Position numbers and translations under genes: made by a program. Below are positions 1 through 64,000 of a stretch of 64,000 nucleotides of DNA, piece by piece (the stretch's first letter is position 1; every line of letters begins with the position of its first letter). This stretch comes from an uncultured Methanoregulaceae archaeon (GTDB lineage Archaea; Halobacteriota; Methanomicrobia; Methanomicrobiales; Methanospirillaceae). The stretch lies in the NCBI GenBank assembly GCA_963737635.1, contig CAVTTL010000001.1, positions 800,001 to 864,000 on the forward strand. The letters run 5' to 3'. The notes below the pieces were generated by a model. The model was not told the DNA's origin. It saw only the letters and a list, made by a program, of their open reading frames with translations, and searched no databases.

Positions 1-136
1 AGACAGGCAGAAGAGGAGCGGCTGCCCAAAGGAACCGACAGTATGACGGATAACCTGGGTCTGACGTATATCGCAGTCAGGAATTGCGACCTCGAACGAT
101 TCAGTGTCAAGTGATCGTTAAAGAATGTGATGAGCC

Positions 137-352
137 ATGCAATGCCAGATGGAAACGCCGGAACAGGTCCCGGGGCGTAGTGTCCTTGTGGACGTTTTTG
201 AACGTATTCGTCATAACTACGGTTCTTTAGCGTCCCCTGACCCCGATGATCTGCAGGGACTGCGGGAGTGGGTTGCTGCAAAGCGGATCCACGAGATAAA
301 AACCAAAGAAAATCACATCCGGATGTATTCCGCCCCGTGGCGGATAGGATAA
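137..352 (+). CDS. small hypothetical protein (71 aa)
   Basis: ATG-initiated ORF on the same strand as the downstream T4P genes; no recognisable motif. Confidence 0.3.
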   Translation: MQCQMETPEQVPGRSVLVDVFERIRHNYGSLASPDPDDLQGLREWVAAKRIHEIKTKENHIRMYSAPWRIG

Positions 353-508
353 CAGAAGGCTTTTGGGTGAATACACTGGCGGGCCGTGTTCTAAAAAAAG
401 AATCTGTGGGGGATTTGCGTGGTGCAAATCATGAAACATGTCAAGAAGACATCTCTTCTTGATAATCTATAATTTGAATCTAATCTCTATAAATATCTTT
501 CGATAACT

Positions 509-1411
509 ATGGCTGCGGAAACGGAGAGTTTTGATAAGTTTTTTGAGATGTACAAGCGTTTCTGCTATATTTTCGGACGTTCTTTCGATCGTAACCCGAG
601 CCGGGATATCATCAAACTCATCTACCAGGCTGACCTCGAAATGACGCCGGGCATGTTCACGTCCCTGTGGATCGTGACCACCATTCTCGTCGGATTTCTT
701 ATGATTGTCGTGGCCTCGGTCATCTTCCTGCTTCCCCAAAGCCCGTTTTCCGTACCGGATCCCGCACCCTTTATCCTGCTGTTCGCTTTGATCGGGGCCG
801 CTGCAATCGCTATCGGCTTTCCTTTTTACCTGCAAAACCAGATCGAGAATAAGAAACGGGATATCGATACCCAGATTCCCTATGCCCTTGCCTTCATGTC
901 TATCCTTGCCAGTTCCGGCGCAACGCCGCTTGATATTATCAGGAGAATTGCGCGGGAAGAGTACGGGCAGATCTCCAACGAATTCCGCAAAGTGCTTTTC
1001 CGCGTGGATGTGCTGGGGGAGGACGTGGTCACCGCGATGAACGGGTTGGTACAGAATACGCCGTCGGATCTGTTCCGGGATATCTGTATCGATATAACCA
1101 ATATCATCTACGGCGGGGGAGGGCTCAAGACCTACCTTGAGACAAAATCAAAAGAACTCATGGCAATCCGGCGCCAGACTTACAAGGAGTTTGTGGAATC
1201 GCTTGCTGTATTCGGGGAAGGATATCTTGGGGGCGTAGTGATGACGATCACCCTTGCCGTGCTTGGTGTCGTGATCTCCGGTGCATTAGGTATCCAGCTG
1301 GGACCGTTTTCTGCGCATGATTTGTTCAACTATCTGATCTACCTGCTGATCCCGCTCATCAACATTGTCTTCCTGCAGATGCTGGCAGTGAAATATTCGA
1401 CAAATCCCTGA
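509..1411 (+). CDS. type IV pilus/T2SS F-domain platform membrane protein (TadC/PilC/ArlJ-like)
   Basis: Two TM helices, then the T2SSF-like segment 'IDTQIPYALAFMSILASSGATPLDII...YGQISNEFRKV...G.DVVTAM...TPS', then two more TM helices. Confidence 0.88.
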   Translation: MAAETESFDKFFEMYKRFCYIFGRSFDRNPSRDIIKLIYQADLEMTPGMFTSLWIVTTILVGFLMIVVASVIFLLPQSPFSVPDPAPFILLFALIGAAAIAIGFPFYLQNQIENKKRDIDTQIPYALAFMSILASSGATPLDIIRRIAREEYGQISNEFRKVLFRVDVLGEDVVTAMNGLVQNTPSDLFRDICIDITNIIYGGGGLKTYLETKSKELMAIRRQTYKEFVESLAVFGEGYLGGVVMTITLAVLGVVISGALGIQLGPFSAHDLFNYLIYLLIPLINIVFLQMLAVKYSTNP

Positions 1412-1417
1412 TCTGCC

Positions 1418-2785
1418 ATGCCACCACCTGCCAAGGACACCCCGGTTCACAAAAAGCTCGATGACCTCAACGAGGTTATCGAGCGGATCAAGATCAAGTA
1501 CAACCCGCCACGGGAACTTTTCACCATCGCCATACCAGTGGCGATCGCATTGCTTGTCGTATTGACCGCATTCCTGATGGGCTACACTCTTCATACGACA
1601 GAAAAGCAGCAGGCTGTTACTACAAGTGACAAGGACAAAGCGCTTCAGGCATACCTTGCCCAGATGAATGCCGGAAACGGCAATGCAACCGGGAATGCGA
1701 CTGCCGCGACGCCATCCGCACCTGCGGCACCCACTATGGGGCTCGATGAAGTGATGGTCTTTGCCCTGATAATCGCCATCCTCCCGTACTCTATTGACAT
1801 AACGCTCCAGAAAAGGGCGACCCGCAAAAAAGAAGAGCTCTATACCGAGTTCCTCTTCAAGCTCTCGGAACTCATGAGGGGCGGGCTCGATCCGATAAAG
1901 GCGGTAAAGGAGCTCTCCAAGACAGATCTCGGCGTTCTGACCCCGCATATCCGCATCGCGTCGACGTCGATGACGTTTGGCAAGTCCTTTGAAGAATCGA
2001 TGAAGGCGATGGCCCAATCGCTCCATTCTAACCTGATCACCCGGTATACCCAGCTCGTTGTCCAGGCCTCGTACTCCGGGGGATCGGTGGCCGATCTGAT
2101 CCTCAAGGCATCCGAAGACATGAGGAGCATCATCTCCATTGAACGGGAAAAAGAGGGAAACCTGCACCAGTACGTGATGATCTTCTACTTTGCGCAGGCA
2201 ATTATCGTATTCATCGTTTATATCCTGACCACAAGTCTGCTCCCGTTTGTTACGCAGTCTGGTGCTACCCAGATGTTTGGTAAGTCGGATATCGGGGATA
2301 TCGATTTTGCCCGGGGATTCTTCCACATGATCATCCTCAACTCCATATTCGGAGGACTTATTATCGGAAAGATCAGCGAAGGGGAGGCACGATATGGTCT
2401 CAAGCATGTGGTGGTACTCGTTGCCGTAGGGTACATCGCATCCGCTCTCTTCATTCTGCCTCCACCGGTAGCACAAGCGGGACCAAAAGTCAATATTACG
2501 GTGGTATCAGGAGATCAGCAGGACGGAGTTATATCGCTGCCGCTTCCTAATCCAATCGTCTTCCAACTCACAGATACAACCGGTAATCCAGTGAATAGTA
2601 CGTCTGTTACATTCAGCATAGTGCCAAGTGGTTCGGTGAATCCGGCATCGGACACTTCGGATAAGAACGGACAGGTAGAAACGAAGGTCGTCCTCGGGAC
2701 CGATCCAGGAACGTACTTTGTGACTGCAACAGCAAATGGGGTTTCTGCAAAGGCAACAGTTATCGCAAAATCAGGAGGAGGTTAA
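1418..2785 (+). CDS. second T2SS F-domain platform protein with C-terminal Ig-like (Big_1-like) extracellular domain
   Basis: T2SSF-like 'EFLFKLSELMRGGLDPIKAVKELSKTDLGVLTPHI...GKSFEESM' and 'GGLIIGKISEG.ARYGLKH'; C-terminal beta-rich 'VVSGDQQDG...FQLTDTTGNPV...VTFS...SDKNGQV...PGTYFVTATANG'. Confidence 0.85.
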   Translation: MPPPAKDTPVHKKLDDLNEVIERIKIKYNPPRELFTIAIPVAIALLVVLTAFLMGYTLHTTEKQQAVTTSDKDKALQAYLAQMNAGNGNATGNATAATPSAPAAPTMGLDEVMVFALIIAILPYSIDITLQKRATRKKEELYTEFLFKLSELMRGGLDPIKAVKELSKTDLGVLTPHIRIASTSMTFGKSFEESMKAMAQSLHSNLITRYTQLVVQASYSGGSVADLILKASEDMRSIISIEREKEGNLHQYVMIFYFAQAIIVFIVYILTTSLLPFVTQSGATQMFGKSDIGDIDFARGFFHMIILNSIFGGLIIGKISEGEARYGLKHVVVLVAVGYIASALFILPPPVAQAGPKVNITVVSGDQQDGVISLPLPNPIVFQLTDTTGNPVNSTSVTFSIVPSGSVNPASDTSDKNGQVETKVVLGTDPGTYFVTATANGVSAKATVIAKSGGG

Positions 2786-2788
2786 TGC

Positions 2789-3260
2789 ATGCTGAAAAAT
2801 GCCGTTTGTATTACATTCTTGTCCATGTGTATTCTCGCACTCGTAAGTATTTCTGGCTGCACTACATCTATGCACTCCCAGTCTGAATTCATCGGTGGAA
2901 AACGCTACGGTTGCGTTACCTGATCCTGAAACAGGTCTCCAGATGTGGATAGATGCTATCAATGCCAAAGATATTAATCGTCTATATACTCTTTCGCCCA
3001 ATCAGATCCGAGAACAGGTAACTTTGGAACAATTCACGAAGGATAATTCTGACAATTATCTCCTCAAACCGGGATATATTTTTACCAAATATATAATAAT
3101 TAACGAAACAGTCAATCAAACCACGGCAATCATCGTTGCTGATTTACCGTTACAGGTGCCATCTCAGAATTCCACTCAATTGAAGGTCATTCCTATCAAC
3201 TACAAGTTTTTCCTGATCTTTGAAGATGGGGAATGGAAAATTTGGAATGTTCCTTTTTAA
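2789..3260 (+). CDS. putative lipoprotein (apparent frameshift near 2870)
   Basis: ATG 2789 gives MLKNAVCITFLSMCILALVSISGC (lipobox) and then stops; another frame continues as ORF 2895..3260 ending 'FEDGEWKIW', reminiscent of NTF2-like small secreted proteins. Confidence 0.55.
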
Positions 3261-3317
3261 TAATTTTTACGATACAGTATACCGTAAAGAGTCGGTTGGG
3301 AGATCGAAATTATAACG

Positions 3318-3869
3318 TCATGCACTCTGTACGAAATGATGGCAGGTCGGGCAGACCCAACCAACCGGTATCATCTCCCCGTTTTTTGTCGTAGAAAATG
3401 TCTGGATCATCGGAGTATTGCACGAACAGATCGGCCTGTTTGCTGCTGCCTGTCGCTCCATAAACTGGGCGATCCTGCGCTTCTTGTATAGTGCACTTTC
3501 AATGGCGGCAAAGAGCTCCCGGGTATTGATCGGCTTGACCAGGTACCCACTCGACTCAGTCAGGACAACACGACGGATGGTTTCGTCATCGCTGTACGCA
3601 GTGAGGAAAATAATCGGCGTCCCGTACAGTCCTTTAATTTTATGGGCAGCTTCTATCCCGTCCATATCTCCCTGAAGATGGATGTCCATAAGGATCACGT
3701 CCGGGTGCCGTTCTCCGGTAAGGGAAAGCGCTTCCTCGCCGCTCATGGCAATCCCGACTGCTGAGTACCCGATCCGTTTGAGGGTCTCCTCAAGGGTCAT
3801 GGCAACAAGCCCCTCATCTTCCACGATCAGGATTCTTTTTTCCTCAGGGTTTGCAGGACTTTTCATCAT
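3318..3869 (-). CDS. response regulator receiver protein with C-terminal CxC...CxxC putative zinc ribbon
   Basis: 'ILIVEDE', 'PDVILMDIHL.GDMDG', 'IIFLTAY', 'YLVKP' receiver motifs; tail 'CSC...CPTC'. Confidence 0.9.
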   Translation of the reverse strand: MMKSPANPEEKRILIVEDEGLVAMTLEETLKRIGYSAVGIAMSGEEALSLTGERHPDVILMDIHLQGDMDGIEAAHKIKGLYGTPIIFLTAYSDDETIRRVVLTESSGYLVKPINTRELFAAIESALYKKRRIAQFMERQAAANRPICSCNTPMIQTFSTTKNGEMIPVGWVCPTCHHFVQSA

Positions 3870-3965
3870 GATTTCGCTGATATTGTTGGGTTAGTGACCT
3901 ATATTTTAGTTGCCTTTAATAGAGAGAAAGTTTAAAATATAGTTTATCAGAGAGGCAGCCAGTCG

Positions 3966-5378
3966 ATGAGTGATCAGACCCCTCGGTACTCCTTAATAGT
4001 GGGTGCGGGCAATCCATTTGCGCAGATCCCGGAGGACCCTGGGATCATGCGTTTACTGATCGTCATCATTGCTACCGCTACTATTGGCATAGCCGTTTTC
4101 AGCCTGGTACATGGGATAGCAGATCTTTACCAGTACCTCTTTCTTCTGCCGATAGTCATGACGGCCTATTTCTTTCCCCGGTACGGAATTGCCACATCCG
4201 TGATCATGGGACTCTCCCTGGTTTTACTCAACATTTTGTTTGTGGGTGAAAATCTGCCCGCACTCACGCTTGCGTGCTTCACGTTCGCTGTCTTTTTGGG
4301 GATAGGCGGAATCGTCACAATACTATCAGAGAGTATATCCGGATTAAAAGAACGATACCAGGATATATTTGCCATGTCCGGGGCGGGCATGGTCATCTTT
4401 AATCGGGATACCGGCCGGATTTCTGAAGCCAATCCCAGTTTTCTGGCTCCTTTGGGCTATATGTCAATCGGTTTACCTGCCTTACGCGATCTTTTCGAAT
4501 ACCCGGAACAGTACCGTGATCTGGTTGATGAAATTATTGCAGGCGGAAGAATTACCGATCAGAAATGCATGTTAGTTACCTCCGCGGGAGCGTTGCGCCA
4601 GTTCCAGATTTCAGCACGTTCGTTCTTCGGCCCCTTCATCCTGTGTACGTTCATGGATGTCACCGAACGTAAACAGTATGAGGATACTCTGCGCCAGTCT
4701 CTGACAGAAAAAGAGATCCTGATTAAAGAAGTGCATCACCGGGTAAAGAACAATATGCAGATAATTATGAGCCTTCTTGAGCTCAATGCACTCAAGGCCG
4801 AAAACGAACGTGAACGATCCCAGTATGCAGAAATGCAAGGGAGAGTAATGACAATGGCGCTTATCCATGAAAAGCTCTATCAGTCCCCGGTCGCTGGTTC
4901 CATCAATGCGGAAGAATATTTCTCGGATCTCCTCAAAAATATTGTTTCTGCTTCCGCATCGCCCGGCATACGATGTGTTGTACAGGCACCGGGAATTTTC
5001 CTCGATATAGATAAGGCCATTCCCTGCGGTCTCATTATCAACGAGCTTGCCACAAATTCACTGAAATACGCATTTCGTGAAACGGCCGGATCAGAGATTC
5101 ATCTGACCCTGACTGCCGGCAGCGACGGTCTATGCACCCTAGAATTTTTTGACAACGGAAGGGGTCTTCCTCAGTCGTATGATTTTGCTGCGTCGGAAAC
5201 TCTAGGGATCAGGTTGATCCATATGCTTGTACGACAACTTAAAGGCGCTATCACTATAACAAACTATGATGGCACGCATTTCTGCATACAGTTTCCCCTG
5301 AATCTTCGTGAACAGGAACCGAAAACCTCTGTCGCGACCCGGATCCCGGAACAGACTACCATTTCCCGGTGGGCATAA
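3966..5378 (+). CDS. membrane sensor histidine kinase (PAS + HisKA_2-type + HATPase)
   Basis: About 4 N-terminal TMs, PAS-like segment, H-box 'KEVHHRVKNNMQII', 'LIINELATNSLKYAF', 'DNGRG', 'TLGIRLI'. Confidence 0.92.
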   Translation: MSDQTPRYSLIVGAGNPFAQIPEDPGIMRLLIVIIATATIGIAVFSLVHGIADLYQYLFLLPIVMTAYFFPRYGIATSVIMGLSLVLLNILFVGENLPALTLACFTFAVFLGIGGIVTILSESISGLKERYQDIFAMSGAGMVIFNRDTGRISEANPSFLAPLGYMSIGLPALRDLFEYPEQYRDLVDEIIAGGRITDQKCMLVTSAGALRQFQISARSFFGPFILCTFMDVTERKQYEDTLRQSLTEKEILIKEVHHRVKNNMQIIMSLLELNALKAENERERSQYAEMQGRVMTMALIHEKLYQSPVAGSINAEEYFSDLLKNIVSASASPGIRCVVQAPGIFLDIDKAIPCGLIINELATNSLKYAFRETAGSEIHLTLTAGSDGLCTLEFFDNGRGLPQSYDFAASETLGIRLIHMLVRQLKGAITITNYDGTHFCIQFPLNLREQEPKTSVATRIPEQTTISRWA

Positions 5379-5487
5379 CCATAATTTTTCTTCCCCGGGA
5401 TATGTAAATCCCAATATGACTATAGAGACTAAAGAAGAAATTATGATATGATCTCAAAAAAGAGTGTATAAACTCTAGGTTTGAGCG

Positions 5488-7269
5488 ATGAAAGTCCGCA
5501 CGCGTACCCGGTTAATTCTTGCTGCCTTGGCTTTTATTTTTTTGATTGTTCTTAGTTTCATCACCCAGTTTATAATCCTCGATTCATTTCGTACGATAGA
5601 AAAACAGCAGATGACGGCAAACGTCCAACGGGTTGTTGCAAATCTCAACGATCAGGAGAACACGGTAGCAGCCAGCTGCAAGGATTGGGCAGACCGCGAC
5701 GACACCTATAATTTTGCAGAAAGAGCCAATTCACCGGGGAATACCGGCACATTCAACCAGCCGCTCCTGCTCGGGACGCTTGATGTCGACTATCTTCTCA
5801 TATACAATACTTCGGGAGATCTGATATTTTCCGAAGGGGCCATAACAGACAACGGGACGTCGGAAGTCGTTCCCGCCCAACTTGAGAATATCATCAGCGA
5901 CAGTATTATTCCACCGGGTGTACCTGGCGGGGTATCGGGACGACACGGGGTCTCGTTCCTCAATGGCGAACCGGTTATTCTTGCCGGTTGTGCCATCCGG
6001 GGGAGTCAGACGGAGCCTTCAGAGGGCACACTGGTCATGGTGCGGGTTCTTAACAGCCAGAGAATGGCAGACATGGAAAGTGTTCTCCAGATTCCGGACT
6101 TTACCTTTGGACCCTCTTCCACGGGTTCCGGTGTCGGCGTATTCAGCACCACAGACATACAAAAAATGAAGAAAGGCGAAATTATCAGCCAGCCAGTCAA
6201 CGACAGCCAGATGGGAGGAACGGCAATGATCACGGGCATCGAGGATAAGCCAACCTTCCTGATGCTGCAGGTGTTCACGGATCGTACAGTCTATGGCGAA
6301 GTACAGTCATCGATCCTGATAGTTGCGGCTTCGATCATCATCCTGAGCGCCTTTTTTATCTTGGCGATCCAATTTTTACTACAACGGTTTGTCCTGGGGC
6401 CGCTCAGCTCCCTTGACAATGATATAAAAATCATCGGTGAATCCGGCGATCTTTCCCGTCGTATCCCGGCCAAAGGGGACGAGGAGATTGTATCTGTTTC
6501 CCAAGCCCTGAACCAGATGCTTTCCGATCTTGAAGAAAAAAGGGCTGAACTTTCCGCTGCCCGCAGTGAAGTTGCCCAGCGTAACCGTGAACTCGAGGAA
6601 CTTAACCGGAAGGCGAACCTGTACCTCGATATTTACCTCGATGTAATCACGTACGAAATACTCAATGCAATCATGGGACTGCGAGGGTACGCCGATTATC
6701 TCAATGAGACTGCCCAGGAAAATGAAAAGCAGTTCCTCAAAAAGATCGTCGATCTTGCCCAGAAGAGCAACAACGTGATCCGCAATATCGAAACAATAAG
6801 CCGCATTTATAAGATGCAGCCCGGTGTCGTTCCCATCAACCTTGAAAGTATCATAAAAAAGGAAATGGATGTCCGCCAGAATATCCATATTACTCTTGAA
6901 GGATGCGACCGTATAGTATGCGCTAATGATATGCTCGGCGTCGTTTTCGATAACCTGTTCTCAAATAGTCTCAAGTTCGGCGGCCCGAAAGTGTCCATCG
7001 ATGTTTCCGCCCGGGACGCCGGCGATGGGATGCTTGAAATATCGGTTGCTGACAATGGTCCGGGAATTTCCGATGAGATAAAACCGGGGATATTTGACCG
7101 GTTCGCCAAAGATACAAAAACCCGAAGCAGTTATGGCCTCGGGCTCCATATCGTCAAGATGCTGGTGGAAGGATATGGCGGCCGGGTATGGGCCGATGAT
7201 CGGGTCCTGAAAGATGCTTCGTCCGGTGTCACGATACGGTTTACGCTCCGCTTGGCCAAAATAACCTAA
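5488..7269 (+). CDS. CHASE4-HAMP histidine-kinase-like sensor (H-box His apparently replaced by Tyr)
   Basis: TM, CHASE4-like 'DWADRDDTYNF', TM, HAMP 'GDLSRRIP..GDEEI', HATPase 'VFDNLFSNSLKF', 'VADNGPGI', 'GLGLHIV'. Confidence 0.88.
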   Translation: MKVRTRTRLILAALAFIFLIVLSFITQFIILDSFRTIEKQQMTANVQRVVANLNDQENTVAASCKDWADRDDTYNFAERANSPGNTGTFNQPLLLGTLDVDYLLIYNTSGDLIFSEGAITDNGTSEVVPAQLENIISDSIIPPGVPGGVSGRHGVSFLNGEPVILAGCAIRGSQTEPSEGTLVMVRVLNSQRMADMESVLQIPDFTFGPSSTGSGVGVFSTTDIQKMKKGEIISQPVNDSQMGGTAMITGIEDKPTFLMLQVFTDRTVYGEVQSSILIVAASIIILSAFFILAIQFLLQRFVLGPLSSLDNDIKIIGESGDLSRRIPAKGDEEIVSVSQALNQMLSDLEEKRAELSAARSEVAQRNRELEELNRKANLYLDIYLDVITYEILNAIMGLRGYADYLNETAQENEKQFLKKIVDLAQKSNNVIRNIETISRIYKMQPGVVPINLESIIKKEMDVRQNIHITLEGCDRIVCANDMLGVVFDNLFSNSLKFGGPKVSIDVSARDAGDGMLEISVADNGPGISDEIKPGIFDRFAKDTKTRSSYGLGLHIVKMLVEGYGGRVWADDRVLKDASSGVTIRFTLRLAKIT

Positions 7270-7309
7270 ACTGCATTTCCTATAGGTAAAAAGAGAGAGA
7301 AAGAGTGCA

Positions 7310-7921
7310 TCATCCGTGCCGTTCACGGGTATCGATCAAGAACCCTTCATTACTGACCGTAAAGGGAAGCATCTTTTCAAGAAGCTGGGCTCCCTGCATC
7401 TTGGGTATATTGAGATAACGTTTGAGTTTGTCCCCTTCAGTAACGGTGGTGATCTGGATGACTCCGTCGACCATCGCCCGGAGAAGAGCTTCGTGCCGTT
7501 CAGGAAGGACGCCACGATCCATAAGCAGCAGAAAAACCCGGCCGGTTTTTGCCGCGGCAATGATACGGGAGATCCCGTCGCGGAGTTCCAAAAGAGATGA
7601 ATCGAGGAAGTAAAAGGAAAACTGATCCACAATCACCAGGTCACAGGTACTTTTGAGCGCGAGCAGGTCAAGAAGCGCCCCCGGGGAAGCCCCAGGCATC
7701 TCCTCAATATGAAATCCTTTCGCTGGTAAAATGTTCAGGCGTTTCATATCTCCCCGGACATCGTCTGGAGATCGAGACGTGATATAACACACATTCTTTC
7801 CGGCAGCTGCAGTCTCAGAGCCAATATACTGGGCATAGGAGGATTTGGTGATACCCGTGTCTTCTTCTAGCAGGATTACACTCTTTTCCGGAAAATCATC
7901 TATACCTTGGACGGGTGCCAT
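7310..7921 (-). CDS. RecA/KaiC-superfamily (RAD55/ArlH-like) single-domain ATPase with degenerate Walker A
   Basis: 'VILLEEDTGITKSS' (degenerate P-loop), 'LVIVDQFS' Walker B, 'VDGVI', 'RYLNIPKMQG', 'FTVSNEGF' typical of the KaiC-like C-terminus. Confidence 0.78.
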   Translation of the reverse strand: MAPVQGIDDFPEKSVILLEEDTGITKSSYAQYIGSETAAAGKNVCYITSRSPDDVRGDMKRLNILPAKGFHIEEMPGASPGALLDLLALKSTCDLVIVDQFSFYFLDSSLLELRDGISRIIAAAKTGRVFLLLMDRGVLPERHEALLRAMVDGVIQITTVTEGDKLKRYLNIPKMQGAQLLEKMLPFTVSNEGFLIDTRERHG

Positions 7922-8174
7922 TATCTATCGTTTGCATCTCCCTTCTCATAAGTACTTCCAACCCGGCTTCGGGACTTCATCTAATCCGGTTTTGAAGAAA
8001 TACATTAATGCGGGCAAACAACAAAATTTCCGCTGTCCTTCTGTGTGATACTCATTAATCGCCCTTAATATCGTTTGTTTTTTTACAGAAACACTATATA
8101 GTAAAATTTACCAATACCTATTATCCCCCACAGAGATCACTCCGGAAAGGGCGAGTCTCCGAGATACAGTCATC

Positions 8175-8618
8175 ATGCAGACCTTTCCAGCCCTCTTCAG
8201 GCGCATCTATAATACACCGGCGTGCATTGCTGTTATCCCCTCAGTGGCAGTAATTATCGATTATACCCTTACCTTTTTTCTGGCAGCGAATACCGGGATG
8301 ATCCTCCAGTGGGAAGCAAGTCCTCTCGTACGATTTGCCGTTGCACACAACATCATGGCGATCTACCTGCTGGCGATCGTTCTATTCTATTTTGGGGCCG
8401 CATATGCAATCCTCCTCATCCTTCGGCCAACATGCTATTACAAGTATAGTGTTGCCTTGGTTGTACTGCTAAGCATTACGCATGTGATGGGCGGTTTATC
8501 GTGGCAGCTTAAAAACACGTGGTATTCCGACAGCGTTATTGCCCTCTCTCTTATAACGGTAATAATTACCATCTGCTTGTTTGGTTACTCCTTCCTCCGG
8601 AAAGAGTGCTTCGCTTGA
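8175..8618 (+). CDS. small 4-TM membrane protein, DUF5658-like
   Basis: 'IIDYTLT...EASPLV' resembles the D..lT...E.NP signature; four hydrophobic segments. Confidence 0.6.
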   Translation: MQTFPALFRRIYNTPACIAVIPSVAVIIDYTLTFFLAANTGMILQWEASPLVRFAVAHNIMAIYLLAIVLFYFGAAYAILLILRPTCYYKYSVALVVLLSITHVMGGLSWQLKNTWYSDSVIALSLITVIITICLFGYSFLRKECFA

Positions 8619-8757
8619 ACTACTTTGTAGAATTCGGATGCAGAATTCGAGTCTATAGTCTCTATATCAATCAGAGATAAATATATTTTTAATTCACAAA
8701 GAATATATTCCACTCGTGACAGATCATTCTTTCGGGCAGGTAGTGCGGGCAAAATAA

Positions 8758-9000
8758 GTGGGGAGCGAACCCGCACCCAAAGGAGTGAATCAACCCGTGA
8801 GCATAATACAACCAAACCCAGACAAAATAGATCATACTATCATTCCCGTTGCTGCCTGTCTTACGCTTCTTACAGCAGGAAGTCTCTCGATTTACGGGAA
8901 CTTCGATATAATTCTCCCGTTCATCATGTTGTCTATCTCGATCTTTTGCATCCTTTATCTGATGGTCGTGAGGGTCGTCCGTCAGAAGACGCCCTCCTGA
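8758..9000 (+). CDS. small 2-TM hypothetical protein
   Basis: Two hydrophobic segments; start codon uncertain. Confidence 0.35.
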   Translation: MGSEPAPKGVNQPVSIIQPNPDKIDHTIIPVAACLTLLTAGSLSIYGNFDIILPFIMLSISIFCILYLMVVRVVRQKTPS

Positions 9001-9140
9001 CATCAATAAGTCTGTTGTATTTCCTGAAATAGCCGGTTTATTTCTTCGTAGAACGATTTTGCCGGCGGATTCCCAGCTTTGAGTGATTAGAGCAGGTTTC
9101 TACACGGTGCATCTTATATCGATGAAAACGCGACAACCGG

Positions 9141-9611
9141 TCAACCACGGGTGATGACGATCAATTTGACTGAATACATGAGCCAGAAGAGATTGACCGT
9201 AAAAGCAAGCATATAGGGAACGCAGGCGACCTGGATGATCCGCAATCCCAATCCCTTGTAATTGCGTTCCATAATATTAGCGACAATGATAGTAAAAAGA
9301 GCAAACATCAGTTTGATCCCAAGATGGAGAAACGGGTCCTGTACAATATATGCCATGAAGGGGTTTGCCTCGGACGCCGTTCCTGCACCTGCACCTTTCC
9401 ACAAAAGAAGAGTGGTTGAAAATACATCGAATATAACAAGAAATGTCAGGAACAGCATCCACTGGCCGTTTATTGCGATATCATCGGGGAATATCGCGTG
9501 CACTATGGACCAAAGGCGTGGGGACCGGGTCTTAAACTGTATCAATCTTGATACTCCAACAGCTACTCTTAATGTCTCTTCTAGGTCTATTAATAGATCG
9601 TTTTCCCGCAA
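9141..9611 (-). CDS. DUF5658 family membrane protein (true start probably downstream of 9611)
   Basis: 'FDVFSTTLLLWKGAG...EANPFMAYI...GIKL' matches the D..T....G..EaNP signature. Confidence 0.7.
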   Translation of the reverse strand: MRENDLLIDLEETLRVAVGVSRLIQFKTRSPRLWSIVHAIFPDDIAINGQWMLFLTFLVIFDVFSTTLLLWKGAGAGTASEANPFMAYIVQDPFLHLGIKLMFALFTIIVANIMERNYKGLGLRIIQVACVPYMLAFTVNLFWLMYSVKLIVITRG

Positions 9612-9717
9612 TCTCTAGAGAATTTATTCAATATCTTCTTAAATATAGAGATTTCATATTAATTATAGATTTCAGCATGAGCGCTGGATCCGACCTCCCC
9701 ATCAAGGTTGTGCGGCT

Positions 9718-10401
9718 GTGAACCTGATTATCCTGAAATACGGCATCCTAATCGGGGCCCTTCTGACGACCACTGTCTTTGTCTCAGGACCCCTGAGTCA
9801 GCCTTCTGCACAGCAGGGAGTACAGAACAGCAGCGAGATCGACGCGCAGTCGATCTTTGCCTTCGGCTCGCAGGTGTTTTATAAAGAGGCGTCCCAGCCC
9901 GGAAACGAATATGTACAGAATAGCGTGCAGGGATATTCCCAGAACCTGGTCCCTACCAATGCCGAAAACCAAGCCTACAACTCGTCATGGCAGGCCGGCG
10001 TTGCGCAATTTAAGTCCGGGTACGACCGCGTTACTACTGCGCTTTTCGACCTCGCTTCCGTGCCATCAATGCAGACCAGCGAGCAGAAAATGGCGGTATG
10101 CGGAGAATTTGCGACCGGCGAGAATGAAATGACCCAGGCAAGGGATGAATTCCTTTCTGCAAAAAACAGTGCATCGCCGGCAACTGACTCAGGTTTCACC
10201 ATCGCCATGGTGCTGGAACAAGTCGATGCGATCATCCAGAGTTCGGATGATGCTGACACGGCATGCATGAAGGCGGTCGTGGCCGATCATAACCATGACC
10301 ACGCGGGATTTTCAGCAGACCTCAAGGATGCGCAGAGTGCAGTACAGGATATGGAACACGCTTACCCCGAGCTGAAGGTGCTGAGCAGTGATTTTACCTG
10401 A
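9718..10401 (+). CDS. secreted alpha-helical hypothetical protein
   Basis: N-terminal hydrophobic signal, Ala/Gln/Asp-rich helical body; visibly similar to the C-terminal domain of 12027..13127. Confidence 0.75.
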   Translation: MNLIILKYGILIGALLTTTVFVSGPLSQPSAQQGVQNSSEIDAQSIFAFGSQVFYKEASQPGNEYVQNSVQGYSQNLVPTNAENQAYNSSWQAGVAQFKSGYDRVTTALFDLASVPSMQTSEQKMAVCGEFATGENEMTQARDEFLSAKNSASPATDSGFTIAMVLEQVDAIIQSSDDADTACMKAVVADHNHDHAGFSADLKDAQSAVQDMEHAYPELKVLSSDFT

Positions 10402-10479
10402 ATTATTGAAACCAAAGGAGATGCTATCGATGAGAAAGAAGGAAAATCGAGACAAAATCAACCAGACCCGGAAAAACAG

Positions 10480-10815
10480 GTGATACCTATGAACTTACCC
10501 GATCCAAAAAGAATGCTTATTGATGACAGGCCGATAAGTGATGAAGAATTCAGGAGACAAAACCTGGTATACGTGATCTCAGCGGCAGTACTAATGATTA
10601 TCGGACCGCTTTTCATTTATCACGGATTTAATCTCCTGCCGTGGCCGTATACAGCGAAGTGGGGTGCCCTCTCGATCGCAATCGGGTTCTTCATCCTCAT
10701 CTTCGGGTTCAGCCTCTGGCAGGATCGCCAGGTACAGGTCCTCCAGAGAATGCACGCAAAAGATTCCGCCGAGATCCGGCAGATTCTCCGGGAAATAAAA
10801 GACGAGAGAAAATAA
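10480..10815 (+). CDS. small 2-TM membrane protein
   Basis: Two TM helices followed by a charged coiled-coil-like tail. Confidence 0.6.
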   Translation: MIPMNLPDPKRMLIDDRPISDEEFRRQNLVYVISAAVLMIIGPLFIYHGFNLLPWPYTAKWGALSIAIGFFILIFGFSLWQDRQVQVLQRMHAKDSAEIRQILREIKDERK

Positions 10816-10944
10816 AAGGCGAACTGGCATGCGAAAGCGGTCATCCTCAACCCGGGCTGGCTTGGAAGCAGGGATAAAAAGAGAGGAGACAGGTTACGCC
10901 CGGATTCCGCGGGTATTTCCGGTACCCATAAAAAACAGGAGTGT

Positions 10945-11762
10945 ATGATGCTGACCATCCTTTCCTGGAACGTAAACGGCCTTCGCGGGTGCTATGACCG
11001 GAAAAATTTCCTTCCACTCTTCCGGCACAACCCGGAAATTGTCTGCATTCAGGAAACGAAAGCCCCGGAGGAGAAACTCCCGGAGAAGGTACGGAACCTG
11101 TACGGATACCATACGTATTTTTCTGCCGTGCCGGGGGGAGTACCGCCGGGGTCGGGCTCTTTACCCGGCACCAGCCGCTTTCCGTAAACTATGGGTTTGG
11201 GGACCCAGTCTTTGATAACAAAGGGCGGGTCATTGTTGCTGAATATGAAAGATTTGTCCTGCTCAACGTTTATTTCCCGCTCGGGATAAAACCGATGGGA
11301 AATCTCGACAACAAACTGGAATTTTACGATGCATTTCTTCAATATATCCGGTCGCTCTGCGAAAAGGGCAGGCCGGTGGTCATCTGTGGCGACTTCAACG
11401 TAGCCCACACTGACCAAGATCTCTATAACCCGCCTAAGAAACCGGTCCGGCAGATCGGTATTTCCCCGGAAGAACGCTCTAAGATGGATCAGCTGGTCGG
11501 TCTCGGATTTACTGATACGTTCCGGATTTTTCACCAGGGATCTGGCTACTATACCAGATGGCCGTTCCAGAACGATGCCCGGGAGAGAAATTTCGGCTGG
11601 CGCCTCGATTACTGCTTTGTGAACCAAGCGCTCCGGCCGTACGTGTCCAATGCTACAATCATGCCGGAGATCAAAGGATCAGACCACTGCCCGATCATAC
11701 TGGAACTGAATCTGCCGGAAGCGGAGGAGATACACCTTCCCACACTGAAGGTAACGTCCTGA
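10945..11762 (+). CDS. xth: exodeoxyribonuclease III (AP endonuclease), apparent frameshift near 11140
   Basis: 'ILSWNVNGLR', 'VCIQETK', 'LLNVYFP', 'ICGDFNVAH', 'GWRLDY', 'GSDHCPI' across two frames. Confidence 0.93.
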
Positions 11763-12026
11763 TAAATGGGGGAACAGTTCTGTCAAGTTTTTAGCTGGGT
11801 GGGCCGTTCTTTATATTCATTCCCTTGTCTATGCCTCATGGAGGCATTAACATATTTTTTCCCTTATACAATTTCCAATCATTCATTGGACTTTTTTTAA
11901 CTCGATTTCCTGAAGGAAAAGTGTCAATAATTGGTAGTTAATGGCAACTTGATAGAACCTTTCAAAAATTAATTAAATATGCGTATATATAATAAAAGAT
12001 AACAAAAAAACAGGGAGCGATAAGCA

Positions 12027-13127
12027 TTGATGTCATATCCGAAGATAGGCATAATTTCCTGTATTATCGTGCTTATCGGATCTTTAGGAATAATTCTGCA
12101 GTCATTCGTTCCCAATCTCGAATTCGTGTTCAGTTCCTTATTTTATCTTGGAATCTTCGGGGTAACAATCACCTTTTATTCCTATGCACTTCACTTGTAT
12201 CAGTTTAATTCCCGAATCATCTCGAACCTGACACTCAGTTCCGTTATTGTTCTGTACCTGATGAGTTTCAACGTTGTCAGCTATTCAGCCGTTGTGCAGC
12301 TGATATTATCTGGTATTCTGGGTTGGTTTATATTCGCATTATATTTAATGCTGATATTTGCAGGATCGTGGACTCTTCTTTACGTCGGCGAATCACTAAG
12401 GATCGCGATTTTTTCTGATAAGGACAATCCGACATTGAAGAAAAAATTGCCGGGTGTTTCCGGCGCATTCGCAATGATGTTTATTGTCATTGCATTTTTA
12501 TCCGTTAACTTCCTAATCGCTTCAGGTGCATTTTCATACTCTGACTTGAACTGGAATAACTTTGCACAGGCAAATAACGATTCCGGGCAATCAAACCTGA
12601 ATAATCCGAATAATCCTCCGCTCGTTAATCTACTCCAAGATTATTTTACAACACAAATCAATCCGACAGTAGCTCAGGAAGAGGACCGTAAAGAACAACA
12701 ACAATGGGATGCAGGGTCGTCACTTCTGAACATCGGATATTCACAATGTTCTGATAATTCAACTCTCGTGACAGAAATGCCATCGTTAAATTCTGATAAA
12801 GATAGAATGGCAATATGTGATGGAATCAGTGAGGGTGTATCCAATATACAAGAATCCAGCATTTATTTGTCTAACATTTCAGGCGCAAGTCCTTTTGCTA
12901 TCTCAAAGAAATACAGCCAAGGTTTGCTGATACCTCAAATTCAACAGTTATCTGAGAGTTGTGAAGTTTCAGTGACCCTCTGCCGACAGGCCGATCATGC
13001 AGTTCAGAATTATGATAATAACCAGTTTACTAATAATCTTGAACAGATCCATAGCAATCTGATGCAAATAACGGTAGATTACAATGAGGTGACAGTGTTG
13101 ATCAATACAAATTCAAGTCAACAATGA
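12027..13127 (+). CDS. multi-pass membrane protein with extracellular helical C-terminal domain (low-GC gene)
   Basis: About 5 TMs, Asn/Gln-rich linker, domain similar to 9718..10401; visibly more AT-rich than its neighbours. Confidence 0.75.
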   Translation: MMSYPKIGIISCIIVLIGSLGIILQSFVPNLEFVFSSLFYLGIFGVTITFYSYALHLYQFNSRIISNLTLSSVIVLYLMSFNVVSYSAVVQLILSGILGWFIFALYLMLIFAGSWTLLYVGESLRIAIFSDKDNPTLKKKLPGVSGAFAMMFIVIAFLSVNFLIASGAFSYSDLNWNNFAQANNDSGQSNLNNPNNPPLVNLLQDYFTTQINPTVAQEEDRKEQQQWDAGSSLLNIGYSQCSDNSTLVTEMPSLNSDKDRMAICDGISEGVSNIQESSIYLSNISGASPFAISKKYSQGLLIPQIQQLSESCEVSVTLCRQADHAVQNYDNNQFTNNLEQIHSNLMQITVDYNEVTVLINTNSSQQ

Positions 13128-13330
13128 AACACTTGCGTGCATAGAGCTAAATCAAAAAATCAAAAAAAATCGTATTCATGGATTTGAACGGAAAACGCCG
13201 ATCACAGGCTGAAACTTACTATTCTTTGAAAAAGGGAATCGTTCAACAGAATAATCTCTTGAGGTGAGATGTAGACATGGAAAAGGGAACTTTCGCCAGA
13301 CATTTGCTGCTCGCAGAGGTCTCATGAGGC

Positions 13331-13380
13331 CCCTATACCATATAGGGATCACTATATTGAAAAACCTTAAATATATATCC
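13331..13380 (+). promoter_or_regulatory. putative promoter of the pstS-pstC-pstA cluster with upstream palindrome
   Basis: Perfect inverted repeat CCCTATA-cca-TATAGGG (13331-13347) directly upstream of BRE/TATA-like GAAAAACC-TTAAATAT (about 13359-13374). Confidence 0.55.
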
Positions 13381-13540
13381 AAAACGCTAGAAATATATAG
13401 TCTAACGTTGATATTCTGATTGGTGAATTGACATCTGTGGGGGATGAATGAACTTCACCAGCAAGAACTCCGTGGCAAATCCCTTAATCTCTACAAATTT
13501 TTCAAAAATCCCATCCACGAACACCAAAGGTGAAACAGCA

Positions 13541-14672
13541 ATGTACGCAAACATGAAACACATGAACAATGATATGGCAGTCTCACCGATTGTCGCGACG
13601 CTCGTCCTTATCGTCGTCGCTGTCATCGGTGCTGTCGCAGTCGGTACCATTATGGGTACCTTCTCATCCGATGTATCGAAACAGGCATCCGCCTCACAGG
13701 CGTCGTCTGCATCACAGACCGAGATCCTCATCGCCGGTTCGACCACGCTCCTCCCGGCTGCAGCTCAACCTCCAGACCGACTACCAGAAGGCCAACCCCG
13801 GCTACCAGCTCAATGTCCAGGGTGGCGGCTCAGGCGCCGGTGTAGCCTCAGTAGCAGAGGGAATTGCTGATATCGGTGCAGCATCCTCGGCAAGCACAAT
13901 CACAACCGCGCAGACGGCAAACCCGAACGACCCGAACTACCAGAACCTCTACTACACTATGATCGGTGGCCGTGGCGTCGTATTCATCCAAGATGCTAGC
14001 AACAAGGCAGATCCGACCAATATGGTTGCTCCAGCCGACTTGTCAGCAGCATACCTTGACGCCAGCACCAACAGTGGCAAGACCACTGTAGCAGATGGCA
14101 ATATCACCTTCATCGGCACAACCATGGAACAGCGTGAAGCCGGTTCCGGAACCATGTCCACCGCATTCGGCTGGATTGGTGGCAACGCAAAGGGCAACAC
14201 CTCCACCGGTTTCAACAACCTCCAGACTCAGAATGGAAACGCAGCAATGCTCGCAGCAGTTCAGGCAGGAACAGCAACTGCACCACAGTTCGGCTTTGTT
14301 GACGCAGGATATGCGTTCACCGGCGGCGTAACCAGCAACACCACCGCATCAGGTATCACGGTTGTCGGTGTCGAAGACAGCACTGGCGTATACGTCCCGA
14401 CCCACGCCAACATCAAGGCAGCACTCAAGGACTGGGTTAAGGGCAGCGCTCAGGGAACAAACTACCCGCAGAAGCTTACCGGCGGTCTCTACTGGATCAC
14501 CAAAGCAACTGCACCTACCGCTTCATCCAACGGTATTATCACAACCCCGGGCACCAGCTCAGCAAGCTCAGTTGTCGGCAACCTGCTCAACTTCGCCAAG
14601 TCCCCTACTGAGGCAACCGCGTTCAACAACGCCGGTATGTACTCACTCTATGACTTCGCACCGACCAGCTGA
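13541..14672 (+). CDS. pstS: PstS-like phosphate-binding protein with archaeal type IV pilin (class III signal) N-terminus; one-base frameshift near 13760
   Basis: RBS AAGGTGA before ATG 13541; 'NDMA|VSPIVATLVLIVVAVIGAVAVG'; PstS motifs 'IAGSTT', 'NVQGGGSGAGV..V.EG.ADIG', 'REAGSGT'; followed by pstC and pstA. Confidence 0.88.
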
Positions 14673-14688
14673 AGTATACAACTTCTAA

Positions 14689-14703
14689 TTTCTTCTTTTT
14701 TTT
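14689..14703 (+). terminator. oligo-T tract after pstS (possible partial archaeal terminator)
   Basis: TTTCTTCTTTTTTTT between the pstS stop and the pstC start. Confidence 0.4.
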
Positions 14704-14706
14704 ACA

Positions 14707-15627
14707 ATGAACGAAAAACCCGATCTTCACGAAGTACTCTTTCTCTCCTGTTCCATGGTGACGGTCTTAAGTGTCATCGTGATCATCGGGTATATCCTGT
14801 TCGCCGCTGCCCCGGTTCTGGGACGTGAGGGGCTCGGTTTTGTCTTCGGATCGACGTGGGACTACACATCTCATCAGTTCGGCATTTGGCCATTTATCGT
14901 CGCAACCATGATGGTAACTATCGGCACCATTGTACTCGCTGTCCCACTGGGCCTTGCAACCGCGCTTTTCCTCTCGGAGTGGGCACCGCCATGGCTTGAC
15001 CAGGTGCTCAGCACCCTTATCGAACTGCTGGTGGGGATACCTTCGGTCGTGTACGGTATCTTCGGCTTTTTTGTCCTGCGGAGTTATTTCAGTGATTTCA
15101 TCAATCCGTTCATAGGAAATACACTCGGTTTTATTCCCTTATTCAAGTATGATAATAATAACGGGATTGGCTTCCCGCTGGCAGCTACAGTCCTCGCCGT
15201 CATGATCCTCCCAACCATCGTCGCTCTTTCCCGGGAAGCGATGCGGGGGGTACCCGACTGACTGCGGGAAGGTTCGACTGCACTTGGGGCAACACAGTGG
15301 GAGACCATCCGGCATCTTGTTCTCCCGGCATCCCTTTCCGGGATTATCACCGGCCTGATCCTGGGAATCATGCGCGCGATGGGGGAGACAATGGCAGTCG
15401 TGATGCTTGTAGGCAATATGGGCGCCACCCCAACATCTTTTTTCAATCTGGGTGAACCGATGACTGCCAAAATTCTCCTGGATATCGGGTATTACGTGGT
15501 CGATCCCGAAGGCCGGAGCGCGCTCTTTGCCATCGGTGCAGTCCTTATGGTCATGGAGATAGGGTTCGTGATCGCTATCCATCTCATTAGTGATCGGCTG
15601 AAAAAACAAATTGAAGGAACCACATGA
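14707..15627 (+). CDS. pstC: phosphate ABC transporter permease PstC (in-frame TGA at 15259-15261)
   Basis: 'IELLVGIPSVVYGIFG', 'VLAVMILPTI', EAA loop 'VPD*LREGSTALGATQWETI', 'RAMGETMAV'; both halves are in the same frame. Confidence 0.92.
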
Positions 15628-18347
15628 ATTTCCGTGCACTCAAAGGGACGATCATGATGGCGGTTTGCGGAGCGGCTGCGCTCTTTGCTGCAGGCATGCT
15701 CCTTTATATTCTCGTGGTGATCTTCCTCAAAGGGGTGGCATCCCTGAAGCCGCATTTTATTCTTTTTTCTGAGATCAACACCGGGATGGGGCTCGGAACT
15801 GGGATCGGGAACGCTATTGCAGGTACTATCCTTCTCGCAGTTACATCCACTATCATTGCAATTCCTTTCGGGGTTGGAACGGCGATCTATCTCCAGAAAT
15901 ACGCGTCCGACAACCAATTTACACGATTTTTGCGTCTGATGATCGAGGTTCTTTCAGGGACTCCATCGATCGTACTGGGGATATTCGGCGTCGCCATCCT
16001 TGTCATCTATCTCAAGCCCATTACCGGGGGAGAGTCACTTATGGCAGGAGCCATTGCACTTGGCATCCTGATCATCCCGGTGATCGAGCGTGCGACAGAA
16101 GACGCGATCACGCGCGTGCCCTGCGAACTGGAAGAAGGCAGCTATGCGCTCGGAGCAACAAAATGGCTAACGATCCGGGATATCGTCATTCCCTATGCTT
16201 TGTCAGGTATCATTGTCGGCGCCATCCTGGGATTTGGGAGGGCAGCAGAAGAGTCTGCGGTCGTTCTCTTGACCGCAGGGTATTCCCAGTACATGCCGCA
16301 ATTCAGGATCGCGCTCAACCCGAACTTCCTTCTCGGGATAAAGATTTATCCGCTCAATGATCTCGTCGGATCATTACCGGTATTTCTGTACACTTCCTAC
16401 GAAAATTCCAATGTCTTTCCCATATCTTCTATCTTCGCCGCCGGGTTTGTCCTTATCGTTATCGTACTGTTCATTAACCTCTCAGCAAAAGCCATCCTTT
16501 TCTATGCCACAGCAAAGACACAGGGGCACCAGAGCGGCATTTTATCACTGTGCGCATCTTTTTCCAGCCGGCTGCGTCGAAAGGATTCAATCGGAATAGA
16601 ACGATGTACTGATCCAGGAATAAAAGGGGAGGAACCGGTGTATGAATCCAAGCCTTTCGATCAACCGGAGCCACCAGCTATGACACAGTCCATGGTCTTC
16701 AGTAATGCTCCAATTGAACCCGTACAGGAAGGTCCCCAAGAACCATCTGCTGCGAAACAGTCTCCGGCCTTCAATCACTCTACAGCAGAACTCCTCCCGG
16801 TAGTCCCCCCCGAACGGAAGCTCCCTTCTCTAAAGAAAATCATCACGTCCATGACAGCGGGCATCAGGAAATGGTTCCAGAGCCTCAGGCAAAAGCCACC
16901 TGCACCAACTCGGCAAACCGATCCAGCCGTAAGTCCCGATAAGAAACCACAGGCCCGGTTTTCTCTCCGGGATTTCGGCCGGACATTTCTCCTGACGATT
17001 GCACCATTTGCCCTGATTTCAGGTACTGCTGCTTATTCTCACACTAGCACTGCCGACACTGAATCCCGTCGGATCAAATGGACTATCGGCTTTTGTCAAA
17101 GCTTTCATTTTTACCATCGTGTTGTGCGCCATCTGCGCGGTCATTTCCTTGTTTCTCATCCGGGGTACCGCCATGTTTCTCCTCAGGCGGAAAAAGAACC
17201 CTCTGCTGGGGAACCGGCCCGGTGTGTTTGTGGCCATCGCTCTTGGCATCTGCATACTACTCATCGGTGCCTTTATTTTTTCTGCCCATCTCTTCGTCCC
17301 TCCTGTATCTACAAATCCGGGGGGGCAAGTCAGCAGTATATCCGAGATCTCTGGTACGGTAAACACCCCGTTCTTCTCATTTAACCTTCAGTCAGGAGAT
17401 CTTCTCCAGCTGGAACAGATGAACAACCCGCTCTTCTCTTTTGGCCTGCAGGAAGGCAGTCTCCAGTTAAAGGTAATGAACCAGACTGTAAACACTATGA
17501 ACCTGAGCACGCCCGGGTACTGGCAGTACCCCAGCTGAGCAGCCCGGCTAGTACCTCCAGTCGTGACGCCCAGCTCGCAGCGCTCCTAGCGTCACAGAAT
17601 GGGGGGGGTGAAGGCAGCTCGCCGACACCTATGCCAACTACTGCCAGTGCGACTGTAACCCCGACACTGGCACCGGCAGCAACTCCCCCCACAAACCCGG
17701 CCGTCCCGGTTAAAAATGCGCTCGATATGGGCGAATCCTACTGGTATGGCGATAACAGCCGTCCGTGTCTCGCCACAGTCTATAACACAACAACCCTCCC
17801 GTTTTATTTCTATTGGGACATGGACTGGAACCGGTTTGTCCAAGTAGCACCTGTACAAACCGGAGATGTGTTCCTCGTTGTCTTCATCCGCATTGAGGAC
17901 ACAGGGACTATGAGAGCCATTGTCCCATCGGCAGACTCGTTCATCGTTAGCTATAACGGTCAGAACTACACTCATAACGTCTACTTCGACACATCCGTTC
18001 TCGATCAGAACGAGATCGATTATTACACGGCGAATTTCAATCTCCTGCCGTACCAGTGGATCCGGGAGATCGGGCAACAGAAGCGGGACTATGCATTCCT
18101 GACCGGCTATAACGTCTTTGGGCAGAACACTACCGTAATCTCCAATGTTAGCGCCGGTACGACCATCCCCCCGACGGGACCCGATACCAACGGTCAGGGC
18201 TATTTCATCACGCCCGGTCGTAGCAACGCCATAGACGGCTACCTGATCTACGAAGTCCCCGCCAGTGCTGCAACGGATCTCAAGGACACGTATGTCCAAG
18301 TCTCTTTCAACAGTTTCAGCCCGACCGCGTGGCGCCTGGGAAAATGA
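15624..18347 (+). CDS. pstA: phosphate ABC permease PstA with long C-terminal extension (Pro-rich linker, 3 extra TMs, extracellular Ig/DUF4352-like domain); apparent frameshifts near 17020 and 17515
   Basis: 'IEVLSGTPSIVLGIFG', 'LEEGSYALGATKW', 'GRAAEESA'; ATGA overlap with pstC; reading can be continued by frame switches through 17119..17538 into 17631..18347 ('FLVVFIRIEDTG...PGRSNAIDGYLIYEVP'). Confidence 0.8.
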
Positions 18348-18564
18348 CTGAAAGAGGCGAAGAACGGGAGCGGTCACATAGAACTCTATATTCTCAATTC
18401 AAAAAATATATTTTAACGGGCTACGTAATGATTTGGTGATTACCGGGTTTTTCAAAAGAACCTCATTATACAAACGGAGTTACCGCATGGCATACGAGGG
18501 ACGGCATAGTGCGCAGGAAACGGGTAGAGTGCCGTGTGCGACGGTCAGCTTTTGAGGATCCATC

Positions 18565-20586
18565 ATGAAAATGAGAATCCCCCGCGTCAGGAAGCAGATT
18601 CGTATCCCACTTGTCATAGGAGCGATCCTCATCCTGCTCGCACTCGGGATGTATTTTCACATTCTGCCAAGTATCGGTAGTCTGGCGCATCTTTTCGAAC
18701 CCAAAATTGCCGTAAATCCGGTCCGATCGCTGTCGGATGAAGATGCCTCACTCAGCCCAGCTCTTGCGAAACCCCTTATCGCTGACATTCTCGCCTCACC
18801 CACATACCAGTCCAATCCGCTTTCCGTACAATTCTTCGATATGAGCCAAGGCAACCCGGATACCTGGCAGTGGGATTTCGGGGATAATACAAGCTCGACC
18901 CTCCAAAACCCGGTTCATACGTACACCAGCGCCGGGATCTATAATGCCACGCTGACCATTTCCCGGGCAGATGGCGCCCAGAGGACGATAAGCGCAAACG
19001 ATGTACTGGATACCCGGCAGGGCGCCGAAATTCCCGTGCTGATCGATACCCTCCGGGACGGAATCATAAAGAAAGGTTCATTTTTATCCCTTGTATCAAC
19101 AGACAATAACTCATCTGTTACCGTGAATGGTAAACAAACTCCGCTGCCTGCAGGATCGCTTGTAAAGATCCGGGCCGACTCGGACACCACCGGGACCCTG
19201 ACCCTTCGCAACAGCAACATCCTGAGCTGCAGTCTTGCTGATGCCACGCTTTTTGTGAACGGAGCCCAGGCAGCTACTGGCAGTTTCGGGAATTGTTTCA
19301 TTCCATCAATCCAGAGTTACCATACAAACCTGAGCTTCGCAATCGAACCAACAATCGGGGAAGTCCGCCAGATCCTTGTCAACGGCAGCAAAATCCTTGC
19401 CGGGCCGGACAACTCGTACATCGTCGTCTCTGATGATTCACAAAATCCCAGAGACGACCTGACCGCTGTTGCGCTTCCCGGATATTATGAAGGAAGTGCA
19501 TCCCGGTACTCCATTTCACCTGCCTTGATTGCCGGTTTCGACGCCACAACCCCCACCGAAGGTGATGCCCCGCTTAACGTATCATTTATAGACCGCTCAG
19601 CCGGCGCTCCGGATTCATGGTCATGGGATTTCGGTGACGGAATCACTTCCCAGAAACAGAATCCTGTTCACCTCTATGGATCCCCAGGCACCTATGATGT
19701 CACCCTGACTGTGAAAACCGCGGACCAGGTTGACACGGCCACCCTCCAGGACCCGATCATCGTCACACCGCCCCGGGTCGTTGCTAACTTTTCAGCACGA
19801 CCAATCACAGGTAGAGCGCCTCTGACCGTCAGGTTTACCGATCAATCCACCGGATTCCCGACATCATGGAACTGGACCTTCCAGGAAACGTCAAACAACC
19901 AGTCCTTCATGAACAATGGCACCACCGTTTATGACACTACAACTGACCAGAATCCTCTAGAAACCTTCACTGATCCTGGCATCTATGATGTCTGGCTTAC
20001 GGTCAACAACATCTATGGCAGCAGCGATTTGATCAAGCCCGGGTACATCGTCGTCACCGAGCCTTACAACATTACCATCAACGATATTCTGATCAGGACC
20101 GGAAAACCCGGGGATCTCGAAGCGAATTCAAGCGTACAATTTATCGTCAGTAATACACCTGCAGCCATAACGATCAATGGCACGTACTATCAGCTGCCCA
20201 AAGGCGCAATCGTCCAGATCGTGGCAAACAGCGACCAGCAGGGCGACATTACTATCGACAGCAACAGGATCCTCAAATTTGATTTCCCGGATATGAATGT
20301 CTACGTGAACGGCGATCTGCTGGATACCGGCAGTATCGATAGCATCTATGTTCCCTATATGGCGCAGTTCCAGACTGGCCTTACTTATTACTTCTCGCCA
20401 AATTCCGCCCAGACATTCGAGACCATTAATGGTCAGCAGTACCTCGCTGATCTGGACAATGCCTGGATCAGGATCTACAACCTCGGCATCAACGAACAGG
20501 GCACGCTCTCCCTGATCTCGGGGGTAAACTCAACCTACCTCGAAGGAGCAGACAACCAGACGGTCCAGGACTGGATCCTCCAGTGA
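18565..20586 (+). CDS. membrane-anchored PKD-domain surface protein with two copies of an unknown beta domain
   Basis: N-terminal TM; three PKD repeats ('WQWDFGD..S..QNPVHTY', 'WSWDFGDG', 'WNWTF..QNP'). Confidence 0.88.
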   Translation: MKMRIPRVRKQIRIPLVIGAILILLALGMYFHILPSIGSLAHLFEPKIAVNPVRSLSDEDASLSPALAKPLIADILASPTYQSNPLSVQFFDMSQGNPDTWQWDFGDNTSSTLQNPVHTYTSAGIYNATLTISRADGAQRTISANDVLDTRQGAEIPVLIDTLRDGIIKKGSFLSLVSTDNNSSVTVNGKQTPLPAGSLVKIRADSDTTGTLTLRNSNILSCSLADATLFVNGAQAATGSFGNCFIPSIQSYHTNLSFAIEPTIGEVRQILVNGSKILAGPDNSYIVVSDDSQNPRDDLTAVALPGYYEGSASRYSISPALIAGFDATTPTEGDAPLNVSFIDRSAGAPDSWSWDFGDGITSQKQNPVHLYGSPGTYDVTLTVKTADQVDTATLQDPIIVTPPRVVANFSARPITGRAPLTVRFTDQSTGFPTSWNWTFQETSNNQSFMNNGTTVYDTTTDQNPLETFTDPGIYDVWLTVNNIYGSSDLIKPGYIVVTEPYNITINDILIRTGKPGDLEANSSVQFIVSNTPAAITINGTYYQLPKGAIVQIVANSDQQGDITIDSNRILKFDFPDMNVYVNGDLLDTGSIDSIYVPYMAQFQTGLTYYFSPNSAQTFETINGQQYLADLDNAWIRIYNLGINEQGTLSLISGVNSTYLEGADNQTVQDWILQ

Positions 20587-20648
20587 TGGAATATTTCCCT
20601 ATTATGTAAAAAGGTTGTAAAAGCATAAATTGAAACGACAGGCCTCGT

Positions 20649-20753
20649 TGAGAGCCGTACGTGACTGCCGGACCTTCCTGAAATAGCAAAACCAAATGTA
20701 TTGCAGAGAACCCTGATTACATCATCATCGGAAACCGGCTTATGATGTGGCAA
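20649..20753 (-). pseudogene. hicA: truncated HicA toxin remnant
   Basis: TTG-initiated 'PHHKPVSDDDVIRVLCNTFGFAISGRSGSHVRLS' has the GF....GSH HicA motif, then similarity is lost. Confidence 0.65.
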
Positions 20754-20951
20754 CCGATGACACCTCAAAGGTGGTCAGGATTGCATGTTTCTTTTTTGTC
20801 TGGGGAACTCTTCCAGGTACAGCTCGGTCGCTTCTTGGAGGTTATTGACCGCTTCTTCCACGGTTTTTCCCTGACTGGCCGGACCTACCTCGGGGCATTC
20901 TGCCACATAGATATCATCTTCTTTGTGGAGTACGGCAGTAAAAACCGACAT
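20740..20951 (-). CDS. hicB: HicB-family antitoxin (not in the ORF track; stops at 20775 as read, C-terminus in another frame)
   Basis: MSVFTAVLHKEDDIYVAECPEVGPASQGKTVEEAVNNLQEATELYLEEF, a classic HicB-like N-terminal domain; overlaps the hicA start. Confidence 0.8.
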
Positions 20952-21032
20952 AATTTCACGCCTGTTTCATTGGGTTGTCTTATCCTAAAATCTTTATTGA
21001 GGTAGGAACACTTCAGGAAACCTCCACCAGTG

Positions 21033-21116
21033 CTGTTGCGTTAACGGGACTTAACGAAAATGATATCGCCGTAATCCATCAATGTTGACTATTTAAAAGT
21101 CCCGACAACGCAACAG
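21033..21116. repeat. 84-bp element bounded by 20-bp inverted repeats (MITE-like or IS scar)
   Basis: CTGTTGCGTTAACGGGACTT (21033-21052) versus the reverse complement of AAGTCCCGACAACGCAACAG (21097-21116): 18/20 match. Confidence 0.65.
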
Positions 21117-21209
21117 AGATGCTAAACATGCTTTTTATACTCTGATGGCTATCCGGCAGACACATTTTCGATCCGGGTTAGTGCTGCATCCAACTGATTT
21201 TTCAGAGCG

Positions 21210-21845
21210 TCACTGTCGCTGTTGCAGGAGGCTCGCCGTTGCCGTGATATTGGAAAGCGCTGCATCGCCGTCATCAAGAGATGACAATGCCTGGGTCTTT
21301 GCGTCCATTGCTGCCGCACGCAGGGAGTCGTCCCGGTAATCGGGATCGGGCTCGGATAGATACTCGCTCAGATCCCGGTTATAATCCACGAAGTGCTGCT
21401 GGGCGTTCCCCATATCTATGGAATAGATTTTCATTTCCTGGGTGAGCAGGCCGATGAGCCCCGGGGTCTCCTGATCCGTCCCGAATGAAAGGGCCGAAGT
21501 ACCCGACGAAAACGAATCCGTCGCGGATCCCAGTGCCGTACCGGCGCTGCCCCACTGGCTGATGGCCTGCCCATCGGCAGCCACATCCCCCTGTAGCGTC
21601 CCGGCATCGGAAGAAGCCCCGGCGGTATCGATATTATAGGCAGAAAGGGTGTTCCCTATCTGGGTAAGTGAAGTGCGTACCTGGCTTGCATAGGTACCCT
21701 GCTGATCGGCCCATGCATTATAATCCTGAATGACGACCGTCGTATTGTGGGTATCACCCATCCGTGGGGTGGTGCAACCGGCAACAAGAAGGAAACACCC
21801 AGCCATAAAGAGGAGAATGAAAAATACCGCGGATCGTTCCATCAT
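21210..21845 (-). CDS. helical lipoprotein, hypothetical
   Basis: Lipobox 'LLVAGC'; Ala/Asp/Gln-rich helical body. Confidence 0.75.
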   Translation of the reverse strand: MMERSAVFFILLFMAGCFLLVAGCTTPRMGDTHNTTVVIQDYNAWADQQGTYASQVRTSLTQIGNTLSAYNIDTAGASSDAGTLQGDVAADGQAISQWGSAGTALGSATDSFSSGTSALSFGTDQETPGLIGLLTQEMKIYSIDMGNAQQHFVDYNRDLSEYLSEPDPDYRDDSLRAAAMDAKTQALSSLDDGDAALSNITATASLLQQRQ

Positions 21846-21984
21846 TACTAACTATAGGGACGGTTTTTTCTTCAATCTTTCGTCTGCTTTTGGGGCACTG
21901 TCCCGGGATCTTTTAGGGATTGCCCCATAAATACCGGACGTCAATAGTAGAATGATTTAAGACTATAGTGAATGTAATAAAAAT

Positions 21985-23296
21985 ATGTATAAACTGGGCG
22001 CTCTAGCATGTCTCTTCGTCGCGGTACTCGTTGGGGCATGCGGGTGCTCCGGCACAAGTCCCGGAGCAAACCAGACACCCGGATCCACCCCTACGCTCCC
22101 GGCAAACTATGTCGCCGGGGAAAGTACACCCTCTCTGTCAAGTGCTACGATAGCACCTACACCAACGCCTCCGAATGCGACAGCAAATATCTACGGGGCA
22201 CAGGTCAATACGACGCTGACGGAAGTGACGATCGCCTGCACGGGGCAATCATGTACCTATGGCATAGCTTCCAATACGACGCCAACTACCATTATGCCCC
22301 CCCTAACCGCTATTGCAGCAAATATATCCATGATATATACCAGGCAAAATCCGCTGCTGGTTGGCGTCCAGTTCACCGATAGTTCGGTAAACACCCCCCC
22401 ATACTCATGGATGTGGAGCTGGAAGCCAAGCGCGAACCTGAGTTCCGAGAGCGATCCCAGTATCGTCCTTGTGTTCAGCCAGTACGGGACATATCAGGTT
22501 ACCCGTACTGTTTCAAACACACTGGGGACTTCAAGTTCTTCAACAGATATCTCGGTCTGCCCGCTTGTAGCATCGTTTACCACGAACCAAACGAGCGGCC
22601 CAGTACCCCTCACCGTCAGGTTTGCCGATACATCGACCGATCAACCTGTCTCCTGGTCATGGAACTTTGGTGACGGGAGGTACGTCCACGCTCCAGAACC
22701 CGGTGCACACCTACACGACTTCAGGGACGTATACCGTGAGGCTGGATGCAACAAATTCCCTCGGCTCCTGCTGGAACACCACCGGGATCTCGGTCTCCTC
22801 ACTCTCTGCATCGTTTAGCGCAAACCAGACGAGCGGTTTGGCGCCCCTTGCCGTCCAGTTTACTGACTCTTCGACCGACCAGCCTACTAAGTGGTCCTGG
22901 GACTTCGGCGACGGGAGTATATCCAGTCTCCAGAACCCGGCACATACCTACACATCAGCAGGAGTGTATACGGTAAATCTTAAAGCCACCAACGGGTTTG
23001 ATGGGTGGATAAGTGCCACGCCCGATACGATCACGGCCTATTCCCTTCCCACCGTGGACTTTAAGGCAAGCCCATTAACGGGGCCGTCGGGAACATCGGT
23101 ACTCTTTAATGACCAGAGCACCGGATTTCCTGCACCCACGTCATTTTACTGGGACTTTGGAGATGGTTTCACCAGTACCTACCAGAATCCATCGCACCAG
23201 TATGCCAGTTCCGGCGCGTATACAATCAGTCATTCCGCAACAAATTCGCAAGGGACCGTGTGGTTGAACAGAACAGGGTATATCTCCATATCATGA
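21985..23296 (+). CDS. PKD-repeat lipoprotein (about 4 PKD domains), frameshift near 22675
   Basis: 'LVGACGC' lipobox, Thr/Pro linker, repeated 'W.WDFGDG..S.LQNP.HTY...G.YTV'; its TGA overlaps the ATG of the ATPase (ATGA 23293-23296). Confidence 0.85.
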
Positions 23297-25428
23297 CTTC
23301 CAGACCATTAACCGGCAGGATTTCATCTCTTTTCGGCACTAAAGAGCCTGACGGGACTGATACCGCTACAGAGCAATCTCCATTGGTCCTGACCGAAGAA
23401 GAACCCGTATCCGGGGAGTACGAGGTCAAAAAATCCGCGATATCACACTATCCTGACGGCAGGCACCGGGTTTCGCGCGTCCAGAAATTCATCCTGTACT
23501 TTATTGAGCCGGAACTGGAACCGCAAACCGGCGCCAAACCGCCAGTGCCTGCCACCGAACGTACACAGAAAACTCCTGCACCTCCGATAAAAGACCGGAT
23601 CCGGTTACAGCTGGCGTCCTTGCGATCGTCTCTCCTGAAAATAACCCTGTTTTTTGTCGAACCCGGATATGATAACGTGGAGATCCTCACGTTACCTGCG
23701 CCGCTAAAAGAGACCCTTAAAACTCACCTCCTCAAGCCGGAACCTACAGATAATACAATCCAGGCAGTAGTTGTACCGTCTGCACCCCCTTCTTTTGTGC
23801 AGAAGATCCGATCGGTGTTTGCATCACCGGAACAGAAGGATATCCAGACGCTCGATTTTGATCCCGGTGTTTTAGCTGATCCTTCCCTCGAGGGATCGCT
23901 GCGGGATGTCAATATCACGTACCAGATCGATCCTCCCTACCAGTACGTCCATATCGAGTACAGCAAAAAAGACGGGGCCCTTACCTATGAGGTGGTAGAA
24001 CCACAACTCTCCGAAGATGAGAAAATCGCTCTTGATATTATCGAGCGGGCTTTTGAGAAACTGGTGAGTACCAATCTTGAGGTTATCGAGGGAGAACGGC
24101 GGAGTGAATATCTCCGGGAACGGTTTTACTCCCTGGTCAATATATTCGGGCTCAAACTGACGGAATACCAGAAAGAGCGGATGTTTTTCACGCTCAAACG
24201 ACAGTATCTGGGGTACAGCCGGATCGATACCCTGATGAAGGACAAATATATCGAAGATATCAGCTGCAACGGATCCGACATCCTCCTGTACGTCCAGCAT
24301 CGTATCTACGGGTCGATCCGGACCAATGTGAGGTTCGGTGAAGTCGAACTCAACAACTTTGTCCTGAAACTTGCGCAGGTCGGCGGCAGGCATATCTCAC
24401 TGCTCCAGCCTATCCGCGATGTCTCGCTCCCGGACGGGAGCCGTGGAAACCTTACGCTGGGCGGCGAGGTCACCAGAAAAGGTTCGACGTTTACCATCCG
24501 TAAATTCCGAGCCAACCCAATCTCACCCATCGAGATGATGGATTACCATTCGGTCGATGCAATGGAGCTCGCGTACCTGTGGATCCTGATGGAATACAAG
24601 CGGTCAATCCTTGTCTCCGGGGGAACAGCGACCGGTAAGACTACGTTCCTCAACGTCCTCTGCAGTTTCATCCCTCCGGAGTACAAGATTGTCTCCATCG
24701 AAGACACCGCAGAACTTAACCTGATGCATCCCAACTGGATCCAGTCCATCACCCGGGCAGGATTTGGCAGCTCCAGTGGGGGAGAGAATGTATCCGGGGT
24801 GAGCGGCGTGTCCTCGAAAAGCCCGGGGGATATATCGCTCTACGATCTGCTTGTCGCAGCGCTGCGACAGCGACCTGAGTTCATCATCGTGGGTGAAGTG
24901 CGGGGCAGTGAAGCGTTTACCCTCTTCCAGGCAATTGCCGTCGGGCACGCAGCCCTTGGCACCATCCACGCCGGCTCCATGGACGAACTTCTTGCCCGTG
25001 TAGAGTCAAACCCCATGAACGTTCCCAGAAGCCTCTTTTCCAACCTCGATGTGGTACTCTTCCCTATGCATATCAAGAAAGGCGAGCGCAGCATGCGCCG
25101 GCTGGCAAATATCGTCGAAATGCTGGAGTCTGACCGGGACACGGGGGACCTTATCACCAATACCGTCTTCAAATGGGCCCCTGACATCGATGAGTTCCAG
25201 TTCCAGGGCCGCAGCTTCCTTTTTGACAAGATCCGGGACACCCACGGGGTAAATAAGGATATTCTCAACCAGGAACTCAAGGACCGGACGGCATTCCTTC
25301 TCGGCCTGCAGAGGGCAGGCGTACGGGAATACAACGCGGTGACCGAACAGATCCGGGCGTATTACCGGGACAAACCGGCGGTCATGAAGCAGATCCTTGC
25401 GGTTCAGGCAGAAGGACTAGAAGCGTAA
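23293..25428 (+). CDS. type II/IV secretion ATPase (PilB/TadA/ArlI-like) with long N-terminal extension
   Basis: 'IEDISCNG', 'STFTIRKF', Walker A 'SGGTATGKTT', 'VSIEDTAEL', 'ALRQRPEFIIVGEVRG', His box 'GHAALGTIHA'. Confidence 0.93.
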   Translation: MTSRPLTGRISSLFGTKEPDGTDTATEQSPLVLTEEEPVSGEYEVKKSAISHYPDGRHRVSRVQKFILYFIEPELEPQTGAKPPVPATERTQKTPAPPIKDRIRLQLASLRSSLLKITLFFVEPGYDNVEILTLPAPLKETLKTHLLKPEPTDNTIQAVVVPSAPPSFVQKIRSVFASPEQKDIQTLDFDPGVLADPSLEGSLRDVNITYQIDPPYQYVHIEYSKKDGALTYEVVEPQLSEDEKIALDIIERAFEKLVSTNLEVIEGERRSEYLRERFYSLVNIFGLKLTEYQKERMFFTLKRQYLGYSRIDTLMKDKYIEDISCNGSDILLYVQHRIYGSIRTNVRFGEVELNNFVLKLAQVGGRHISLLQPIRDVSLPDGSRGNLTLGGEVTRKGSTFTIRKFRANPISPIEMMDYHSVDAMELAYLWILMEYKRSILVSGGTATGKTTFLNVLCSFIPPEYKIVSIEDTAELNLMHPNWIQSITRAGFGSSSGGENVSGVSGVSSKSPGDISLYDLLVAALRQRPEFIIVGEVRGSEAFTLFQAIAVGHAALGTIHAGSMDELLARVESNPMNVPRSLFSNLDVVLFPMHIKKGERSMRRLANIVEMLESDRDTGDLITNTVFKWAPDIDEFQFQGRSFLFDKIRDTHGVNKDILNQELKDRTAFLLGLQRAGVREYNAVTEQIRAYYRDKPAVMKQILAVQAEGLEA

Positions 25429-25501
25429 CGGGAAGTTCTTTCCAATCGTCTCTGAGATCACCTGTGCCAGCTCAGTCACGATTTCGGGGCAAATCAGGAG
25501 G

Positions 25502-26725
25502 TTATCTGCAGATATTGTTTGCAAAAGACCTGCTTCTCGTGAGTTGCCCGGAACTTATGGTTGCCGTCCCGTTACCACAGATCAGATAGGTAACATTTCC
25601 AAAGGCATCCGTTTGGCCATTGGAATTTGAAGGAACCAGTGTCCATGTGAAAGGTAAGTTATCTGCGTATTGATTGATGCTATAGGATACTGGTTGATCC
25701 GTTAGGGGAGTATTGCTTATGGCAGTTATGGTCACATTTAATTGATTGCCGGTCTGGTTCCAATCCAGATTAATGGACGATGGCGGGACAAACTGTTGAT
25801 CTTTTGGGATGAGTTGATAAGGAGAGGTTGCAACCATCCCATTGCTGTCGGTTACCGTCAAGTTGGCACAGAAGGGCCCACTTATAAATGGGGAGAAATG
25901 AGCTATTTCATTGCTGAAATAGGGAGGAACACTTACCGTACTTAGATCATTGACATCCGAACAGTTCCCGATTGGATCAATCTGACCGTTTGTCATAGTG
26001 TAGGTAGCATTCATGAGTGTCCATTTCCAGCTGACAATGGTCGCATTTCCTGATGAGGACTGTGACCCGTCCAGCACTATATTATCCCGCGGAACTGAGC
26101 CAAGCGTTGTTGTTTCAGTGTTATAGACAATCACAGGGGTCGGTAATTTGTAGGTCTGCTCAAAAATGTTCGTGAGCGAAGTTAAGACCTTGATATCAAT
26201 CTGGTCGCCGGTTCCAATAGGAGGTGCCGCGGGGGTCAGATCGATCGTGATTTTTGTACTTTTCCCTGCCGGAATTGCAAATTGTGACGAATTGACATAA
26301 GAACCAAGTGATGAGGAAGAATTACACCATCCTCCAGGTGATCCCAAGGCACTGCAATTCCCTGAAGAATAGGAGCCCGATAACGAAGAAAATGAAAAAG
26401 GAAGCAGATACTGGTTATTAATGGCGATGCCTACGATATTGGTATCCTGAGTGTTGAGATTCATCAGATCGAACGAGATGGAACTCCAGTTTTGTGGCGG
26501 GACGCCTATCTGGTTCCAGTAACTTTCATTATTGGTCAGACTCACCCCGGAGATCACAATATCCTCGTCATGGACTGCCTGCATCTGTGATTGCCGGGTC
26601 ATCTCGGCTTTCTGCATCTGCGAAACCATGAGCGCAAGAGCGGCTGCGGCGGTCACAGTTATCAGGATGAGAAGAAGGGTTCCGATAATAACAGAAACAC
26701 CCTTATCGTCACGCGGCCGGGTCAT
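25502..26725 (-). CDS. large archaeal type IV pilin-like protein with PKD/Ig-like domains
   Basis: Class III signal 'RDDKG|VSVIIGTLLLILITVTAAAALALMV'; PKD-like 'IVLDGSQS...SWKW...LTVTDSNG'; Ig-like C-terminus 'TDAFGNVTY'. Confidence 0.88.
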   Translation of the reverse strand: MTRPRDDKGVSVIIGTLLLILITVTAAAALALMVSQMQKAEMTRQSQMQAVHDEDIVISGVSLTNNESYWNQIGVPPQNWSSISFDLMNLNTQDTNIVGIAINNQYLLPFSFSSLSGSYSSGNCSALGSPGGWCNSSSSLGSYVNSSQFAIPAGKSTKITIDLTPAAPPIGTGDQIDIKVLTSLTNIFEQTYKLPTPVIVYNTETTTLGSVPRDNIVLDGSQSSSGNATIVSWKWTLMNATYTMTNGQIDPIGNCSDVNDLSTVSVPPYFSNEIAHFSPFISGPFCANLTVTDSNGMVATSPYQLIPKDQQFVPPSSINLDWNQTGNQLNVTITAISNTPLTDQPVSYSINQYADNLPFTWTLVPSNSNGQTDAFGNVTYLICGNGTATISSGQLTRSRSFANNICR

Positions 26726-27010
26726 AGGAATATCATCACGATATGCGTCATACCGGGATAAATTACTTGCCTATTTATTATATATATATACATATCATCC
26801 ATTACGATCTCTATATTTATTTCATTTTCCTGCTTCCACCACCTCCGTCGGAAAAGTGCAAAAATCGGCAAATATGACCCCCGATTGAGATTAAATCCGA
26901 AATTATTGCTTGTTTTTTTAGTTACGTTAATAAAAAATATTAAATATTACCTGTATATAATATAATATACAGTTGGACATCCTGTACATGTATCCCGGGG
27001 AAAAACGACC

Positions 27011-27214
27011 ATGGTCCGGATCAAAAAGAACAAGCCGAAGATCTCTGCCGACGTGAAGGCTTTTCGTACGGTACGGCGCTTAAATATAAACCGGACTTAT
27101 ACGCCCCTGAAGATCGGTGTCGTGGCCGGGTACATCCTGCTCGGGATGATTTCGGCATCCTCCTCTATGTTCGGGATCATCGTGGGTACGCTGGCCCGGT
27201 TGGCCGGCTTTTAA
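27011..27214 (+). CDS. small basic membrane protein (67 aa)
   Basis: Basic N-terminus and hydrophobic C-terminus; AT-rich promoter-like upstream region and T-tract downstream. Confidence 0.45.
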   Translation: MVRIKKNKPKISADVKAFRTVRRLNINRTYTPLKIGVVAGYILLGMISASSSMFGIIVGTLARLAGF

Positions 27215-27312
27215 CGAAAGCCTCTTTTTTGCCAGTATTCTACGTTTTTGGCACAATGCCCGCGACGGATCTACTTGTAGGTACCCACTCTGGGACCCAC
27301 GGAAAAAGGGCG

Positions 27313-27732
27313 CTACCCGGTAACCACGACGGAGCCCTGCATCTCCGGGTAGATACTGCTGGAGTAGTTGTAGACACCGGGATTGGTAAATTTCACGGCG
27401 CAGGACTGGCTGGGTGATAGTATATACGTACTGATCTTCGTGCTTGGGGAAAACATGACCGAATTCGTAACTGTACCCTCGTTGACCCAGCGCACGATCG
27501 AACCGGCGCTCACCGTGATTTGTGCCGGGACAAATGACATCTTCTCGATCAAAATCGTGTTGGCGTTGACTGGTGCCTCGGTGGTTGCCGAGGGTGTGGG
27601 GACGATAGTAACAACGAGCGCCAGTGTCGGGGTTGCCGCCGCAGGCTGCTCCTGCAGCTGCGGGGGTTGGGTGCAGCCTGCCACGAGCAGGAGGGCAATG
27701 ACTGCGGTGCAAAGAAAAAGCAGGTGTTTCAT
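27313..27732 (-). CDS. cupredoxin-fold (amicyanin/plastocyanin-like) lipoprotein lacking most copper ligands
   Basis: 'LLVAGC' lipobox; 'FVPAQITVSAGSIVRWVN', 'FTNPGVYNY...PEMQGSVVV'. Confidence 0.82.
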   Translation of the reverse strand: MKHLLFLCTAVIALLLVAGCTQPPQLQEQPAAATPTLALVVTIVPTPSATTEAPVNANTILIEKMSFVPAQITVSAGSIVRWVNEGTVTNSVMFSPSTKISTYILSPSQSCAVKFTNPGVYNYSSSIYPEMQGSVVVTG

Positions 27733-27829
27733 GAAAGTCTCTTATCGCTTGTAGGTCTCATGATAATTTGCAATTATGAATCCTTAAAGCTGATCCGGGA
27801 TGAGGGTACGCACCGTCAAGGATGAGAGG

Positions 27830-30004
27830 TCACTTTCCGGAATGAGCAGCGGGATCCTGATCCGCATCCGGCAGAACGGTAACCGGTATGTGTGCAAGGG
27901 TCCGGATTACATCCCTGATGGGGTAATAATCGGTAAGCACCATCTCCCGGAATGCCCAATCCGGGAGCATTCCTGCAAATTTCCAGGGATCCGGGGCGGG
28001 AAGAGGAAGGTAATCAGAAATCGTATCCTGATATAGACCCGGGATCGACCGGAAGGCAGCTTCAACCCGTACGGCAGCCCCGGTCTTTCCGGCCCGCAAG
28101 ACCCGGACCCGTTCATCGTCATACCTGACCTGGACCCGGCCGAGCGCCCCCTTGAGAAGAAACGCCAGCACCTGATTGAACCGGGCACCAAAAAAGGAAT
28201 ATACGACTACCTCCCTGCCGCCATTTCCCTTTTCCTCGCGGATAAAGATCCCCTGTTCTTGGATACCGGTCGGCAGGGCGCCGATCGCCTTGTTAAGTGT
28301 GTCCGTATCACCGGGACCAAGAGGGAGGGTTGTCCTCCCTCGGGCGACGATTCGCTGGACGGCACTGCAGATCACCGGGGAAAACGCAGCCTCTCCACCT
28401 GCCGACCAGAAGACCCGGGATGTGCCCGTTGTGTTCCCGCCTGGTACCACCACGACAAGATTATGGCTCTCATCGCATTTGACTACCGACCAGGTTGCCC
28501 CCCCCAGAGTGAATGCCCCCGGTTCCATACGGTTCGCAAACCGGGCATCGACGCTGCCCACGATCTCTCCGTCCGGCGTCACCGCCCGGGTCCTCGCCTC
28601 CCCCCGGAATCACCGAGTACAGGTCCCGGTAATTTGATCGCCCCAGGACCCGTTCGGCCTCTGGCCCAAGCGTCAGCATCTCGCCGTCAGCAGAAAGATA
28701 CCCCGATGAGAGCAGGTGGGTAAGGATCTGGTGCAGATCATCAGCGGAAAAGCAGGCAAATGCAAAGAATGAAAGAAGATCGCGCACGATGGTGCCCCGG
28801 CGCCCGGGATGCGGAAAGGACATAAAGGAAGATCTGCTGGACGAGCACGTTCCAGGGTTTTTCCAGTGGCTGGAGGAGTTCTGTTCTCCGTTCTTTCGCA
28901 CATTCGATCACAGCGCAGCTGGTGAGAAGGTCTCTTGGATCAGAAAGGAGCCACGCAACAAACGCGGCCTGGTCACGCCGGCCGCTCCGGCCCATCCTCT
29001 GCAAAAACGAGGAGACTGAGTGTGGCGGACTCACCTGCACGACAATATCAAGATTCCCGATATCGATGCCGAGCTCGAGGGTGCTTGTGCAGATGATGCA
29101 TGCCCCCTGGCTTTCATGGAACGCCTCCTCTGCCTCTTTTTTTTGGGCAGGCGCAAGCGATGAGTGATGGATGTGCAGGTTTTTTATCCGGCCGGCTGCC
29201 TCCTGGAGGATCTGCTCCGCAGTGCTGCGGCTGTTGACAAAGACAAGCGCCTTTTTACCGGAAACAAGCTTGGCAAGGGCATCGATCCTGCGGGGCGGAT
29301 CGGGTTCAATCACAAACCGGAACTTTTTTTCCGTAGCTGGTACCGGGACAGTAACGAGCCGGTGGCTGCGACGCCCCCCTGAGAACCACGTGAGGATCTC
29401 ATCAGGGTTTCCGACTGTGGCCGAAAGCCCGATACGCTGCACCGGGGCCGCTGCGATCCGGTCGAGCCGGTCAAGCAGGATCCTGAGGTGCACACCCCGC
29501 TCCGATTCCACAAACGCGTGCAGTTCGTCAACGATAACGTACCGCAGGTTTGCAAGAGCGGCGGCAGGTCCCTGTTCGTGCAGGATAACCTCAAGCGATT
29601 CCGGGGTGATCAGCAGGAACTGCGGCGCGTCGTCCGGGTCCCACCCGCGGTCGCCTTTGGGAACATCGCCATGCCATTTGGAAAGGGAAAGACCGGTGGG
29701 CCGGCAGAATGTGGCAATCCGTTCCTCCTGGTCGTTTATGAGCGCCTTTAAAGGCGATAGGTAGAGGCAGGCGACCCCTTTAGTGCCGGATTTCAGGATA
29801 TCATCGATAACCGGTATGAAGGCAGCCTCAGATTTTCCCCCGGCGGTCGGTGCGATGACGAGCACGTCGTTCCCCCCGTGGATTGCCTCGTATGCCTGCT
29901 CCTGAACCTCACGGAGCTCGCACCAGCCCAGTCGATCAGATAGAACGGCTTGGAGGGACTCGTGCAGGGTAGAGAATACTGATGGCCTGTTCGTAGTACT
30001 CCAT
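27830..30004 (-). CDS. Lhr-like DEAD/DEAH helicase, split by apparent frameshifts (near 28790 and 28590; start uncertain)
   Basis: 'APTAGGKSEAAF', 'SPLKALINDQ', 'VIVDELH', 'GLSATV', 'STLELGIDIG', 'QRMGRSGR'. Confidence 0.88.
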
Positions 30005-30183
30005 TGTGCAGGACGTATTATGGTCTTTGCGGACAGCCGGCCCGCCGTATGAGGGATACAAGGAAGGAGGCGCACAGGAAACAGGTTCCCGGGAGAATGT
30101 ATTTTCCCGGCGGAAATGCCTCGTATGCCCGGATTTATTTTTGTGAGAGAAACTTTTTTTGGTCGCAGGGCGGACACATATTC

Positions 30184-30516
30184 ATGGAACTCACGGAAAA
30201 AAAATGCTCAACCTATAAGCCCGGCTCGCCGCCTATCACACGAAAGGATACCATTGAACTTTTAAAGGAAGTGCCGGGCTGGTCGCTTGAAAACGGCCAC
30301 CTGATACGCATGTTCACCTTCGATAATGCCGATGATGCCATTGAATTCTTAAACACTGTGCTGACGATGTCCACGGAAGAGGGCCACATCCCCGACCTTG
30401 CCATGAAGGAGGGCAGGTTCATCGAAGTGGGCTTCTATACGTACCCCGCTGGTGGGCTTACTCTTAATAATTTCATCATGGCTGCAAAGATCAACGAGCG
30501 GCAGAATAACGACTAA
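30184..30516 (+). CDS. pterin-4a-carbinolamine dehydratase-like protein (catalytic His residues partly lost)
   Basis: 'VPGWSL...L.R.FTF....AIEFLN.V...EEGHIPDL...GGLT.N.FIMAAKI'. Confidence 0.8.
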   Translation: MELTEKKCSTYKPGSPPITRKDTIELLKEVPGWSLENGHLIRMFTFDNADDAIEFLNTVLTMSTEEGHIPDLAMKEGRFIEVGFYTYPAGGLTLNNFIMAAKINERQNND

Positions 30517-30641
30517 AACAATCAAAACGGGCAACCTTTTTTCCCGGGTAGGCACCCGCACCTCGAGGGATTCCCGGCAGGGTAAATATAAATCGGTTTT
30601 TTTGGCGTATTGGATCCCAATCCGGAAAAAAAGTCAGAAAA

Positions 30642-33550
30642 TTATTGGTATTCCGGCGGCTGGACTTTCGCAGGAAGGCCGCCCTTGAAGTGCTGCTGGA
30701 TCTTGCCGTAATAGTCTCGAAGGTTGTCATTCATGGTCGGGTGAACTTTCTTCTTTGCATCTTCAAAATGCTTCAGGGTGACATTTGAGGGAACTTTTCC
30801 TTTTTGGATTAACGATTTTACACTAGTTTCCAAATCGTCTTTGGACATTTTTGCAATGTCATGACCCGTAATTGTTAGATATTCGTTGAGATCTTTAAAT
30901 ACCGCTTCCTCATACGGAGCACCATTCTTTTGCTCGTTGTCGCCTCTTTTCGGCGGATTTGTGATAGTAACAATCTTCTCCAAATCTGACTTTACTAATG
31001 ATTTCGATTCAAAAGATTCTTTTTCTTGCAAATTTTTCAAAAACATTTCTATCGAATTTATTGCCTTATCTCGACTGATTATTTCACGCATTGCTAACAT
31101 TCCAGCTTCCCGACAAAGGGCTTCGAGATCCGCACCTACGAAACCATCGGTATTCTGGCTAAGAGATGTGATTTTCTCGTCTCGAGTCGGGTCCTCGAAC
31201 GTCAAATTCTTCTCGCGCATCAGATCTACCAGTCTTCGCCGCCTCGCACCTTTCGAGATCTTTGCATTCGCGTGCTTTATGGTGGCCTTTACAATTTCCG
31301 AAGTAATTTTTACATCCCTACCCAGTTTGTCGACCAGATCACTCAGTGCATCTTTAGTGTAACCTTCAGTCATGTCGACAATCATTTCGAACGCCTGCTC
31401 CTCGAACGTGAGATTCTTTTCGCGCATTAGATCGGACAGCCTTCGCTGCCTCTCACCCTTCAATTTTTTTGCTTCCTCATCTTTTTCCTTTATCGCGGAT
31501 TTTATGGTCTCTGCAGTAATTTTTGCATCTTTTCCCATTTTCTCGACAATCTCACCCAGTGCGTCCTCAGTGTACCCCTCAGTCAGGCAGACTATCTCTT
31601 CGAGCACCGAGCCTTCGAGCGGCATGAAAGCGGTATGTATCCCGATGATCTTACGCCGGTCTTCAAGTGTCGGCTCGCCGATGTAGACCAGCCGGTCGAA
31701 CCGGCCGGCCCGCAGGAGTGCTGGGTCCACAATATCCGGCCGGTTGGTCGCTCCCATAACAACGACATCCTTGAGTTCCTCGAGGCCGTCCATCTCGGTC
31801 AGGATCTGGTTAAGCACATTATCGATCACGTGGGAATCGCTTGAGGTTCCCCGGGCCGGGGCAAGCGCATCGATCTCGTCAAAAAAGATGATCGATGGTG
31901 ACACCTGCCGGGCCTTCCGGAAGATCTCCCGCACCGCCCGTTCGCTTTCACCCACCCATTTGGAGAGGAGCTGCGGGCCCCGTACTGGGATGAAATTGGC
32001 TCCGCTCTCGCTTGCCACCGCTTTTGCGATCAGCGTCTTCCCCGTACCCGGCGGCCCATAAAGCAGCACGCCCCGGGGCGGCTCGATCCCGAGATCGTCG
32101 AACCGGTCGCGGTGGGTCAGTGGGTACTCGACAGCCTCACGGACTTCGGTCTTTGCCGCATCAAGCCCGCCGACCGCATCCCATTTCACATGCGAGACTT
32201 CGAGCATCACTTCACGCATCGCGCTCGGGCCTACGTCCCTTTGGGCACTCCGGAAGTCACTCGCAAGCACCCGCAGCTTGTCAAGTGTCTCCTGGTCGAT
32301 CTCCGCCTTGTCAAGATCGAGATCGGGCAGGTAGCGCCGGAGGGCCCGGATCGCTGCCTCCCGGGCAAGTGCGGCAAGGTCGGCGCCGACAAACCCATGG
32401 GTCTGCTGGGCAAGGATCTCAAGGCTCACGTCCTCGGCAAGCGGCATACCACGGGTATGGATCTTTAAGATCTCGATCCGGTCGAGTTCGCTTGGGACAC
32501 CAATCTCGATCTCCCGGTCGAACCGGCCGGGCAGGCGCAGGGCGGCGTCAATCGCGTCGACCCGGTTCGTGGCGCCAATCACCACGACCTGCCCACGTTC
32601 CTCAAGACCATCCATCATCGTCAGGAGCTGGGCGACGACCCGGCGTTCGACCTCCCCGGTCACTTCTTCGCGCCGGGGCGCAATAGAATCCAGTTCGTCA
32701 ATGAAGATGATCGAGGGGGCATTTTCCCGTGCCTCTTCGAAGACCTCACGAAGGCGCTGCTCGCTTTCGCCATAATATTTTGAGATTACTTCGGGGCCGG
32801 CGATCGAAATGAAGTGCGCCCCGCTCTCGCTTGCCACCGCCTTTGCAATCAGGGTCTTACCCGTCCCCGGCGGGCCGTAGAGGAGTACTCCCTTGGGCGG
32901 CTCGATCCCCAATTTCTGGAAGAGCTCCGGTGCCTAAGAGGAAGCTCGATCGTTTCGCGGAGCCGCTGGAGCTCGTCTTTTAAACCCCCAATATCCTCGT
33001 ACGAGAATCGCTTTACGCCTTCGAATCCCGCGGCTGGCTTGTCCGAGAACTCGACAGATGTATTCTTGGTGATAATCACGGCCTCTTCCGGCTCTATCTC
33101 GACCACCTTGAACGCGACGATCTGCGGCTGGATAAAGGGCATACCGAGCATAATCGGGATCGAATCGTTTTTTACTACCGGGAAATCCAGCAGGCCGTTG
33201 ATAACATGCGGATTATTCGCAATCGGAATCTTTTTTGGCAGATCCTCGGGAGGGGCAAGCACCACGCGCTTTGCCTCGATCTCTTCGGAGAGCGTCGATA
33301 CCTTCACGGTATCCCCGATACTCACACCAGCATTGAGCCGGGTAAAATTGTCGATCCGGATCTTCCTTTGGTTCCAGTCTTCGACTAGGGAACGCCACAC
33401 TTTTGCCACGGTTCGGCGCTTCCCCTCGATTACCACGAGATCCCCTGGTGAAATTTTCAGAAGGAGCATGGTTTCAGGGTCGAGTCTTGCTTTTCCCCCG
33501 CCCTGGTCACCGGGATATGCAGAGTCGACCTTTAGTTGCACTTCAGGCAT
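30642..33550 (-). CDS. cdc48: CDC48/VAT family AAA+ ATPase, frameshift near 32925
   Basis: N-domain '[19 protein letters not shown]', 'SYEDIGGL', two Walker A motifs 'GPPGTGKT', Walker B 'IIFIDELD' and 'IIFFDEID'. Confidence 0.95.
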
Positions 33551-33592
33551 TACCTTAAAGGTCATATACGCAGGGATTTATAGGTACTGTAA

Positions 33593-34814
33593 ATGCGAAT
33601 CCTCATTTTTGACCCGTTTCACGGCGCAGCAGGGGACATGATCACCGCTGCCCTGATCGCCTGTGGAGCGGACCGGGAGCGGGTCGTTGCCGCAATGCGA
33701 ACCGTAGTTACCGATCCAACGGTAGAGATTGTCAATCGGGCCGGGATCCGGGCAGTCAGGGTGCATACCCACGCCACACCGGAACACAGGACACTTGCTG
33801 AAGTTGGAAAAAAACTGGATGCTGTGGCTACTCTGGTGCCCGAAAACGTCCTTGCCATGGCACGTCGCGTATTTTTGCGGCTCAACACTGCGGAAGAGAG
33901 CGTCCACGGGGAACATGTTCACTTCCACGAAGTGGGCGCCGACGACGCTATTGCGGATATTATCGGAGCATGCACCGCACTCTCATCGCTTGAAGTGGAC
34001 GGGGTTGCCGTGCTGCCGGTTGCACTGGGATCCGGTATGGCTACTGGATCGCATGGTCGTTTCCCAGTCCCGGCTCCAGCAACAGTCGCAATCCTTGCTG
34101 GATCCGGCCTTACTGCCATTCCCGGAGGAGACGACGGCGAACTCTGTACGCCCACCGGCGCTGCTCTGCTCGCCGAGTTTGTAGCTACAATGCCCGGCTC
34201 TCCTTGAAACTTACAAGATACTCGCGACTGGTTATGGTGCCGGGAGCAGGGACCCGAAGCATATTCCAAACGTACTGCGGGCAATGTTGGTAGAGACAAC
34301 CTGTGACCCTGCCGCAATGTCGCAGGACACCGTTGATATTCTCGAGACAAATGTCGATGATGTGAGCGGGGAAGTGATCGGGATGGCACTTGTACGGTTT
34401 ATGGCTGCCGGGGCCAGGGACGCAAGCGCAACACCGATCCTGATGAAAAAAGGTAGGCCGGGATATTTGGTTACCGTTATAGCACCGCCGGCATCAGCGG
34501 CCGTCCTTGCCCGGCTCATGGCACGTGAACTGGGAACGCTTGGCGTCCGGTGCATCCCTTCTGTCCACCGGTTTACCGCGGAGAGATCGATCGCCGATGT
34601 CGATGTGGTCATTGCCGGGCATAATAAACGTTTACCGGTGAAATGCGGGTGGATGGACGGGAATATCTACACATGCAAGGCGGAATTCGATGCCGCATGG
34701 CACGTCGCGGAGGAACTGGATGTACCAGTCCGCGATGTGCTTCATGCTGCACAAGTTGCCGCAGAGAGGCAGGCCGGCAAACACAATCGCCGGGAAGATC
34801 CGGGTGACCGATGA
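33593..34814 (+). CDS. larC: nickel pincer cofactor biosynthesis protein LarC (frameshift near 34200)
   Basis: 'FDPFHGAAGDM', 'VHFHEVGADDAIADI', 'PVPAPAT', 'ELCTPTGAA', 'GYGAG', 'LETNVDD..GE', 'MKKGRPG'. Confidence 0.92.
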
Positions 34815-35488
34815 ATACCTCAAGGCGCAGCAGCGGGAACGCGGCTCTGGACCGGCTACTTGGCGGAGGGCTCGAACTGCGGACTATTACCCAGATTTAT
34901 GGGGGGCCGGCGAGCGGTAAGAGCACACTGAGTATGGTCGCCGCTGTCTCCTGCCTGCGATCCGGGGGTTCGGTTATTTTCATCGATTCTGAGGGGTTCT
35001 CTAGTGAGCGGTTCCAGCAGATCGCAGGCAGTGATACTGAGGCAACAGCGGACAGGCTCTTCCTCTTCGAACCCATAGACTTCGAACAGCAGGGTGCTAT
35101 GATTGCAGAAGCGGACAAGATACTCCGGCAACACAAGCCCGGCCTCGTCGTACTTGACTCAGCAACCGCACTCTACCGGACTGATCTCGAGAAGGGCAGG
35201 GACGCCATGCAGATGCTCACCCGGCAGATGCTCCAGCTGCTGGGGTACGCAAAAAGGTACGAACCGGCAGTCCTCATCACCAATCAGGTCTACATGGACA
35301 CTACAAGAAATGTATTTGTGGGTCTAGGGGGAACGCCGCTGGAACATATATCAAAAGTTATTATCCGTCTGGACCGGCTCGATGCGCTCGGGTGGCGGCG
35401 CGCAACTCTTGTCAAGCACCGGTCGCGGGCTGAGGGCGCGTCGTTCGATTTCGAGATAATACAGGAAGGGACCAGGGCACGGGAATAA
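34811..35488 (+). CDS. radB: DNA repair and recombination protein RadB
   Basis: 'LDRLLGGG', 'YGGPASGKST', 'VVLDSATALYR', 'ITNQVY', C-terminal KHR motif. Confidence 0.93.
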   Translation: MNTSRRSSGNAALDRLLGGGLELRTITQIYGGPASGKSTLSMVAAVSCLRSGGSVIFIDSEGFSSERFQQIAGSDTEATADRLFLFEPIDFEQQGAMIAEADKILRQHKPGLVVLDSATALYRTDLEKGRDAMQMLTRQMLQLLGYAKRYEPAVLITNQVYMDTTRNVFVGLGGTPLEHISKVIIRLDRLDALGWRRATLVKHRSRAEGASFDFEIIQEGTRARE

Positions 35489-35576
35489 ACCGTCCCTTTG
35501 AACGCCCCTTATGATATTTATAAAAGACCGAAACTGCTGAATTTTTAATATATTCAATACAGATTTTATTTCGTTA

Positions 35577-37271
35577 ATGGTGCTGAGACAACAGACCGCC
35601 GAAAAGATTAAGGGGATTCTCAAAAAGAACCCCCAGGGCCTGAGTATCACCGAAATTGTCCGGGAAATCCGTATAAACAGGAACACCGCCGGAAGACTCC
35701 TGGAAAAACTCCTTGTTTCCGGACAGGTGGAGATGCGCCATTTCGGCATGGCGAAGATCTATGCGCTCGCCAACCGCGTGCCCGTTTCTGCAGTTCTCTC
35801 TATCTCCTCAGAACACATCTTGCAACTTGACAGCAGTACCAGGATCGTTTTTATCAACGACGCATTTGCCCGCTTCCTCGCCACCCAAGCCAACGACCTT
35901 GTAGGGAAAAATATCGAATACTCGCCACTGGTAACGGCATTTGACGATCTTTTCACTGCATTTTTAACCCGGGTAAGAGCGGGATTGGACGGTACCGAGT
36001 GGCAGGGCGAGCTTGGCCCGGCTAAAGGAGGGATCATCTTCTCCTGCCGGATTGCCCCGACAGCACTTGATCACGGACAAAAAGGCGTGTCCATTATTCT
36101 TGACGATATTACCAGCAAGAAGAGGGCTGAAGAGCTTCTGCGTGAGAGTGAAGAACGGTACCGCATGCTCGCCGAGATTTCCAGCGATCTAATCTATCTG
36201 ATCGGGCACGACGACCGGGTCGAGTATGTCAACGGCTATGCCGCTGAGTTTCTCGGGAAAACTCCCTCAGAGGTAATAGGGAAAGTCCGGTCATCTTTGT
36301 TCCCTCCGGAAACGGCACGGCATCAGGAGAGGATGCTACAGAATGTTTTTGCCACCGGCAATTCCGCACACAGCGAAGGGCCATTGTCGGTAAGAGGAGA
36401 GACACGGTGGTTCGATCACATGCTCGTACCGCTGAAGAGCCCCGACGGATCAGTGCGGGCAGTTCTTGGTATTTCCCGCGACATTACTGAGCGGAAACGG
36501 TCAGAAGAAACATTAAGAAGCAGTGAAGAGCGATATCGGCGGCTGTTGCAACGTTCGTTCGACGCGATCGTGATCCACAAAAATGGTGTTATTTCCCTTG
36601 CAAACCGGGTTGCTGCCGGTCTCATGGGGGCACCGTCACCTGCAGACTTTGTTGGGAAAAATATTTTCGACTTCGTCCATCCGGATTATCACGGTATGGT
36701 CCGGGAACGAATGGCAGCTTTAACCTGCGCTGACGAACTGACTGCGGTCGATGTGGCCGAAGAAAAATTCCTGAGAACAGATGGTACGGTGATCGATGTA
36801 GAGGTCGTCGCCACGAGTTTCATCGATAACGGCGAGCCAGCAGTTCAGGTCGTATTCCGTGATATCACCCGGCGCAGGGAATTGCTGGAAAAACTGCGGC
36901 ATTCGGAAGAGAAATACCGGACTCTGGTCGAACACAGCCAAAACGGAGTATTCATTATCCAGGGCCGGCTGATCAGGTATGTCAACTCGGCATTTGCCCG
37001 GATCTTGGGAGGGGTACCGGCTGATTTTGTCATGCATGATTTTTCAGAATTTATCGCGCCGGAAAACCGGGATTTCGTGCTCGAACGGGGCCGTCGCCGT
37101 CAACAAGGCCATCACGTGCCGGAAAATTATGAGTGCAATCTGTTAAAACGCGACGGCGTCACCCAAGTTTCGGTCTCTCTTGATGCCGGGCTTATCTCAT
37201 ATGAAGGAAAACCGGCGAGCATGGGGACCGTACGAGACATCACCGTACGCAAACACACTGAAATGAGCTGA
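35577..37271 (+). CDS. N-terminal HTH plus four PAS domains (one-component sensor/regulator)
   Basis: 'GLSITEIVREIRINRNTAGRLLEKL' HTH; repeated 'SEERYR..', 'RDITERK' PAS/PAC signatures; no kinase domain. Confidence 0.88.
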   Translation: MVLRQQTAEKIKGILKKNPQGLSITEIVREIRINRNTAGRLLEKLLVSGQVEMRHFGMAKIYALANRVPVSAVLSISSEHILQLDSSTRIVFINDAFARFLATQANDLVGKNIEYSPLVTAFDDLFTAFLTRVRAGLDGTEWQGELGPAKGGIIFSCRIAPTALDHGQKGVSIILDDITSKKRAEELLRESEERYRMLAEISSDLIYLIGHDDRVEYVNGYAAEFLGKTPSEVIGKVRSSLFPPETARHQERMLQNVFATGNSAHSEGPLSVRGETRWFDHMLVPLKSPDGSVRAVLGISRDITERKRSEETLRSSEERYRRLLQRSFDAIVIHKNGVISLANRVAAGLMGAPSPADFVGKNIFDFVHPDYHGMVRERMAALTCADELTAVDVAEEKFLRTDGTVIDVEVVATSFIDNGEPAVQVVFRDITRRRELLEKLRHSEEKYRTLVEHSQNGVFIIQGRLIRYVNSAFARILGGVPADFVMHDFSEFIAPENRDFVLERGRRRQQGHHVPENYECNLLKRDGVTQVSVSLDAGLISYEGKPASMGTVRDITVRKHTEMS

Positions 37272-37340
37272 GTGCCATTTGGTCACTTTCACCCCCTGCC
37301 TGCCGCTTCTTTATAAGAAAGTCATGCCAGACAGGAGTGC

Positions 37341-38426
37341 ATGGCCGGGTGCACCGGGAAATTAGGAAAGCTGACCTCCGGCAGTCAATACGATGTCTGT
37401 ATGCCGGGAGAGTGTATGCAGATGCTCACCTCGGGTGCCTGCATTACATACAACCAGAATGCCGGAGGATGCAACCGGATGCTCAAGGCGCTCCTCCATG
37501 GAAGCTGCTCGTTCGATTGCGCATACTGTCCGATCCGGCTCGATCGATCGCACCTCGCATTCGCTCCCCGCGAGCTGGCAGAGATGTTCCTTGACCTGTA
37601 CCACAAAAACCTCGCCGGAGGTCTTTTTCTCACATCCGGTATTCCGTACGACGTCGACGAGGTAATGGGAGAACTCGTCGAGACAGCCCGGATCCTCCGG
37701 GAGAAGGGATACGGCGGGTACCTGCACCTGAAGATCCTGCCTGGAGCACGAAGGGATGATATATGCGAGGCCGCACGTCTTGCAGACCGGATCAGCCTTA
37801 ACATTGAGACGACAAGCGACAGCCGGCTCCGTGCCCTTTCCGGGATCAAGGAGTATGCTGGTGATATCGTAAAGCGGCTCAACTGGATTGCCGAAGCAGC
37901 GCCCGGGAGGCATACCACGCAGCTCATAATCGGCGCGGCAGGAGAGACGGACAGGGAGATTTTAGAGTGTATTACGTCGCTGTACGAGCGGGTGCACCCC
38001 TCGCGGATCTATTATTCGGCCTTCAGAGCGCTGCCGAAAACCCGGCTGGCCCTGCAAAAAAACACACCTGCCTGGCGTTCACGACGCTGGTATCAAATGG
38101 ATTATTTGATCCGGGAGTACGGGTACGCCAAGAGTGAACTGCTTTCCCTGCTGGAGGAGAATGGAGCGCTCACGAACGACGACCCCAAATCGCTTCTTGC
38201 CCAAGGTAGGGAGCCGGTCGATCCCAATTCCGCATCGTTTTGCGATCTTATCCACATTCCCGGCATCGGAACCGAGACAGTACACGCGATTATCCGGGCC
38301 CGCGAACAACGGGCCATTCGTACGCCGCGGGATCTTGGTGTTCCGGGGGCGCGCTTGAAATGTGCGCTGCCCTACCTTGCATTTTCCGGCGCAGCCCGTC
38401 AGGCCACTCTTGAAAGATTCTGGTAA
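37341..38426 (+). CDS. putative DNA modification/repair radical SAM protein with helix-hairpin-helix
   Basis: CxxxCxxC 'CSFDCAYC', 'GLFLTSG', 'YLHLKILPG', 'IYYSAF', 'YQMDYLIREYG', HhH 'IPGIG'. Confidence 0.88.
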   Translation: MAGCTGKLGKLTSGSQYDVCMPGECMQMLTSGACITYNQNAGGCNRMLKALLHGSCSFDCAYCPIRLDRSHLAFAPRELAEMFLDLYHKNLAGGLFLTSGIPYDVDEVMGELVETARILREKGYGGYLHLKILPGARRDDICEAARLADRISLNIETTSDSRLRALSGIKEYAGDIVKRLNWIAEAAPGRHTTQLIIGAAGETDREILECITSLYERVHPSRIYYSAFRALPKTRLALQKNTPAWRSRRWYQMDYLIREYGYAKSELLSLLEENGALTNDDPKSLLAQGREPVDPNSASFCDLIHIPGIGTETVHAIIRAREQRAIRTPRDLGVPGARLKCALPYLAFSGAARQATLERFW

Positions 38427-38435
38427 AAGAAGATT

Positions 38436-39253
38436 TCAGTAGTTGATTAGACCAGCGTAAACCGTGACTGCAGGGCCTTCCATCTTCACGCCATCCGAGA
38501 AATGGATGGTGAGCGGGCCGCCTTTGGTCTCGACATAGATTGCATCCCCCATATACCCAAGCCGCCGTATAACTGCTGCAGCCGCTGTTGCCCCGGTCCC
38601 GCAGGAGAGAGTCTCTTCTTCAACGCCGCGCTCGAACGTGCGTATCCTGAGAGAATCATCTCCGGTCTTTTCTACAAAGTTTACATTGGCCCCCTCAGGA
38701 AACGACGCATGACGCCGGATTGGTGGGGCAACCGCAGCAATGTCTATGCTATCGACCGCGTCGACAAGGACAACGGCATGGGGAACACCGGTATTTGCAG
38801 CATAGACATCAAATTCCCCAATGCGCTCGTAATATTCGCCGTTCCCGGGAGATGGGATATCCCTGCGGTCGAATTTCGGCGTAGGCATGCTTATGATTGC
38901 GGTAAATTCCTCTTCTATGAACCTGGCCGTGACTCCCAGCAACCCCACCGATGTCTCGACGGTAAAAGCTTCCCCACGTACCCGGCATCGAGCGCGTACT
39001 TCGCCAGACACCGTATACCGTTTCCGCACATCTCGGCCTCGCTCTCATCAGGCTGAAAGATTCGCATCCTGATATCGCAGGTTGCGGACTTTGAAAGGTA
39101 GAGGATCCCGTCCGCTCCTATCCCGAATCTCCGGTCGCAGTAAAGTGCAGCGAATTGTGCCTTCATGTCATCAGGAATGACTGTTTTTTCATATTCATCA
39201 ATAAGGACAAAGTCGTTGCCGTTTCCATGTAATTTGGTAAAAGGTATTTCCAT
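38436..39253 (-). CDS. dapF: diaminopimelate epimerase (frameshift near 38965)
   Basis: 'FTKLHGNGNDFV', 'RRFGIGADG', 'EMCGNGIRC', 'GVPHAV', 'ERGVEEETLSCGTG'. Confidence 0.95.
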
Positions 39254-39353
39254 CTTGTTGCTCCTGACAGCTGACGCATCCCACGAGTACGGAGTGCAAC
39301 GCGCCCCTGATTACTGGTTGATTATTCATAAGGCTTTTTCTTCAATAAACACG

Positions 39354-40364
39354 TTACCCTGCTGTACCGGGAGCGAAGAGATTTCTCGGATTCACTCTCC
39401 GTTGAGTCTCTACCGGTCCGAACGCTAGATGAAATTCGTCGAGTCCCCACCCGAGATAGTCCCGGATAATGACATAGGCCATCTGAGGAGGGATAGCACC
39501 TTTTTCTGTGACAATGAGGTCGATATATTCAGCTGGAGTGACGTCAAAAGCCGGGTTCCTGATGGTAACATTGGGAAGGGTCCGGGCGATCTCATCAGAG
39601 AGAACCTCACACCCGGCCCGTTCTTCGATTCTGATGAATTCCCCAAGGATCGTGCGGGGCGCAAACTTGTAGGTTTCGGCTGCGACCATCATGTTTACCC
39701 GTGCTTCGCGGGCCGAGTGCGCGACCTGCGCCGTCCCGATCTTGTTGACTACCGCACCGTTCACGGTCACTGCATCAGCGCCGACAATCACGAGATCCAC
39801 ATCGTGGATAAACGATCTGACCGCAGAGTCTACGATAAAATTTGTTTTTATGCCAGCATCGTTTAATGTCCGGATCGTAATGAGCCCTTGGTTTCTGGGC
39901 CGCACTTCAGTCGCGAAGACTTCGATCTCCTTTCCCTGCTTATGAGCCTCGATGATACACCCAAGCGCAACCTCAGAGTTGCAATGGGTGAGGATAGTAT
40001 CACCATCTCGGATGTGGCTTGCACCGAACTGAGCGATCTGCTCCACCGCATGCTGCGATGACCTGATGAATTCATCGGCTCTCCTGACAACACCCGCCTG
40101 TGCCTCTTGCGCGGTCTTAGCGCGGTCGATGTCGGCCATAACGATATGGACAGCATTTGGCAGGGAGACGGCGGTCGGGCGGGTGGCAAGGAGCAGGGCG
40201 GCCGCACGCTCCATTTCCCGCTTGAACGCATGAAGTGCTGAAACCCGCACGCCAACCGCATGATCCCGGAGGGCTTGGGCAACCGCCCGTGCAATCCTTC
40301 CGGCTCCCCTGATTTCCATGCTCTTTATCTTGTCTGCAGTTTCAGGTACGATCATCAGCATCAT
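39354..40364 (-). CDS. ribose-1,5-bisphosphate isomerase (eIF-2B alpha/beta/delta family)
   Basis: 'MEIRGAGRIA', 'TRPTAVSLPNA', 'ILTHCNS', 'ETYKF', 'NPAFDVTP'. Confidence 0.9.
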   Translation of the reverse strand: MMLMIVPETADKIKSMEIRGAGRIARAVAQALRDHAVGVRVSALHAFKREMERAAALLLATRPTAVSLPNAVHIVMADIDRAKTAQEAQAGVVRRADEFIRSSQHAVEQIAQFGASHIRDGDTILTHCNSEVALGCIIEAHKQGKEIEVFATEVRPRNQGLITIRTLNDAGIKTNFIVDSAVRSFIHDVDLVIVGADAVTVNGAVVNKIGTAQVAHSAREARVNMMVAAETYKFAPRTILGEFIRIEERAGCEVLSDEIARTLPNVTIRNPAFDVTPAEYIDLIVTEKGAIPPQMAYVIIRDYLGWGLDEFHLAFGPVETQRRVNPRNLFAPGTAG

Positions 40365-40414
40365 TGTTTCAATAGAGAGGGAACCTACATAGAGTTTATT
40401 ACCGGGGTGAGATA

Positions 40415-41245
40415 TTGACAGTGGCCGTGGTTTTTGACAGTGCCGGGACACTCCTGAACACCTACCGGGTTGCAAAAGATATCAAGCAGCAGGTACTGCT
40501 TCCCGGGATCGAGACTACTACTCTTACCTTCGCGTCATCGGAACGCGTCTTGATCGTTCTTCCGGTCCATTCCAAACATATCATCGCAGCACTACCGGAT
40601 ATGCTACTCTCCAGCTACCTTTCAGAAAACCACGTAAGCTTTGGCATCAGCTGTACCCGGAAGATAACAACTGCCGAAGAGATCGGCGATATCCTCTATG
40701 CCGACATCCGGGCACGTGTCGGCGACCTCCAGGAATGTATCCGTGATGTCTGGGGGATCTGCAGGTGCGAAAGCATGCTTACACTCAACAGTGGGGCGAT
40801 CCTCAACATGGCAAGCAGGTCTATAGAATTTACAATAACGGCGGGGGGCTGGCCGTTCGAAGGAGCAAAAGAGACAATCACCGCCTTGCACCGGATGGGT
40901 GTTCCTACATTTATCGCATCCGGTGACCGCTCGACAAAACTTGAAATTATGGCTGATCACCTCGGTATTCCCCGCGACAGGGTTTACGGAGTGGCGACAC
41001 CATCAATTAAAGCGCAGATCATTTCAGATCTCAAAAAAGAGTACGACTACGTTGTTATGGTCGGCGATGGGATAAACGATCTGAGTGCGTTTATAAAAGC
41101 TGACGTTGCCATTCTCACGGTACAACAGGCAGGTAACCGTCCTGATAAACTTTTCAATGCGGCGGATCATGTCATCAGTCATGTAAAGGATGTACTACCG
41201 ATCGTTGAAGTGCTGCTTTCTCAACCTATAACTTCCCGATCGTGA
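40415..41245 (+). CDS. HAD-family hydrolase (soluble P-type ATPase-like)
   Basis: 'VVFDSAGTL', 'IASGD', 'MVGDGINDLSA'. Confidence 0.85.
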   Translation: MTVAVVFDSAGTLLNTYRVAKDIKQQVLLPGIETTTLTFASSERVLIVLPVHSKHIIAALPDMLLSSYLSENHVSFGISCTRKITTAEEIGDILYADIRARVGDLQECIRDVWGICRCESMLTLNSGAILNMASRSIEFTITAGGWPFEGAKETITALHRMGVPTFIASGDRSTKLEIMADHLGIPRDRVYGVATPSIKAQIISDLKKEYDYVVMVGDGINDLSAFIKADVAILTVQQAGNRPDKLFNAADHVISHVKDVLPIVEVLLSQPITSRS

Positions 41246-41307
41246 CCGCCGCGGACAGCATATAAAAGGTAATATGGCACCTTTATCACATTAGGTACAA
41301 GGGAATT

Positions 41308-42928
41308 ATGAAGGCTCCACTGATCACGGTCGACAACATTTGTATGGATTTTGATGGCACACATGCCCTCAGAAATATTTCATTTGAGATCGCTGAAGGG
41401 GAGATTCTGGGGATCATTGGCAGAAGCGGTGCCGGCAAGACTGTGCTGATGCACCTTATGCGAGGGGTAGAACAGCCACCTACAAGTGGCAAGGTCATCT
41501 ACCATGTTTCAGCCTGTCCCTCCTGCGATTACATCGATGTTTCCAGCTCTGCCGGAAAGTCCTGCCCGCACTGTGGCGGGACTCTCGCAGCACTCGATGT
41601 GGATCTCTGGAATGAGACCAACGATATGTTAAAACGACGGGTCATGCGTCGCACCGCCATTATGTTCCAGCGGACCTTCGCTCTTTATGGCGACGACCGT
41701 GTAATCGAGAACGTCCTTCACGCTCTCGATGATATCAATTATCCACAGGAGAAAGCCATCAACCGTGCAGCCGACCTTATCGACCAGGTCCGGCTCTCTC
41801 ACCGGATGATGCATATCGCCCGTGATCTCTCGGGAGGGGAAAAACAGCGGGTGGTGCTTGCCCGGCAGCTGGCAAAAGAGCCATTTTTACTCTTCGCCGA
41901 TGAACCGACAGGGACTCTGGATCCCGGGACCGCAAAGATCGTCCATTCGATGCTCATCGAAGCTGCAAAGACTAATAATATGGGCATGGTAGTGACGTCC
42001 CACTTCTCGCAGGTAATTGAGGATGTGGCGAGTCGTGCCATACTGCTTGTCGATGGTGCCATCGCAAAGATCGGATCCCCAAAGGAAGTGATCGGCGAGT
42101 TCATGGCCGGCTGTGATGATACGGAGGTCTTTGAACACACGGAAGCAGGTGAAAAGATCGTCGGGGCCCGGGATCTTGTCAAGCGCTATATCTCGGTCGA
42201 CCGGGGTGTCGTCAAAGCAGTAAACGGTGTCAGTTTCGATGTGTACACAAAGGAGATTTTCGGCATCATCGGAAAGAGCGGGGCAGGAAAAACAACGCTC
42301 TCGCGGATTATCGCCGGCCTTATTGAACCGACAAGCGGGGAGATCAACGTTAAGATTGGCGATGAATGGGTGGATATGACTAAGCCTGGTGTTGACCAGC
42401 GGGGCAGAGCTAAGGAGTATATCGGCCTGCTGCATCAGGAATACGACCTCTACCCCCACCGCACTGTACTCGATAACCTCACTGATGCCATCGGTCTTGA
42501 ATTCCCCAAGGAGCTGGCCATGAGGAAGGCTGTTATCACCCTTAAAATGGCCGGGTTTTCTGATGAGAAAAGTAAAGAGATTCTCGAACGGATGCCAGGG
42601 CAACTCTCTGAGGGCGAGCGCCACCGTGTCGCACTCGCGCAGGTATTAATCCGGGAGCCCAAGATAGTAATCCTTGACGAGCCGACTGGCACAATGGACC
42701 CTATTACCAAGATCGATGTCAAACATTCCATTATGCATTCCCGGGATGATATCGATGAAACATTCATCGTAGTTTCACATGATATGGAGTTCGTGCGTGA
42801 TATCTGCGACCGGCTTGCCCTTATGCGTGGCGGAAAAATTGTAGAGATAGGAAAGACGGTCTGAAGTACTCGCACACTTGACCGAAGATGAACGTAAGAT
42901 CATGAGCCAGGTTCAGCCTCACGCCTGA
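41308..42928 (+). CDS. atwA: methyl-coenzyme M reductase system component A2 (frameshift near 42860 hides the last ~20 aa)
   Basis: Two ABC domains ('GRSGAGKT', 'GKSGAGKT') with a CxxC...CxxC zinc insert; heads the methanogenesis marker cluster. Confidence 0.95.
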
Positions 42929-42937
42929 GAGGCTCAT

Positions 42938-44465
42938 ATGATTCATATCCACGTTGATGGGGAGCCCCGGGAAGTAAGCGAACAAACCACGATTTTTTCC
43001 CTTATCCCGGATCATCCCCGGAGATTGCGCTGTTGCAGTTATCCGGCCCGCGACCAAGGAGCAGGAAAAAACTGAAAACATCACGGTCACCACGACCGCC
43101 GGTGAGATCACCATTGAGCTTGCCGGCGTTGAGGTGGCTGTACTCGAACGGCCGGATACTATCGGCGGCCTCGCCCTGCATTGGACAGACCGGTATGCGG
43201 CAGCATTTGGTCCGTTCCCTTCCGGTATTCGTCCGCTACGAAAACCTTGGCTTTATGAAAGAGGAGACGTCATTCTCGGGTGCGGCGGATACGATCCGAA
43301 GACCTCGTACCTTATTTTTTCAAAAATTCGCCATGTCGCGGATCATGGTGCCGATGAAACTGGGGGTATCGTTGGCCGTGTCGTGAGCGGCAGGGCTGTA
43401 CTCGACCGATGGGCGGCCGGAGACAAGATAACAAAAGGTGAGCCGGTGGTCAGCTGGGCTGACACCAGCCGTTCATTTACCACGACAGATCCCGGTATTG
43501 TTGTCGAAGAAGGCATGCTCATTGTGACGCACGTTGAGGTAACGGCGCAAGGATATGCCCCGGACAGAATCACCACTGAGGCGGCAGGTAGTGTCGAGCA
43601 CCTGCTTGTCGCTCTCCAGTCCGGGAAATTTGTGGTCGGGCGTGCCACCAGCACTCATATTCTTGACCGGAAACTTGTCGGCACTGATGTGCCGGCACAG
43701 TTCAAGCGTCCCAGACGTGAGGGTACGGTCACTGCGCGTACCGGAGGGCCTTCTGTCGGAGGCGTATATATCTACAGGGCGGATGTCCCCAGCAGCCCGG
43801 CCCACAGCGTTGTTGGACAGGTTGTGCACGGGATCGAACTGGTGAAAATTGCAAAAGAGGGCGACATTCTTTCCCTCCGGGTCGTTCCCCCGCGTATCGA
43901 TCTCCTCGGTCTGCCACTGGAAGAGGCAAAAAAAGGTGCAGAGGACCGGGGGATCTCCTTGGTAATCGACACTGATAAAAAGGACCGGATTGTCGTGTCG
44001 CAGGAACCGGGGACAACGCTGGATGTACTCAGCGAGCGGTCGGCAAAGGTGACAACAGCACCATTCGATCAGGTAATCGATATCGTCCTCGACGATGCCC
44101 GTGCCCCTCTGAGCTGCGACGTATTCCGCCATGTTACCGGGCTGCAGGAGCATGATGCCGGGATGATGCCGGCATTCTTTGTCTTTGATGATGTATATCT
44201 CTTCAAGCCGAAAATCCCGACAACCTTCAAGATCTATCCTGAGAATTGTCCTGTCGGGGAGGCTCCAGCATCAGCCCTTGCTATAACTAATGATTCCCGT
44301 AAAGGGTCTGGCCTCGTTGGGGTGCGGTTATCGGCAAATCGGGAGTTCGGCCCGACATCAGAACCGTTTGAAGGCACTAATATTATCGGACGGGTGATCG
44401 ACACGGAAAAATTAAAGAACATAAAAGAACGGCAGATTGTGTATATCCGCGAGGTAAAAAAATGA
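42938..44465 (+). CDS. mmp3: methanogenesis marker protein 3 (frameshift near 43020)
   Basis: 'MIHIHVDG', 'AAFGPF', 'GVRLS.N.EFGPTSEPFEGTNIIG'; position after atwA. Confidence 0.9.
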
Positions 44466-44920
44466 CCGAATACATCCCGGCAAACATCGGGACGGTGACC
44501 CGGTATGTAGTGGTGGAATCATATACCGTGACCCCGGCGGATGTGGCTATCCGGGCATACGAAGTAGCACAAGGTGTGATGATCAAGGAAAATTGTTTTG
44601 GCTTGGTTGTCATGGGAAAAGAAGACGAGGTTAACCGGGTCATCTCCGAGGTACGGAAGATGGATCCGGCCCATATCTTCGTAAAAGACCGCGGGTTCCC
44701 GCCGGGCGATGCACGACGGTGCCGGGCGACGCTTGGGGGAGCACGGCCGGGGTTCCATGGGATCGAGTTCGAGATGACCATCCTCCCGTATATTTCTCAC
44801 GCCATCGAAGAACTTGAGCACCGCGATGCCGCTACCGTTCCGGCTCCGCAAAGTTCGCTGACCTCTTCACGTCTTGACGTTTACCGCTTAAAGAAAATGA
44901 TCGATGCCCAGGAGCCCTGA
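44462..44920 (+). CDS. mmp6: methanogenesis marker protein 6
   Basis: 'IKENCFG', 'VKDRGFPPGDARRCRA..GGARPGFH'. Confidence 0.9.
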   Translation: MTEYIPANIGTVTRYVVVESYTVTPADVAIRAYEVAQGVMIKENCFGLVVMGKEDEVNRVISEVRKMDPAHIFVKDRGFPPGDARRCRATLGGARPGFHGIEFEMTILPYISHAIEELEHRDAATVPAPQSSLTSSRLDVYRLKKMIDAQEP

Positions 44921-44922
44921 CC

Positions 44923-45369
44923 ATGGCAAAAATATTCATCTACCCTGCAACGAGCCTAATTCTTTCCGATATGGTGATCCGATTCGGGCACACTCCGCTT
45001 GGTTCTGCAATCGCTATCCGGGAGCGTGTCCAGACTGCCGGACTTGAATCTATGCCGCTCCAGATAACTCCGGAAGATCCAAAAAAAGGGCTCCGCTGGG
45101 CAGCAGTGGAAGTCCCAAGCGGCGTTCGGGGTCGCATGTCCTTGTACGGCCCCATGCTGGAGGAGTGTGACGGTGCAATCATTATCAACAATGCTGATCT
45201 CGCGTTCGGCTGCATGGGCTGTGCACGGACAAACGAACTCCTGAAGTTTTTGATCCGGCAAAAGGACATTCCGAAACTCGAACTGGAGTACCCGAAAAAT
45301 GAGGAGGAAGGTACTCAGTTTGTCGCCGCACTCAAACGATTCCTTTCCGATATGAGAGGGAAATCATGA
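44923..45369 (+). CDS. mmp5: methanogenesis marker protein 5
   Basis: 'KIFIYP..SLILSD', '[11 protein letters not shown]', '[11 protein letters not shown]'. Confidence 0.92.
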
Positions 45370-46618
45370 CTGCGCCGGTTCGCATCGCTCAGCTCTCCTG
45401 CGGCCGGAATATTCCGGGGTACAGGAAGAGATCAATCAGGCAGCAAAAGCGGTGAATGGAGAAATTTTTTACCCGGACGTCGCGCTTAAAGACATAATGC
45501 GGGATTTTGACGCATTCGGCCTTGAAGTCAGGAGCCCTGACCTGAAGCTCGCTATATCACGGGCGATGGCATTAGTCAACGGCCGCGTTGAGGCGGATGC
45601 GGTCTTTATTGCAACCTGTTTCCGGTGCGCCGAAGCTGCTATTGTGAGAAATGAACTGCGGCGGTATATTCACGAAAACTCGAAGCTCCCAGTTGTCAGT
45701 TATTCGTTTACTGAACGGACAACAGCAGGTACGCTGCTTACCCGAATGGAAGCACTTACGACGATTGCCCGGAGAAGGGCACTTCTGGCCCGGGAGATCC
45801 AAGAAGGAATCACACTCGGGATCGATTCCGGTTCATCTACAACAAAAGCTGTACTGATGAAGGACAACAAAATTATCGGAACAGGCTGGCAGCCGACAAC
45901 AGAAGTGCTGAAGAGTGCACGGGACGTCACGATGCACGCCCTTGCCCAAGCAGGAATGAAACTCGAAGAAGTCGAAGCGATCGGGACGACCGGTTATGGC
46001 AGGTTCCTTGTCGGAAAAGATTTTAATGCCGATCTCATCCAGGAAGAACTAACGGTAAACTCGAAAGGTGCGGTCTACCTTGCGGATCGGCAGCACGGGC
46101 CGGCGACGGTTATAGATATCGGGGGGATGGACAACAAGGCTATCTCGGTTATGGACGGTATTCCTGGCACTTTTACCATGGGCGGCATCTGCGCCGGTGC
46201 CAGCGGAAGGTTCCTTGAAATGACCGCAAAGCGCCTTGGCGTTGAGATCACAGAACTGGGACCTCTTGCTATGAAAGGGATGGGTGCCCGCGTACCCATG
46301 AACAGTTACTGTATCGTATTTGGCACCCAGAGTCTCGTGAACGCCCTCGCTGCCGGTAGTACCCGGGAAGACGTTGCGGCAGCAGCCTGCCATAGTGTTG
46401 CCGAGCAGGTCTTCGAACAACAGCTTCAGGAAGTAGATATCAAGGAGCCGGTAATTATGGTTGGCGGCACTTCGCTTATCGAGGGATTGGTGTTCGCGAT
46501 GGGTGAACTCCTCAAGACTAAAGTTGTCGTTCCGCCGAATTCGCAATATATCGGTGCGGTAGGTTCGGCGCTTCTGGCATCAGGTTTCATCAAGGACGGC
46601 GCAGATGCAGGCCATTGA
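45366..46618 (+). CDS. mmp15: methanogenesis marker protein 15 (BadF/BcrAD-type ATPase), frameshift near 45404
   Basis: 'RIAQLSCG', 'TCFRCAE', '[10 protein letters not shown]', 'TTGYGR', 'DIGGMDNK', '[10 protein letters not shown]'. Confidence 0.92.
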
Positions 46619-47186
46619 GTACTTTGAAGTGGAATGCACGGAAAAACTTGGCGGGGAATACTACCGGCAGATCACAAACGACGTCCTTCTTGATCACAAC
46701 CTCCTCAGGGTAATCCACAAGCTCCACGTCTATATCGATCCGAAAGTCCCGATCTTTGTCGCTGTGGGAGTTCTCAAAAAAGTTTCCACCCAGGTACGGG
46801 TGGGGGACATCGCAAACGTCAACCCCCAAGAAGGCAAGCTGACGCTTGTGATCTCCGACGAGACATATCTCGCACCGATGCTGAAGCAGTTCTGGGACCA
46901 ATTCGGGAAAGACCACGTCGACCAGCCAGACCGGTTCACAGTCATCTTGACCGGGGTGACGACAAGCTCACGAGAGATAGAGGGGATGGTGATTGCCGAC
47001 CCAAGCCTGGCATTGTATAAGGACCTTGTCTACGCCTTCCGCTGCATCTGTCCAGAGGGGTTCCGGGTCAGGAGTGAAACCTATGGAACTGAAAAGTTCT
47101 CATTTGTGGCTAGCGAGGATACCCTCACGAACACCGGTCTTGCTCTTGTTAAAGAGAAGTTCGCACTCATGGGGGAGACGCCATGA
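46605..47186 (+). CDS. mmp17: methanogenesis marker protein 17
   Basis: 'DETYLA..L..W..FG...VDQPDRF', 'PEGFRVR', 'ASED'. Confidence 0.88.
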
Positions 47187-48120
47187 TCCTCGTACCGATT
47201 ACCTACAAGGGAGGAGTGTACCGGCACAACGAAATTATTGACCTTATTGAAGATCTCGGGGGGTACATCGTCCAGAAGCACATGATAGCGCAGGAGGTTG
47301 TGCTCCAGTGCTTTGTACCCAAGGATGATGTGGAGCTGATCCGGGCGATAGGAAAACCGCTTGCCGGGGAGGTGATTGATTCGCCGCTGGTCGGGACCGA
47401 GATCGCGGTCGTAAGCATGAGCCTCGAGATCCACCATCTCCCTCACCCATCCTGCGATATCGCGGAGTATGTGCGCCGGCTGGGTGCCAAAAGCAATATG
47501 GTAAGCTTGGCCCGGGTCCGGGAAAACGGATCGCAGGAATCAACGATGAGGAGCGCGATGTTATCAACGAGCATGACATTGCCGTCTACCTGCTTGGGAA
47601 TTTCGAGACCTGTATCGAGCATAAAATGCCATTGCTCCTCCGGGGGATAGAAGTACCAATCGTCCTCTGTGGTGGCCCGGACAAGAAGACGCTTCAGCGA
47701 ATCGTGGCGCCCGGGGTGGACGGCTATGTAGGGAATGTCGGCCGGTTCATGCACCGCACCAAAGAATCCGAAGAACTCACCAAACTCGATGAGATTATCG
47801 CAGAGATCACCCGCGTTCTCGAAAAGCGGCGTGAGGAACTTGCAAAAGACCCCCTTTCAGTTTCCCCGGCCCGGCTCATGGATGTTATCCGCGAACATGT
47901 CCCGGCTATTCTTAGTGTCACATCTCCAACTCCGCTTACCGTGCAGATGTCCGGACTCCGGGTGAAACTGCCATACGATCCCTTCGCAGAGGTGCTCCGG
48001 AAGACCGAGATTGAAGACGGCATAACAATTGGAGACATCACCAACATCGAACCTTCGCGCATGAGGGACTATATTATTATGAAAGTCAGGCCATTTTCGG
48101 AGACCAACACCGTGATATAG
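47183..48120 (+). CDS. mmp7: methanogenesis marker protein 7 (frameshift near 47518)
   Basis: 'YKGGVYRH.E..DLIEDLGG', 'HHLPHPSCDIAEY.RR.GAKSNM..LAR'. Confidence 0.9.
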
Positions 48121-48130
48121 GAGAAAAACT

Positions 48131-48620
48131 ATGGGACGTAAACAGGAAGACGAGTTTGAGGATAGGCTCAAGTCACATAGTCGAACAGGGTGCCAACGCG
48201 ACAGCGGAGGAATGGCTCAAGGTAATCGAGCGGGAATACGGGAAAGTACCGCTTATTTTCAAACGCATGGGAGAGCGGCCCGAGGTCCTCATCTCACATT
48301 TACTATATAAAGGTACCGTTGCTGACACCAGCCGGCTTGACCCAAAGTATGTGGAACTGATAAGCATGGCCGTGGGTGCAGCCCTGAAATGCCAGTACTG
48401 CACGAGTTACCACATGCAGGCAGCAATCAAGATGGGTGCAACACGCGAGGAGATCCTTGAAGTGATCCTGCTATCAGGGATGATCTCGAACTCCTCAGTC
48501 CTTGCCAATGCGTACCGGGTTATTGACGAGCGACTCGAGAAGTGCTTTCCCTGTGATGTAAAATCAGTTCAGGAAAAGCCACCGCAAAAAAGACGGAAGG
48601 CCAGAAGTAAAGGTAAGTAG
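48131..48620 (+). CDS. carboxymuconolactone decarboxylase (CMD/AhpD-like) protein; apparent frameshift near 48171
   Basis: 'LDPKYVELISMAVGAALKCQYCTSYH...A...GATREEILE'. Confidence 0.85.
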
Positions 48621-48778
48621 TTCTCTCTTTTCCTGAATACAAGAAATATACCGGGACTTATCCGGGCATGAGAACGAAGACCCGGTAAACTACAAATCAG
48701 GATCGACCTATCATTTTATGATGCATCTCTTCTGCTCATACCATATTTAAATCCACACAACGACTAACGATCTGATGA

Positions 48779-50602
48779 ATGTGCGGGATCGCAGGGCAGT
48801 ATTGCTATAAGGGAGGACATCCGGATCGCCGGTTCCTTGCCGCGATGTCTGAAAGGCTTGCACATCGTGGTCCTGATGGGGAGGGATTACATATCAGTGG
48901 CAGCACCGGCCTTGTCCACCGGCGCCTCGCCATCATCGATCTCTCTCCTGATGGTCTCCAGCCCATGACAAACGAAGACAACTCCCTCTGGCTTGTTTTC
49001 AATGGCGAAATCTACAATTTCGTTGAACTCCGCGAGGATCTTATGCATAGAGGACATATATTTTACTCAAAATCTGATACAGAAGTGATCCTCCATGCGT
49101 ACGAGGAATGGGGCCATAACTGTTTGACCCGGTTCAATGGTATGTGGGCGTTCGCACTCTGGGACGAAAATAAACAGGAGCTATTCTGTGCCAGGGACCG
49201 GTTCGGTATCAAGCCGTTCTATTACACAGATGCCGGTGGATCGTTCCTGTTCGCATCCGAAATCAAAGCGTTGCTCGCCCATCCGGATACCAAACATGCG
49301 GCGGACGAGACAATGCTCTGCACCTATCTCGCGTGGGGCGTACAGGATCATTGTAACCATACCATGTTTGAGGGTATTTACCAAATCGAACCGGCGCATG
49401 CCCTGGTTGTTACCAAGGATGGGATTCAATCACCGTTCAAATACTGGGATGTAGAGGTGAACCCGGAGATACGGGAAACCGAAGACGATAGGAAGGTTGC
49501 AGCCTGCCTTGGCGTCCAGCTCCTTGAGGCGATCAGGATCCACCTGAGAAGCGACGTAGCCATCGGTACCTGCCTCTCCGGGGGGATCGACTCTTCGACA
49601 CTGACTGCCCTGATTAATACGCTCATTAAAAATGAAGCACCGGAAAGCGTTGGAGTGCGGCAGAAAACATTCTCGGTAGTATTCTCAGACAAGAAATTCG
49701 ATGAGAGCCGCTATATCGATGAAATCGTCGCAACAACAGGCGTCGATGCGGACCGGGTAGAACCGGCACCGGGCCAGCTCAGTGAAGATATTGATCGGTT
49801 GGTGTACATGCAGGACGAACCATTCGGTTCACTCTCCATTTATGCCCAGTACTGTGTTATGAGGCTCGCCAAAAAAAAGGTCAAAGTGGTGCTTGACGGA
49901 CAGGGGGCCGACGAACTCCTTGCCGGGTACCTGGGTTATCAGGGAAGTTATATCCGGGGACTCATCCGCACGTTTCGCTGGTGGACAGCACTTGCTGAGA
50001 TCGCTGGCAGCATCCGGAAACACCGGGACTTCTTCTCTATCGCCCGGAAGCAAATACGGGTCCGCAAGATGAGGCGGCGCCTTTTAAACTGCAATCCGGA
50101 AACGATTGACCGGTACCAGGGTACTCTCGATCAAGTCCTGCACCGAGAACTCCTCAAAACCAATCTTCCTGCGCTCCTTCACTACGAGGACCGGAATTCG
50201 ATGGCATTTTCTCTGGAATCCCGGGTTCCATTTCTTGATGTGCGATTGGTGGAGTACATCGCATCGCTCCCTCTCTCCCAGAAGATCCGTAGAGGCACTA
50301 CAAAGGTTGTCTTGCGCTCGGCCATCCGTGGCAGAGTTCCCGAATCCGTGCGATGTCGCGGTGACAAGATGGGCTTTGTCACTCCGGAAGAATGCTGGAT
50401 GAAAAACGAGCTTCGATCATTCATGCTGGAGATCTTCTCATCACAAAGTTTCAGATCTCGGCCCTATTGGAATGCCGATGCGGTTCTCCAAGATTACCGC
50501 TCATTCCTTGATGACACATCTCCTTATTCACCCGAAATATGGCGGATCGCCTGCACCGAACTCTGGCTGAGGAAATTCATCGACATACCGGTGGCACGAT
50601 AA
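48779..50602 (+). CDS. asnB: asparagine synthase (glutamine-hydrolysing) family amidotransferase
   Basis: 'MCGIAG', 'HRGPD', 'FNGEIYN', 'RDRFGIKP', 'LSGGIDSS', 'DGQGADE', 'ESRVPFLD'. Confidence 0.93.
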   Translation: MCGIAGQYCYKGGHPDRRFLAAMSERLAHRGPDGEGLHISGSTGLVHRRLAIIDLSPDGLQPMTNEDNSLWLVFNGEIYNFVELREDLMHRGHIFYSKSDTEVILHAYEEWGHNCLTRFNGMWAFALWDENKQELFCARDRFGIKPFYYTDAGGSFLFASEIKALLAHPDTKHAADETMLCTYLAWGVQDHCNHTMFEGIYQIEPAHALVVTKDGIQSPFKYWDVEVNPEIRETEDDRKVAACLGVQLLEAIRIHLRSDVAIGTCLSGGIDSSTLTALINTLIKNEAPESVGVRQKTFSVVFSDKKFDESRYIDEIVATTGVDADRVEPAPGQLSEDIDRLVYMQDEPFGSLSIYAQYCVMRLAKKKVKVVLDGQGADELLAGYLGYQGSYIRGLIRTFRWWTALAEIAGSIRKHRDFFSIARKQIRVRKMRRRLLNCNPETIDRYQGTLDQVLHRELLKTNLPALLHYEDRNSMAFSLESRVPFLDVRLVEYIASLPLSQKIRRGTTKVVLRSAIRGRVPESVRCRGDKMGFVTPEECWMKNELRSFMLEIFSSQSFRSRPYWNADAVLQDYRSFLDDTSPYSPEIWRIACTELWLRKFIDIPVAR

Positions 50603-50705
50603 CGAGGCAGGATCGACTTTTATAAAGAATAACTCCGGACACAATACATAAGAACATGACCGGAATTGGAAGAAGAGATCCCGGAAACAGGTACCAGGCG
50701 GATTC

Positions 50706-52055
50706 ATGAAAACCATTATCCTTCCCGGCGGCGTAGGAACACGGCTGTGGCCCCTATCCCGCGAATACTTTCCTAAACAGTTTATCCCGATGGACGGGAA
50801 ATCCCTGTTTCAAAAGACCTGCGAAAGGGCGAGAAAATTCTCCCGGGAGGACGAAATATGGGTGGTGACAAATGAGATCCACCAATACCTTGTCCGCAAC
50901 CAGATAGAGGAGCTAAGATTTGCGTTACCTGATGGCCATATACTGGCAGAGCCTAATCAAAAAAATACCCTGCCTGCTATTACTTGGGCGATGCGGCAGA
51001 TCAAAGAGGAAGACAGCCACGCCACCGTTGTGGTATTCCCAAGCGATCACCTGCTAGGTGATCTTGCAACCAATCAGATCAAGACCGCGGAGCCTCTCTC
51101 GAAAAAATACCTTGTCACATTCGGGGTCAAACCAACATCGCCTCATACCGGGTATGGGTATATAAAACCGGGAAAAACCCTCACCATAGGTTTTGTAGTC
51201 GATCAGTTCAAAGAAAAACCCGATGAAAAGACCGCTGCGGAATATGTGAATAAAGGGTATCTTTGGAACAGCGGGATCTTTCTCCTTTCCGTCCCTGTAT
51301 TTTTTGGAGAACTAAAAAAATACCAGCCACGCCTTGCTGCCTCATTTGACGGGAGTGAAATGCCGGATTACGGGAAACTGGACTCCATTTCAATTGATTA
51401 CGGCCTGCTCGAACCGTCAAAAAAGGTTGCCGTAGTGCCGCTTGAAACTGAGTGGAACGATCTGGGGACGTTTGCAGCATTATACGAGGTCGGCCCACAC
51501 GACAGCGATGGAAACGTCGGTACGGCTGAATACCTGTCAGCAAGGGAAAATTACGTGCATGCGCCGGGTAAGCATGTAGGCCTTATCGGCGTGGACAACC
51601 TCGTTATAGTAGACACGGCGGACGCGCTTCTTGTCTGCGATAACCGGCACACGGAGCAAGTCAAGGATCTAGTCCACCGGTTTAAGGAGAGAGACGACCC
51701 GGTTACCCGGTTCCACCGACAGGTTCACCGTCCCTGGGGGTCCTATACCGTGCTCGAGGATGCAGAAGGTCACAAGATTAAACGTGTCACGGTAAAACCA
51801 GGGCAAAAGCTTTCCCTCCAGCTCCATCACCACCGGAGCGAGCATTGGGTGGTCGTCAGTGGAACTGCAGAAGTGCAACTCGATGGCGAGACAAAACTAC
51901 TCAGGCAGGGAGAGAGCACATTTGTCCGGAGTGGCATCCAGCACCGGCTCAAAAATCCCGGCGTAATTCCCCTCGAAGTAATCGAGGTGCAGCTGGGTGA
52001 GTATCTCGAGGAGGACGACATCGTCAGGTATGAAGATGATTACGGCAGGAAATAA
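50706..52055 (+). CDS. manC: mannose-1-phosphate guanylyltransferase / mannose-6-phosphate isomerase
   Basis: 'GGVGTRLWPLSR..PKQF', 'FKEKP', 'WNSGIF', cupin 'RPWG', 'SLQLHHHRSEHW'. Confidence 0.93.
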   Translation: MKTIILPGGVGTRLWPLSREYFPKQFIPMDGKSLFQKTCERARKFSREDEIWVVTNEIHQYLVRNQIEELRFALPDGHILAEPNQKNTLPAITWAMRQIKEEDSHATVVVFPSDHLLGDLATNQIKTAEPLSKKYLVTFGVKPTSPHTGYGYIKPGKTLTIGFVVDQFKEKPDEKTAAEYVNKGYLWNSGIFLLSVPVFFGELKKYQPRLAASFDGSEMPDYGKLDSISIDYGLLEPSKKVAVVPLETEWNDLGTFAALYEVGPHDSDGNVGTAEYLSARENYVHAPGKHVGLIGVDNLVIVDTADALLVCDNRHTEQVKDLVHRFKERDDPVTRFHRQVHRPWGSYTVLEDAEGHKIKRVTVKPGQKLSLQLHHHRSEHWVVVSGTAEVQLDGETKLLRQGESTFVRSGIQHRLKNPGVIPLEVIEVQLGEYLEEDDIVRYEDDYGRK

Positions 52056-52154
52056 GGGATTTTTTTATTTTTGTGGCAGGTTTTAATAATTGTTTTAGAG
52101 CGGCATCCTGTCGTCAATGCTTATTTCCGCGGTTTGGCTGACACTTATTTGAAC

Positions 52155-53963
52155 CTACTTCCGAGATATTTTTCCTGAAACAAGGCACGTTTTTCCGTCC
52201 CCGATCAGGTCGTCCCTCCCCGCCATGTGAAGTCCTTCAAGGACAAGGTTCCGGTTCTGCGGTTCTCTGTACTGCATGAGGGCCCGCTGGATCTTCTTCT
52301 CCCTCCCCTTTGGCACATGCACCGGTTCCAAAGTAAACGGGTTAAGGCCCGTATAGTACATACAGGTAGAGACACTCATCGGTGTTGGCGTGAAATCCTG
52401 GACCTGTTCGGTATATAGCTGGTGATCGCGGATATACTCGGCAAGCTCGACCATGTCTTTTATTGTACAACCCGGGTGACCGGACATAAAATAGGGAACC
52501 AGGTACTGACGTTTGGGTTTTCCTTTCTGGAGCGATGTGAACCGGTCAAGGAAACGATCAAACACCGAACCGTCCGGTTTGTTCATTGCAGCAGTGACTC
52601 GGGGTGAGATATGCTCCGGGGCAACCTTGAGATGACCCGAGACATTGCAATCACAGAAATCTTCCAGATACCGGGAACCATGATCGTCAGCAAGAATAAG
52701 ATCGTACCGGATACCGGAGCTGACAAACACTTTTTTGACACCCGGCACTTCACTGACTTTTTTGAGAAGCTCTCCAAATTGCTGGTGACTGGTCCGGAGG
52801 TTTTTACAGGCAGGTGAGCAGGACTTGTCCGTGCATGCACCAGAAGTCTGCCACTGATCGCACCCCATTGCATACATATTAGCGGTCGGGCCACCCACGT
52901 CCTGAACGACACCCCTGAATTCCGGCATCGCAGCCATCCGGGTCACCTCGCGGATAACGGATTCGATGCTCCTGCTTTGTATGATCCGTCCCTGGTGATG
53001 AGTGAGGGCGCAAAATGAACAGCTCCCGAAACAGCCCCGGTGGCTTACGATTGAGAACTGTACCGGAAGAAGCGCGGGGACCGACTCGCGGTACGACGGG
53101 TGTGCCCGGCGTGTAAACGGCAGTTCGTATATGCGGTCGAGTTCGGCAGGAGAGAGAGGTCGAGCCGGGGGGTTCTGGACGATCACCGTTTTGGGGTGAG
53201 GCTGAGCGACTGCTCGCCCATGCACCGGGTCCTGCTCCCGGTAGTGGATGGCAAATGCCCGGGCGTACGCTTTTTTATCTGATGTGACCTCGGAAAATCC
53301 CGGAATTTCAATAATACACTCCGGCCGGGCAGTACGCCATTCTGCCACCTCCATAGTATACGCTGTTCCACAGATATTCCGCAGCGATCGTGGCGATTCT
53401 CCTTCATTTAGCCGCCGGGCGATCTCGATCATCTGCCTTTCCGCCATGCCATAGGCAAGAAGCGTGGCAGGTGCGTCAGCCAGGATGGACTGGCGTACGC
53501 GATCCTGCCAGTAATCGTAATGCGCGAACCTGCGCAGGCTCGCCTCGATTCCCCCGATTACGATGGGCACACCAGGATACCCACTGTGGATACGGTTTGT
53601 GTATACGATGGTCGCCCGATCCGGACGCCTGGAGACGCCACCGGTTGAATACACATCTGAACTCCGGCGTTTCAGGTTGGGGGTGAAATTATTGACCATC
53701 GAGTCGACATTACCTGAAGATATACCAAAAAAGAGCCGGGGTCTTCCAAGGACCGTAAAGTCCTGGTCAGTCCTTATATCCGGCTGGGCAATAATACCGA
53801 CAGAAAATCCCGCATCCCAGAGGACCCGACCTATGAGTGCCGTGCCAAACGACGGATGGTCAACATAAGCATCCCCGGTTACGAGGATTATATCGAACTG
53901 ATCGATACCAAGGGTCTTTCCCTCTCTGAGAGAGAGAGGAAGAAACGGCGGTTGTGGTCTCAT
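52155..53963 (-). CDS. ygiQ: YgiQ (UPF0313) family radical SAM protein
   Basis: 'VTGDAYVDHPSFG', 'GGIEASLRRFAHYDYW', 'HRGCFGSCSFC', 'QVQDFTPTP'. Confidence 0.92.
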   Translation of the reverse strand: MRPQPPFLPLSLREGKTLGIDQFDIILVTGDAYVDHPSFGTALIGRVLWDAGFSVGIIAQPDIRTDQDFTVLGRPRLFFGISSGNVDSMVNNFTPNLKRRSSDVYSTGGVSRRPDRATIVYTNRIHSGYPGVPIVIGGIEASLRRFAHYDYWQDRVRQSILADAPATLLAYGMAERQMIEIARRLNEGESPRSLRNICGTAYTMEVAEWRTARPECIIEIPGFSEVTSDKKAYARAFAIHYREQDPVHGRAVAQPHPKTVIVQNPPARPLSPAELDRIYELPFTRRAHPSYRESVPALLPVQFSIVSHRGCFGSCSFCALTHHQGRIIQSRSIESVIREVTRMAAMPEFRGVVQDVGGPTANMYAMGCDQWQTSGACTDKSCSPACKNLRTSHQQFGELLKKVSEVPGVKKVFVSSGIRYDLILADDHGSRYLEDFCDCNVSGHLKVAPEHISPRVTAAMNKPDGSVFDRFLDRFTSLQKGKPKRQYLVPYFMSGHPGCTIKDMVELAEYIRDHQLYTEQVQDFTPTPMSVSTCMYYTGLNPFTLEPVHVPKGREKKIQRALMQYREPQNRNLVLEGLHMAGRDDLIGDGKTCLVSGKISRK

Positions 53964-53983
53964 ACAACGAGTATTTATCCGGA

Positions 53984-54579
53984 TCAGGACCGCGGGCGCC
54001 GGGTAAGATCGCGAATAATTTCAGCTAAGCCCCCGGGCACATCCTCTTCTTCCTTGTTTTCACGCTCACTTTGCGGCGCAGAACCTTCTGGTATTACGCC
54101 GGTCCCGGGATTTGCGGGAGTTTTTTGTTCCGGCTTATCAGCTCTTTTGTGTACTGGAAGGGAGACCCCTGCCTTTTCATCAAACTTGCGGTGAACGTTA
54201 AGACCGGCAAATTCAAAAACCACAACTTCGGCAACGATATACGTAATCGCCTTTTCGCGGAGGCACCCCGTCAGTGCGTGACCTGCCCGACCAACCGAGG
54301 CGTGGTAGTGAATCGCAGGGCCATCATCACCTTGGCAGATAGTACCGATCCCTACCATCTCCCAGCCCCCTTCAAACATAATATAATGTGGTTCCGGCGG
54401 AATCGTAGGTTCCTCAGGACCGGTTACCATCCGTCCCTGCCTGAGTGCGCCAAGAAAGAGAAGGGTGCCGGTTTGGACAGATTTATTTCGAATAAACTCG
54501 TTTGTGACGGCCAAAAAATCTTCGCCATCATCAATCTTAAGAATAAATACCCGGCCGAGCGGCCTTCCGAATAGTCCAT
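53984..54579 (-). CDS. PPC/DUF296 domain protein (apparent frameshift near 54560)
   Basis: 'MDYSEG...RVFILKIDDGED', 'GAL', 'IHYHASVG...ALTGCL'. Confidence 0.8.
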
Positions 54580-54668
54580 ACTCGCGCTCTTTTATTTATC
54601 TAGGTATTCATTGAATTGACGTGAATTTATATCTCTTTTCCTCTCTTTTTATGAAAGAAGAAACTTTT

Positions 54669-55677
54669 GGCTCTGTAGAAATCCTCAATAATAGATTGGG
54701 ATAAAGATCGCGAGAATAAATTTCGAGATGTTGTAGAGGATCAATTTGATTTTGAGTTCTTTGATTTGTGCTTGGAATTTCCGAGCTTTTAGGGATTCCC
54801 CGAATTTTCTTTTCAAAACGGAGAATACGGTTTCGACCTTGTTTCTTTGATGGTACTGGGCTTGATCGAAGGACCCTGCGAGTTCTCGTCGATAGAATCC
54901 GGAGATTCGTTTCCGTTTTCTGGTTCTGACCGGGATAGGAGAATAAGATTTTAGGTCATCCCGGATCGAGCGGTGAATATCTTCCGAATCGTATCCTTTG
55001 TCGAGAACATAGATGTCAGACTTCCTCGTGCGGTGACATTGGACAAGGAGTTTTTCTGCCTGAGGAATGTCGTGGACCGGTTGCTGAGAGATCTTGAACC
55101 CGGTGACGATCTGCCGATCGGTATCGACGGAGATCGAGGTATTCAGGAATCGTTTTCGTGTTTTCCCGGTTCTCCAGGAATAATAGGAACTGGCGTAGGA
55201 GCTGGTAAAACCCGACGAATCAATCGCCGTGCACGTGATTTTCTCACCCCAATCGTAGAATAATTTTATGAGCCGGTTGAGTAACCGGGTGAACGTCGAA
55301 GATCGGATCCGCTGACAGAATTTATGGATCGTCGTGAAATGGGGTACTGTATCGAGATGGATTTTGTCCCGAAGAGAGTTCATGACCGCGGTAAGCTCTA
55401 CTGCAGACCGGTAATCTTTTGATAAGTATTCCTTCAGGAGAAGGAGACTGAGTAACTGGTGCTGAGTATAAGTCTTTTTGGAATATTTCGACGAGTAAAG
55501 GGGAATTATGGAATCTCGGATCAAGCCGGACGATAATTCAACAAACCTGATATACCGGTTTGCTGACATTATTGTGCCTCCTTCTTCGTTAGTAGCATAA
55601 CAAAGTAGGGGGGCACTGTACCTTAAATCTTTCGGTTGACGGTACAACCTATTTTAGAGAAGGATTTCTACAGAGCC
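54669..55677 (-). mobile_element. intact IS5-family insertion sequence (1009 bp)
   Basis: Perfect 17-bp terminal inverted repeats GGCTCTGTAGAAATCCT (54669-54685) / AGGATTTCTACAGAGCC (55661-55677); 8-bp target duplication AAACTTTT (54661-54668 and 55678-55685). Confidence 0.95.
54685..55569 (-). CDS. IS5-family DDE transposase
   Basis: RBS GAAGGAGG before MSANRY; 'AIDSSG', 'VLDKGYDSE', '[19 protein letters not shown]'. Confidence 0.93.
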
Positions 55678-55945
55678 AAACTTTTTCTTCATCTTACAGC
55701 GTGGCTGAAGGAGAAATTTCCGTGCTGAGACCAATGATCTATTTCGGATGTTCCAAAAAGGGTGGACGATCCGATCGAGATAAACCGGAAGAGCCTGTTC
55801 CTGTCGTCACCACATCTTCGGAGATAACAATGGCATCCACCCTCTCCGGTCAGAACTCCTTTTTTAGCTTTCCTTTCCATTTTTACATTATTCACAGTTA
55901 ACAATGTGTTATTTCAAAAAAAATCTAGTGCTGTCTGGAACTTTT

Positions 55946-56358
55946 GGGTTTTGCACCTAAACTATGTTCTGACGGTAGTAATCTATGAGATATATGAGAA
56001 TGGCGTCTCACCGGACTTCCTAAGCAAACCTACGATAAATGGAATGGCAACAAAATAATTTTTATAGATCTGTTCTTATCATGGAAATAGAAAGAATTTT
56101 GCAATCTCCGAGATAATTTCATTTGAATAGAACTTTACTGCAACAATCACTGTTGCGTAAGCAAGAAGGCACATTGCCAAAAAAATCCCTCGAAAGAATA
56201 CGAATAACAATATGAGAAAAACGATTAAAATTAAAAGTGTTTTCGTGCGGCTATTCATTGAAGTTCAGATGATAATTTTCTCCGAGTTGCCATCAATCTA
56301 TCCTAATGTTGTATTCTGCACTTAATGTATAGTCAAAGGCGACTTTAGGTGCAAAGCT
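55946..56358. mobile_element. non-autonomous IR-flanked cassette (about 413 bp) with a passenger ORF
   Basis: Perfect 12-bp inverted core TTTGCACCTAAA (55950-55961) / TTTAGGTGCAAA (56344-56355); flanking direct repeat GAACTTTT (55938-55945 and 56359-56366). Confidence 0.7.
56079..56258 (-). CDS. 59-aa hydrophobic small membrane protein inside the cassette (below the ORF-track cutoff)
   Basis: MNSRTKTLLILIVFLILLFVFFRGIFLAMCLLAYATVIVAVKFYSNEIISEIAKFFLFP. Confidence 0.45.
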   Translation of the reverse strand: MNSRTKTLLILIVFLILLFVFFRGIFLAMCLLAYATVIVAVKFYSNEIISEIAKFFLFP

Positions 56359-56453
56359 GAACTTTTGCAAACCTTTAAGATTTGCTGCATCGCGACGAAA
56401 ATAGGGATTTTCAGAGTCTGTCTAAGCCACAAAAAATGATGTCAATATGAATA

Positions 56454-57023
56454 CTAAAACTCGATTTTCGGAGGAGTCTTGATCTCTTCTTCGAACTGGA
56501 GGTATTCAAGTTTTGACAGGTGGGTCATGTGGCCGACGAATTTTGAAGGAATTGTATCCATCATCGTATTGAATTCCTGAGATATATTGTTGTACGTGTA
56601 TCTCTGGCGGGCTATCTCATCCTCAAGACTTTTTACCGAGTCCATGAGCGAGGTGACGGTCTGTGAGGTCTTTAATTCCGGGTAGTTTTCAGCAACGGCA
56701 AGGAGGCGGCCGAAGATAGACCGCGACTCTGCTTCGACTTTGTTTAAGTCCCCCGGCCCGGCGGTTGCGACACTTGCCCGCATTGCGGTGACCTTGGTCA
56801 ACGTCTCCTGCTCAAACTTTGCGTAGCTCTTTACCGCTCCGAGCAGCTGGTCGATCATGTCCAGACGCTTCTTCATAGCAACCCGGATCTGACCAAGAGT
56901 CGCTTCTGAAGAGTTTTTCAGGGAATAGAAGCGATTGTAGATTCCAATGACCCAGAAGACGAGGACAATGATGACGACTGCGATGACAGCAAGAACGATC
57001 CAGCCAACGAAATCTCCAAGCAT
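56454..57023 (-). CDS. lemA: LemA family protein
   Basis: N-terminal TM, 'YN....L.N', 'AVAENYPELK', 'EDEIARQRYTYN', 'PS.FV'. Confidence 0.92.
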   Translation of the reverse strand: MLGDFVGWIVLAVIAVVIIVLVFWVIGIYNRFYSLKNSSEATLGQIRVAMKKRLDMIDQLLGAVKSYAKFEQETLTKVTAMRASVATAGPGDLNKVEAESRSIFGRLLAVAENYPELKTSQTVTSLMDSVKSLEDEIARQRYTYNNISQEFNTMMDTIPSKFVGHMTHLSKLEYLQFEEEIKTPPKIEF

Positions 57024-57118
57024 GTGTTATCAGTACACTGATGCATTCGGTACCACATAATACGTGGGGTAAGCCGACAACACAGACGGCAAAGGAAAGA
57101 TCAAAACTATCGGCGGCG

Positions 57119-58090
57119 TCATTGGAGGGTCATGGTTCCCACGACTCTGAGTTTGCCGCCTTCAAGGTAATGCAGCACCAGCCGGGCACCAGGAGGGTAA
57201 ACAAGCTCCTTTTCGAGGGTAACGGTGAGTTCAGGCATTCTCCAGTCCCCTTGCGCCGATACATGAGTGAGGCGGGAGGGTAAAAACTGCATCCAGTGGC
57301 CGAGGTAAATTACCATGTCTTCTTTTAAGGGGGACGGCCAGTATTTTACCAGCTGTGCTTTTCCCGTGAGAGTCGTCGAACATTTAATCGCTGGATCGTT
57401 AGTAAGGACATAGCCGCGGTCGAGGTCTTCGGTTTCGACCCCCTTGAGGGCCAGACCGACCCGGTCGCCGGTAACCGCGATTTCAGCATCATCCTCGTGT
57501 TTCTGGATGGAGCGTACCTGGGCGGTTTTTGCAGTCGGTAGCAGCTTCAGAGAATCGTGTTTTCTGATAATACCATGAGCAACACACCCCAGAATAACGA
57601 CGCCAACTCCCTTGACATTAAAATGATGATCGATAGGGACAGATCCCATGCCGCTCCCCTCCTTTACTTTCTGGTGGGCCGAAATTTTCACTGCCGCCTC
57701 AAGCAGCTTCTCCCGTAAGCCGATCGGATCACTTTCAATGACCTCGTAGTGTTCGAGGACCGTGCCTTTGATGAGCGGGGCAATCTGGTCCAGCGTCAGG
57801 TAATTCCTGAAGATGATATACCCGTTCGCTTTTCCGGCACATTGAAGCATGAGGACGGTCTCTCCGAATGCTGCCGTGATTTCATCGACAACCAAAACCA
57901 CGCGATCGGCCAGAGAGATCGCGTAGAAGAGCGATGATAATTTTTCAGGATATCGCGTGGGTTCTATGAAGGTAACTGTTGATTCGCCTTTCTTGAGGTT
58001 GTAAAAGGTGATATCGCTTGTCGTTCCCTTCTTTCCCAATTCGTCCGCATAGCCGTTTGGGGCCAAAACAGCGACGGTAATATTGGACAT
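57119..58090 (-). CDS. archaeal SelB-like translation-factor homologue (aSelBL), degenerate GTPase domain
   Basis: 'LGKKGTTSDITFYN', 'YPEKLSSL', EF-Tu domain II 'IDHHFNVKGVGVVILG...RSIQKH...GDRVGLALKG'. Confidence 0.85.
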   Translation of the reverse strand: MSNITVAVLAPNGYADELGKKGTTSDITFYNLKKGESTVTFIEPTRYPEKLSSLFYAISLADRVVLVVDEITAAFGETVLMLQCAGKANGYIIFRNYLTLDQIAPLIKGTVLEHYEVIESDPIGLREKLLEAAVKISAHQKVKEGSGMGSVPIDHHFNVKGVGVVILGCVAHGIIRKHDSLKLLPTAKTAQVRSIQKHEDDAEIAVTGDRVGLALKGVETEDLDRGYVLTNDPAIKCSTTLTGKAQLVKYWPSPLKEDMVIYLGHWMQFLPSRLTHVSAQGDWRMPELTVTLEKELVYPPGARLVLHYLEGGKLRVVGTMTLQ

Positions 58091-58208
58091 GGTAATATGT
58101 ACTTCGCGTTATGACGGTATTAGAGTTTAGGTACGGGAAAAACCGGGATTGTCCGGCGTAAGGGAGTTTGTCTGGTTATCCTTAAAGCAGGCACGAATCC
58201 GGAATTTT

Positions 58209-59612
58209 TTAAGTTTTCTTCACCCACTTCTCCCGCACATGATCAACAAGCATCCGTAGGTGGGATCCGGTTGGTCTGACCGCCAGATACATGAGAATGA
58301 GATATCCTACTATATCCAGGGTAAAAAGTGCCAGGGCAAGGTACCATCCGAAAGTGCCGGCATTACTGATATAATTTCCATTGACATACAGGCCCCCGAA
58401 TACTAAGGGATATTCAATATAGGTAATTGCCTGCGTCACGTAAAAGAGAATAATTCCGTACAGGGAATCTGCCACAAGGAGGCAGACAAAGGGGGTAAAC
58501 CAGACGATATACTGAGGGCTGTGGTACTCCATGCAAAAAACCACAATAAAGATCGATGCCGCCAGAAGTTTTATCAGAAAACGTATATCCTTTTTTGGTT
58601 CGATATAAGCGATAATGAGCAGGAAGAGCAGCAAAAGCCCCATGAGCACATACATCAGAGTAGAGACCGCCGTAACGGAAATCCCCAGATTCAGAATGTC
58701 ATGAAGGTAGACATAGAGCGTATACGTTGCGGTATTCACATAGACATCGGACCGGATAAGATTCCCGGAAAAATAGGAGAGTAAGACGTCTGGTTTTAAG
58801 ATCAGAACCGGAACAAGGAGAATAACTGCTATCGGCAACCCGATTTTTAAGATGCTTACGATCTCCTGTCTGAGCGATGTCGACTTTGCATTATAGAGGG
58901 CCAAAAACGGGAGTGCAATAACAGGAAAAATTTTTGCAAGAAAACCGGCAACAATGGCAATATATCCCCGTATACTTTTGTTATAGACGCTAAAGAGCAC
59001 TCCAAGCATCAGAATGCTCGTCGGAAATGCATCGTATTTTGTAACGACGAAATACCCAACTGAAAACGCAGTCGCATAGAGAAGGGCTGCAACAAATGCG
59101 GTCTTTTCATTATGAAGTTTCAACCCGATGAGGTAGATGCATACAACAGTGATGATATCGCATATCACCATCAGAACCTGAAAAGAGAACGTAAATGCAT
59201 CGCTACTATTGAATACGTATGCAGGAATGAAAGCTAAGAAAATGGGAATAAATACAAGAGGCGGATAATCAAAACTGAAGTCCGCATAGGGCATATGGCC
59301 CTGCATTATGTTGAGTGCACTTTGGAGATAATACTGGAAATCAAAAGAGTCATAGTAACTGGCATGAAAAGCGTCATTATACATACTAAAAATGGACATT
59401 GTTGCAACGATTATGACCAATTTTGCGACTATGGCAATAAGTACAAGAGTAAGAATGTGGCGTTTTACCAGTGCAGCATCAATGCCTTCGCATGAAATAC
59501 CGAAAATGGAGAATCCGGATCTTTTCTTTTTTCCTTTCATGCCTGATGAATTATCTGCCGTATTCTGGCCCGGAATCGGAATCTGATTTTTTTTCCTACT
59601 CATGATTCTCAC
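58209..59612 (-). CDS. GT-C fold membrane glycosyltransferase (GT87-like)
   Basis: About 11 TMs; 'DFQYY...PY.DF.FDYPPL', 'KIFPVI', 'SPQYIVW'. Confidence 0.8.
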   Translation of the reverse strand: MRIMSRKKNQIPIPGQNTADNSSGMKGKKKRSGFSIFGISCEGIDAALVKRHILTLVLIAIVAKLVIIVATMSIFSMYNDAFHASYYDSFDFQYYLQSALNIMQGHMPYADFSFDYPPLVFIPIFLAFIPAYVFNSSDAFTFSFQVLMVICDIITVVCIYLIGLKLHNEKTAFVAALLYATAFSVGYFVVTKYDAFPTSILMLGVLFSVYNKSIRGYIAIVAGFLAKIFPVIALPFLALYNAKSTSLRQEIVSILKIGLPIAVILLVPVLILKPDVLLSYFSGNLIRSDVYVNTATYTLYVYLHDILNLGISVTAVSTLMYVLMGLLLLFLLIIAYIEPKKDIRFLIKLLAASIFIVVFCMEYHSPQYIVWFTPFVCLLVADSLYGIILFYVTQAITYIEYPLVFGGLYVNGNYISNAGTFGWYLALALFTLDIVGYLILMYLAVRPTGSHLRMLVDHVREKWVKKT

Positions 59613-59782
59613 TCAACGATGGCTAATCGGTGCCGGAATGGAAAATATAATCGTGCGTCGGCTATTGTACTGATATTGTATTCCCCATAATAATAATTCG
59701 GCTCTTTAGTTAGTTAGAGTCATGATCGCAGTCAGACCAGGTAGCGCAACCAATATGGGAACGATGTAGAACAAGTGTCTTT

Positions 59783-60905
59783 TCACAATTTGTCTCTTGA
59801 TGAAATCGAATACGTCACCCGCCTGTTCACCAAGAAATTCCATGCAAATGCCACAAGGATTCCTAGAAGGTTTGCGATCCGGTAATCAACGCCGGCGAAT
59901 ATGGCAAGAGCGTTGAGAATGAAATAATTGATGGCTGCTCCGCCAATTGAGACGGCCTGGAAAGAGAAAAAGCGCTGCCACCAATGTGGGAGGGCGTGTT
60001 GCTTGCTCGTTTTAAATGTCCAGGAATCGTTCAAGATAAAATTGCTTATGATGGAGAGTTCAATTGCGGGGACAGGTGCAAACCACAAAGAGAGATTAAT
60101 GTATCCTTTGAGATAAATGAGGACACCCTCATTTACGATAATACCCGTAAGTCCAACAACGCCGAACTTAAAAAGTTTTACCCATTCCTGCCAGACGATA
60201 CTATCACGGTGGTTCCAGGAAAATCGTGCATTGTCGATTACCTGCCCAGCATATTCGAGGATTACCCGCCCTCCAAGCTTGCTTGAACCGGTTGCACGGT
60301 CAACGAACTCAAAGGGGATCTCCTTTACCTTGCGCCAAGTGCCCTTGCCTAACACTTCGAGCAGGATTTTGTAGCCACGTGGTCTGAGAGGGGCATGTTC
60401 CACAACACTTCTTTTTACTGCAAAAAAACCACTTACAGGATCGCGGATTTCCGGAAAGAGGAGCCTGCCAAGGAACGTTGCACCCATCGAAATAATGCGC
60501 CGTTTGAGCGGCCATTTTTTTATTCCACCGCCTTCCATATACCGGCATCCGATGACGATATCATTACCGGCGCGGACCCCATCCAGCATCACCGGGATAA
60601 GCGCCGGTGGATGGGAGAGATCGGCATCCATAACAAGGAAGATATCCGACTGGGCTTTGTGGAATCCTTCAACAACTGACTGGGATAACCCCGGATCCTC
60701 TTTTCTGACAACAAGACTGAGATTGGGATGTGTATTTTGTAATTCTCTGATAATTTCTATGGTCCTGTCAGGAGAATTATCATCTACAACGAGGATCTCC
60801 CCGTTGATCGCGTTCCGGGAAAAAATCGTGGCGACCTCCCCGATTATTGTACCTACATTAGACTCTTCCTTGAAAGTGGGAATAATTACGGTCAGGTCTG
60901 TACAT
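59783..60905 (-). CDS. dolichol-phosphate hexosyltransferase (GT2) with C-terminal GtrA-like domain; extra base right after the start codon
   Basis: 'DLTVIIPTFKE', 'VVDDNSPD', 'VMDADLSHPP', 'DPVSGFF', GtrA-like 'FKFGVVG...NFILNDSWTF'. Confidence 0.9.
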
Positions 60906-60924
60906 CAGGGAACACCGGTAAAAA

Positions 60925-62467
60925 TCAGGGTTTTGTGAAAAGATAAATGGAATTTGTCACATCTGTACCGGCATAATGGGTGTTATTCTTGAGCCATGCC
61001 ACAGCGTCACCGTTCGGATCCGCCGCGCTAATGTCTCCTGTAACGACAAAATATATCGTGCTGCTGCCACTCCCTGACGAGATCTTTTCCAGATCCCCAG
61101 CCGTCGTTGCCCCGTACTCTTTGGTCTGTGTTTTTGTTGACGAGTAGTAATAATCAAGAGGCTGGGAAATATACCCGGGAACAGAGACAACAATATCCCC
61201 CGGCATGGTCTTCTGCTGAAGTTCGGCGGCAAAACCTCTCCAGTCTTCTTTTGAATATCCCGTGTAATATCCGGTAAGAACAGGAGCGCTCAAAACAAAA
61301 AGAACAATAATAAACCCATAAACAACGGCCTTGCTATTCCAAAGGGAGTAAAAGATCTGGTAGGATACTGCAACACCAATGAAAAAGATGATAGTCAGAA
61401 ATATGAGGTACCGGGGAAGCATCGGTATTTTAAACGAGAGAATGTAGCTGATAACAAAGGTGAGAACCGTAATCAGCACAAGGAATACCCCTTTGTTTCT
61501 CTCTATACGAAATGCCTGAACAATCCCGATTGCAAAGAGTGCTACAAGCAGATACATTGCAATATCGTTCATGCCAGTCTACTTGGTTGAAGGTTTCCAG
61601 AATGATCCCCACCCCTTGGATCCCGTAGGTGGGTGCCGATGATGTCCGGAGTACGAAAAGCTGGAGGGTGACAATAATGAGGGGAAGTGACAGGACCACA
61701 AAAACAACAACACCCGCAACCAGCATCTTGAGGTTAGCAAGTTCGGTCCGGATCTGGGGGGCCCACTCGATGAGCGCATAGAATACAAGCGCAGCGATCA
61801 TCACGAACGCATAGAAGTGCGCCCAGAATGCCAGCGCAGAGAAAACGCCAAAGAGAATCCAGTAGGTCAGGTCGCCGGACTTCATGGCCTTAAGGAAAAA
61901 GATCGTCGCAATAGCGACAAAAAAGAGCATCATCATATACGCCCGTGCTTCCTGCGAGTAATAGATCAGGAACGGTGAAACGGTACATGCCGTAGCGGCG
62001 ATGATACCCGCGTTCCTGTCGAGAAATTCCTTTCCAATCAAATAAAACAGAGGAATTGCAAGGACACCGAGCAGGGCCGGGATGAACCGAAGGATAATTT
62101 CGTTATTCCCGAACATGAGCATAATATGCTCAGCCCAGTAAAAGAGCGGCGGGTTAAACTCACCATTAGCAGTTACCTGCCAGATGTCAGCAAAAGATTT
62201 TACCGAGATCGAATAGGTGGTGGCTTCATCAAGCCAGAGGGAGTTGTACCCGAGATTGTAGAACCGGAGAAAAATGCCGATGATGGTGAGAATGATGAGG
62301 GTCTGGATGTACCGGCTCCCGGCAACAAGCGATTGTATATTTTTGAGGGAAATATCCCGGAACGTTTTGATGGGAGACACATAACTTGTGTCAAGATCGC
62401 ACTTACCGATCAAGCCCTGTCTTTTTGCCGGTTCCCGCCCCTCTTTTTTCTTCGCCATCGCACTCAC
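60925..62467 (-). CDS. GT39/PMT-like membrane glycosyltransferase (frameshift near 61580)
   Basis: 'LRFYNLG..SLWLDE', 'PPLFY', 'YSQEARAY', 'PRYLIF', 'EDWR'. Confidence 0.88.
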
Positions 62468-62561
62468 TAACTATTTGTCTGGATTCAGATATAACTTGCC
62501 TGTCTTCTCTCGATAAAAGCCCGCGACCTCCGCTCCATGAAAATGAAAGAACACCAGGAGA

Positions 62562-63434
62562 TTATGTGGATTTTTGTTCCGACTGCGGTGAACCGGCAGG
62601 AAGAGCTTCCAATGCAGTCAGTAATGCGTTTTTATCGGTCACCACTCGTGCAGCATTTTCAATCATAAGGTTCACCCGTTCATGGCTTCCCGCCATCCTG
62701 AAGTCGGTCCTGAGGGCAATCACCGTTTTCCTGAGTCCGGCGGCATAACCCATCTCCCATGCGGTTCCCGAATCTGCATCTGCCCCATCAATAATGGCAA
62801 CGACGATATCTGCTTCTTTGATCGCCCTTTTGTTGCGGCGATAAATCTGCGCATGCTCCTTTTTGTCCCTTACTGCTTGATTGTCCCCTGCGTCCTGGGG
62901 GAGATATACCTCATAATAATGTGACTTGAGAAGATCTGCAATGGCAGTATTATACGTGCGCTCAGATTCAGAAAAAAGGGGGGCGGCAAGATAGATCCGG
63001 TATCTCGAGAATTCAAAGACGTCCTGTGCCGGGATATCTGGAAATTTCGCGTAAAAGACGCCCCTGCCGGATCTTTTGGCCGGGGCATCGCCTTCTGCTC
63101 CATAATAGGTGCTGGTCACACCGCAGGTCGGCGACGAATTCACCCCGAGGATACAGAGAGGAGGGCCCCGTTCTTCAATGATCGTGTTTACCTGCTGAGA
63201 CAGTTCTTCAAGAAGCTGGGTAAATTCCGGGGTGTTCAAGCGTTCCAGGAATGTACCGGGCTGCCGATCTTTCCCAAGATACAGGGTTTCCGGGCAAGGA
63301 AGAGGCACGAAGTCGATCCCGAACTTCTTACAGCGCCCTATTGAACGCGCAAACACGGCGATATCCGAGGGATGCGTAATGCCCTTTGCACGGAGTGCCG
63401 GGGACAAAATGCAGGGCGAACAGAGAACGTACAT
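62562..63434 (-). CDS. DUF523/TudS-like domain fused to nucleoside 2'-deoxyribosyltransferase-like domain
   Basis: N-terminal 'CSPCIL', 'LPCPE', 'SSPTCG', 'GRGVF'; C-terminal 'IYLAAPLFSESER', 'ADIVVA..DG...DSGTAWEMGYA', 'NLMI'. Confidence 0.82.
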   Translation of the reverse strand: MYVLCSPCILSPALRAKGITHPSDIAVFARSIGRCKKFGIDFVPLPCPETLYLGKDRQPGTFLERLNTPEFTQLLEELSQQVNTIIEERGPPLCILGVNSSPTCGVTSTYYGAEGDAPAKRSGRGVFYAKFPDIPAQDVFEFSRYRIYLAAPLFSESERTYNTAIADLLKSHYYEVYLPQDAGDNQAVRDKKEHAQIYRRNKRAIKEADIVVAIIDGADADSGTAWEMGYAAGLRKTVIALRTDFRMAGSHERVNLMIENAARVVTDKNALLTALEALPAGSPQSEQKST

Positions 63435-63465
63435 TGATAGGAGTTGTGGACGCACTGAATAATCA

Positions 63466-63957
63466 ATGATTCCGCTCGTCGCCTACCGGGATAATAGCTG
63501 CGACCCCCGCAAGTGCACAGTAAAAAAACTTGAGCGGGCCGGCCTTGTAAGGATTGTTAAAAAAATTTCCCAGATCCCAAGAAACACCCTGTTACTCGAC
63601 CCTACTGCCGAGCAGGCGCTCTCACCAGCAGACAAATTCGTAAAATCCATAACTGCTCTTGACTGCTCCTGGGAAGTGCTTGACACCGGATCGGTCAGTT
63701 CCTGGAGGATTCGGCGGGCTCTGCCCTTTCTTATGGCAGCAAACCCGGTCAATTTCGGCAGGCCTTGCAAGCTGACATCGGTCGAAGCTCTCGCCGCGTC
63801 CCTTTACATCCTTGGTGAATCGGAGCAGGCGACCAAGCTTCTTGGGTGCGTCAGCTGGGGCAAACGGTTTTTCGAGGTTAACAAGGAGCCGCTGGAGCTG
63901 TACGTGACGGCAAAAGACAGCGCTGAGATTGTGAAGTTCCAAGCGCTATTTTTATGA
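63466..63957 (+). CDS. tsr3: rRNA aminocarboxypropyltransferase Tsr3 (DUF367)
   Basis: 'CDPRKCT..KL', 'LSPAD', 'LDCSW', 'RALPFLMAANPVNFGRPCKLTSVEALAA'. Confidence 0.93.
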   Translation: MIPLVAYRDNSCDPRKCTVKKLERAGLVRIVKKISQIPRNTLLLDPTAEQALSPADKFVKSITALDCSWEVLDTGSVSSWRIRRALPFLMAANPVNFGRPCKLTSVEALAASLYILGESEQATKLLGCVSWGKRFFEVNKEPLELYVTAKDSAEIVKFQALFL

Positions 63958-64000
63958 TGATGCCCGTTGGCCTTGAGAATGTATGGGACTTCCAGTCTTC

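Follow-up and report, generated by a model that had tools for sequence, protein, structure and literature searches.

A candidate phosphate 'bindosome' gene cluster in a Methanoregulaceae archaeon and other methane-cycling archaea

Related systems

[quoted passage not shown] Sivabalasarma and Albers (PLoS Genet 2026; PMC13705601) have proposed that binding proteins with class III signals are widespread and "functionalize" type IV filaments. Their screen of archaeal genomes yielded 4397 candidate binding proteins, methanogen lineages included. According to the main text of that study, such proteins lie mostly beside ABC transporters and not at filament loci, and a tie to a specific locus awaits validation. 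The general bindosome idea, common to that proposal and to the gene cluster presented here, is already published; the words phosphate, PBP and KaiC are absent from the main text, and a phosphate operon is not described in it.

The cluster resembles the Bas system, as described there, in both the type of binding protein and the presence of a filament ATPase and platform. In Sulfolobus, however, binding proteins and permeases are encoded at transporter loci (PMC13705601), whereas here they share an operon with the machine. The substrate family is phosphate instead of sugars, the platform is spread over two genes, the three small Bas pilins give way to an ArlH-like protein plus a pilin of about 400 aa, and the hosts are methanogens and their relatives.

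Three further systems invite comparison. With the canonical PstSCAB-PhoU system, the cluster shares PstC and PstA at equivalog scores and a PstS with the expected fold and four binding motifs. It differs by having neither PstB nor PhoU, by a pilin-type start of PstS in place of the lipobox and, in Methanoregula, by a PstA extended by three membrane spans and a domain outside the cell. The archaellum motor core (ArlH, ArlI, ArlJ) provides the best matches for the ATPase (FlaI/ArlI) and the KaiC-like protein (ArlH), and the platform is ArlJ/TadC-like, but the scores stay below the equivalog cut-offs (377-419 versus 550 for FlaI, 38-52 versus 215 for ArlH), and archaellins and the ArlC-G genes are not among the genes recognised in the cluster. 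Pseudomonas aeruginosa bears PstS-rich appendages on its surface (PMC2242829, PMC3949141), likewise a phosphate-binding protein on an appendage linked to phosphate limitation, as is proposed for the present cluster. That system is bacterial and not archaeal, and the opening parts of the two abstracts mention neither a pilin-type PstS start nor a dedicated pilus machine.

Gene content and integrity of the locus

The window, that is, the whole stretch of DNA analysed, comprises 64,000 nucleotides from an uncultured Methanoregulaceae archaeon. The initial annotation had recognised a TadC pair, a KaiC-like protein, a PstS-pilin, PstC, PstA, PKD proteins, an ATPase and a pilin; all of them were recovered at or near the positions it gave (Table 1).

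Table 1. Features of the cluster. Positions refer to the whole window; + and - denote the strand.
Feature	Positions	Strand	Evidence
TadC1, first half of split platform protein (ArlJ/TadC-like)	509..1411	+	Pfam T2SSF 55.8 bits
TadC2, second platform protein with C-terminal Ig-like domain	1418..2785	+	T2SSF 51.9 bits
Small conserved Methanoregulaceae cluster protein	2895..3260	+	After TadC2 in related loci, 31-72% identity
Response regulator	3318-3869	-	Pfam matches
PAS/HisKA_2 kinase	3966-5378	+	Pfam matches
CHASE4-HAMP kinase	5488-7269	+	Pfam matches
Short KaiC/ArlH-like protein, unusual P-loop	7310..7921	-	Pfam KaiC 33.2 bits; NCBIfam ArlH 38 bits (below cut-off 215)
Conserved hydrophobic 147-aa protein travelling with the cluster	8175..8618	+	32-73% identity in loci of several orders
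Pilin-type PstS	13541..14672	+	Split by extra letter at 13761
PstC permease	14707..15627	+	TIGR02138 157.9 and 110.6 bits on its two halves
PstA fused to linker, three extra membrane spans and extracellular beta-sandwich domain	15624..18347	+	TIGR00974 248.4 bits (cut-off 193.45)
Membrane-anchored protein, three PKD domains	18565..20586	+	PKD_4 138 bits
Lipoprotein-like protein	21210..21845	-	Lipobox start
Second PKD protein, frameshifted (two frames)	21985..23296	+	PKD 46.3 bits
Type IV filament assembly ATPase (FlaI/PilB-like), long N-terminal extension	23260..25428	+	T2SSE 106.5 bits
407-aa pilin, class III signal, Ig/PKD-like body	25502..26725	-	TIGR02537 30.4 bits (cut-off 20)

Orthologues of TadC1 adjoin pilin-type PstS in other genomes (37-95% identity). 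The Ig-like domain of TadC2 matches Big_1 at 31.9 bits, below the cut-off of 34.9, and the orthologue of Methanolobus profundi gives an equally weak match (33.3 bits). Within the roughly 10 kb separating TadC2 from PstS there are also genes for small membrane proteins and an exonuclease III gene with a frameshift; like the response regulator and the two histidine kinases of this interval, these are not pilus genes. The three two-component genes are found at the same place in two related genomes (G158 and G146) and partly in a third (G003), that is, in only some relatives, and are therefore regarded as inserted and outside the cluster core. The KaiC/ArlH-like gene occurs in the cluster across orders, and most of the 31 orthologues listed have EE..G..K[ST] at the Walker A site. 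Pfam searches returned no family for the small cluster protein behind TadC2, the lipoprotein-like protein or the 147-aa protein; for the last, which is predicted to have four membrane spans, the Atlas search gave a weak DUF5658 lead alone. The three-PKD protein has the same place in Methanoregula-type loci (44-77% identity) and is an accessory of that lineage; the lipoprotein-like gene also keeps its place in related loci (37-75% identity). Orthologues of the 407-aa pilin, which is expected to be cleaved after K-G, accompany the cluster across orders (28-60% identity); its matches to Pilin_N (21 bits) and a K319L-like PKD domain (25 bits) are below the cut-offs. A small major pilin was not found in the cluster.

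In the window, the pilin-type N-terminus and the binding-protein body of PstS lie in two different frames, PstC has an in-frame stop at 15259-15261, and the tail of PstA changes frame twice. These breaks could mark a decaying remnant whose pst pseudogenes leave the cluster non-functional in this host, which is very improbable. Exactly the extra letters behind these breaks are missing from the contigs of as many as four public runs, which are at least 99% alike (not every site is covered by all runs): they have one letter fewer at 13761, 14671, 15256, 17022, 17515 and 17537, and an extra G behind 15261. The extra PstS letter at 13761 is missing from the contigs of runs X1 and X2, and the PstC indel pair (15256 and 15261) is seen in all four runs. 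With these seven edits, the pst stretch becomes three whole ORFs of 407, 306 and 906 aa. Exonuclease III, the second PKD gene, a helicase (27830-30177) and, elsewhere in the genome, the A24 peptidase are broken too, which likewise points to assembly errors. The breaks in PstS, PstC and PstA are assembly errors, and the genes are whole in public short-read contigs; the break in the second PKD gene is assumed to be an error as well.

Conservation of the module

The PstS of the cluster consists of a class III signal, a hydrophobic helix, a Ser/Ala/Gln-rich linker and a phosphate-binding domain, which is thus joined to the helix by a flexible linker and does not form a compact pilin head. Its N-terminal piece reaches 21.4 bits with TIGR02537 (cut-off 20) and its body 31 bits with PBP_like_2, besides PstS-family matches; an intact relative (P0004, 376 aa) is 99% identical. 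The structural model has an overall pLDDT of 79, with the helix at low confidence (37-58). Among the PDB matches listed for it, phosphate-binding proteins extend to about rank 37 and are followed by molybdate binders. The family profile matches 28 PstS chains, and the motifs STT, GGGSG, DIG and R...SGT are invariant. The scores of this PstS branch (42.6 and 101.3 bits) are nevertheless far under the NCBIfam PstS cut-off of 206.6, so the substrate could be a related oxyanion. Across 15 proteins retrieved with a helix-less query, the N-terminal helix has a mean identity of 88%, versus 45% for the binding domain. In two congeners (G003 and G020), the N-terminal 76 residues of PstS are 80-84% identical and the TadC and ATPase genes 83-95%; the values are 31-40% for the PstS body, 49% for PstC and 55-56% for PstA. 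In this genome and its relatives, the canonical PstS starts with a lipobox and sits in pstSCAB-phoU. The genome has one A24 peptidase, and its other pilins show the same cleavage-site type as the PstS of the cluster.

PstC and PstA attain curated equivalog scores (for the intact PstC orthologue of G146, 266.7 bits at a cut-off of 196.45) and retain the coupling-loop motif of working importers. A hydropathy scan assigns 6 + 3 hydrophobic spans to PstA, which in G146 is a single 836-aa ORF. The extension domain is part of the PstA ORF in 11 of the 13 loci possessing it, and its model (pLDDT 57) resembles YjhA, YcdA and MPT63 (Z 9.4-10.6). The canonical pst operon is the sole place where PstB is encoded, so the PstCA of the cluster is assumed to need an ATPase coded elsewhere. 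The canonical operon or a PstB gene adjoins the cluster in several loci, and genes for AbrB-PhoU regulators do so in others.

The ATPase of the window scores 377.4 bits with the NCBIfam FlaI model (cut-off 550). Its 192.6 bits with the BasE model (cut-off 1000) led to its rejection as a BasE orthologue. When placed among archaeal filament ATPases, it joins a separate pst-linked group, in keeping with the clade envisaged initially (quick tree; 19 of 40 rows, SH-aLRT 99). Five other genomes hold six orthologues that are 54-67% identical to it, besides 17 paralogues of at most 44% identity; the sixth orthologue likewise adjoins a pilin-type PstS.

Among 228 genomes of the family, the ATPase orthologue is present in 23 and the pilin-type PstS N-terminus in 22; in the 20 genomes with both, the two always share a contig. 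The five with one partner only are accounted for by contig ends or by genomes that are 64% complete, and no case of pilin-PstS apart from the ATPase/TadC clade was found in this family set. A wider sample of 54 pilin-type PstS loci was drawn from Methanomicrobiales, Methanosarcinales, ANME-1/2, Methanocellales and Nitrososphaerales. In 40 of them, the ATPase and/or both TadC genes lie within 10 kb; four have other cluster parts, eight are cut by contig ends, and two (L076 and L099), with about 10 kb of flank on each side, are truly without pilus genes. Cultured carriers of the cluster include Methanolobus profundi, Methanoculleus palmolei and Methanosarcina sp. T3. PstC and PstA adjoin PstS in 42/54 loci. 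In L086 and L100, which have no PstCA, PstS is followed directly by ATPase-TadC1-TadC2. In loci from outside Methanoregula, the genes follow one another as pstS-pstC-pstA-ATPase-tadC1-tadC2 and abut or overlap, as in Methanolobus profundi, so that the pilus ATPase occupies the usual position of pstB. In 24 loci, the ATPase frame starts between -177 and +345 bases from the end of PstA, and the two overlap in 15. The module is patchy and therefore accessory: of the 107 genomes of the genus, 15 have it.

The machine genes (ATPase, two TadC, ArlH-like protein and pilin of about 400 aa) and pilin-type PstS are thus shown to form one conserved module, usually with PstC and PstA and never with PstB. 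The co-occurrence of pilin-PstS with the ATPase/TadC clade, as anticipated in the initial annotation, is borne out; the extended PstA, which had been expected to travel with them, is confined to the Methanoregula lineage and lies outside the conserved core.

A proposed phosphate bindosome and its alternatives

The cluster is best explained as a candidate phosphate "bindosome", a dedicated type IV filament-like machine with the phosphate-binding protein as its cargo or subunit, to which we assign a probability of about 0.6. Comparative genomics supports this earlier proposal through the co-occurrence of ATPase and pilin-PstS, the operon structure and the ATPase clade. PstS is moreover the constant partner of the machine, even without PstCA; its helix is more conserved than its binding domain, its fold and motifs are those of PstS, and the canonical PstS starts with a lipobox. 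The A24 peptidase and the shared cleavage-site type, the phosphate genes nearby and the intact pst genes in public contigs argue in the same direction. Counted against a phosphate bindosome are the missing PstB, the two loci without pilus genes, the patchiness, the linker in place of a pilin head, the low-pLDDT helix, the lack of a small major pilin and the PstS-branch scores below the NCBIfam cut-offs.

The pilin-like start of PstS, cut or uncut, may instead be a membrane tether, with the neighbouring genes encoding an adhesion pilus co-regulated with phosphate uptake; such a pilus might, for example, stick to phosphate-bearing particles. A flexible linker is also typical of tethered binding proteins, the Ig/PKD-like parts of the large pilin resemble those of adhesins, and in two loci without pilus genes a pilin-type PstS is accompanied by PstCA or by a truncated PstC. 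This explanation is unlikely, however: a helix conserved at 88% across orders, when the domain it anchors is at 45%, is more than a plain anchor needs, this clade of ATPases goes together with pilin-type PstS, the overlapping genes form one operon, and PstS is kept beside the machine even in L086 and L100.

It is quite unlikely that a pilus-mounted PstS signals external phosphate to regulators (AbrB-PhoU, the histidine kinases of the window) and does not feed a transporter, since PstC and PstA mostly stand beside PstS, with equivalog scores and the coupling-loop motif preserved. Such a sensor would nonetheless suit the AbrB-PhoU genes that flank the cluster on both sides in three Methanolobus loci (L084, L085 and L098), the kinases and response regulator inserted into the cluster of the window, and the loci from which PstCA is missing. 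In another family, a membrane-anchored PstS-like gene also adjoins a kinase with 23% identity to the N-terminal, CHASE4-containing part of the window kinase. A type II secretion-like pseudopilus, which would move PstS, perhaps along with the PKD proteins, across the S-layer or free them, with PstS as no lasting filament part, could be built from the ATPase, platform and single large pilin, and would agree with the lack of a small major pilin. This is similarly improbable, as PstS bears its own, very conserved pilin-type helix, which is expected of a subunit and not of a passenger. Pseudopilus systems of this kind are not known to serve type II secretion in archaea.

In a phosphate bindosome, the single A24 prepilin peptidase would cut PstS before V-S-P-I-V, and the ATPase and platform would lift its strongly conserved hydrophobic helix from the membrane. 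Packed together with the large pilin, the helix could form a short filament or pseudopilus, from which the Ser/Ala/Gln-rich linker would suspend the phosphate-binding domain within the S-layer or outside it. Bound phosphate would be passed to the cluster's own PstC-PstA permease, which keeps its coupling loops and would most likely draw its power from the canonical operon's PstB. Phosphate limitation would be expected to induce the cluster. In Methanoregula, the PstA-fused beta-sandwich, the two PKD proteins and the lipoprotein may scaffold the structure. Judging from its gene content, this arrangement, common to many methane-cycling archaea, probably lets them put phosphate traps on a surface structure.

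Gene content and integrity of the cluster

The initial annotation described phosphate-import genes of the pst type within a set of type IV filament genes. ORF listing and family scans recovered every gene on its list in the window, and found neither PstB nor PhoU in the cluster.

Genes of the cluster in the window, with the evidence behind each assignment
Feature	Position	Strand	Evidence
TadC1	509-1411	+	Pfam T2SSF 55.8 bits (cut-off 25.2)
TadC2 with weak Ig-like tail	1418-2785	+	Pfam T2SSF 51.9 bits (cut-off 25.2)
Small protein	2895-3260	+	ORF listing/family scans
Response regulator	3318-3869	-	ORF listing/family scans
Two histidine kinases	3966-5378 and 5488-7269	+	ORF listing/family scans
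Short KaiC/ArlH-like protein	7310-7921	-	ArlH 38 bits (cut-off 215)
147-aa membrane protein	8175-8618	+	ORF listing/family scans
DUF5658 membrane protein	9141-9611	-	DUF5658 42.8 bits
Two proteins without assignment	9718-10815	+	ORF listing
Exonuclease III, frameshifted	10945-11762	+	ORF listing/family scans
Membrane protein	12027-13127	+	ORF listing
PstS-like gene	13541-14672	+	family scans
PstC	14707-15627	+	family scans
PstA with long tail	15624-18347	+	PstA core 248.4 bits (cut-off 193.45)
PKD protein	18565-20586	+	family scans
Lipoprotein-like protein	21210-21845	-	ORF listing
Second PKD protein	21985-23296	+	family scans
FlaI/PilB-type ATPase	23260-25428	+	T2SSE 106.5 bits (cut-off 24.9)
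407-aa pilin	25502-26725	-	TIGR02537 30.4 bits (cut-off 20)

The 147-aa protein and the DUF5658 protein are two small multi-span membrane proteins. The former has no Pfam match even at E = 1, and the protein Atlas returns unnamed clusters and a sub-threshold DUF5658 lead. It accompanies the cluster across orders, and in Methanosarcinales its gene often lies directly after an AbrB-PhoU regulator gene.

All three pst genes are broken in the window sequence: the pilin-type start and the binding domain of PstS lie in different frames, PstC is interrupted by a stop codon in frame, and the reading frame of the PstA tail shifts twice. A 376-aa PstS from another assembly (P0004, 99% identical) is unbroken. 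Contigs of four public metagenome runs from four studies (X1, X2, X4 and X6; at least 99% alike) were aligned to 13400-18400; X1, which may itself be the source sample, does not count as independent of the window assembly. At 13761 and 14671, X1 and X2 each have one letter fewer, both sites lying outside the coverage of X4 and X6. One letter fewer is found at 15256, together with an additional G behind 15261, in all four runs, at 17022 in X1, X4 and X6, and at both 17515 and 17537 again in all four. Applying these seven edits yields three ORFs of 407, 306 and 906 aa, and all three genes are unbroken in the clean assembly of a relative, G146 (PstC 306 aa, PstA 836 aa). Given the intact P0004, the run contigs without the extra letters and the whole genes of G146, the breaks are assembly errors and not real mutations. 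On the strength of the run contigs and the three restored ORFs, the reading of the pst genes as pseudogenes was rejected, and a recoded codon at the PstC stop was dropped as an explanation since the contigs show an indel pair there.

Other genes of this genome are similarly split. Exonuclease III, the second PKD gene and an Lhr-like helicase (27830-30177) are each spread over two or three frames, as is the genome's sole A24 prepilin peptidase (locus L103, G000:C1:360697-363873, on the window's own contig). Given that errors are proven at 13400-18400, indel errors probably occur in this assembly about once every few kb, a rate with which its completeness estimate of 90% agrees. Part of the window stretch is contained in 12 public metagenome runs from five studies, most of them labelled soil; the public runs listed for it include no RNA dataset.

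A divergent PstS with a conserved pilin-type start

The PstS-like protein is a divergent branch of the PstS family and is predicted to bind phosphate. A structure model of P0004 has pLDDT 79; among the PDB matches listed by Foldseek, phosphate-binding proteins extend down to about rank 37 and are followed by molybdate binders, with target TM-scores up to 0.76. The motifs STT, GGGSG, DIG and R...SGT, which we take to correspond to the phosphate-ligand residues of E. coli PstS, are invariant columns in an alignment of 15 relatives (A1). In profile comparison, all four align with their counterparts in a solved phosphate receptor, and the profile of the 15 proteins matches 28 solved phosphate-binding proteins. 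P0004, with 42.6 and 30.2 bits, stays far below the NCBIfam PstS cut-offs (205 for TIGR00975, 206.6 for TIGR02136), as does its orthologue from Methanolobus profundi (101.3 and 57.2 bits). The Pfam family PBP_like_2 is matched above its cut-off of 27, with 31 bits in the window and 70.6 bits in M. profundi.

The protein begins with an archaeal class III signal and a hydrophobic helix (TIGR02537, 21.4 bits; cut-off 20), and in profile comparison this N-terminus also aligns with the beginning of an archaeal flagellin of solved structure. At the second position before the predicted cut, the residue is variable, as it is in the genome's other Pilin_N-type pilins. A pilin-type start is present in 18 of 20 fetched PstS relatives, the remaining two being the truncated ORF of the window itself and, from another assembly, a fusion ORF with a frame shift. 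In the 15-protein alignment, whose members were retrieved with a query lacking the N-terminus, mean identity is 88% in the helix (residues 13-42), 54% in the linker and 45% in the binding domain.

The same contrast is found within one genus, where two relatives (G003, locus L044; G020, loci L130/L131) were compared with window positions 13541-16600 and with the machinery genes. TadC1, TadC2 and the ATPase are 83-95% identical and the first 76 PstS residues 80-84%, whereas the PstS binding domain is only 31-40% identical, PstC 49% and PstA 55-56%. Either the pstSCA cassette has been exchanged or it has diverged fast; the machine around it stayed stable, and the pilin part was kept. Such constancy of the helix would be expected if it has to fit the machine or a filament, but not if it were a mere anchor.

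Some additions are specific to Methanoregula-type genomes. The PstA tail consists of a low-complexity linker, three additional hydrophobic spans and a domain of ~230 residues, which is predicted to be extracellular because three spans follow a cytoplasmic start. Of 13 loci with this domain, 11 encode it in the PstA ORF, and the remaining two belong to chromosome-level assemblies whose frame errors resemble those of the window. Its model (pLDDT 57 overall) has a confident beta core and an unmodelled insertion of about 75 residues. It resembles YjhA, a Bacillus anthracis protein, YcdA and MPT63 with Z values of 9.4-10.6, just over the usual background, and the only Pfam lead is DUF4352 (E = 0.11). 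Between PstA and the ATPase, these genomes encode two PKD proteins and the lipoprotein-like protein.

Filament machinery and its linkage to pst genes

The ATPase of the cluster belongs to a clade of its own. Five genomes from other families contain six ATPases with 54-67% identity to that of the window and 17 with at most 44%; all six of the former adjoin a pilin-type PstS. A quick maximum-likelihood tree with 40 rows places all 19 pst-linked ATPases in a single group (SH-aLRT 99), separate from 21 paralogues that include four of the window genome. Branching within that group roughly tracks taxonomy. The archaellum equivalog level is not reached by the ATPase (ArlI, 377.4 bits against 550) or by the ArlH-like protein (38 bits against 215).

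As class III signal peptidase, the window genome has a single PF01478 match (30 bits; cut-off 26.5) at C1:362197, outside the window and in two frames. This A24 prepilin peptidase lies about 2.4 kb upstream of a canonical pst operon. The surrounding stretch, G000:C1:352049-370344, holds another pilus ATPase/TadC pair (352049-354470) as well as the A24 peptidase (about 362200) and the canonical pst operon, all within 18 kb. Two further pilus ATPase/TadC loci are located 26-48 kb upstream of the window (G000:C1:752344-774321), along with five ORFs with Pilin_N-type starts, one at 762516 and four consecutive at 770794-774321. The genome has at least five secretion-ATPase genes.

Two machinery proteins have unusual features. 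The ArlH/KaiC-like protein has E-E-x-x-G-x-x-K-[ST] in the place of Walker A, as opposed to the usual G-x-x-G-x-G-K-[ST], and this form is kept in most of the 31 orthologues shown (31 loci); the protein may be a non-standard or inactive ATPase with an adaptor role. TadC2 ends in an Ig-like domain of the Big_1 type, both in the window (residues 380-448) and in the Methanolobus locus L085 (15984-17381), scoring slightly below the Pfam cut-off in both Methanoregula and Methanolobus. Such a domain is, to our knowledge, unusual on a TadC-type platform protein, and it is assumed to face outward.

The link between pilin-type PstS and pilus genes proposed by the initial annotation holds at the family level. 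In the ten related genomes examined first, pstS-pstC-pstA lies inside the cluster in every case, with compact forms in G079 and G052. Among 228 family genomes, which are related and hence not independent counts, an ATPase orthologue (at least 73% identical) is present in 23 and a pilin-type PstS N-terminus in 22. Both occur together in 20 genomes, on one contig and no more than about 12 kb apart, with G109 (34 kb) as the exception; neither is found in 203. Three genomes have only the ATPase: G043, where it lies at a contig edge; G044, where the contig ends 1.6 kb past it; and G129, which is 64% complete. Only PstS is found in G226, on a 6.2-kb contig, and in G208, also 64% complete.

Across orders, a scan of one genome per species detected 54 loci with pilin-type PstS. 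This number is a lower bound and biased to the conserved helix, as only two short peptide patterns from the family alignment were used. The hosts comprise Methanoregulaceae, Methanolinea, Methanoculleus, Methanofollis, Methanocella, Methanosarcina sp. T3, Methanolobus, Methanomethylovorans, ANME-1 and ANME-2, as well as two MAGs with Nitrososphaer- labels and one labelled Deltaproteobacteria. Cultured carriers include Methanolobus profundi Mob M, Methanolobus psychrotolerans YSF-03, Methanoculleus palmolei DSM 4273 and Methanosarcina sp. T3. The ATPase and/or both TadC genes were detected by tblastn with fixed thresholds in 40 of the 54 loci. Four others (L054, L055, L087, L102) have other cluster parts or cut pieces, and in eight (L059, L072, L073, L075, L077, L081, L082, L097) the contig ends within about 3 kb. 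Only at L076 and L099 did tblastn find no pilus genes despite about 10 kb on each side. PstC and PstA are both present in 42 loci. In L086 and L100, PstS is directly followed by ATPase-TadC1-TadC2; L086, with PstS and ATPase and no PstCA between them, and L096 are the two Nitrososphaer- MAGs, which represent archaea related to ammonia oxidisers. The contig of L087, the Deltaproteobacteria-labelled case, is probably a binning error.

Outside Methanoregula, the gene order is pstS-pstC-pstA-ATPase-tadC1-tadC2, followed by the ArlH-like gene on the other strand and then the pilin. In 24 loci, the reading frame of the ATPase opens at -177 to +345 bases relative to the PstA end, and in 15 of them the two overlap. 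In the M. profundi isolate, the six genes from pstS to tadC2 overlap or directly adjoin one another, with a sensor kinase upstream of the cluster and AbrB-PhoU regulators on either side. With this order and these abutting or overlapping genes, the pilus ATPase occupies the place of pstB in the operon.

Predicted phosphate transport and relation to bindosomes

The permeases of the cluster reach equivalog level, the intact G146 orthologues scoring above the NCBIfam cut-offs (PstC 266.7 bits, cut-off 196.45; PstA 244.4 bits). Unlike the canonical PstSCAB importer, the cluster does not encode PstB with its permeases, and none of the loci examined has a PstB gene between those of PstA and the pilus ATPase. 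In five other genomes, the best-scoring PstB is located at a distance from the cluster; three of these five exceed the curated cut-off. It adjoins canonical pstCA in four; in the fifth, an incomplete MAG, nothing more than a fragment of PstB at the end of a contig was found. Loci with a canonical pst operon or a PstB gene near the cluster are L056, L068, L079, L088, L058, L060, L092, L070, L072 and L087. The window genome's own canonical operon (C1:364793-370344) reads phoU-regulator, pstS, pstC, pstA, pstB, phoU; its PstS starts with a lipobox, and the canonical PstS of six relatives has a lipobox-type or plain membrane anchor. In two genomes of another family of the order (G031, G026; loci L040, L042), a PstS-like protein whose N-terminus is a plain membrane anchor adjoins a histidine kinase that is 23% identical to the N-terminal, CHASE4-containing part of the window kinase at 5488-7269. 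The two may form a phosphate-sensing pair.

According to the initial annotation, PstS is built into or onto a filament by the local type IV pilus apparatus and delivers phosphate to PstCA. This interpretation is supported as far as genomics reaches: gene content, intactness, fold, motifs, conserved linkage and operon form are established from the genomes. In the proposed mechanism, the PstS signal would be cut by the peptidase, PstS and the large pilin would be assembled into an envelope-spanning structure, and phosphate would be passed to the PstCA of the cluster, which may use the canonical PstB. The PstC/PstA coupling loops of the cluster resemble those of canonical permeases, which argues for a continued need of an ABC ATPase.

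A more far-reaching reading unites the filament motor and PstC-PstA in one supercomplex that hauls phosphate in mechanically. It would explain why a pilus ATPase sits in the operon slot of pstB. The pilin-type PstS would be pushed past the S-layer and retracted by ATP-driven assembly and disassembly, acting as a fishing line instead of a static display and bringing phosphate to the permease, with the TadC2 Ig-like tail and the Methanoregula PstA beta-sandwich as a docking collar. Taken as a whole, the supercomplex seems improbable, and assembly of PstS with the large pilin, with transfer of phosphate to PstCA, is the preferred reading.

The nearest known system is the Bas bindosome of Sulfolobus, and the module would work in a similar way. 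Both have a substrate-binding protein of an ABC importer that starts with a class III signal and a hydrophobic helix. We know of no resolved structure of a Sulfolobales bindosome. The module is not a member of the Bas family, as its ATPase fails the BasE model NF053672 (192.6 bits, and 187.4 in M. profundi, against a cut-off of 1000). The Bas system has three small BasABC pilins; in the window, a scan of positions 1-30000 with a self-made pattern that could miss variants picked up only two class III-type starts, those of PstS and the 407-aa pilin.

From a screen of binding proteins with class III signals, bindosomes were proposed to be widespread (Sivabalasarma and Albers 2026, PMC13705601). 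In the main text of that survey, these proteins mostly neighbour ABC transporters, their link to filament loci is said to need validation, and the word "phosphate" is absent. KaiC-family genes with VirB11/TadC operons were reported in Methanomicrobia by Makarova et al. (2016, PMC4858521), whose main text lacks "phosphate", "ABC" and "PstS" and mentions substrate-binding proteins once, as cleavage targets of the PibD peptidase and not as part of a transporter locus. Literature searches found no report of a pilin-type PstS accompanied by pilus genes in an archaeon; the supplements of these two papers may bear on priority.

So far, the bindosome idea rests on one system, in Sulfolobales. In the present module, binding protein, permease and machine are encoded in one operon, and it spans methanogens and methane-oxidising archaea, cultured strains included. 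How a binding protein is tied to a given filament locus, a gap named in the main text of the 2026 survey (PMC13705601), thereby becomes directly testable. The module may reveal how archaea with a proteinaceous wall and without a periplasm scavenge phosphate, a question that bears on methane formation in peat and soil poor in phosphorus.

Follow-up and report, generated by a model that had tools for sequence, protein, structure and literature searches.

A pilin-headed second PstS in a conserved PstC/PstA and type IV filament gene cluster of a Methanoregula species: a possible phosphate version of the Sulfolobus bindosome

The bindosome is the idea that transporter receptors are carried on pilus-type machinery, and so far it has been based on the sugar-binding proteins of the Sulfolobales. 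A 2026 survey reports 4397 binding proteins with pilin-type signals, in Sulfolobales and in several 'methanobacterial members', and proposes that such proteins functionalise type IV filament machineries; according to the same survey they often lie beside ABC transporters rather than filament clusters, and their link to filament loci awaits validation (PMC13705601). The main text of that survey does not contain the terms 'phosphate', 'PstS', 'Methanomicrobi', 'Methanocell' or 'permease', and our literature searches returned no paper that connects PstS to the bindosome or to class III signals, while the supplements of PMC13705601 and PMC4858521 may list the family. Here we describe the second PstS of a Methanoregula species, an intact protein that has a pilin-type head and whose gene lies in a conserved cluster of PstC, PstA and filament genes. 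It was found in a window of 64,000 nucleotides, by which we mean the whole stretch of DNA that was analysed; all features given below are on the forward (+) strand unless stated otherwise.

The gene occupies positions 13541-14672 (+) and encodes a single protein of 376 amino acids once an extra base is dropped. As assembled, the pilin-type N-terminus (13541-13645) is in the frame of the listed open reading frame 13448..13870, and the PstS-like domain is in the open reading frame 13569..14672, one frame away. The earlier note had proposed that removal of one base near 13760 would join the two parts and had called for confirmation of the single reading frame in raw reads and intact homologues; short-read contigs and intact homologues agree on one gene. 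The spurious base (13761..13761) is missing from the only bridging contig of run X1, which aligns over 757 nt with no other differences, and also from one contig of run X2, which comes from a different study and represents a variant strain with 15 substitutions; the contigs of runs X4 and X7 do not span the site. In addition, P0002, an intact 376-aa homologue that matches the domain part at 99% identity and shares 70 of 73 residues with the head, reads through the same site. Since short-read contigs from two runs and two studies lack the base and a nearly identical protein is intact, the split reading frame is an assembly error. A pseudogene and a programmed frameshift were both considered and are ruled out by these contigs. 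The public gene call at the locus is a truncated 333-aa open reading frame (P0001) because of the indel at 13761, and automatic annotation thus hid the feature. Further indel errors were seen at 14671, in two of the four runs, where correction changes the stop codon from TGA to TAA without moving it, and at 15256/15261, in all four runs, where correction abolishes an in-frame TGA of the downstream pstC.

The C-terminal part of the protein, residues 61-376 (13721..14669, in a frame that needs 13761 dropped), is a phosphate-binding domain of the PstS fold according to PF12849, a PDB profile search and a structural model. PF12849 (PBP_like_2) scores 31.0 bits on 13569-14672, above its gathering score of 27, and is also found in P0002. 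The family profile matched solved PstS structures in the PDB with E-values from 1.5e-33 (1twy) to 1e-14, and the AlphaFold model (pLDDT 87.1, pTM 0.81) has the two-lobe PstS fold, with the first 38 ranks of a Foldseek search all taken by phosphate-binding proteins (probability 1.00, TM on target 0.55-0.82). The equivalog TIGR02136, with a cut-off of 206.6 bits, is by contrast far from reached, at 42.6 bits for P0002 and 26.2 bits for the window fragment. The PstS motifs that the earlier note had listed are all present, namely GSTT at 13736-13747, GGGSGAG at 13821-13841 and RExGSGT, as REAGSGT, at 14133-14153. The ligands of Clostridium perfringens PBP-1 are given as Ser11, Thr12, Ser13, Ser41, Ser59, Arg125, Ser129, Gly130 and Thr131 (PMC5381212), and by sequence alignment these nine positions correspond to S67, T68, T69, S97, S115, R198, S202, G203 and T204 of P0002, with one conservative change from Ser to Thr. 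The domain is thus a PstS fold with a complete predicted phosphate-binding site, as judged from the alignment and the model. The earlier note had also read 'ASSA' in place of the usual 'SSR' as a hint of altered specificity. This hint is not supported, because the ligand in the SSR-type motif of PBP-1 is Ser59 and the Arg that follows is outside the nine listed ligands (PMC5381212); the Ser is kept here (S115), as are the other eight ligands. The 'several' N-x-S/T sequons amount to only three in P0002.

The same genome carries a canonical PstS (L002), with the lipobox VAGC and 246.9 bits on TIGR02136 (cut-off 206.6), to which the pilin-headed domain is only about 24-26% identical, and a single true PstB (408 bits), which lies elsewhere than the pilin-headed cluster. 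In a tree, the pilin-headed domains fall on one side of a branch with support of 96/91, and the lipobox-bearing and other PstS proteins on the other. The clade is divergent, so that a search of 31 relatives with the window domain alone gave weak matches only, and in some paralogues (P0024, P0025, P0034, L060 and L061) the ligand motifs are lost.

In place of a lipobox, the protein has an archaeal PilA-type head with Met at position -2, as had been suggested from the first reading of the sequence. The head (13541-13759) scores 21.5 bits on TIGR02537 (E 1.2e-4, cut-off 20), although it stays below the gathering score of Pfam PF07790, Pilin_N (18.2 against 25.2 bits); the head of the orthologue in genome G003 reaches only 15.0 bits on TIGR02537 (cut-off 20). 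It consists of a 13-codon leader ending in D-M-A (13541..13579), with a class III signal peptidase site predicted after Ala13 from TIGR02537 and the homologues, and of a mature N-terminal hydrophobic helix, the VSP-initiated H-domain (13580..13666), which is near-invariant in the family as judged from alignment A1, codon variation and PDB similarity. Position -1 is Ala13, one of the residues described for that site (G, A or S; PMC4371748), and leads directly into VSP and a hydrophobic stretch of about 27 residues. A charged residue at -2 is considered critical for archaeal prepilin peptidases in the same review (PMC4371748); no charged residue is found there in this protein, which has Met12 at -2 and Asp at -3. 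Throughout the family, position -2 is mostly uncharged and position -3 acidic, and the same A/G-then-VSP start is found in seven other pilin-like open reading frames of the genome, four of which also lack a charged -2. The cleavage motif of Szabo 2007 reportedly demands a charged -2 residue. The screen of the 2026 survey relied on this motif (PMC13705601), so it may miss this protein.

The head helix resembles solved subunits of archaeal type IV pili (8fk7, E 0.0031; 8fj5, E 0.012), with a further match to 5kyh in the PDB search and E 0.24 against the Iho670 core 3j1r. The A/G-then-VSP junction and the same helix were found in 24 of 26 homologues retrieved with the domain alone as query. The head is common to 323 protein clusters and, among the matches listed, all those with a Pfam entry have PF12849. 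The invariant head residues are encoded by three to four synonymous codons. In the 37 loci described below, the invariance of the helix is partly by construction because the helix peptide served as the seed for these loci. The genome has one Peptidase_A24 gene (PF01478, 30 bits, cut-off 26.5), near 362.2 kb of contig C1 of G000, and we infer that the leader is cleaved by this type of prepilin peptidase and that the PstS polymerises. A predicted complex of the PstS head (residues 1-80) with a second pilin-like head from the locus (residues 1-90) scored 0.01 against a mark of 0.32 and is uninformative either way. Between helix and domain runs a Ser/Ala/Gln-rich linker (13667..13720), which is flexible as judged from its composition and from a model pLDDT below 50 at residues 27-55. 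A 316-residue head on such a linker is bulky, which counts against a regular pilus.

Upstream of the gene, an alignment of 12 Methanoregula-type regions (A2) showed a conserved A/T-rich, TATA-like box (13390..13400), which is a putative promoter element, a Shine-Dalgarno-like GGTGA (13529..13533) that is conserved as well and stands 7 nt ahead of the ATG at 13541, and, between the TATA-like box and the start, an invariant block in the form of an imperfect palindrome (13421..13451), which may act as an operator or 5′ leader element. The 17-nt core of this block occurs once in the genome and precedes the gene in 16 of 64 loci; 3 of these 16 are copies of either the window or G003. An RNA structure was considered for the block and is unsupported, since an Rfam search of 13300-13620 gave no family, with only a sub-threshold match to the HtrA thermometer (19.9 bits against 52, E 0.23), and the fold of the conserved leader was not significant (z 0.58).

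The gene is followed by a pstC paralogue (14707..15627), recognised by tblastn from its 50% identity over 295 aa to the intact PstC of G003, in which the TGA at 15259 is an assembly error, and by a pstA paralogue (about 15624-16530) whose C-terminus carries a long extension (15624..18347 in all). The G003 orthologue of the latter is one open reading frame of 910 aa (P0050), and the window pstA, which lies in three frames, is probably broken by assembly indels. The PstC of G003 passes TIGR02138 (273.7 against 196.45) and the N-terminal part of its PstA passes TIGR00974 (242.2 against 193.45); these equivalog scores are those of G003, to whose orthologues the window PstC and PstA are 49-53% identical. 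The PstC and PstA of the cluster keep the conserved coupling loops, and there is no pstB within the window. Further along lie a PKD-domain surface protein (18565..20586; Pfam PKD_4), which is conserved in Methanoregula-type loci, a dedicated type IV filament ATPase of the T2SSE family with a PilB3-like C-terminus (23260..25428), whose best NCBIfam matches were FlaI (377 bits, below 550) and BasE (193 bits, below 1000), and, on the reverse (-) strand, a second pilin-like protein (25502..26725). This last protein has a K-G then VSV head that is conserved in alignment A3, 30.4 bits on TIGR02537 and a large Ig/PKD-like body, with weak Pfam matches to Pilin_N and to K319L-like PKD. Two genes before the PstS gene encode a platform in two halves, the first (509..1411; T2SSF) resembling the N-terminal half of ArlJ/TadC and the second (1418..2785) combining T2SSF with a C-terminal Ig-like domain. 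Of the five ATPase/platform sets in the genome, this one alone has genes that are not paired side by side. The filament genes of this genome (G000) share 77-91% identity with those of G003, compared with about 30% for PstS, 49% for PstC and 53% for PstA.

The association extends well beyond the window. Among 37 related loci from Methanomicrobiales, Methanocellales and Methanosarcinales, a filament gene was present in 33, the ATPase in 30, PstC plus PstA in 27 and the second pilin-like protein in 14, and in the 27 loci that have both permease genes no PstB was found within 3 kb after PstA. Orthologues of the platform genes adjoin the ATPase gene in compact operons, and in two of these (L044 and L042) stop/start overlaps run from pstC through to the platform genes, including pstA into the ATPase gene. 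Across 401 sampled genomes of the phylum, which are related and hence not independent samples, 23 had both the pilin head and the ATPase clade, 4 the head only, 4 the ATPase only and 370 neither, with an E-value threshold for the ATPase that was set after the paralogue scores had been seen; in 22 of the 23 genomes with both, the two genes lie on one contig no more than 10 kb apart. The tie between the pilin-headed PstS and type IV filament machinery is thus much stronger than the first reading of the sequence could show, as the locus conserves an ATPase of its own, the split platform and another pilin-like gene.

These findings suggest, with a probability that we put at roughly 0.6, that the cluster encodes a phosphate version of the Sulfolobus bindosome, in which a pilus-like structure on the cell surface carries the PstS traps. 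The precursor would be inserted via Sec and its 13-residue leader cut after Ala13 by the single A24 prepilin peptidase of the genome, leaving the invariant VSP-initiated helix embedded in the membrane. The dedicated ATPase and platform would then raise the PstS, and perhaps the second pilin-like protein with it, to build a short assembly resembling a pilus or a bindosome, so that the linker-tethered domain would be displayed at or beyond the S-layer. Captured phosphate would be passed to the cluster's own PstC/PstA channel, and since the cluster is without PstB, this channel, its coupling loops kept, would have to borrow PstB from the canonical pst operon.

The helix could instead be a mere membrane tether of an ordinary PstS, cleaved or not, with the filament genes belonging to an unrelated adhesion pilus that is co-inherited or co-regulated. 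The uncharged -2 residue would fit such a tether, as would the long flexible linker with its large domain, and in Methanoregula the filament genes are scattered through some 25 kb and interspersed with PKD and two-component genes. However, 13 residues invariant over three orders and an invariant A/G-then-VSP junction are not needed by a plain anchor, and the overlap of pstA into the ATPase gene in the compact operons, the patchy presence of the head that coincides with the ATPase clade, and an ATPase/platform set that alone of five lacks adjacent pairing all speak against such a tether. We consider the tether unlikely, albeit with a real chance of being correct. A bolder form of the bindosome-like reading would be an integrated uptake device, in which the filament machine and the PstB-less PstC/PstA work as one and the ATPase and split platform cycle the PstS through the S-layer and back onto the channel, in the manner of a type II secretion piston that works for import, with PstS-PstC-PstA swapped as a cassette between otherwise conserved loci; this we regard as a long shot.

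It is very doubtful that, instead of acting as a transport receptor, the binding domain was recruited as a pilus adhesin or sensor, for instance of phosphate minerals or phosphorylated surfaces: the paralogues with lost ligand motifs and the PKD/Ig-like surface proteins of the locus would suit that role, whereas none of the nine ligand positions is lost in the window protein, 27 of the 37 loci have PstC and PstA flanking the gene, and in G003 both score above their equivalog cut-offs. There is scarcely any probability that the filament-type ATPase energises PstC/PstA in place of PstB, a substitution for which we know of no precedent. Its gene does occupy the operon position of pstB in a cluster without PstB, but platform genes for the ATPase are present, PstC and PstA keep their coupling loops and match equivalogs, and the genome has a true PstB at another site. 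Finally, that the locus holds two genes, a tiny pilin and a leaderless PstS, or else a pseudogene, as the frameshift and the truncated P0001 might suggest, has next to no chance of being right, since both of the two bridging short-read contigs lack base 13761, three more indel errors lie within the same 2 kb, and near-identical and distant homologues are intact.

The bindosome-like reading matters because here the genome itself links the receptor, two channel subunits, the ATPase, the platform and a second pilin-like protein in a conserved, partly overlapping operon across methanogens of three orders, with the PstS receptor and the ATPase gained and lost together. The locus thus offers a testable system for the bindosome question, with cultivated carriers in Methanoculleus palmolei DSM 4273 (L055) and Methanolacinia petrolearia DSM 11571 (P0045), and it has a bearing on how peat and soil methanogens may scavenge scarce phosphate.

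Compared with canonical PstSCAB, the protein shares the PstS fold, the ligand set and the PstC and PstA partners, and it differs in its pilin-type head in place of a lipobox, in a cluster without pstB and in the filament-locus setting. As in archaeal type IV pilins (PMC4371748), its mature N-terminus is of the VSP type and its hydrophobic domain is strictly conserved; those pilins are small dedicated subunits, whereas here the helix bears a linker and a 316-residue transporter receptor. The likeness to the Sulfolobus bindosome lies in a solute-binding protein of an ABC importer that carries a pilin-type signal and a hydrophobic helix (PMC3047682, PMC13705601, PMC3387779, PMC4371748), and in the PilB-type ATPase and PilC-type membrane protein reported there as implicated in surface function, with T2SSE and T2SSF family members present here as well. 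In contrast to that system, the ligand here is predicted to be phosphate, the hosts are methanogens of three orders, and no ABC ATPase is found in the cluster. Neither the ATPase nor the platform is orthologous to its Bas counterpart (192.6 bits against 1000 for the BasE model and 26.8 against 1300 for BasF), the platform is made of two genes, and a single additional pilin-like protein, a large one (350-470 aa across loci), was seen at the locus, against the three small BasABC of the bindosome. Furthermore, the Sulfolobus binding proteins are described at transporter loci away from bas (PMC13705601), whereas in these methanogens the binding protein, two permeases and the assembly genes share one locus.

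The PstS-like gene at 13541-14672 of the window falls in two overlapping frames, as seen in both the ORF listing and the raw sequence: ORF 13448..13870 contains the pilin-type head, and ORF 13569..14672, shifted by one frame, the rest of the PstS-like domain. The start codon at 13541 (+ strand) has GGTGA seven bases upstream, and the head comprises, in order, a leader of 13 residues with D-M-A at its end, a hydrophobic stretch opening with VSP, and a linker rich in Ser, Ala and Gln that extends up to ILIAGSTT. The earlier note had proposed that one base too many near 13760 interrupts a single ORF, and public short reads bore this out. Part of the window was present in 17 public runs from nine studies, and we aligned the Logan contigs of four runs from four of these studies (X1, X2, X4 and X7). 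Base 13761 was absent from the X1 contig, which was otherwise identical over 757 nt, and also from an X2 contig, which represents a variant strain; X4 and X7 did not bridge the site. Base 14671 was absent in two of the four runs, which turns TGA into TAA at an unchanged position, and an indel pair at 15256/15261, found in all four runs, abolishes the in-frame TGA of the downstream pstC. With four indel differences from independent short-read contigs (13761, 14671, 15256 and 15261) in the 2 kb between 13400 and 15400, the window assembly is noisy, and the frameshift at 13761 is an assembly error. Further split ORFs of the window, for example at 21985-23296 and 15624-18347, are possibly artefacts of this noise. 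Hits of a search with the domain only included P0001, the truncated 333-aa gene call of the window itself, and P0002, an intact protein of 376 aa that is 99% identical to the window's domain and matches its head at 70 of 73 residues; P0002 was used as a stand-in for the repaired protein. We regard an intact pilin-headed PstS as almost certain.

The head scored 21.5 bits against the archaellin/type IV pilin N-terminal domain model TIGR02537 (cut-off 20) and 18.2 bits against Pfam Pilin_N, below the cut-off of 25.2. It resembled the N-terminal helices of solved archaeal type IV pilus subunits from Pyrobaculum calidifontis (8FK7, E 0.0031) and Haloferax volcanii (8FJ5, E 0.012), as well as the Ignicoccus Iho670 core (E 0.24), whose deposited chain begins VSP. 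Of the 26 homologues retrieved by searching with the domain only, 24 had the same head; the other two were P0001, the truncated call of the window, and a chimera with a frameshift. Conversely, a search with residues 1-60 returned 323 protein clusters; among the 120 listed, four had no Pfam entry and every other carried PF12849, indicating that the helix is confined to PstS-like domains in that length range. In the family alignment, about 29 residues starting at the A/G-then-VSP junction were nearly invariant, with domains down to 37-46% identity. The invariant residues used three to four synonymous codons each among 38 copies, which points to selection on the protein; these loci were seeded with the helix peptide, so that invariance at the seed positions is by construction and the unbiased evidence is the domain-only search (24/26). 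As judged from these comparisons, the head is under strong purifying selection.

A review (PMC4371748) describes a charged residue at position -2 as critical for prepilin processing in archaea, and on this basis the uncharged Met at -2 of the pilin-headed PstS (Asp at -3, most family members being similar) counts against canonical processing. A charged -2 is also missing in four of the seven other ORFs of the same genome with an A/G-then-VSP pilin start, and the genome has one Peptidase_A24 gene. Cleavage of the leader by this peptidase is probable. Six small pilin-like ORFs with A/G-then-VSPV heads lie outside the window at 770.8-774.3 kb of the same contig, near two other ATPase/platform sets (752-762 kb), and one more lies at 159 kb. 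The Peptidase_A24 gene (362.2 kb) lies upstream of the canonical operon (lipobox pstS-...-pstB, 366.0-369.7 kb) at a distance of about 3.6 kb, and another ATPase/platform set is nearby (351-354 kb).

ORF 13569..14672 matched Pfam PBP_like_2 with 31 bits (cut-off 27), and a profile of the family alignment (28 sequences) matched the solved phosphate-binding proteins 1twy (E 1.5e-33), 4gd5, 4q8r and E. coli PstS (about 1e-20). In the AlphaFold model (mean pLDDT 87.1, pTM 0.81) the N-terminal helix and linker were of low confidence and the two-lobe domain was confident from residue 61; Foldseek ranks 1-38 were all phosphate-binding proteins, followed by molybdate binders. The nine ligand residues listed for C. 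perfringens PBP-1 (PMC5381212) correspond by alignment to S67, T68, T69, S97, S115, R198, S202, G203 and T204; every one is conserved, one of them as Thr in place of Ser. The alignment and the predicted structure establish that the PstS fold is intact and its ligand set complete. The suggestion that the missing Arg of the 'SSR' motif might alter specificity found no support, since all nine ligands are kept and, in the same paper (PMC5381212), that Arg is not among the nine listed, the ligand being the preceding Ser, which is kept here; the canonical PstS of the same genome likewise has no Arg (SSN). Like PBP-1, the protein lacks the Asp that forms the classical low-barrier hydrogen bond, and by analogy discrimination against arsenate may be modest. 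P0002 scored 42.6 bits against TIGR02136, below the cut-off of 206.6, and the canonical lipobox PstS 246.9 bits; the pilin-headed and canonical proteins are about 24-26% identical, and by sequence the former is a distant PstS member. Three N-x-S/T sequons were found in P0002. Some pilin-headed paralogues (proteins P0024, P0025 and P0034; loci L060 and L061) retain the invariant head but no longer have the GST and R..SGT ligand motifs. Such paralogues, binding-dead by their lost motifs, sometimes lie near an intact copy: for P0018 and P0025 alike, the longest contig listed is 83,496 nt.

The pilin-headed pstS is followed by pstC and pstA paralogues, and the orthologues of both in a related genome (G003) passed the equivalog cut-offs. 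No PstB was found in the window's cluster; the sole true PstB of the genome belongs to the canonical operon, at a distance of about 450 kb. By domain matches, 23260..25428 (+) encodes a T2SSE-family ATPase with a PilB3-like C-terminus, and 25502..26725 (minus) a second pilin-like protein with an Ig/PKD-like body (TIGR02537, 30.4 bits). Two platform genes at 509..1411 and 1418..2785 (both +) match ArlJ/TadC over its N-terminal and its C-terminal half, respectively. Five ATPase/platform sets are present in the genome, and only in the window's are the ATPase and platform pair non-adjacent.

Several further features of the window were observed. The cluster PstA is extended at its C-terminus by about 580 residues (16530-18347; 4783-7515 in the G003 locus L016, P0050), and this extension consists of a disordered stretch, more membrane segments and a C-terminal domain without a Pfam match; in the window the PstA ORF lies in three frames, probably from assembly indels. 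A PKD-domain protein (18565-20586) comes next, and both were seen only in Methanoregula-type (Methanoregulaceae-labelled) loci. Between the platform genes and pstS (3318-7269) are a response regulator and two sensor kinases (PAS/HisKA_2; CHASE4/HAMP); both kinases recur in loci L029, L043 and L064, and the regulator in these and L040. An invariant block of about 45 nt at 13421-13451 (and ~13390-13400), an imperfect palindrome directly 3' of a TATA-like box and 90-120 nt ahead of the start codon, is identical across Methanoregula-type loci despite PstS domains merely 40-87% identical. It occurs once in the genome, with no Rfam family or significant fold, and may serve as the operator of a regulator that responds to phosphate.

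A scan of 185,579 species genomes yielded 37 loci, whose neighbours were identified by local tblastn on fetched 10 kb flanks. They were found in Methanoregula, Methanolinea, Methanoculleus (including M. palmolei DSM 4273), Methanofollis, other Methanomicrobiaceae, Methanocella, Methanomethylovorans and Methanolobus, and two in Nitrososphaerota-labelled MAGs. In these two (L052 and L059, Nitrososphaerales/Nitrososphaerota-labelled) a head-bearing PstS fragment lies near an orthologous ATPase, reflecting either horizontal transfer or mis-binning. Any orthologous filament gene was present at 33 of the 37 loci (ATPase 30, platform gene 25, second pilin-like gene 14), and PstC plus PstA at 27, none of which had PstB within 3 kb after PstA. 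True PstB was found elsewhere in the flanks at eight of 37, at least 4 kb from the pilin-headed pstS and, where neighbours were visible (L034, L050, L057, L059), beside a second set of pst genes. As for the four loci without filament genes, L037 stops 222 bases past the gene, L061 has them 15-27 kb distant on the same contig, and in the available stretches of L056 (3.8 kb downstream) and L032 they were not found. The genes of Methanomethylovorans (L044) and Methanocella (L042) run pstS, pstC, pstA, ATPase, platform a, platform b and, past a gap, the pilin-like gene, with overlapping stop and start codons from pstC through platform b; the Methanoregula locus is stretched by insertions (two-component genes, the 580-residue PstA extension and PKD proteins). 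Comparison of the window with G003 (L016, L040) gave identities of 77-91% for the filament genes (77% for the ATPase, 91% and 86% for the two platform halves) and lower ones for the transport module (PstS about 30%, PstC 49%, PstA 53%). A second module type recurs in L045, L050 and L053, and the PstS-PstC-PstA module looks exchanged or fast-evolving inside a conserved locus.

Of 401 genomes sampled evenly from the phylum, 27 carried the head (72-aa query, E <= 1e-8) and 27 the ATPase clade (E <= 1e-135, a threshold set after the best paralogue score of 4e-127 was known): both were present in 23, the head alone in four, the ATPase alone in four and neither in 370, related genomes being non-independent. 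The two genes were at most 10 kb apart on one contig in 22 of the 23 genomes with both. Among 30 relatives, an ATPase of more than 46% identity occurred only in G003 (77%), the one with a confirmed pilin-headed PstS. A maximum-likelihood tree of domains with heads trimmed split 36 pilin-headed proteins from 10 lipobox or otherwise anchored PstS (branch support 96/91); it left out L035 (no single ORF), L054 (mis-trimmed), and L060, L061, L006, L010 and L012 (motif anchor not found). Operon structure and co-inheritance link the pilin-headed PstS to PstC/PstA and to a dedicated filament machine, with PstB absent, and we put the probability of its functional coupling to that machine at about 0.8.

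The single A24 peptidase would remove the leader, and the dedicated ATPase and split platform would build a short assembly resembling a pilus or bindosome. This would display the receptor on its linker, from where phosphate would pass to PstC/PstA, with PstB in trans supplying the energy. The chances of polymerisation itself are evenly balanced. A regular long filament seems unlikely for subunits this bulky; better fits are a short stalk, a role as tip or minor subunit, or an array close to the membrane. The observation in the earlier note is confirmed, and its interpretation as a peptidase-processed, possibly polymerising, anion-binding subunit was largely right, save for the altered specificity.

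The closest known system is the Sulfolobus bindosome, a pilus-like system of binding proteins. The main text of a 2026 survey (PMC13705601) counts 4397 archaeal binding proteins that bear class III signals, suggests that filament machineries are functionalised by them, and states that their link to specific loci awaits validation; that text names neither phosphate, PstS nor these methanogen orders. Among the papers searched, none combined 'PstS' with 'bindosome'. The pilin-headed PstS cluster is a phosphate bindosome-like module, and it is new in its operonic linkage, its split platform and its absence of PstB.
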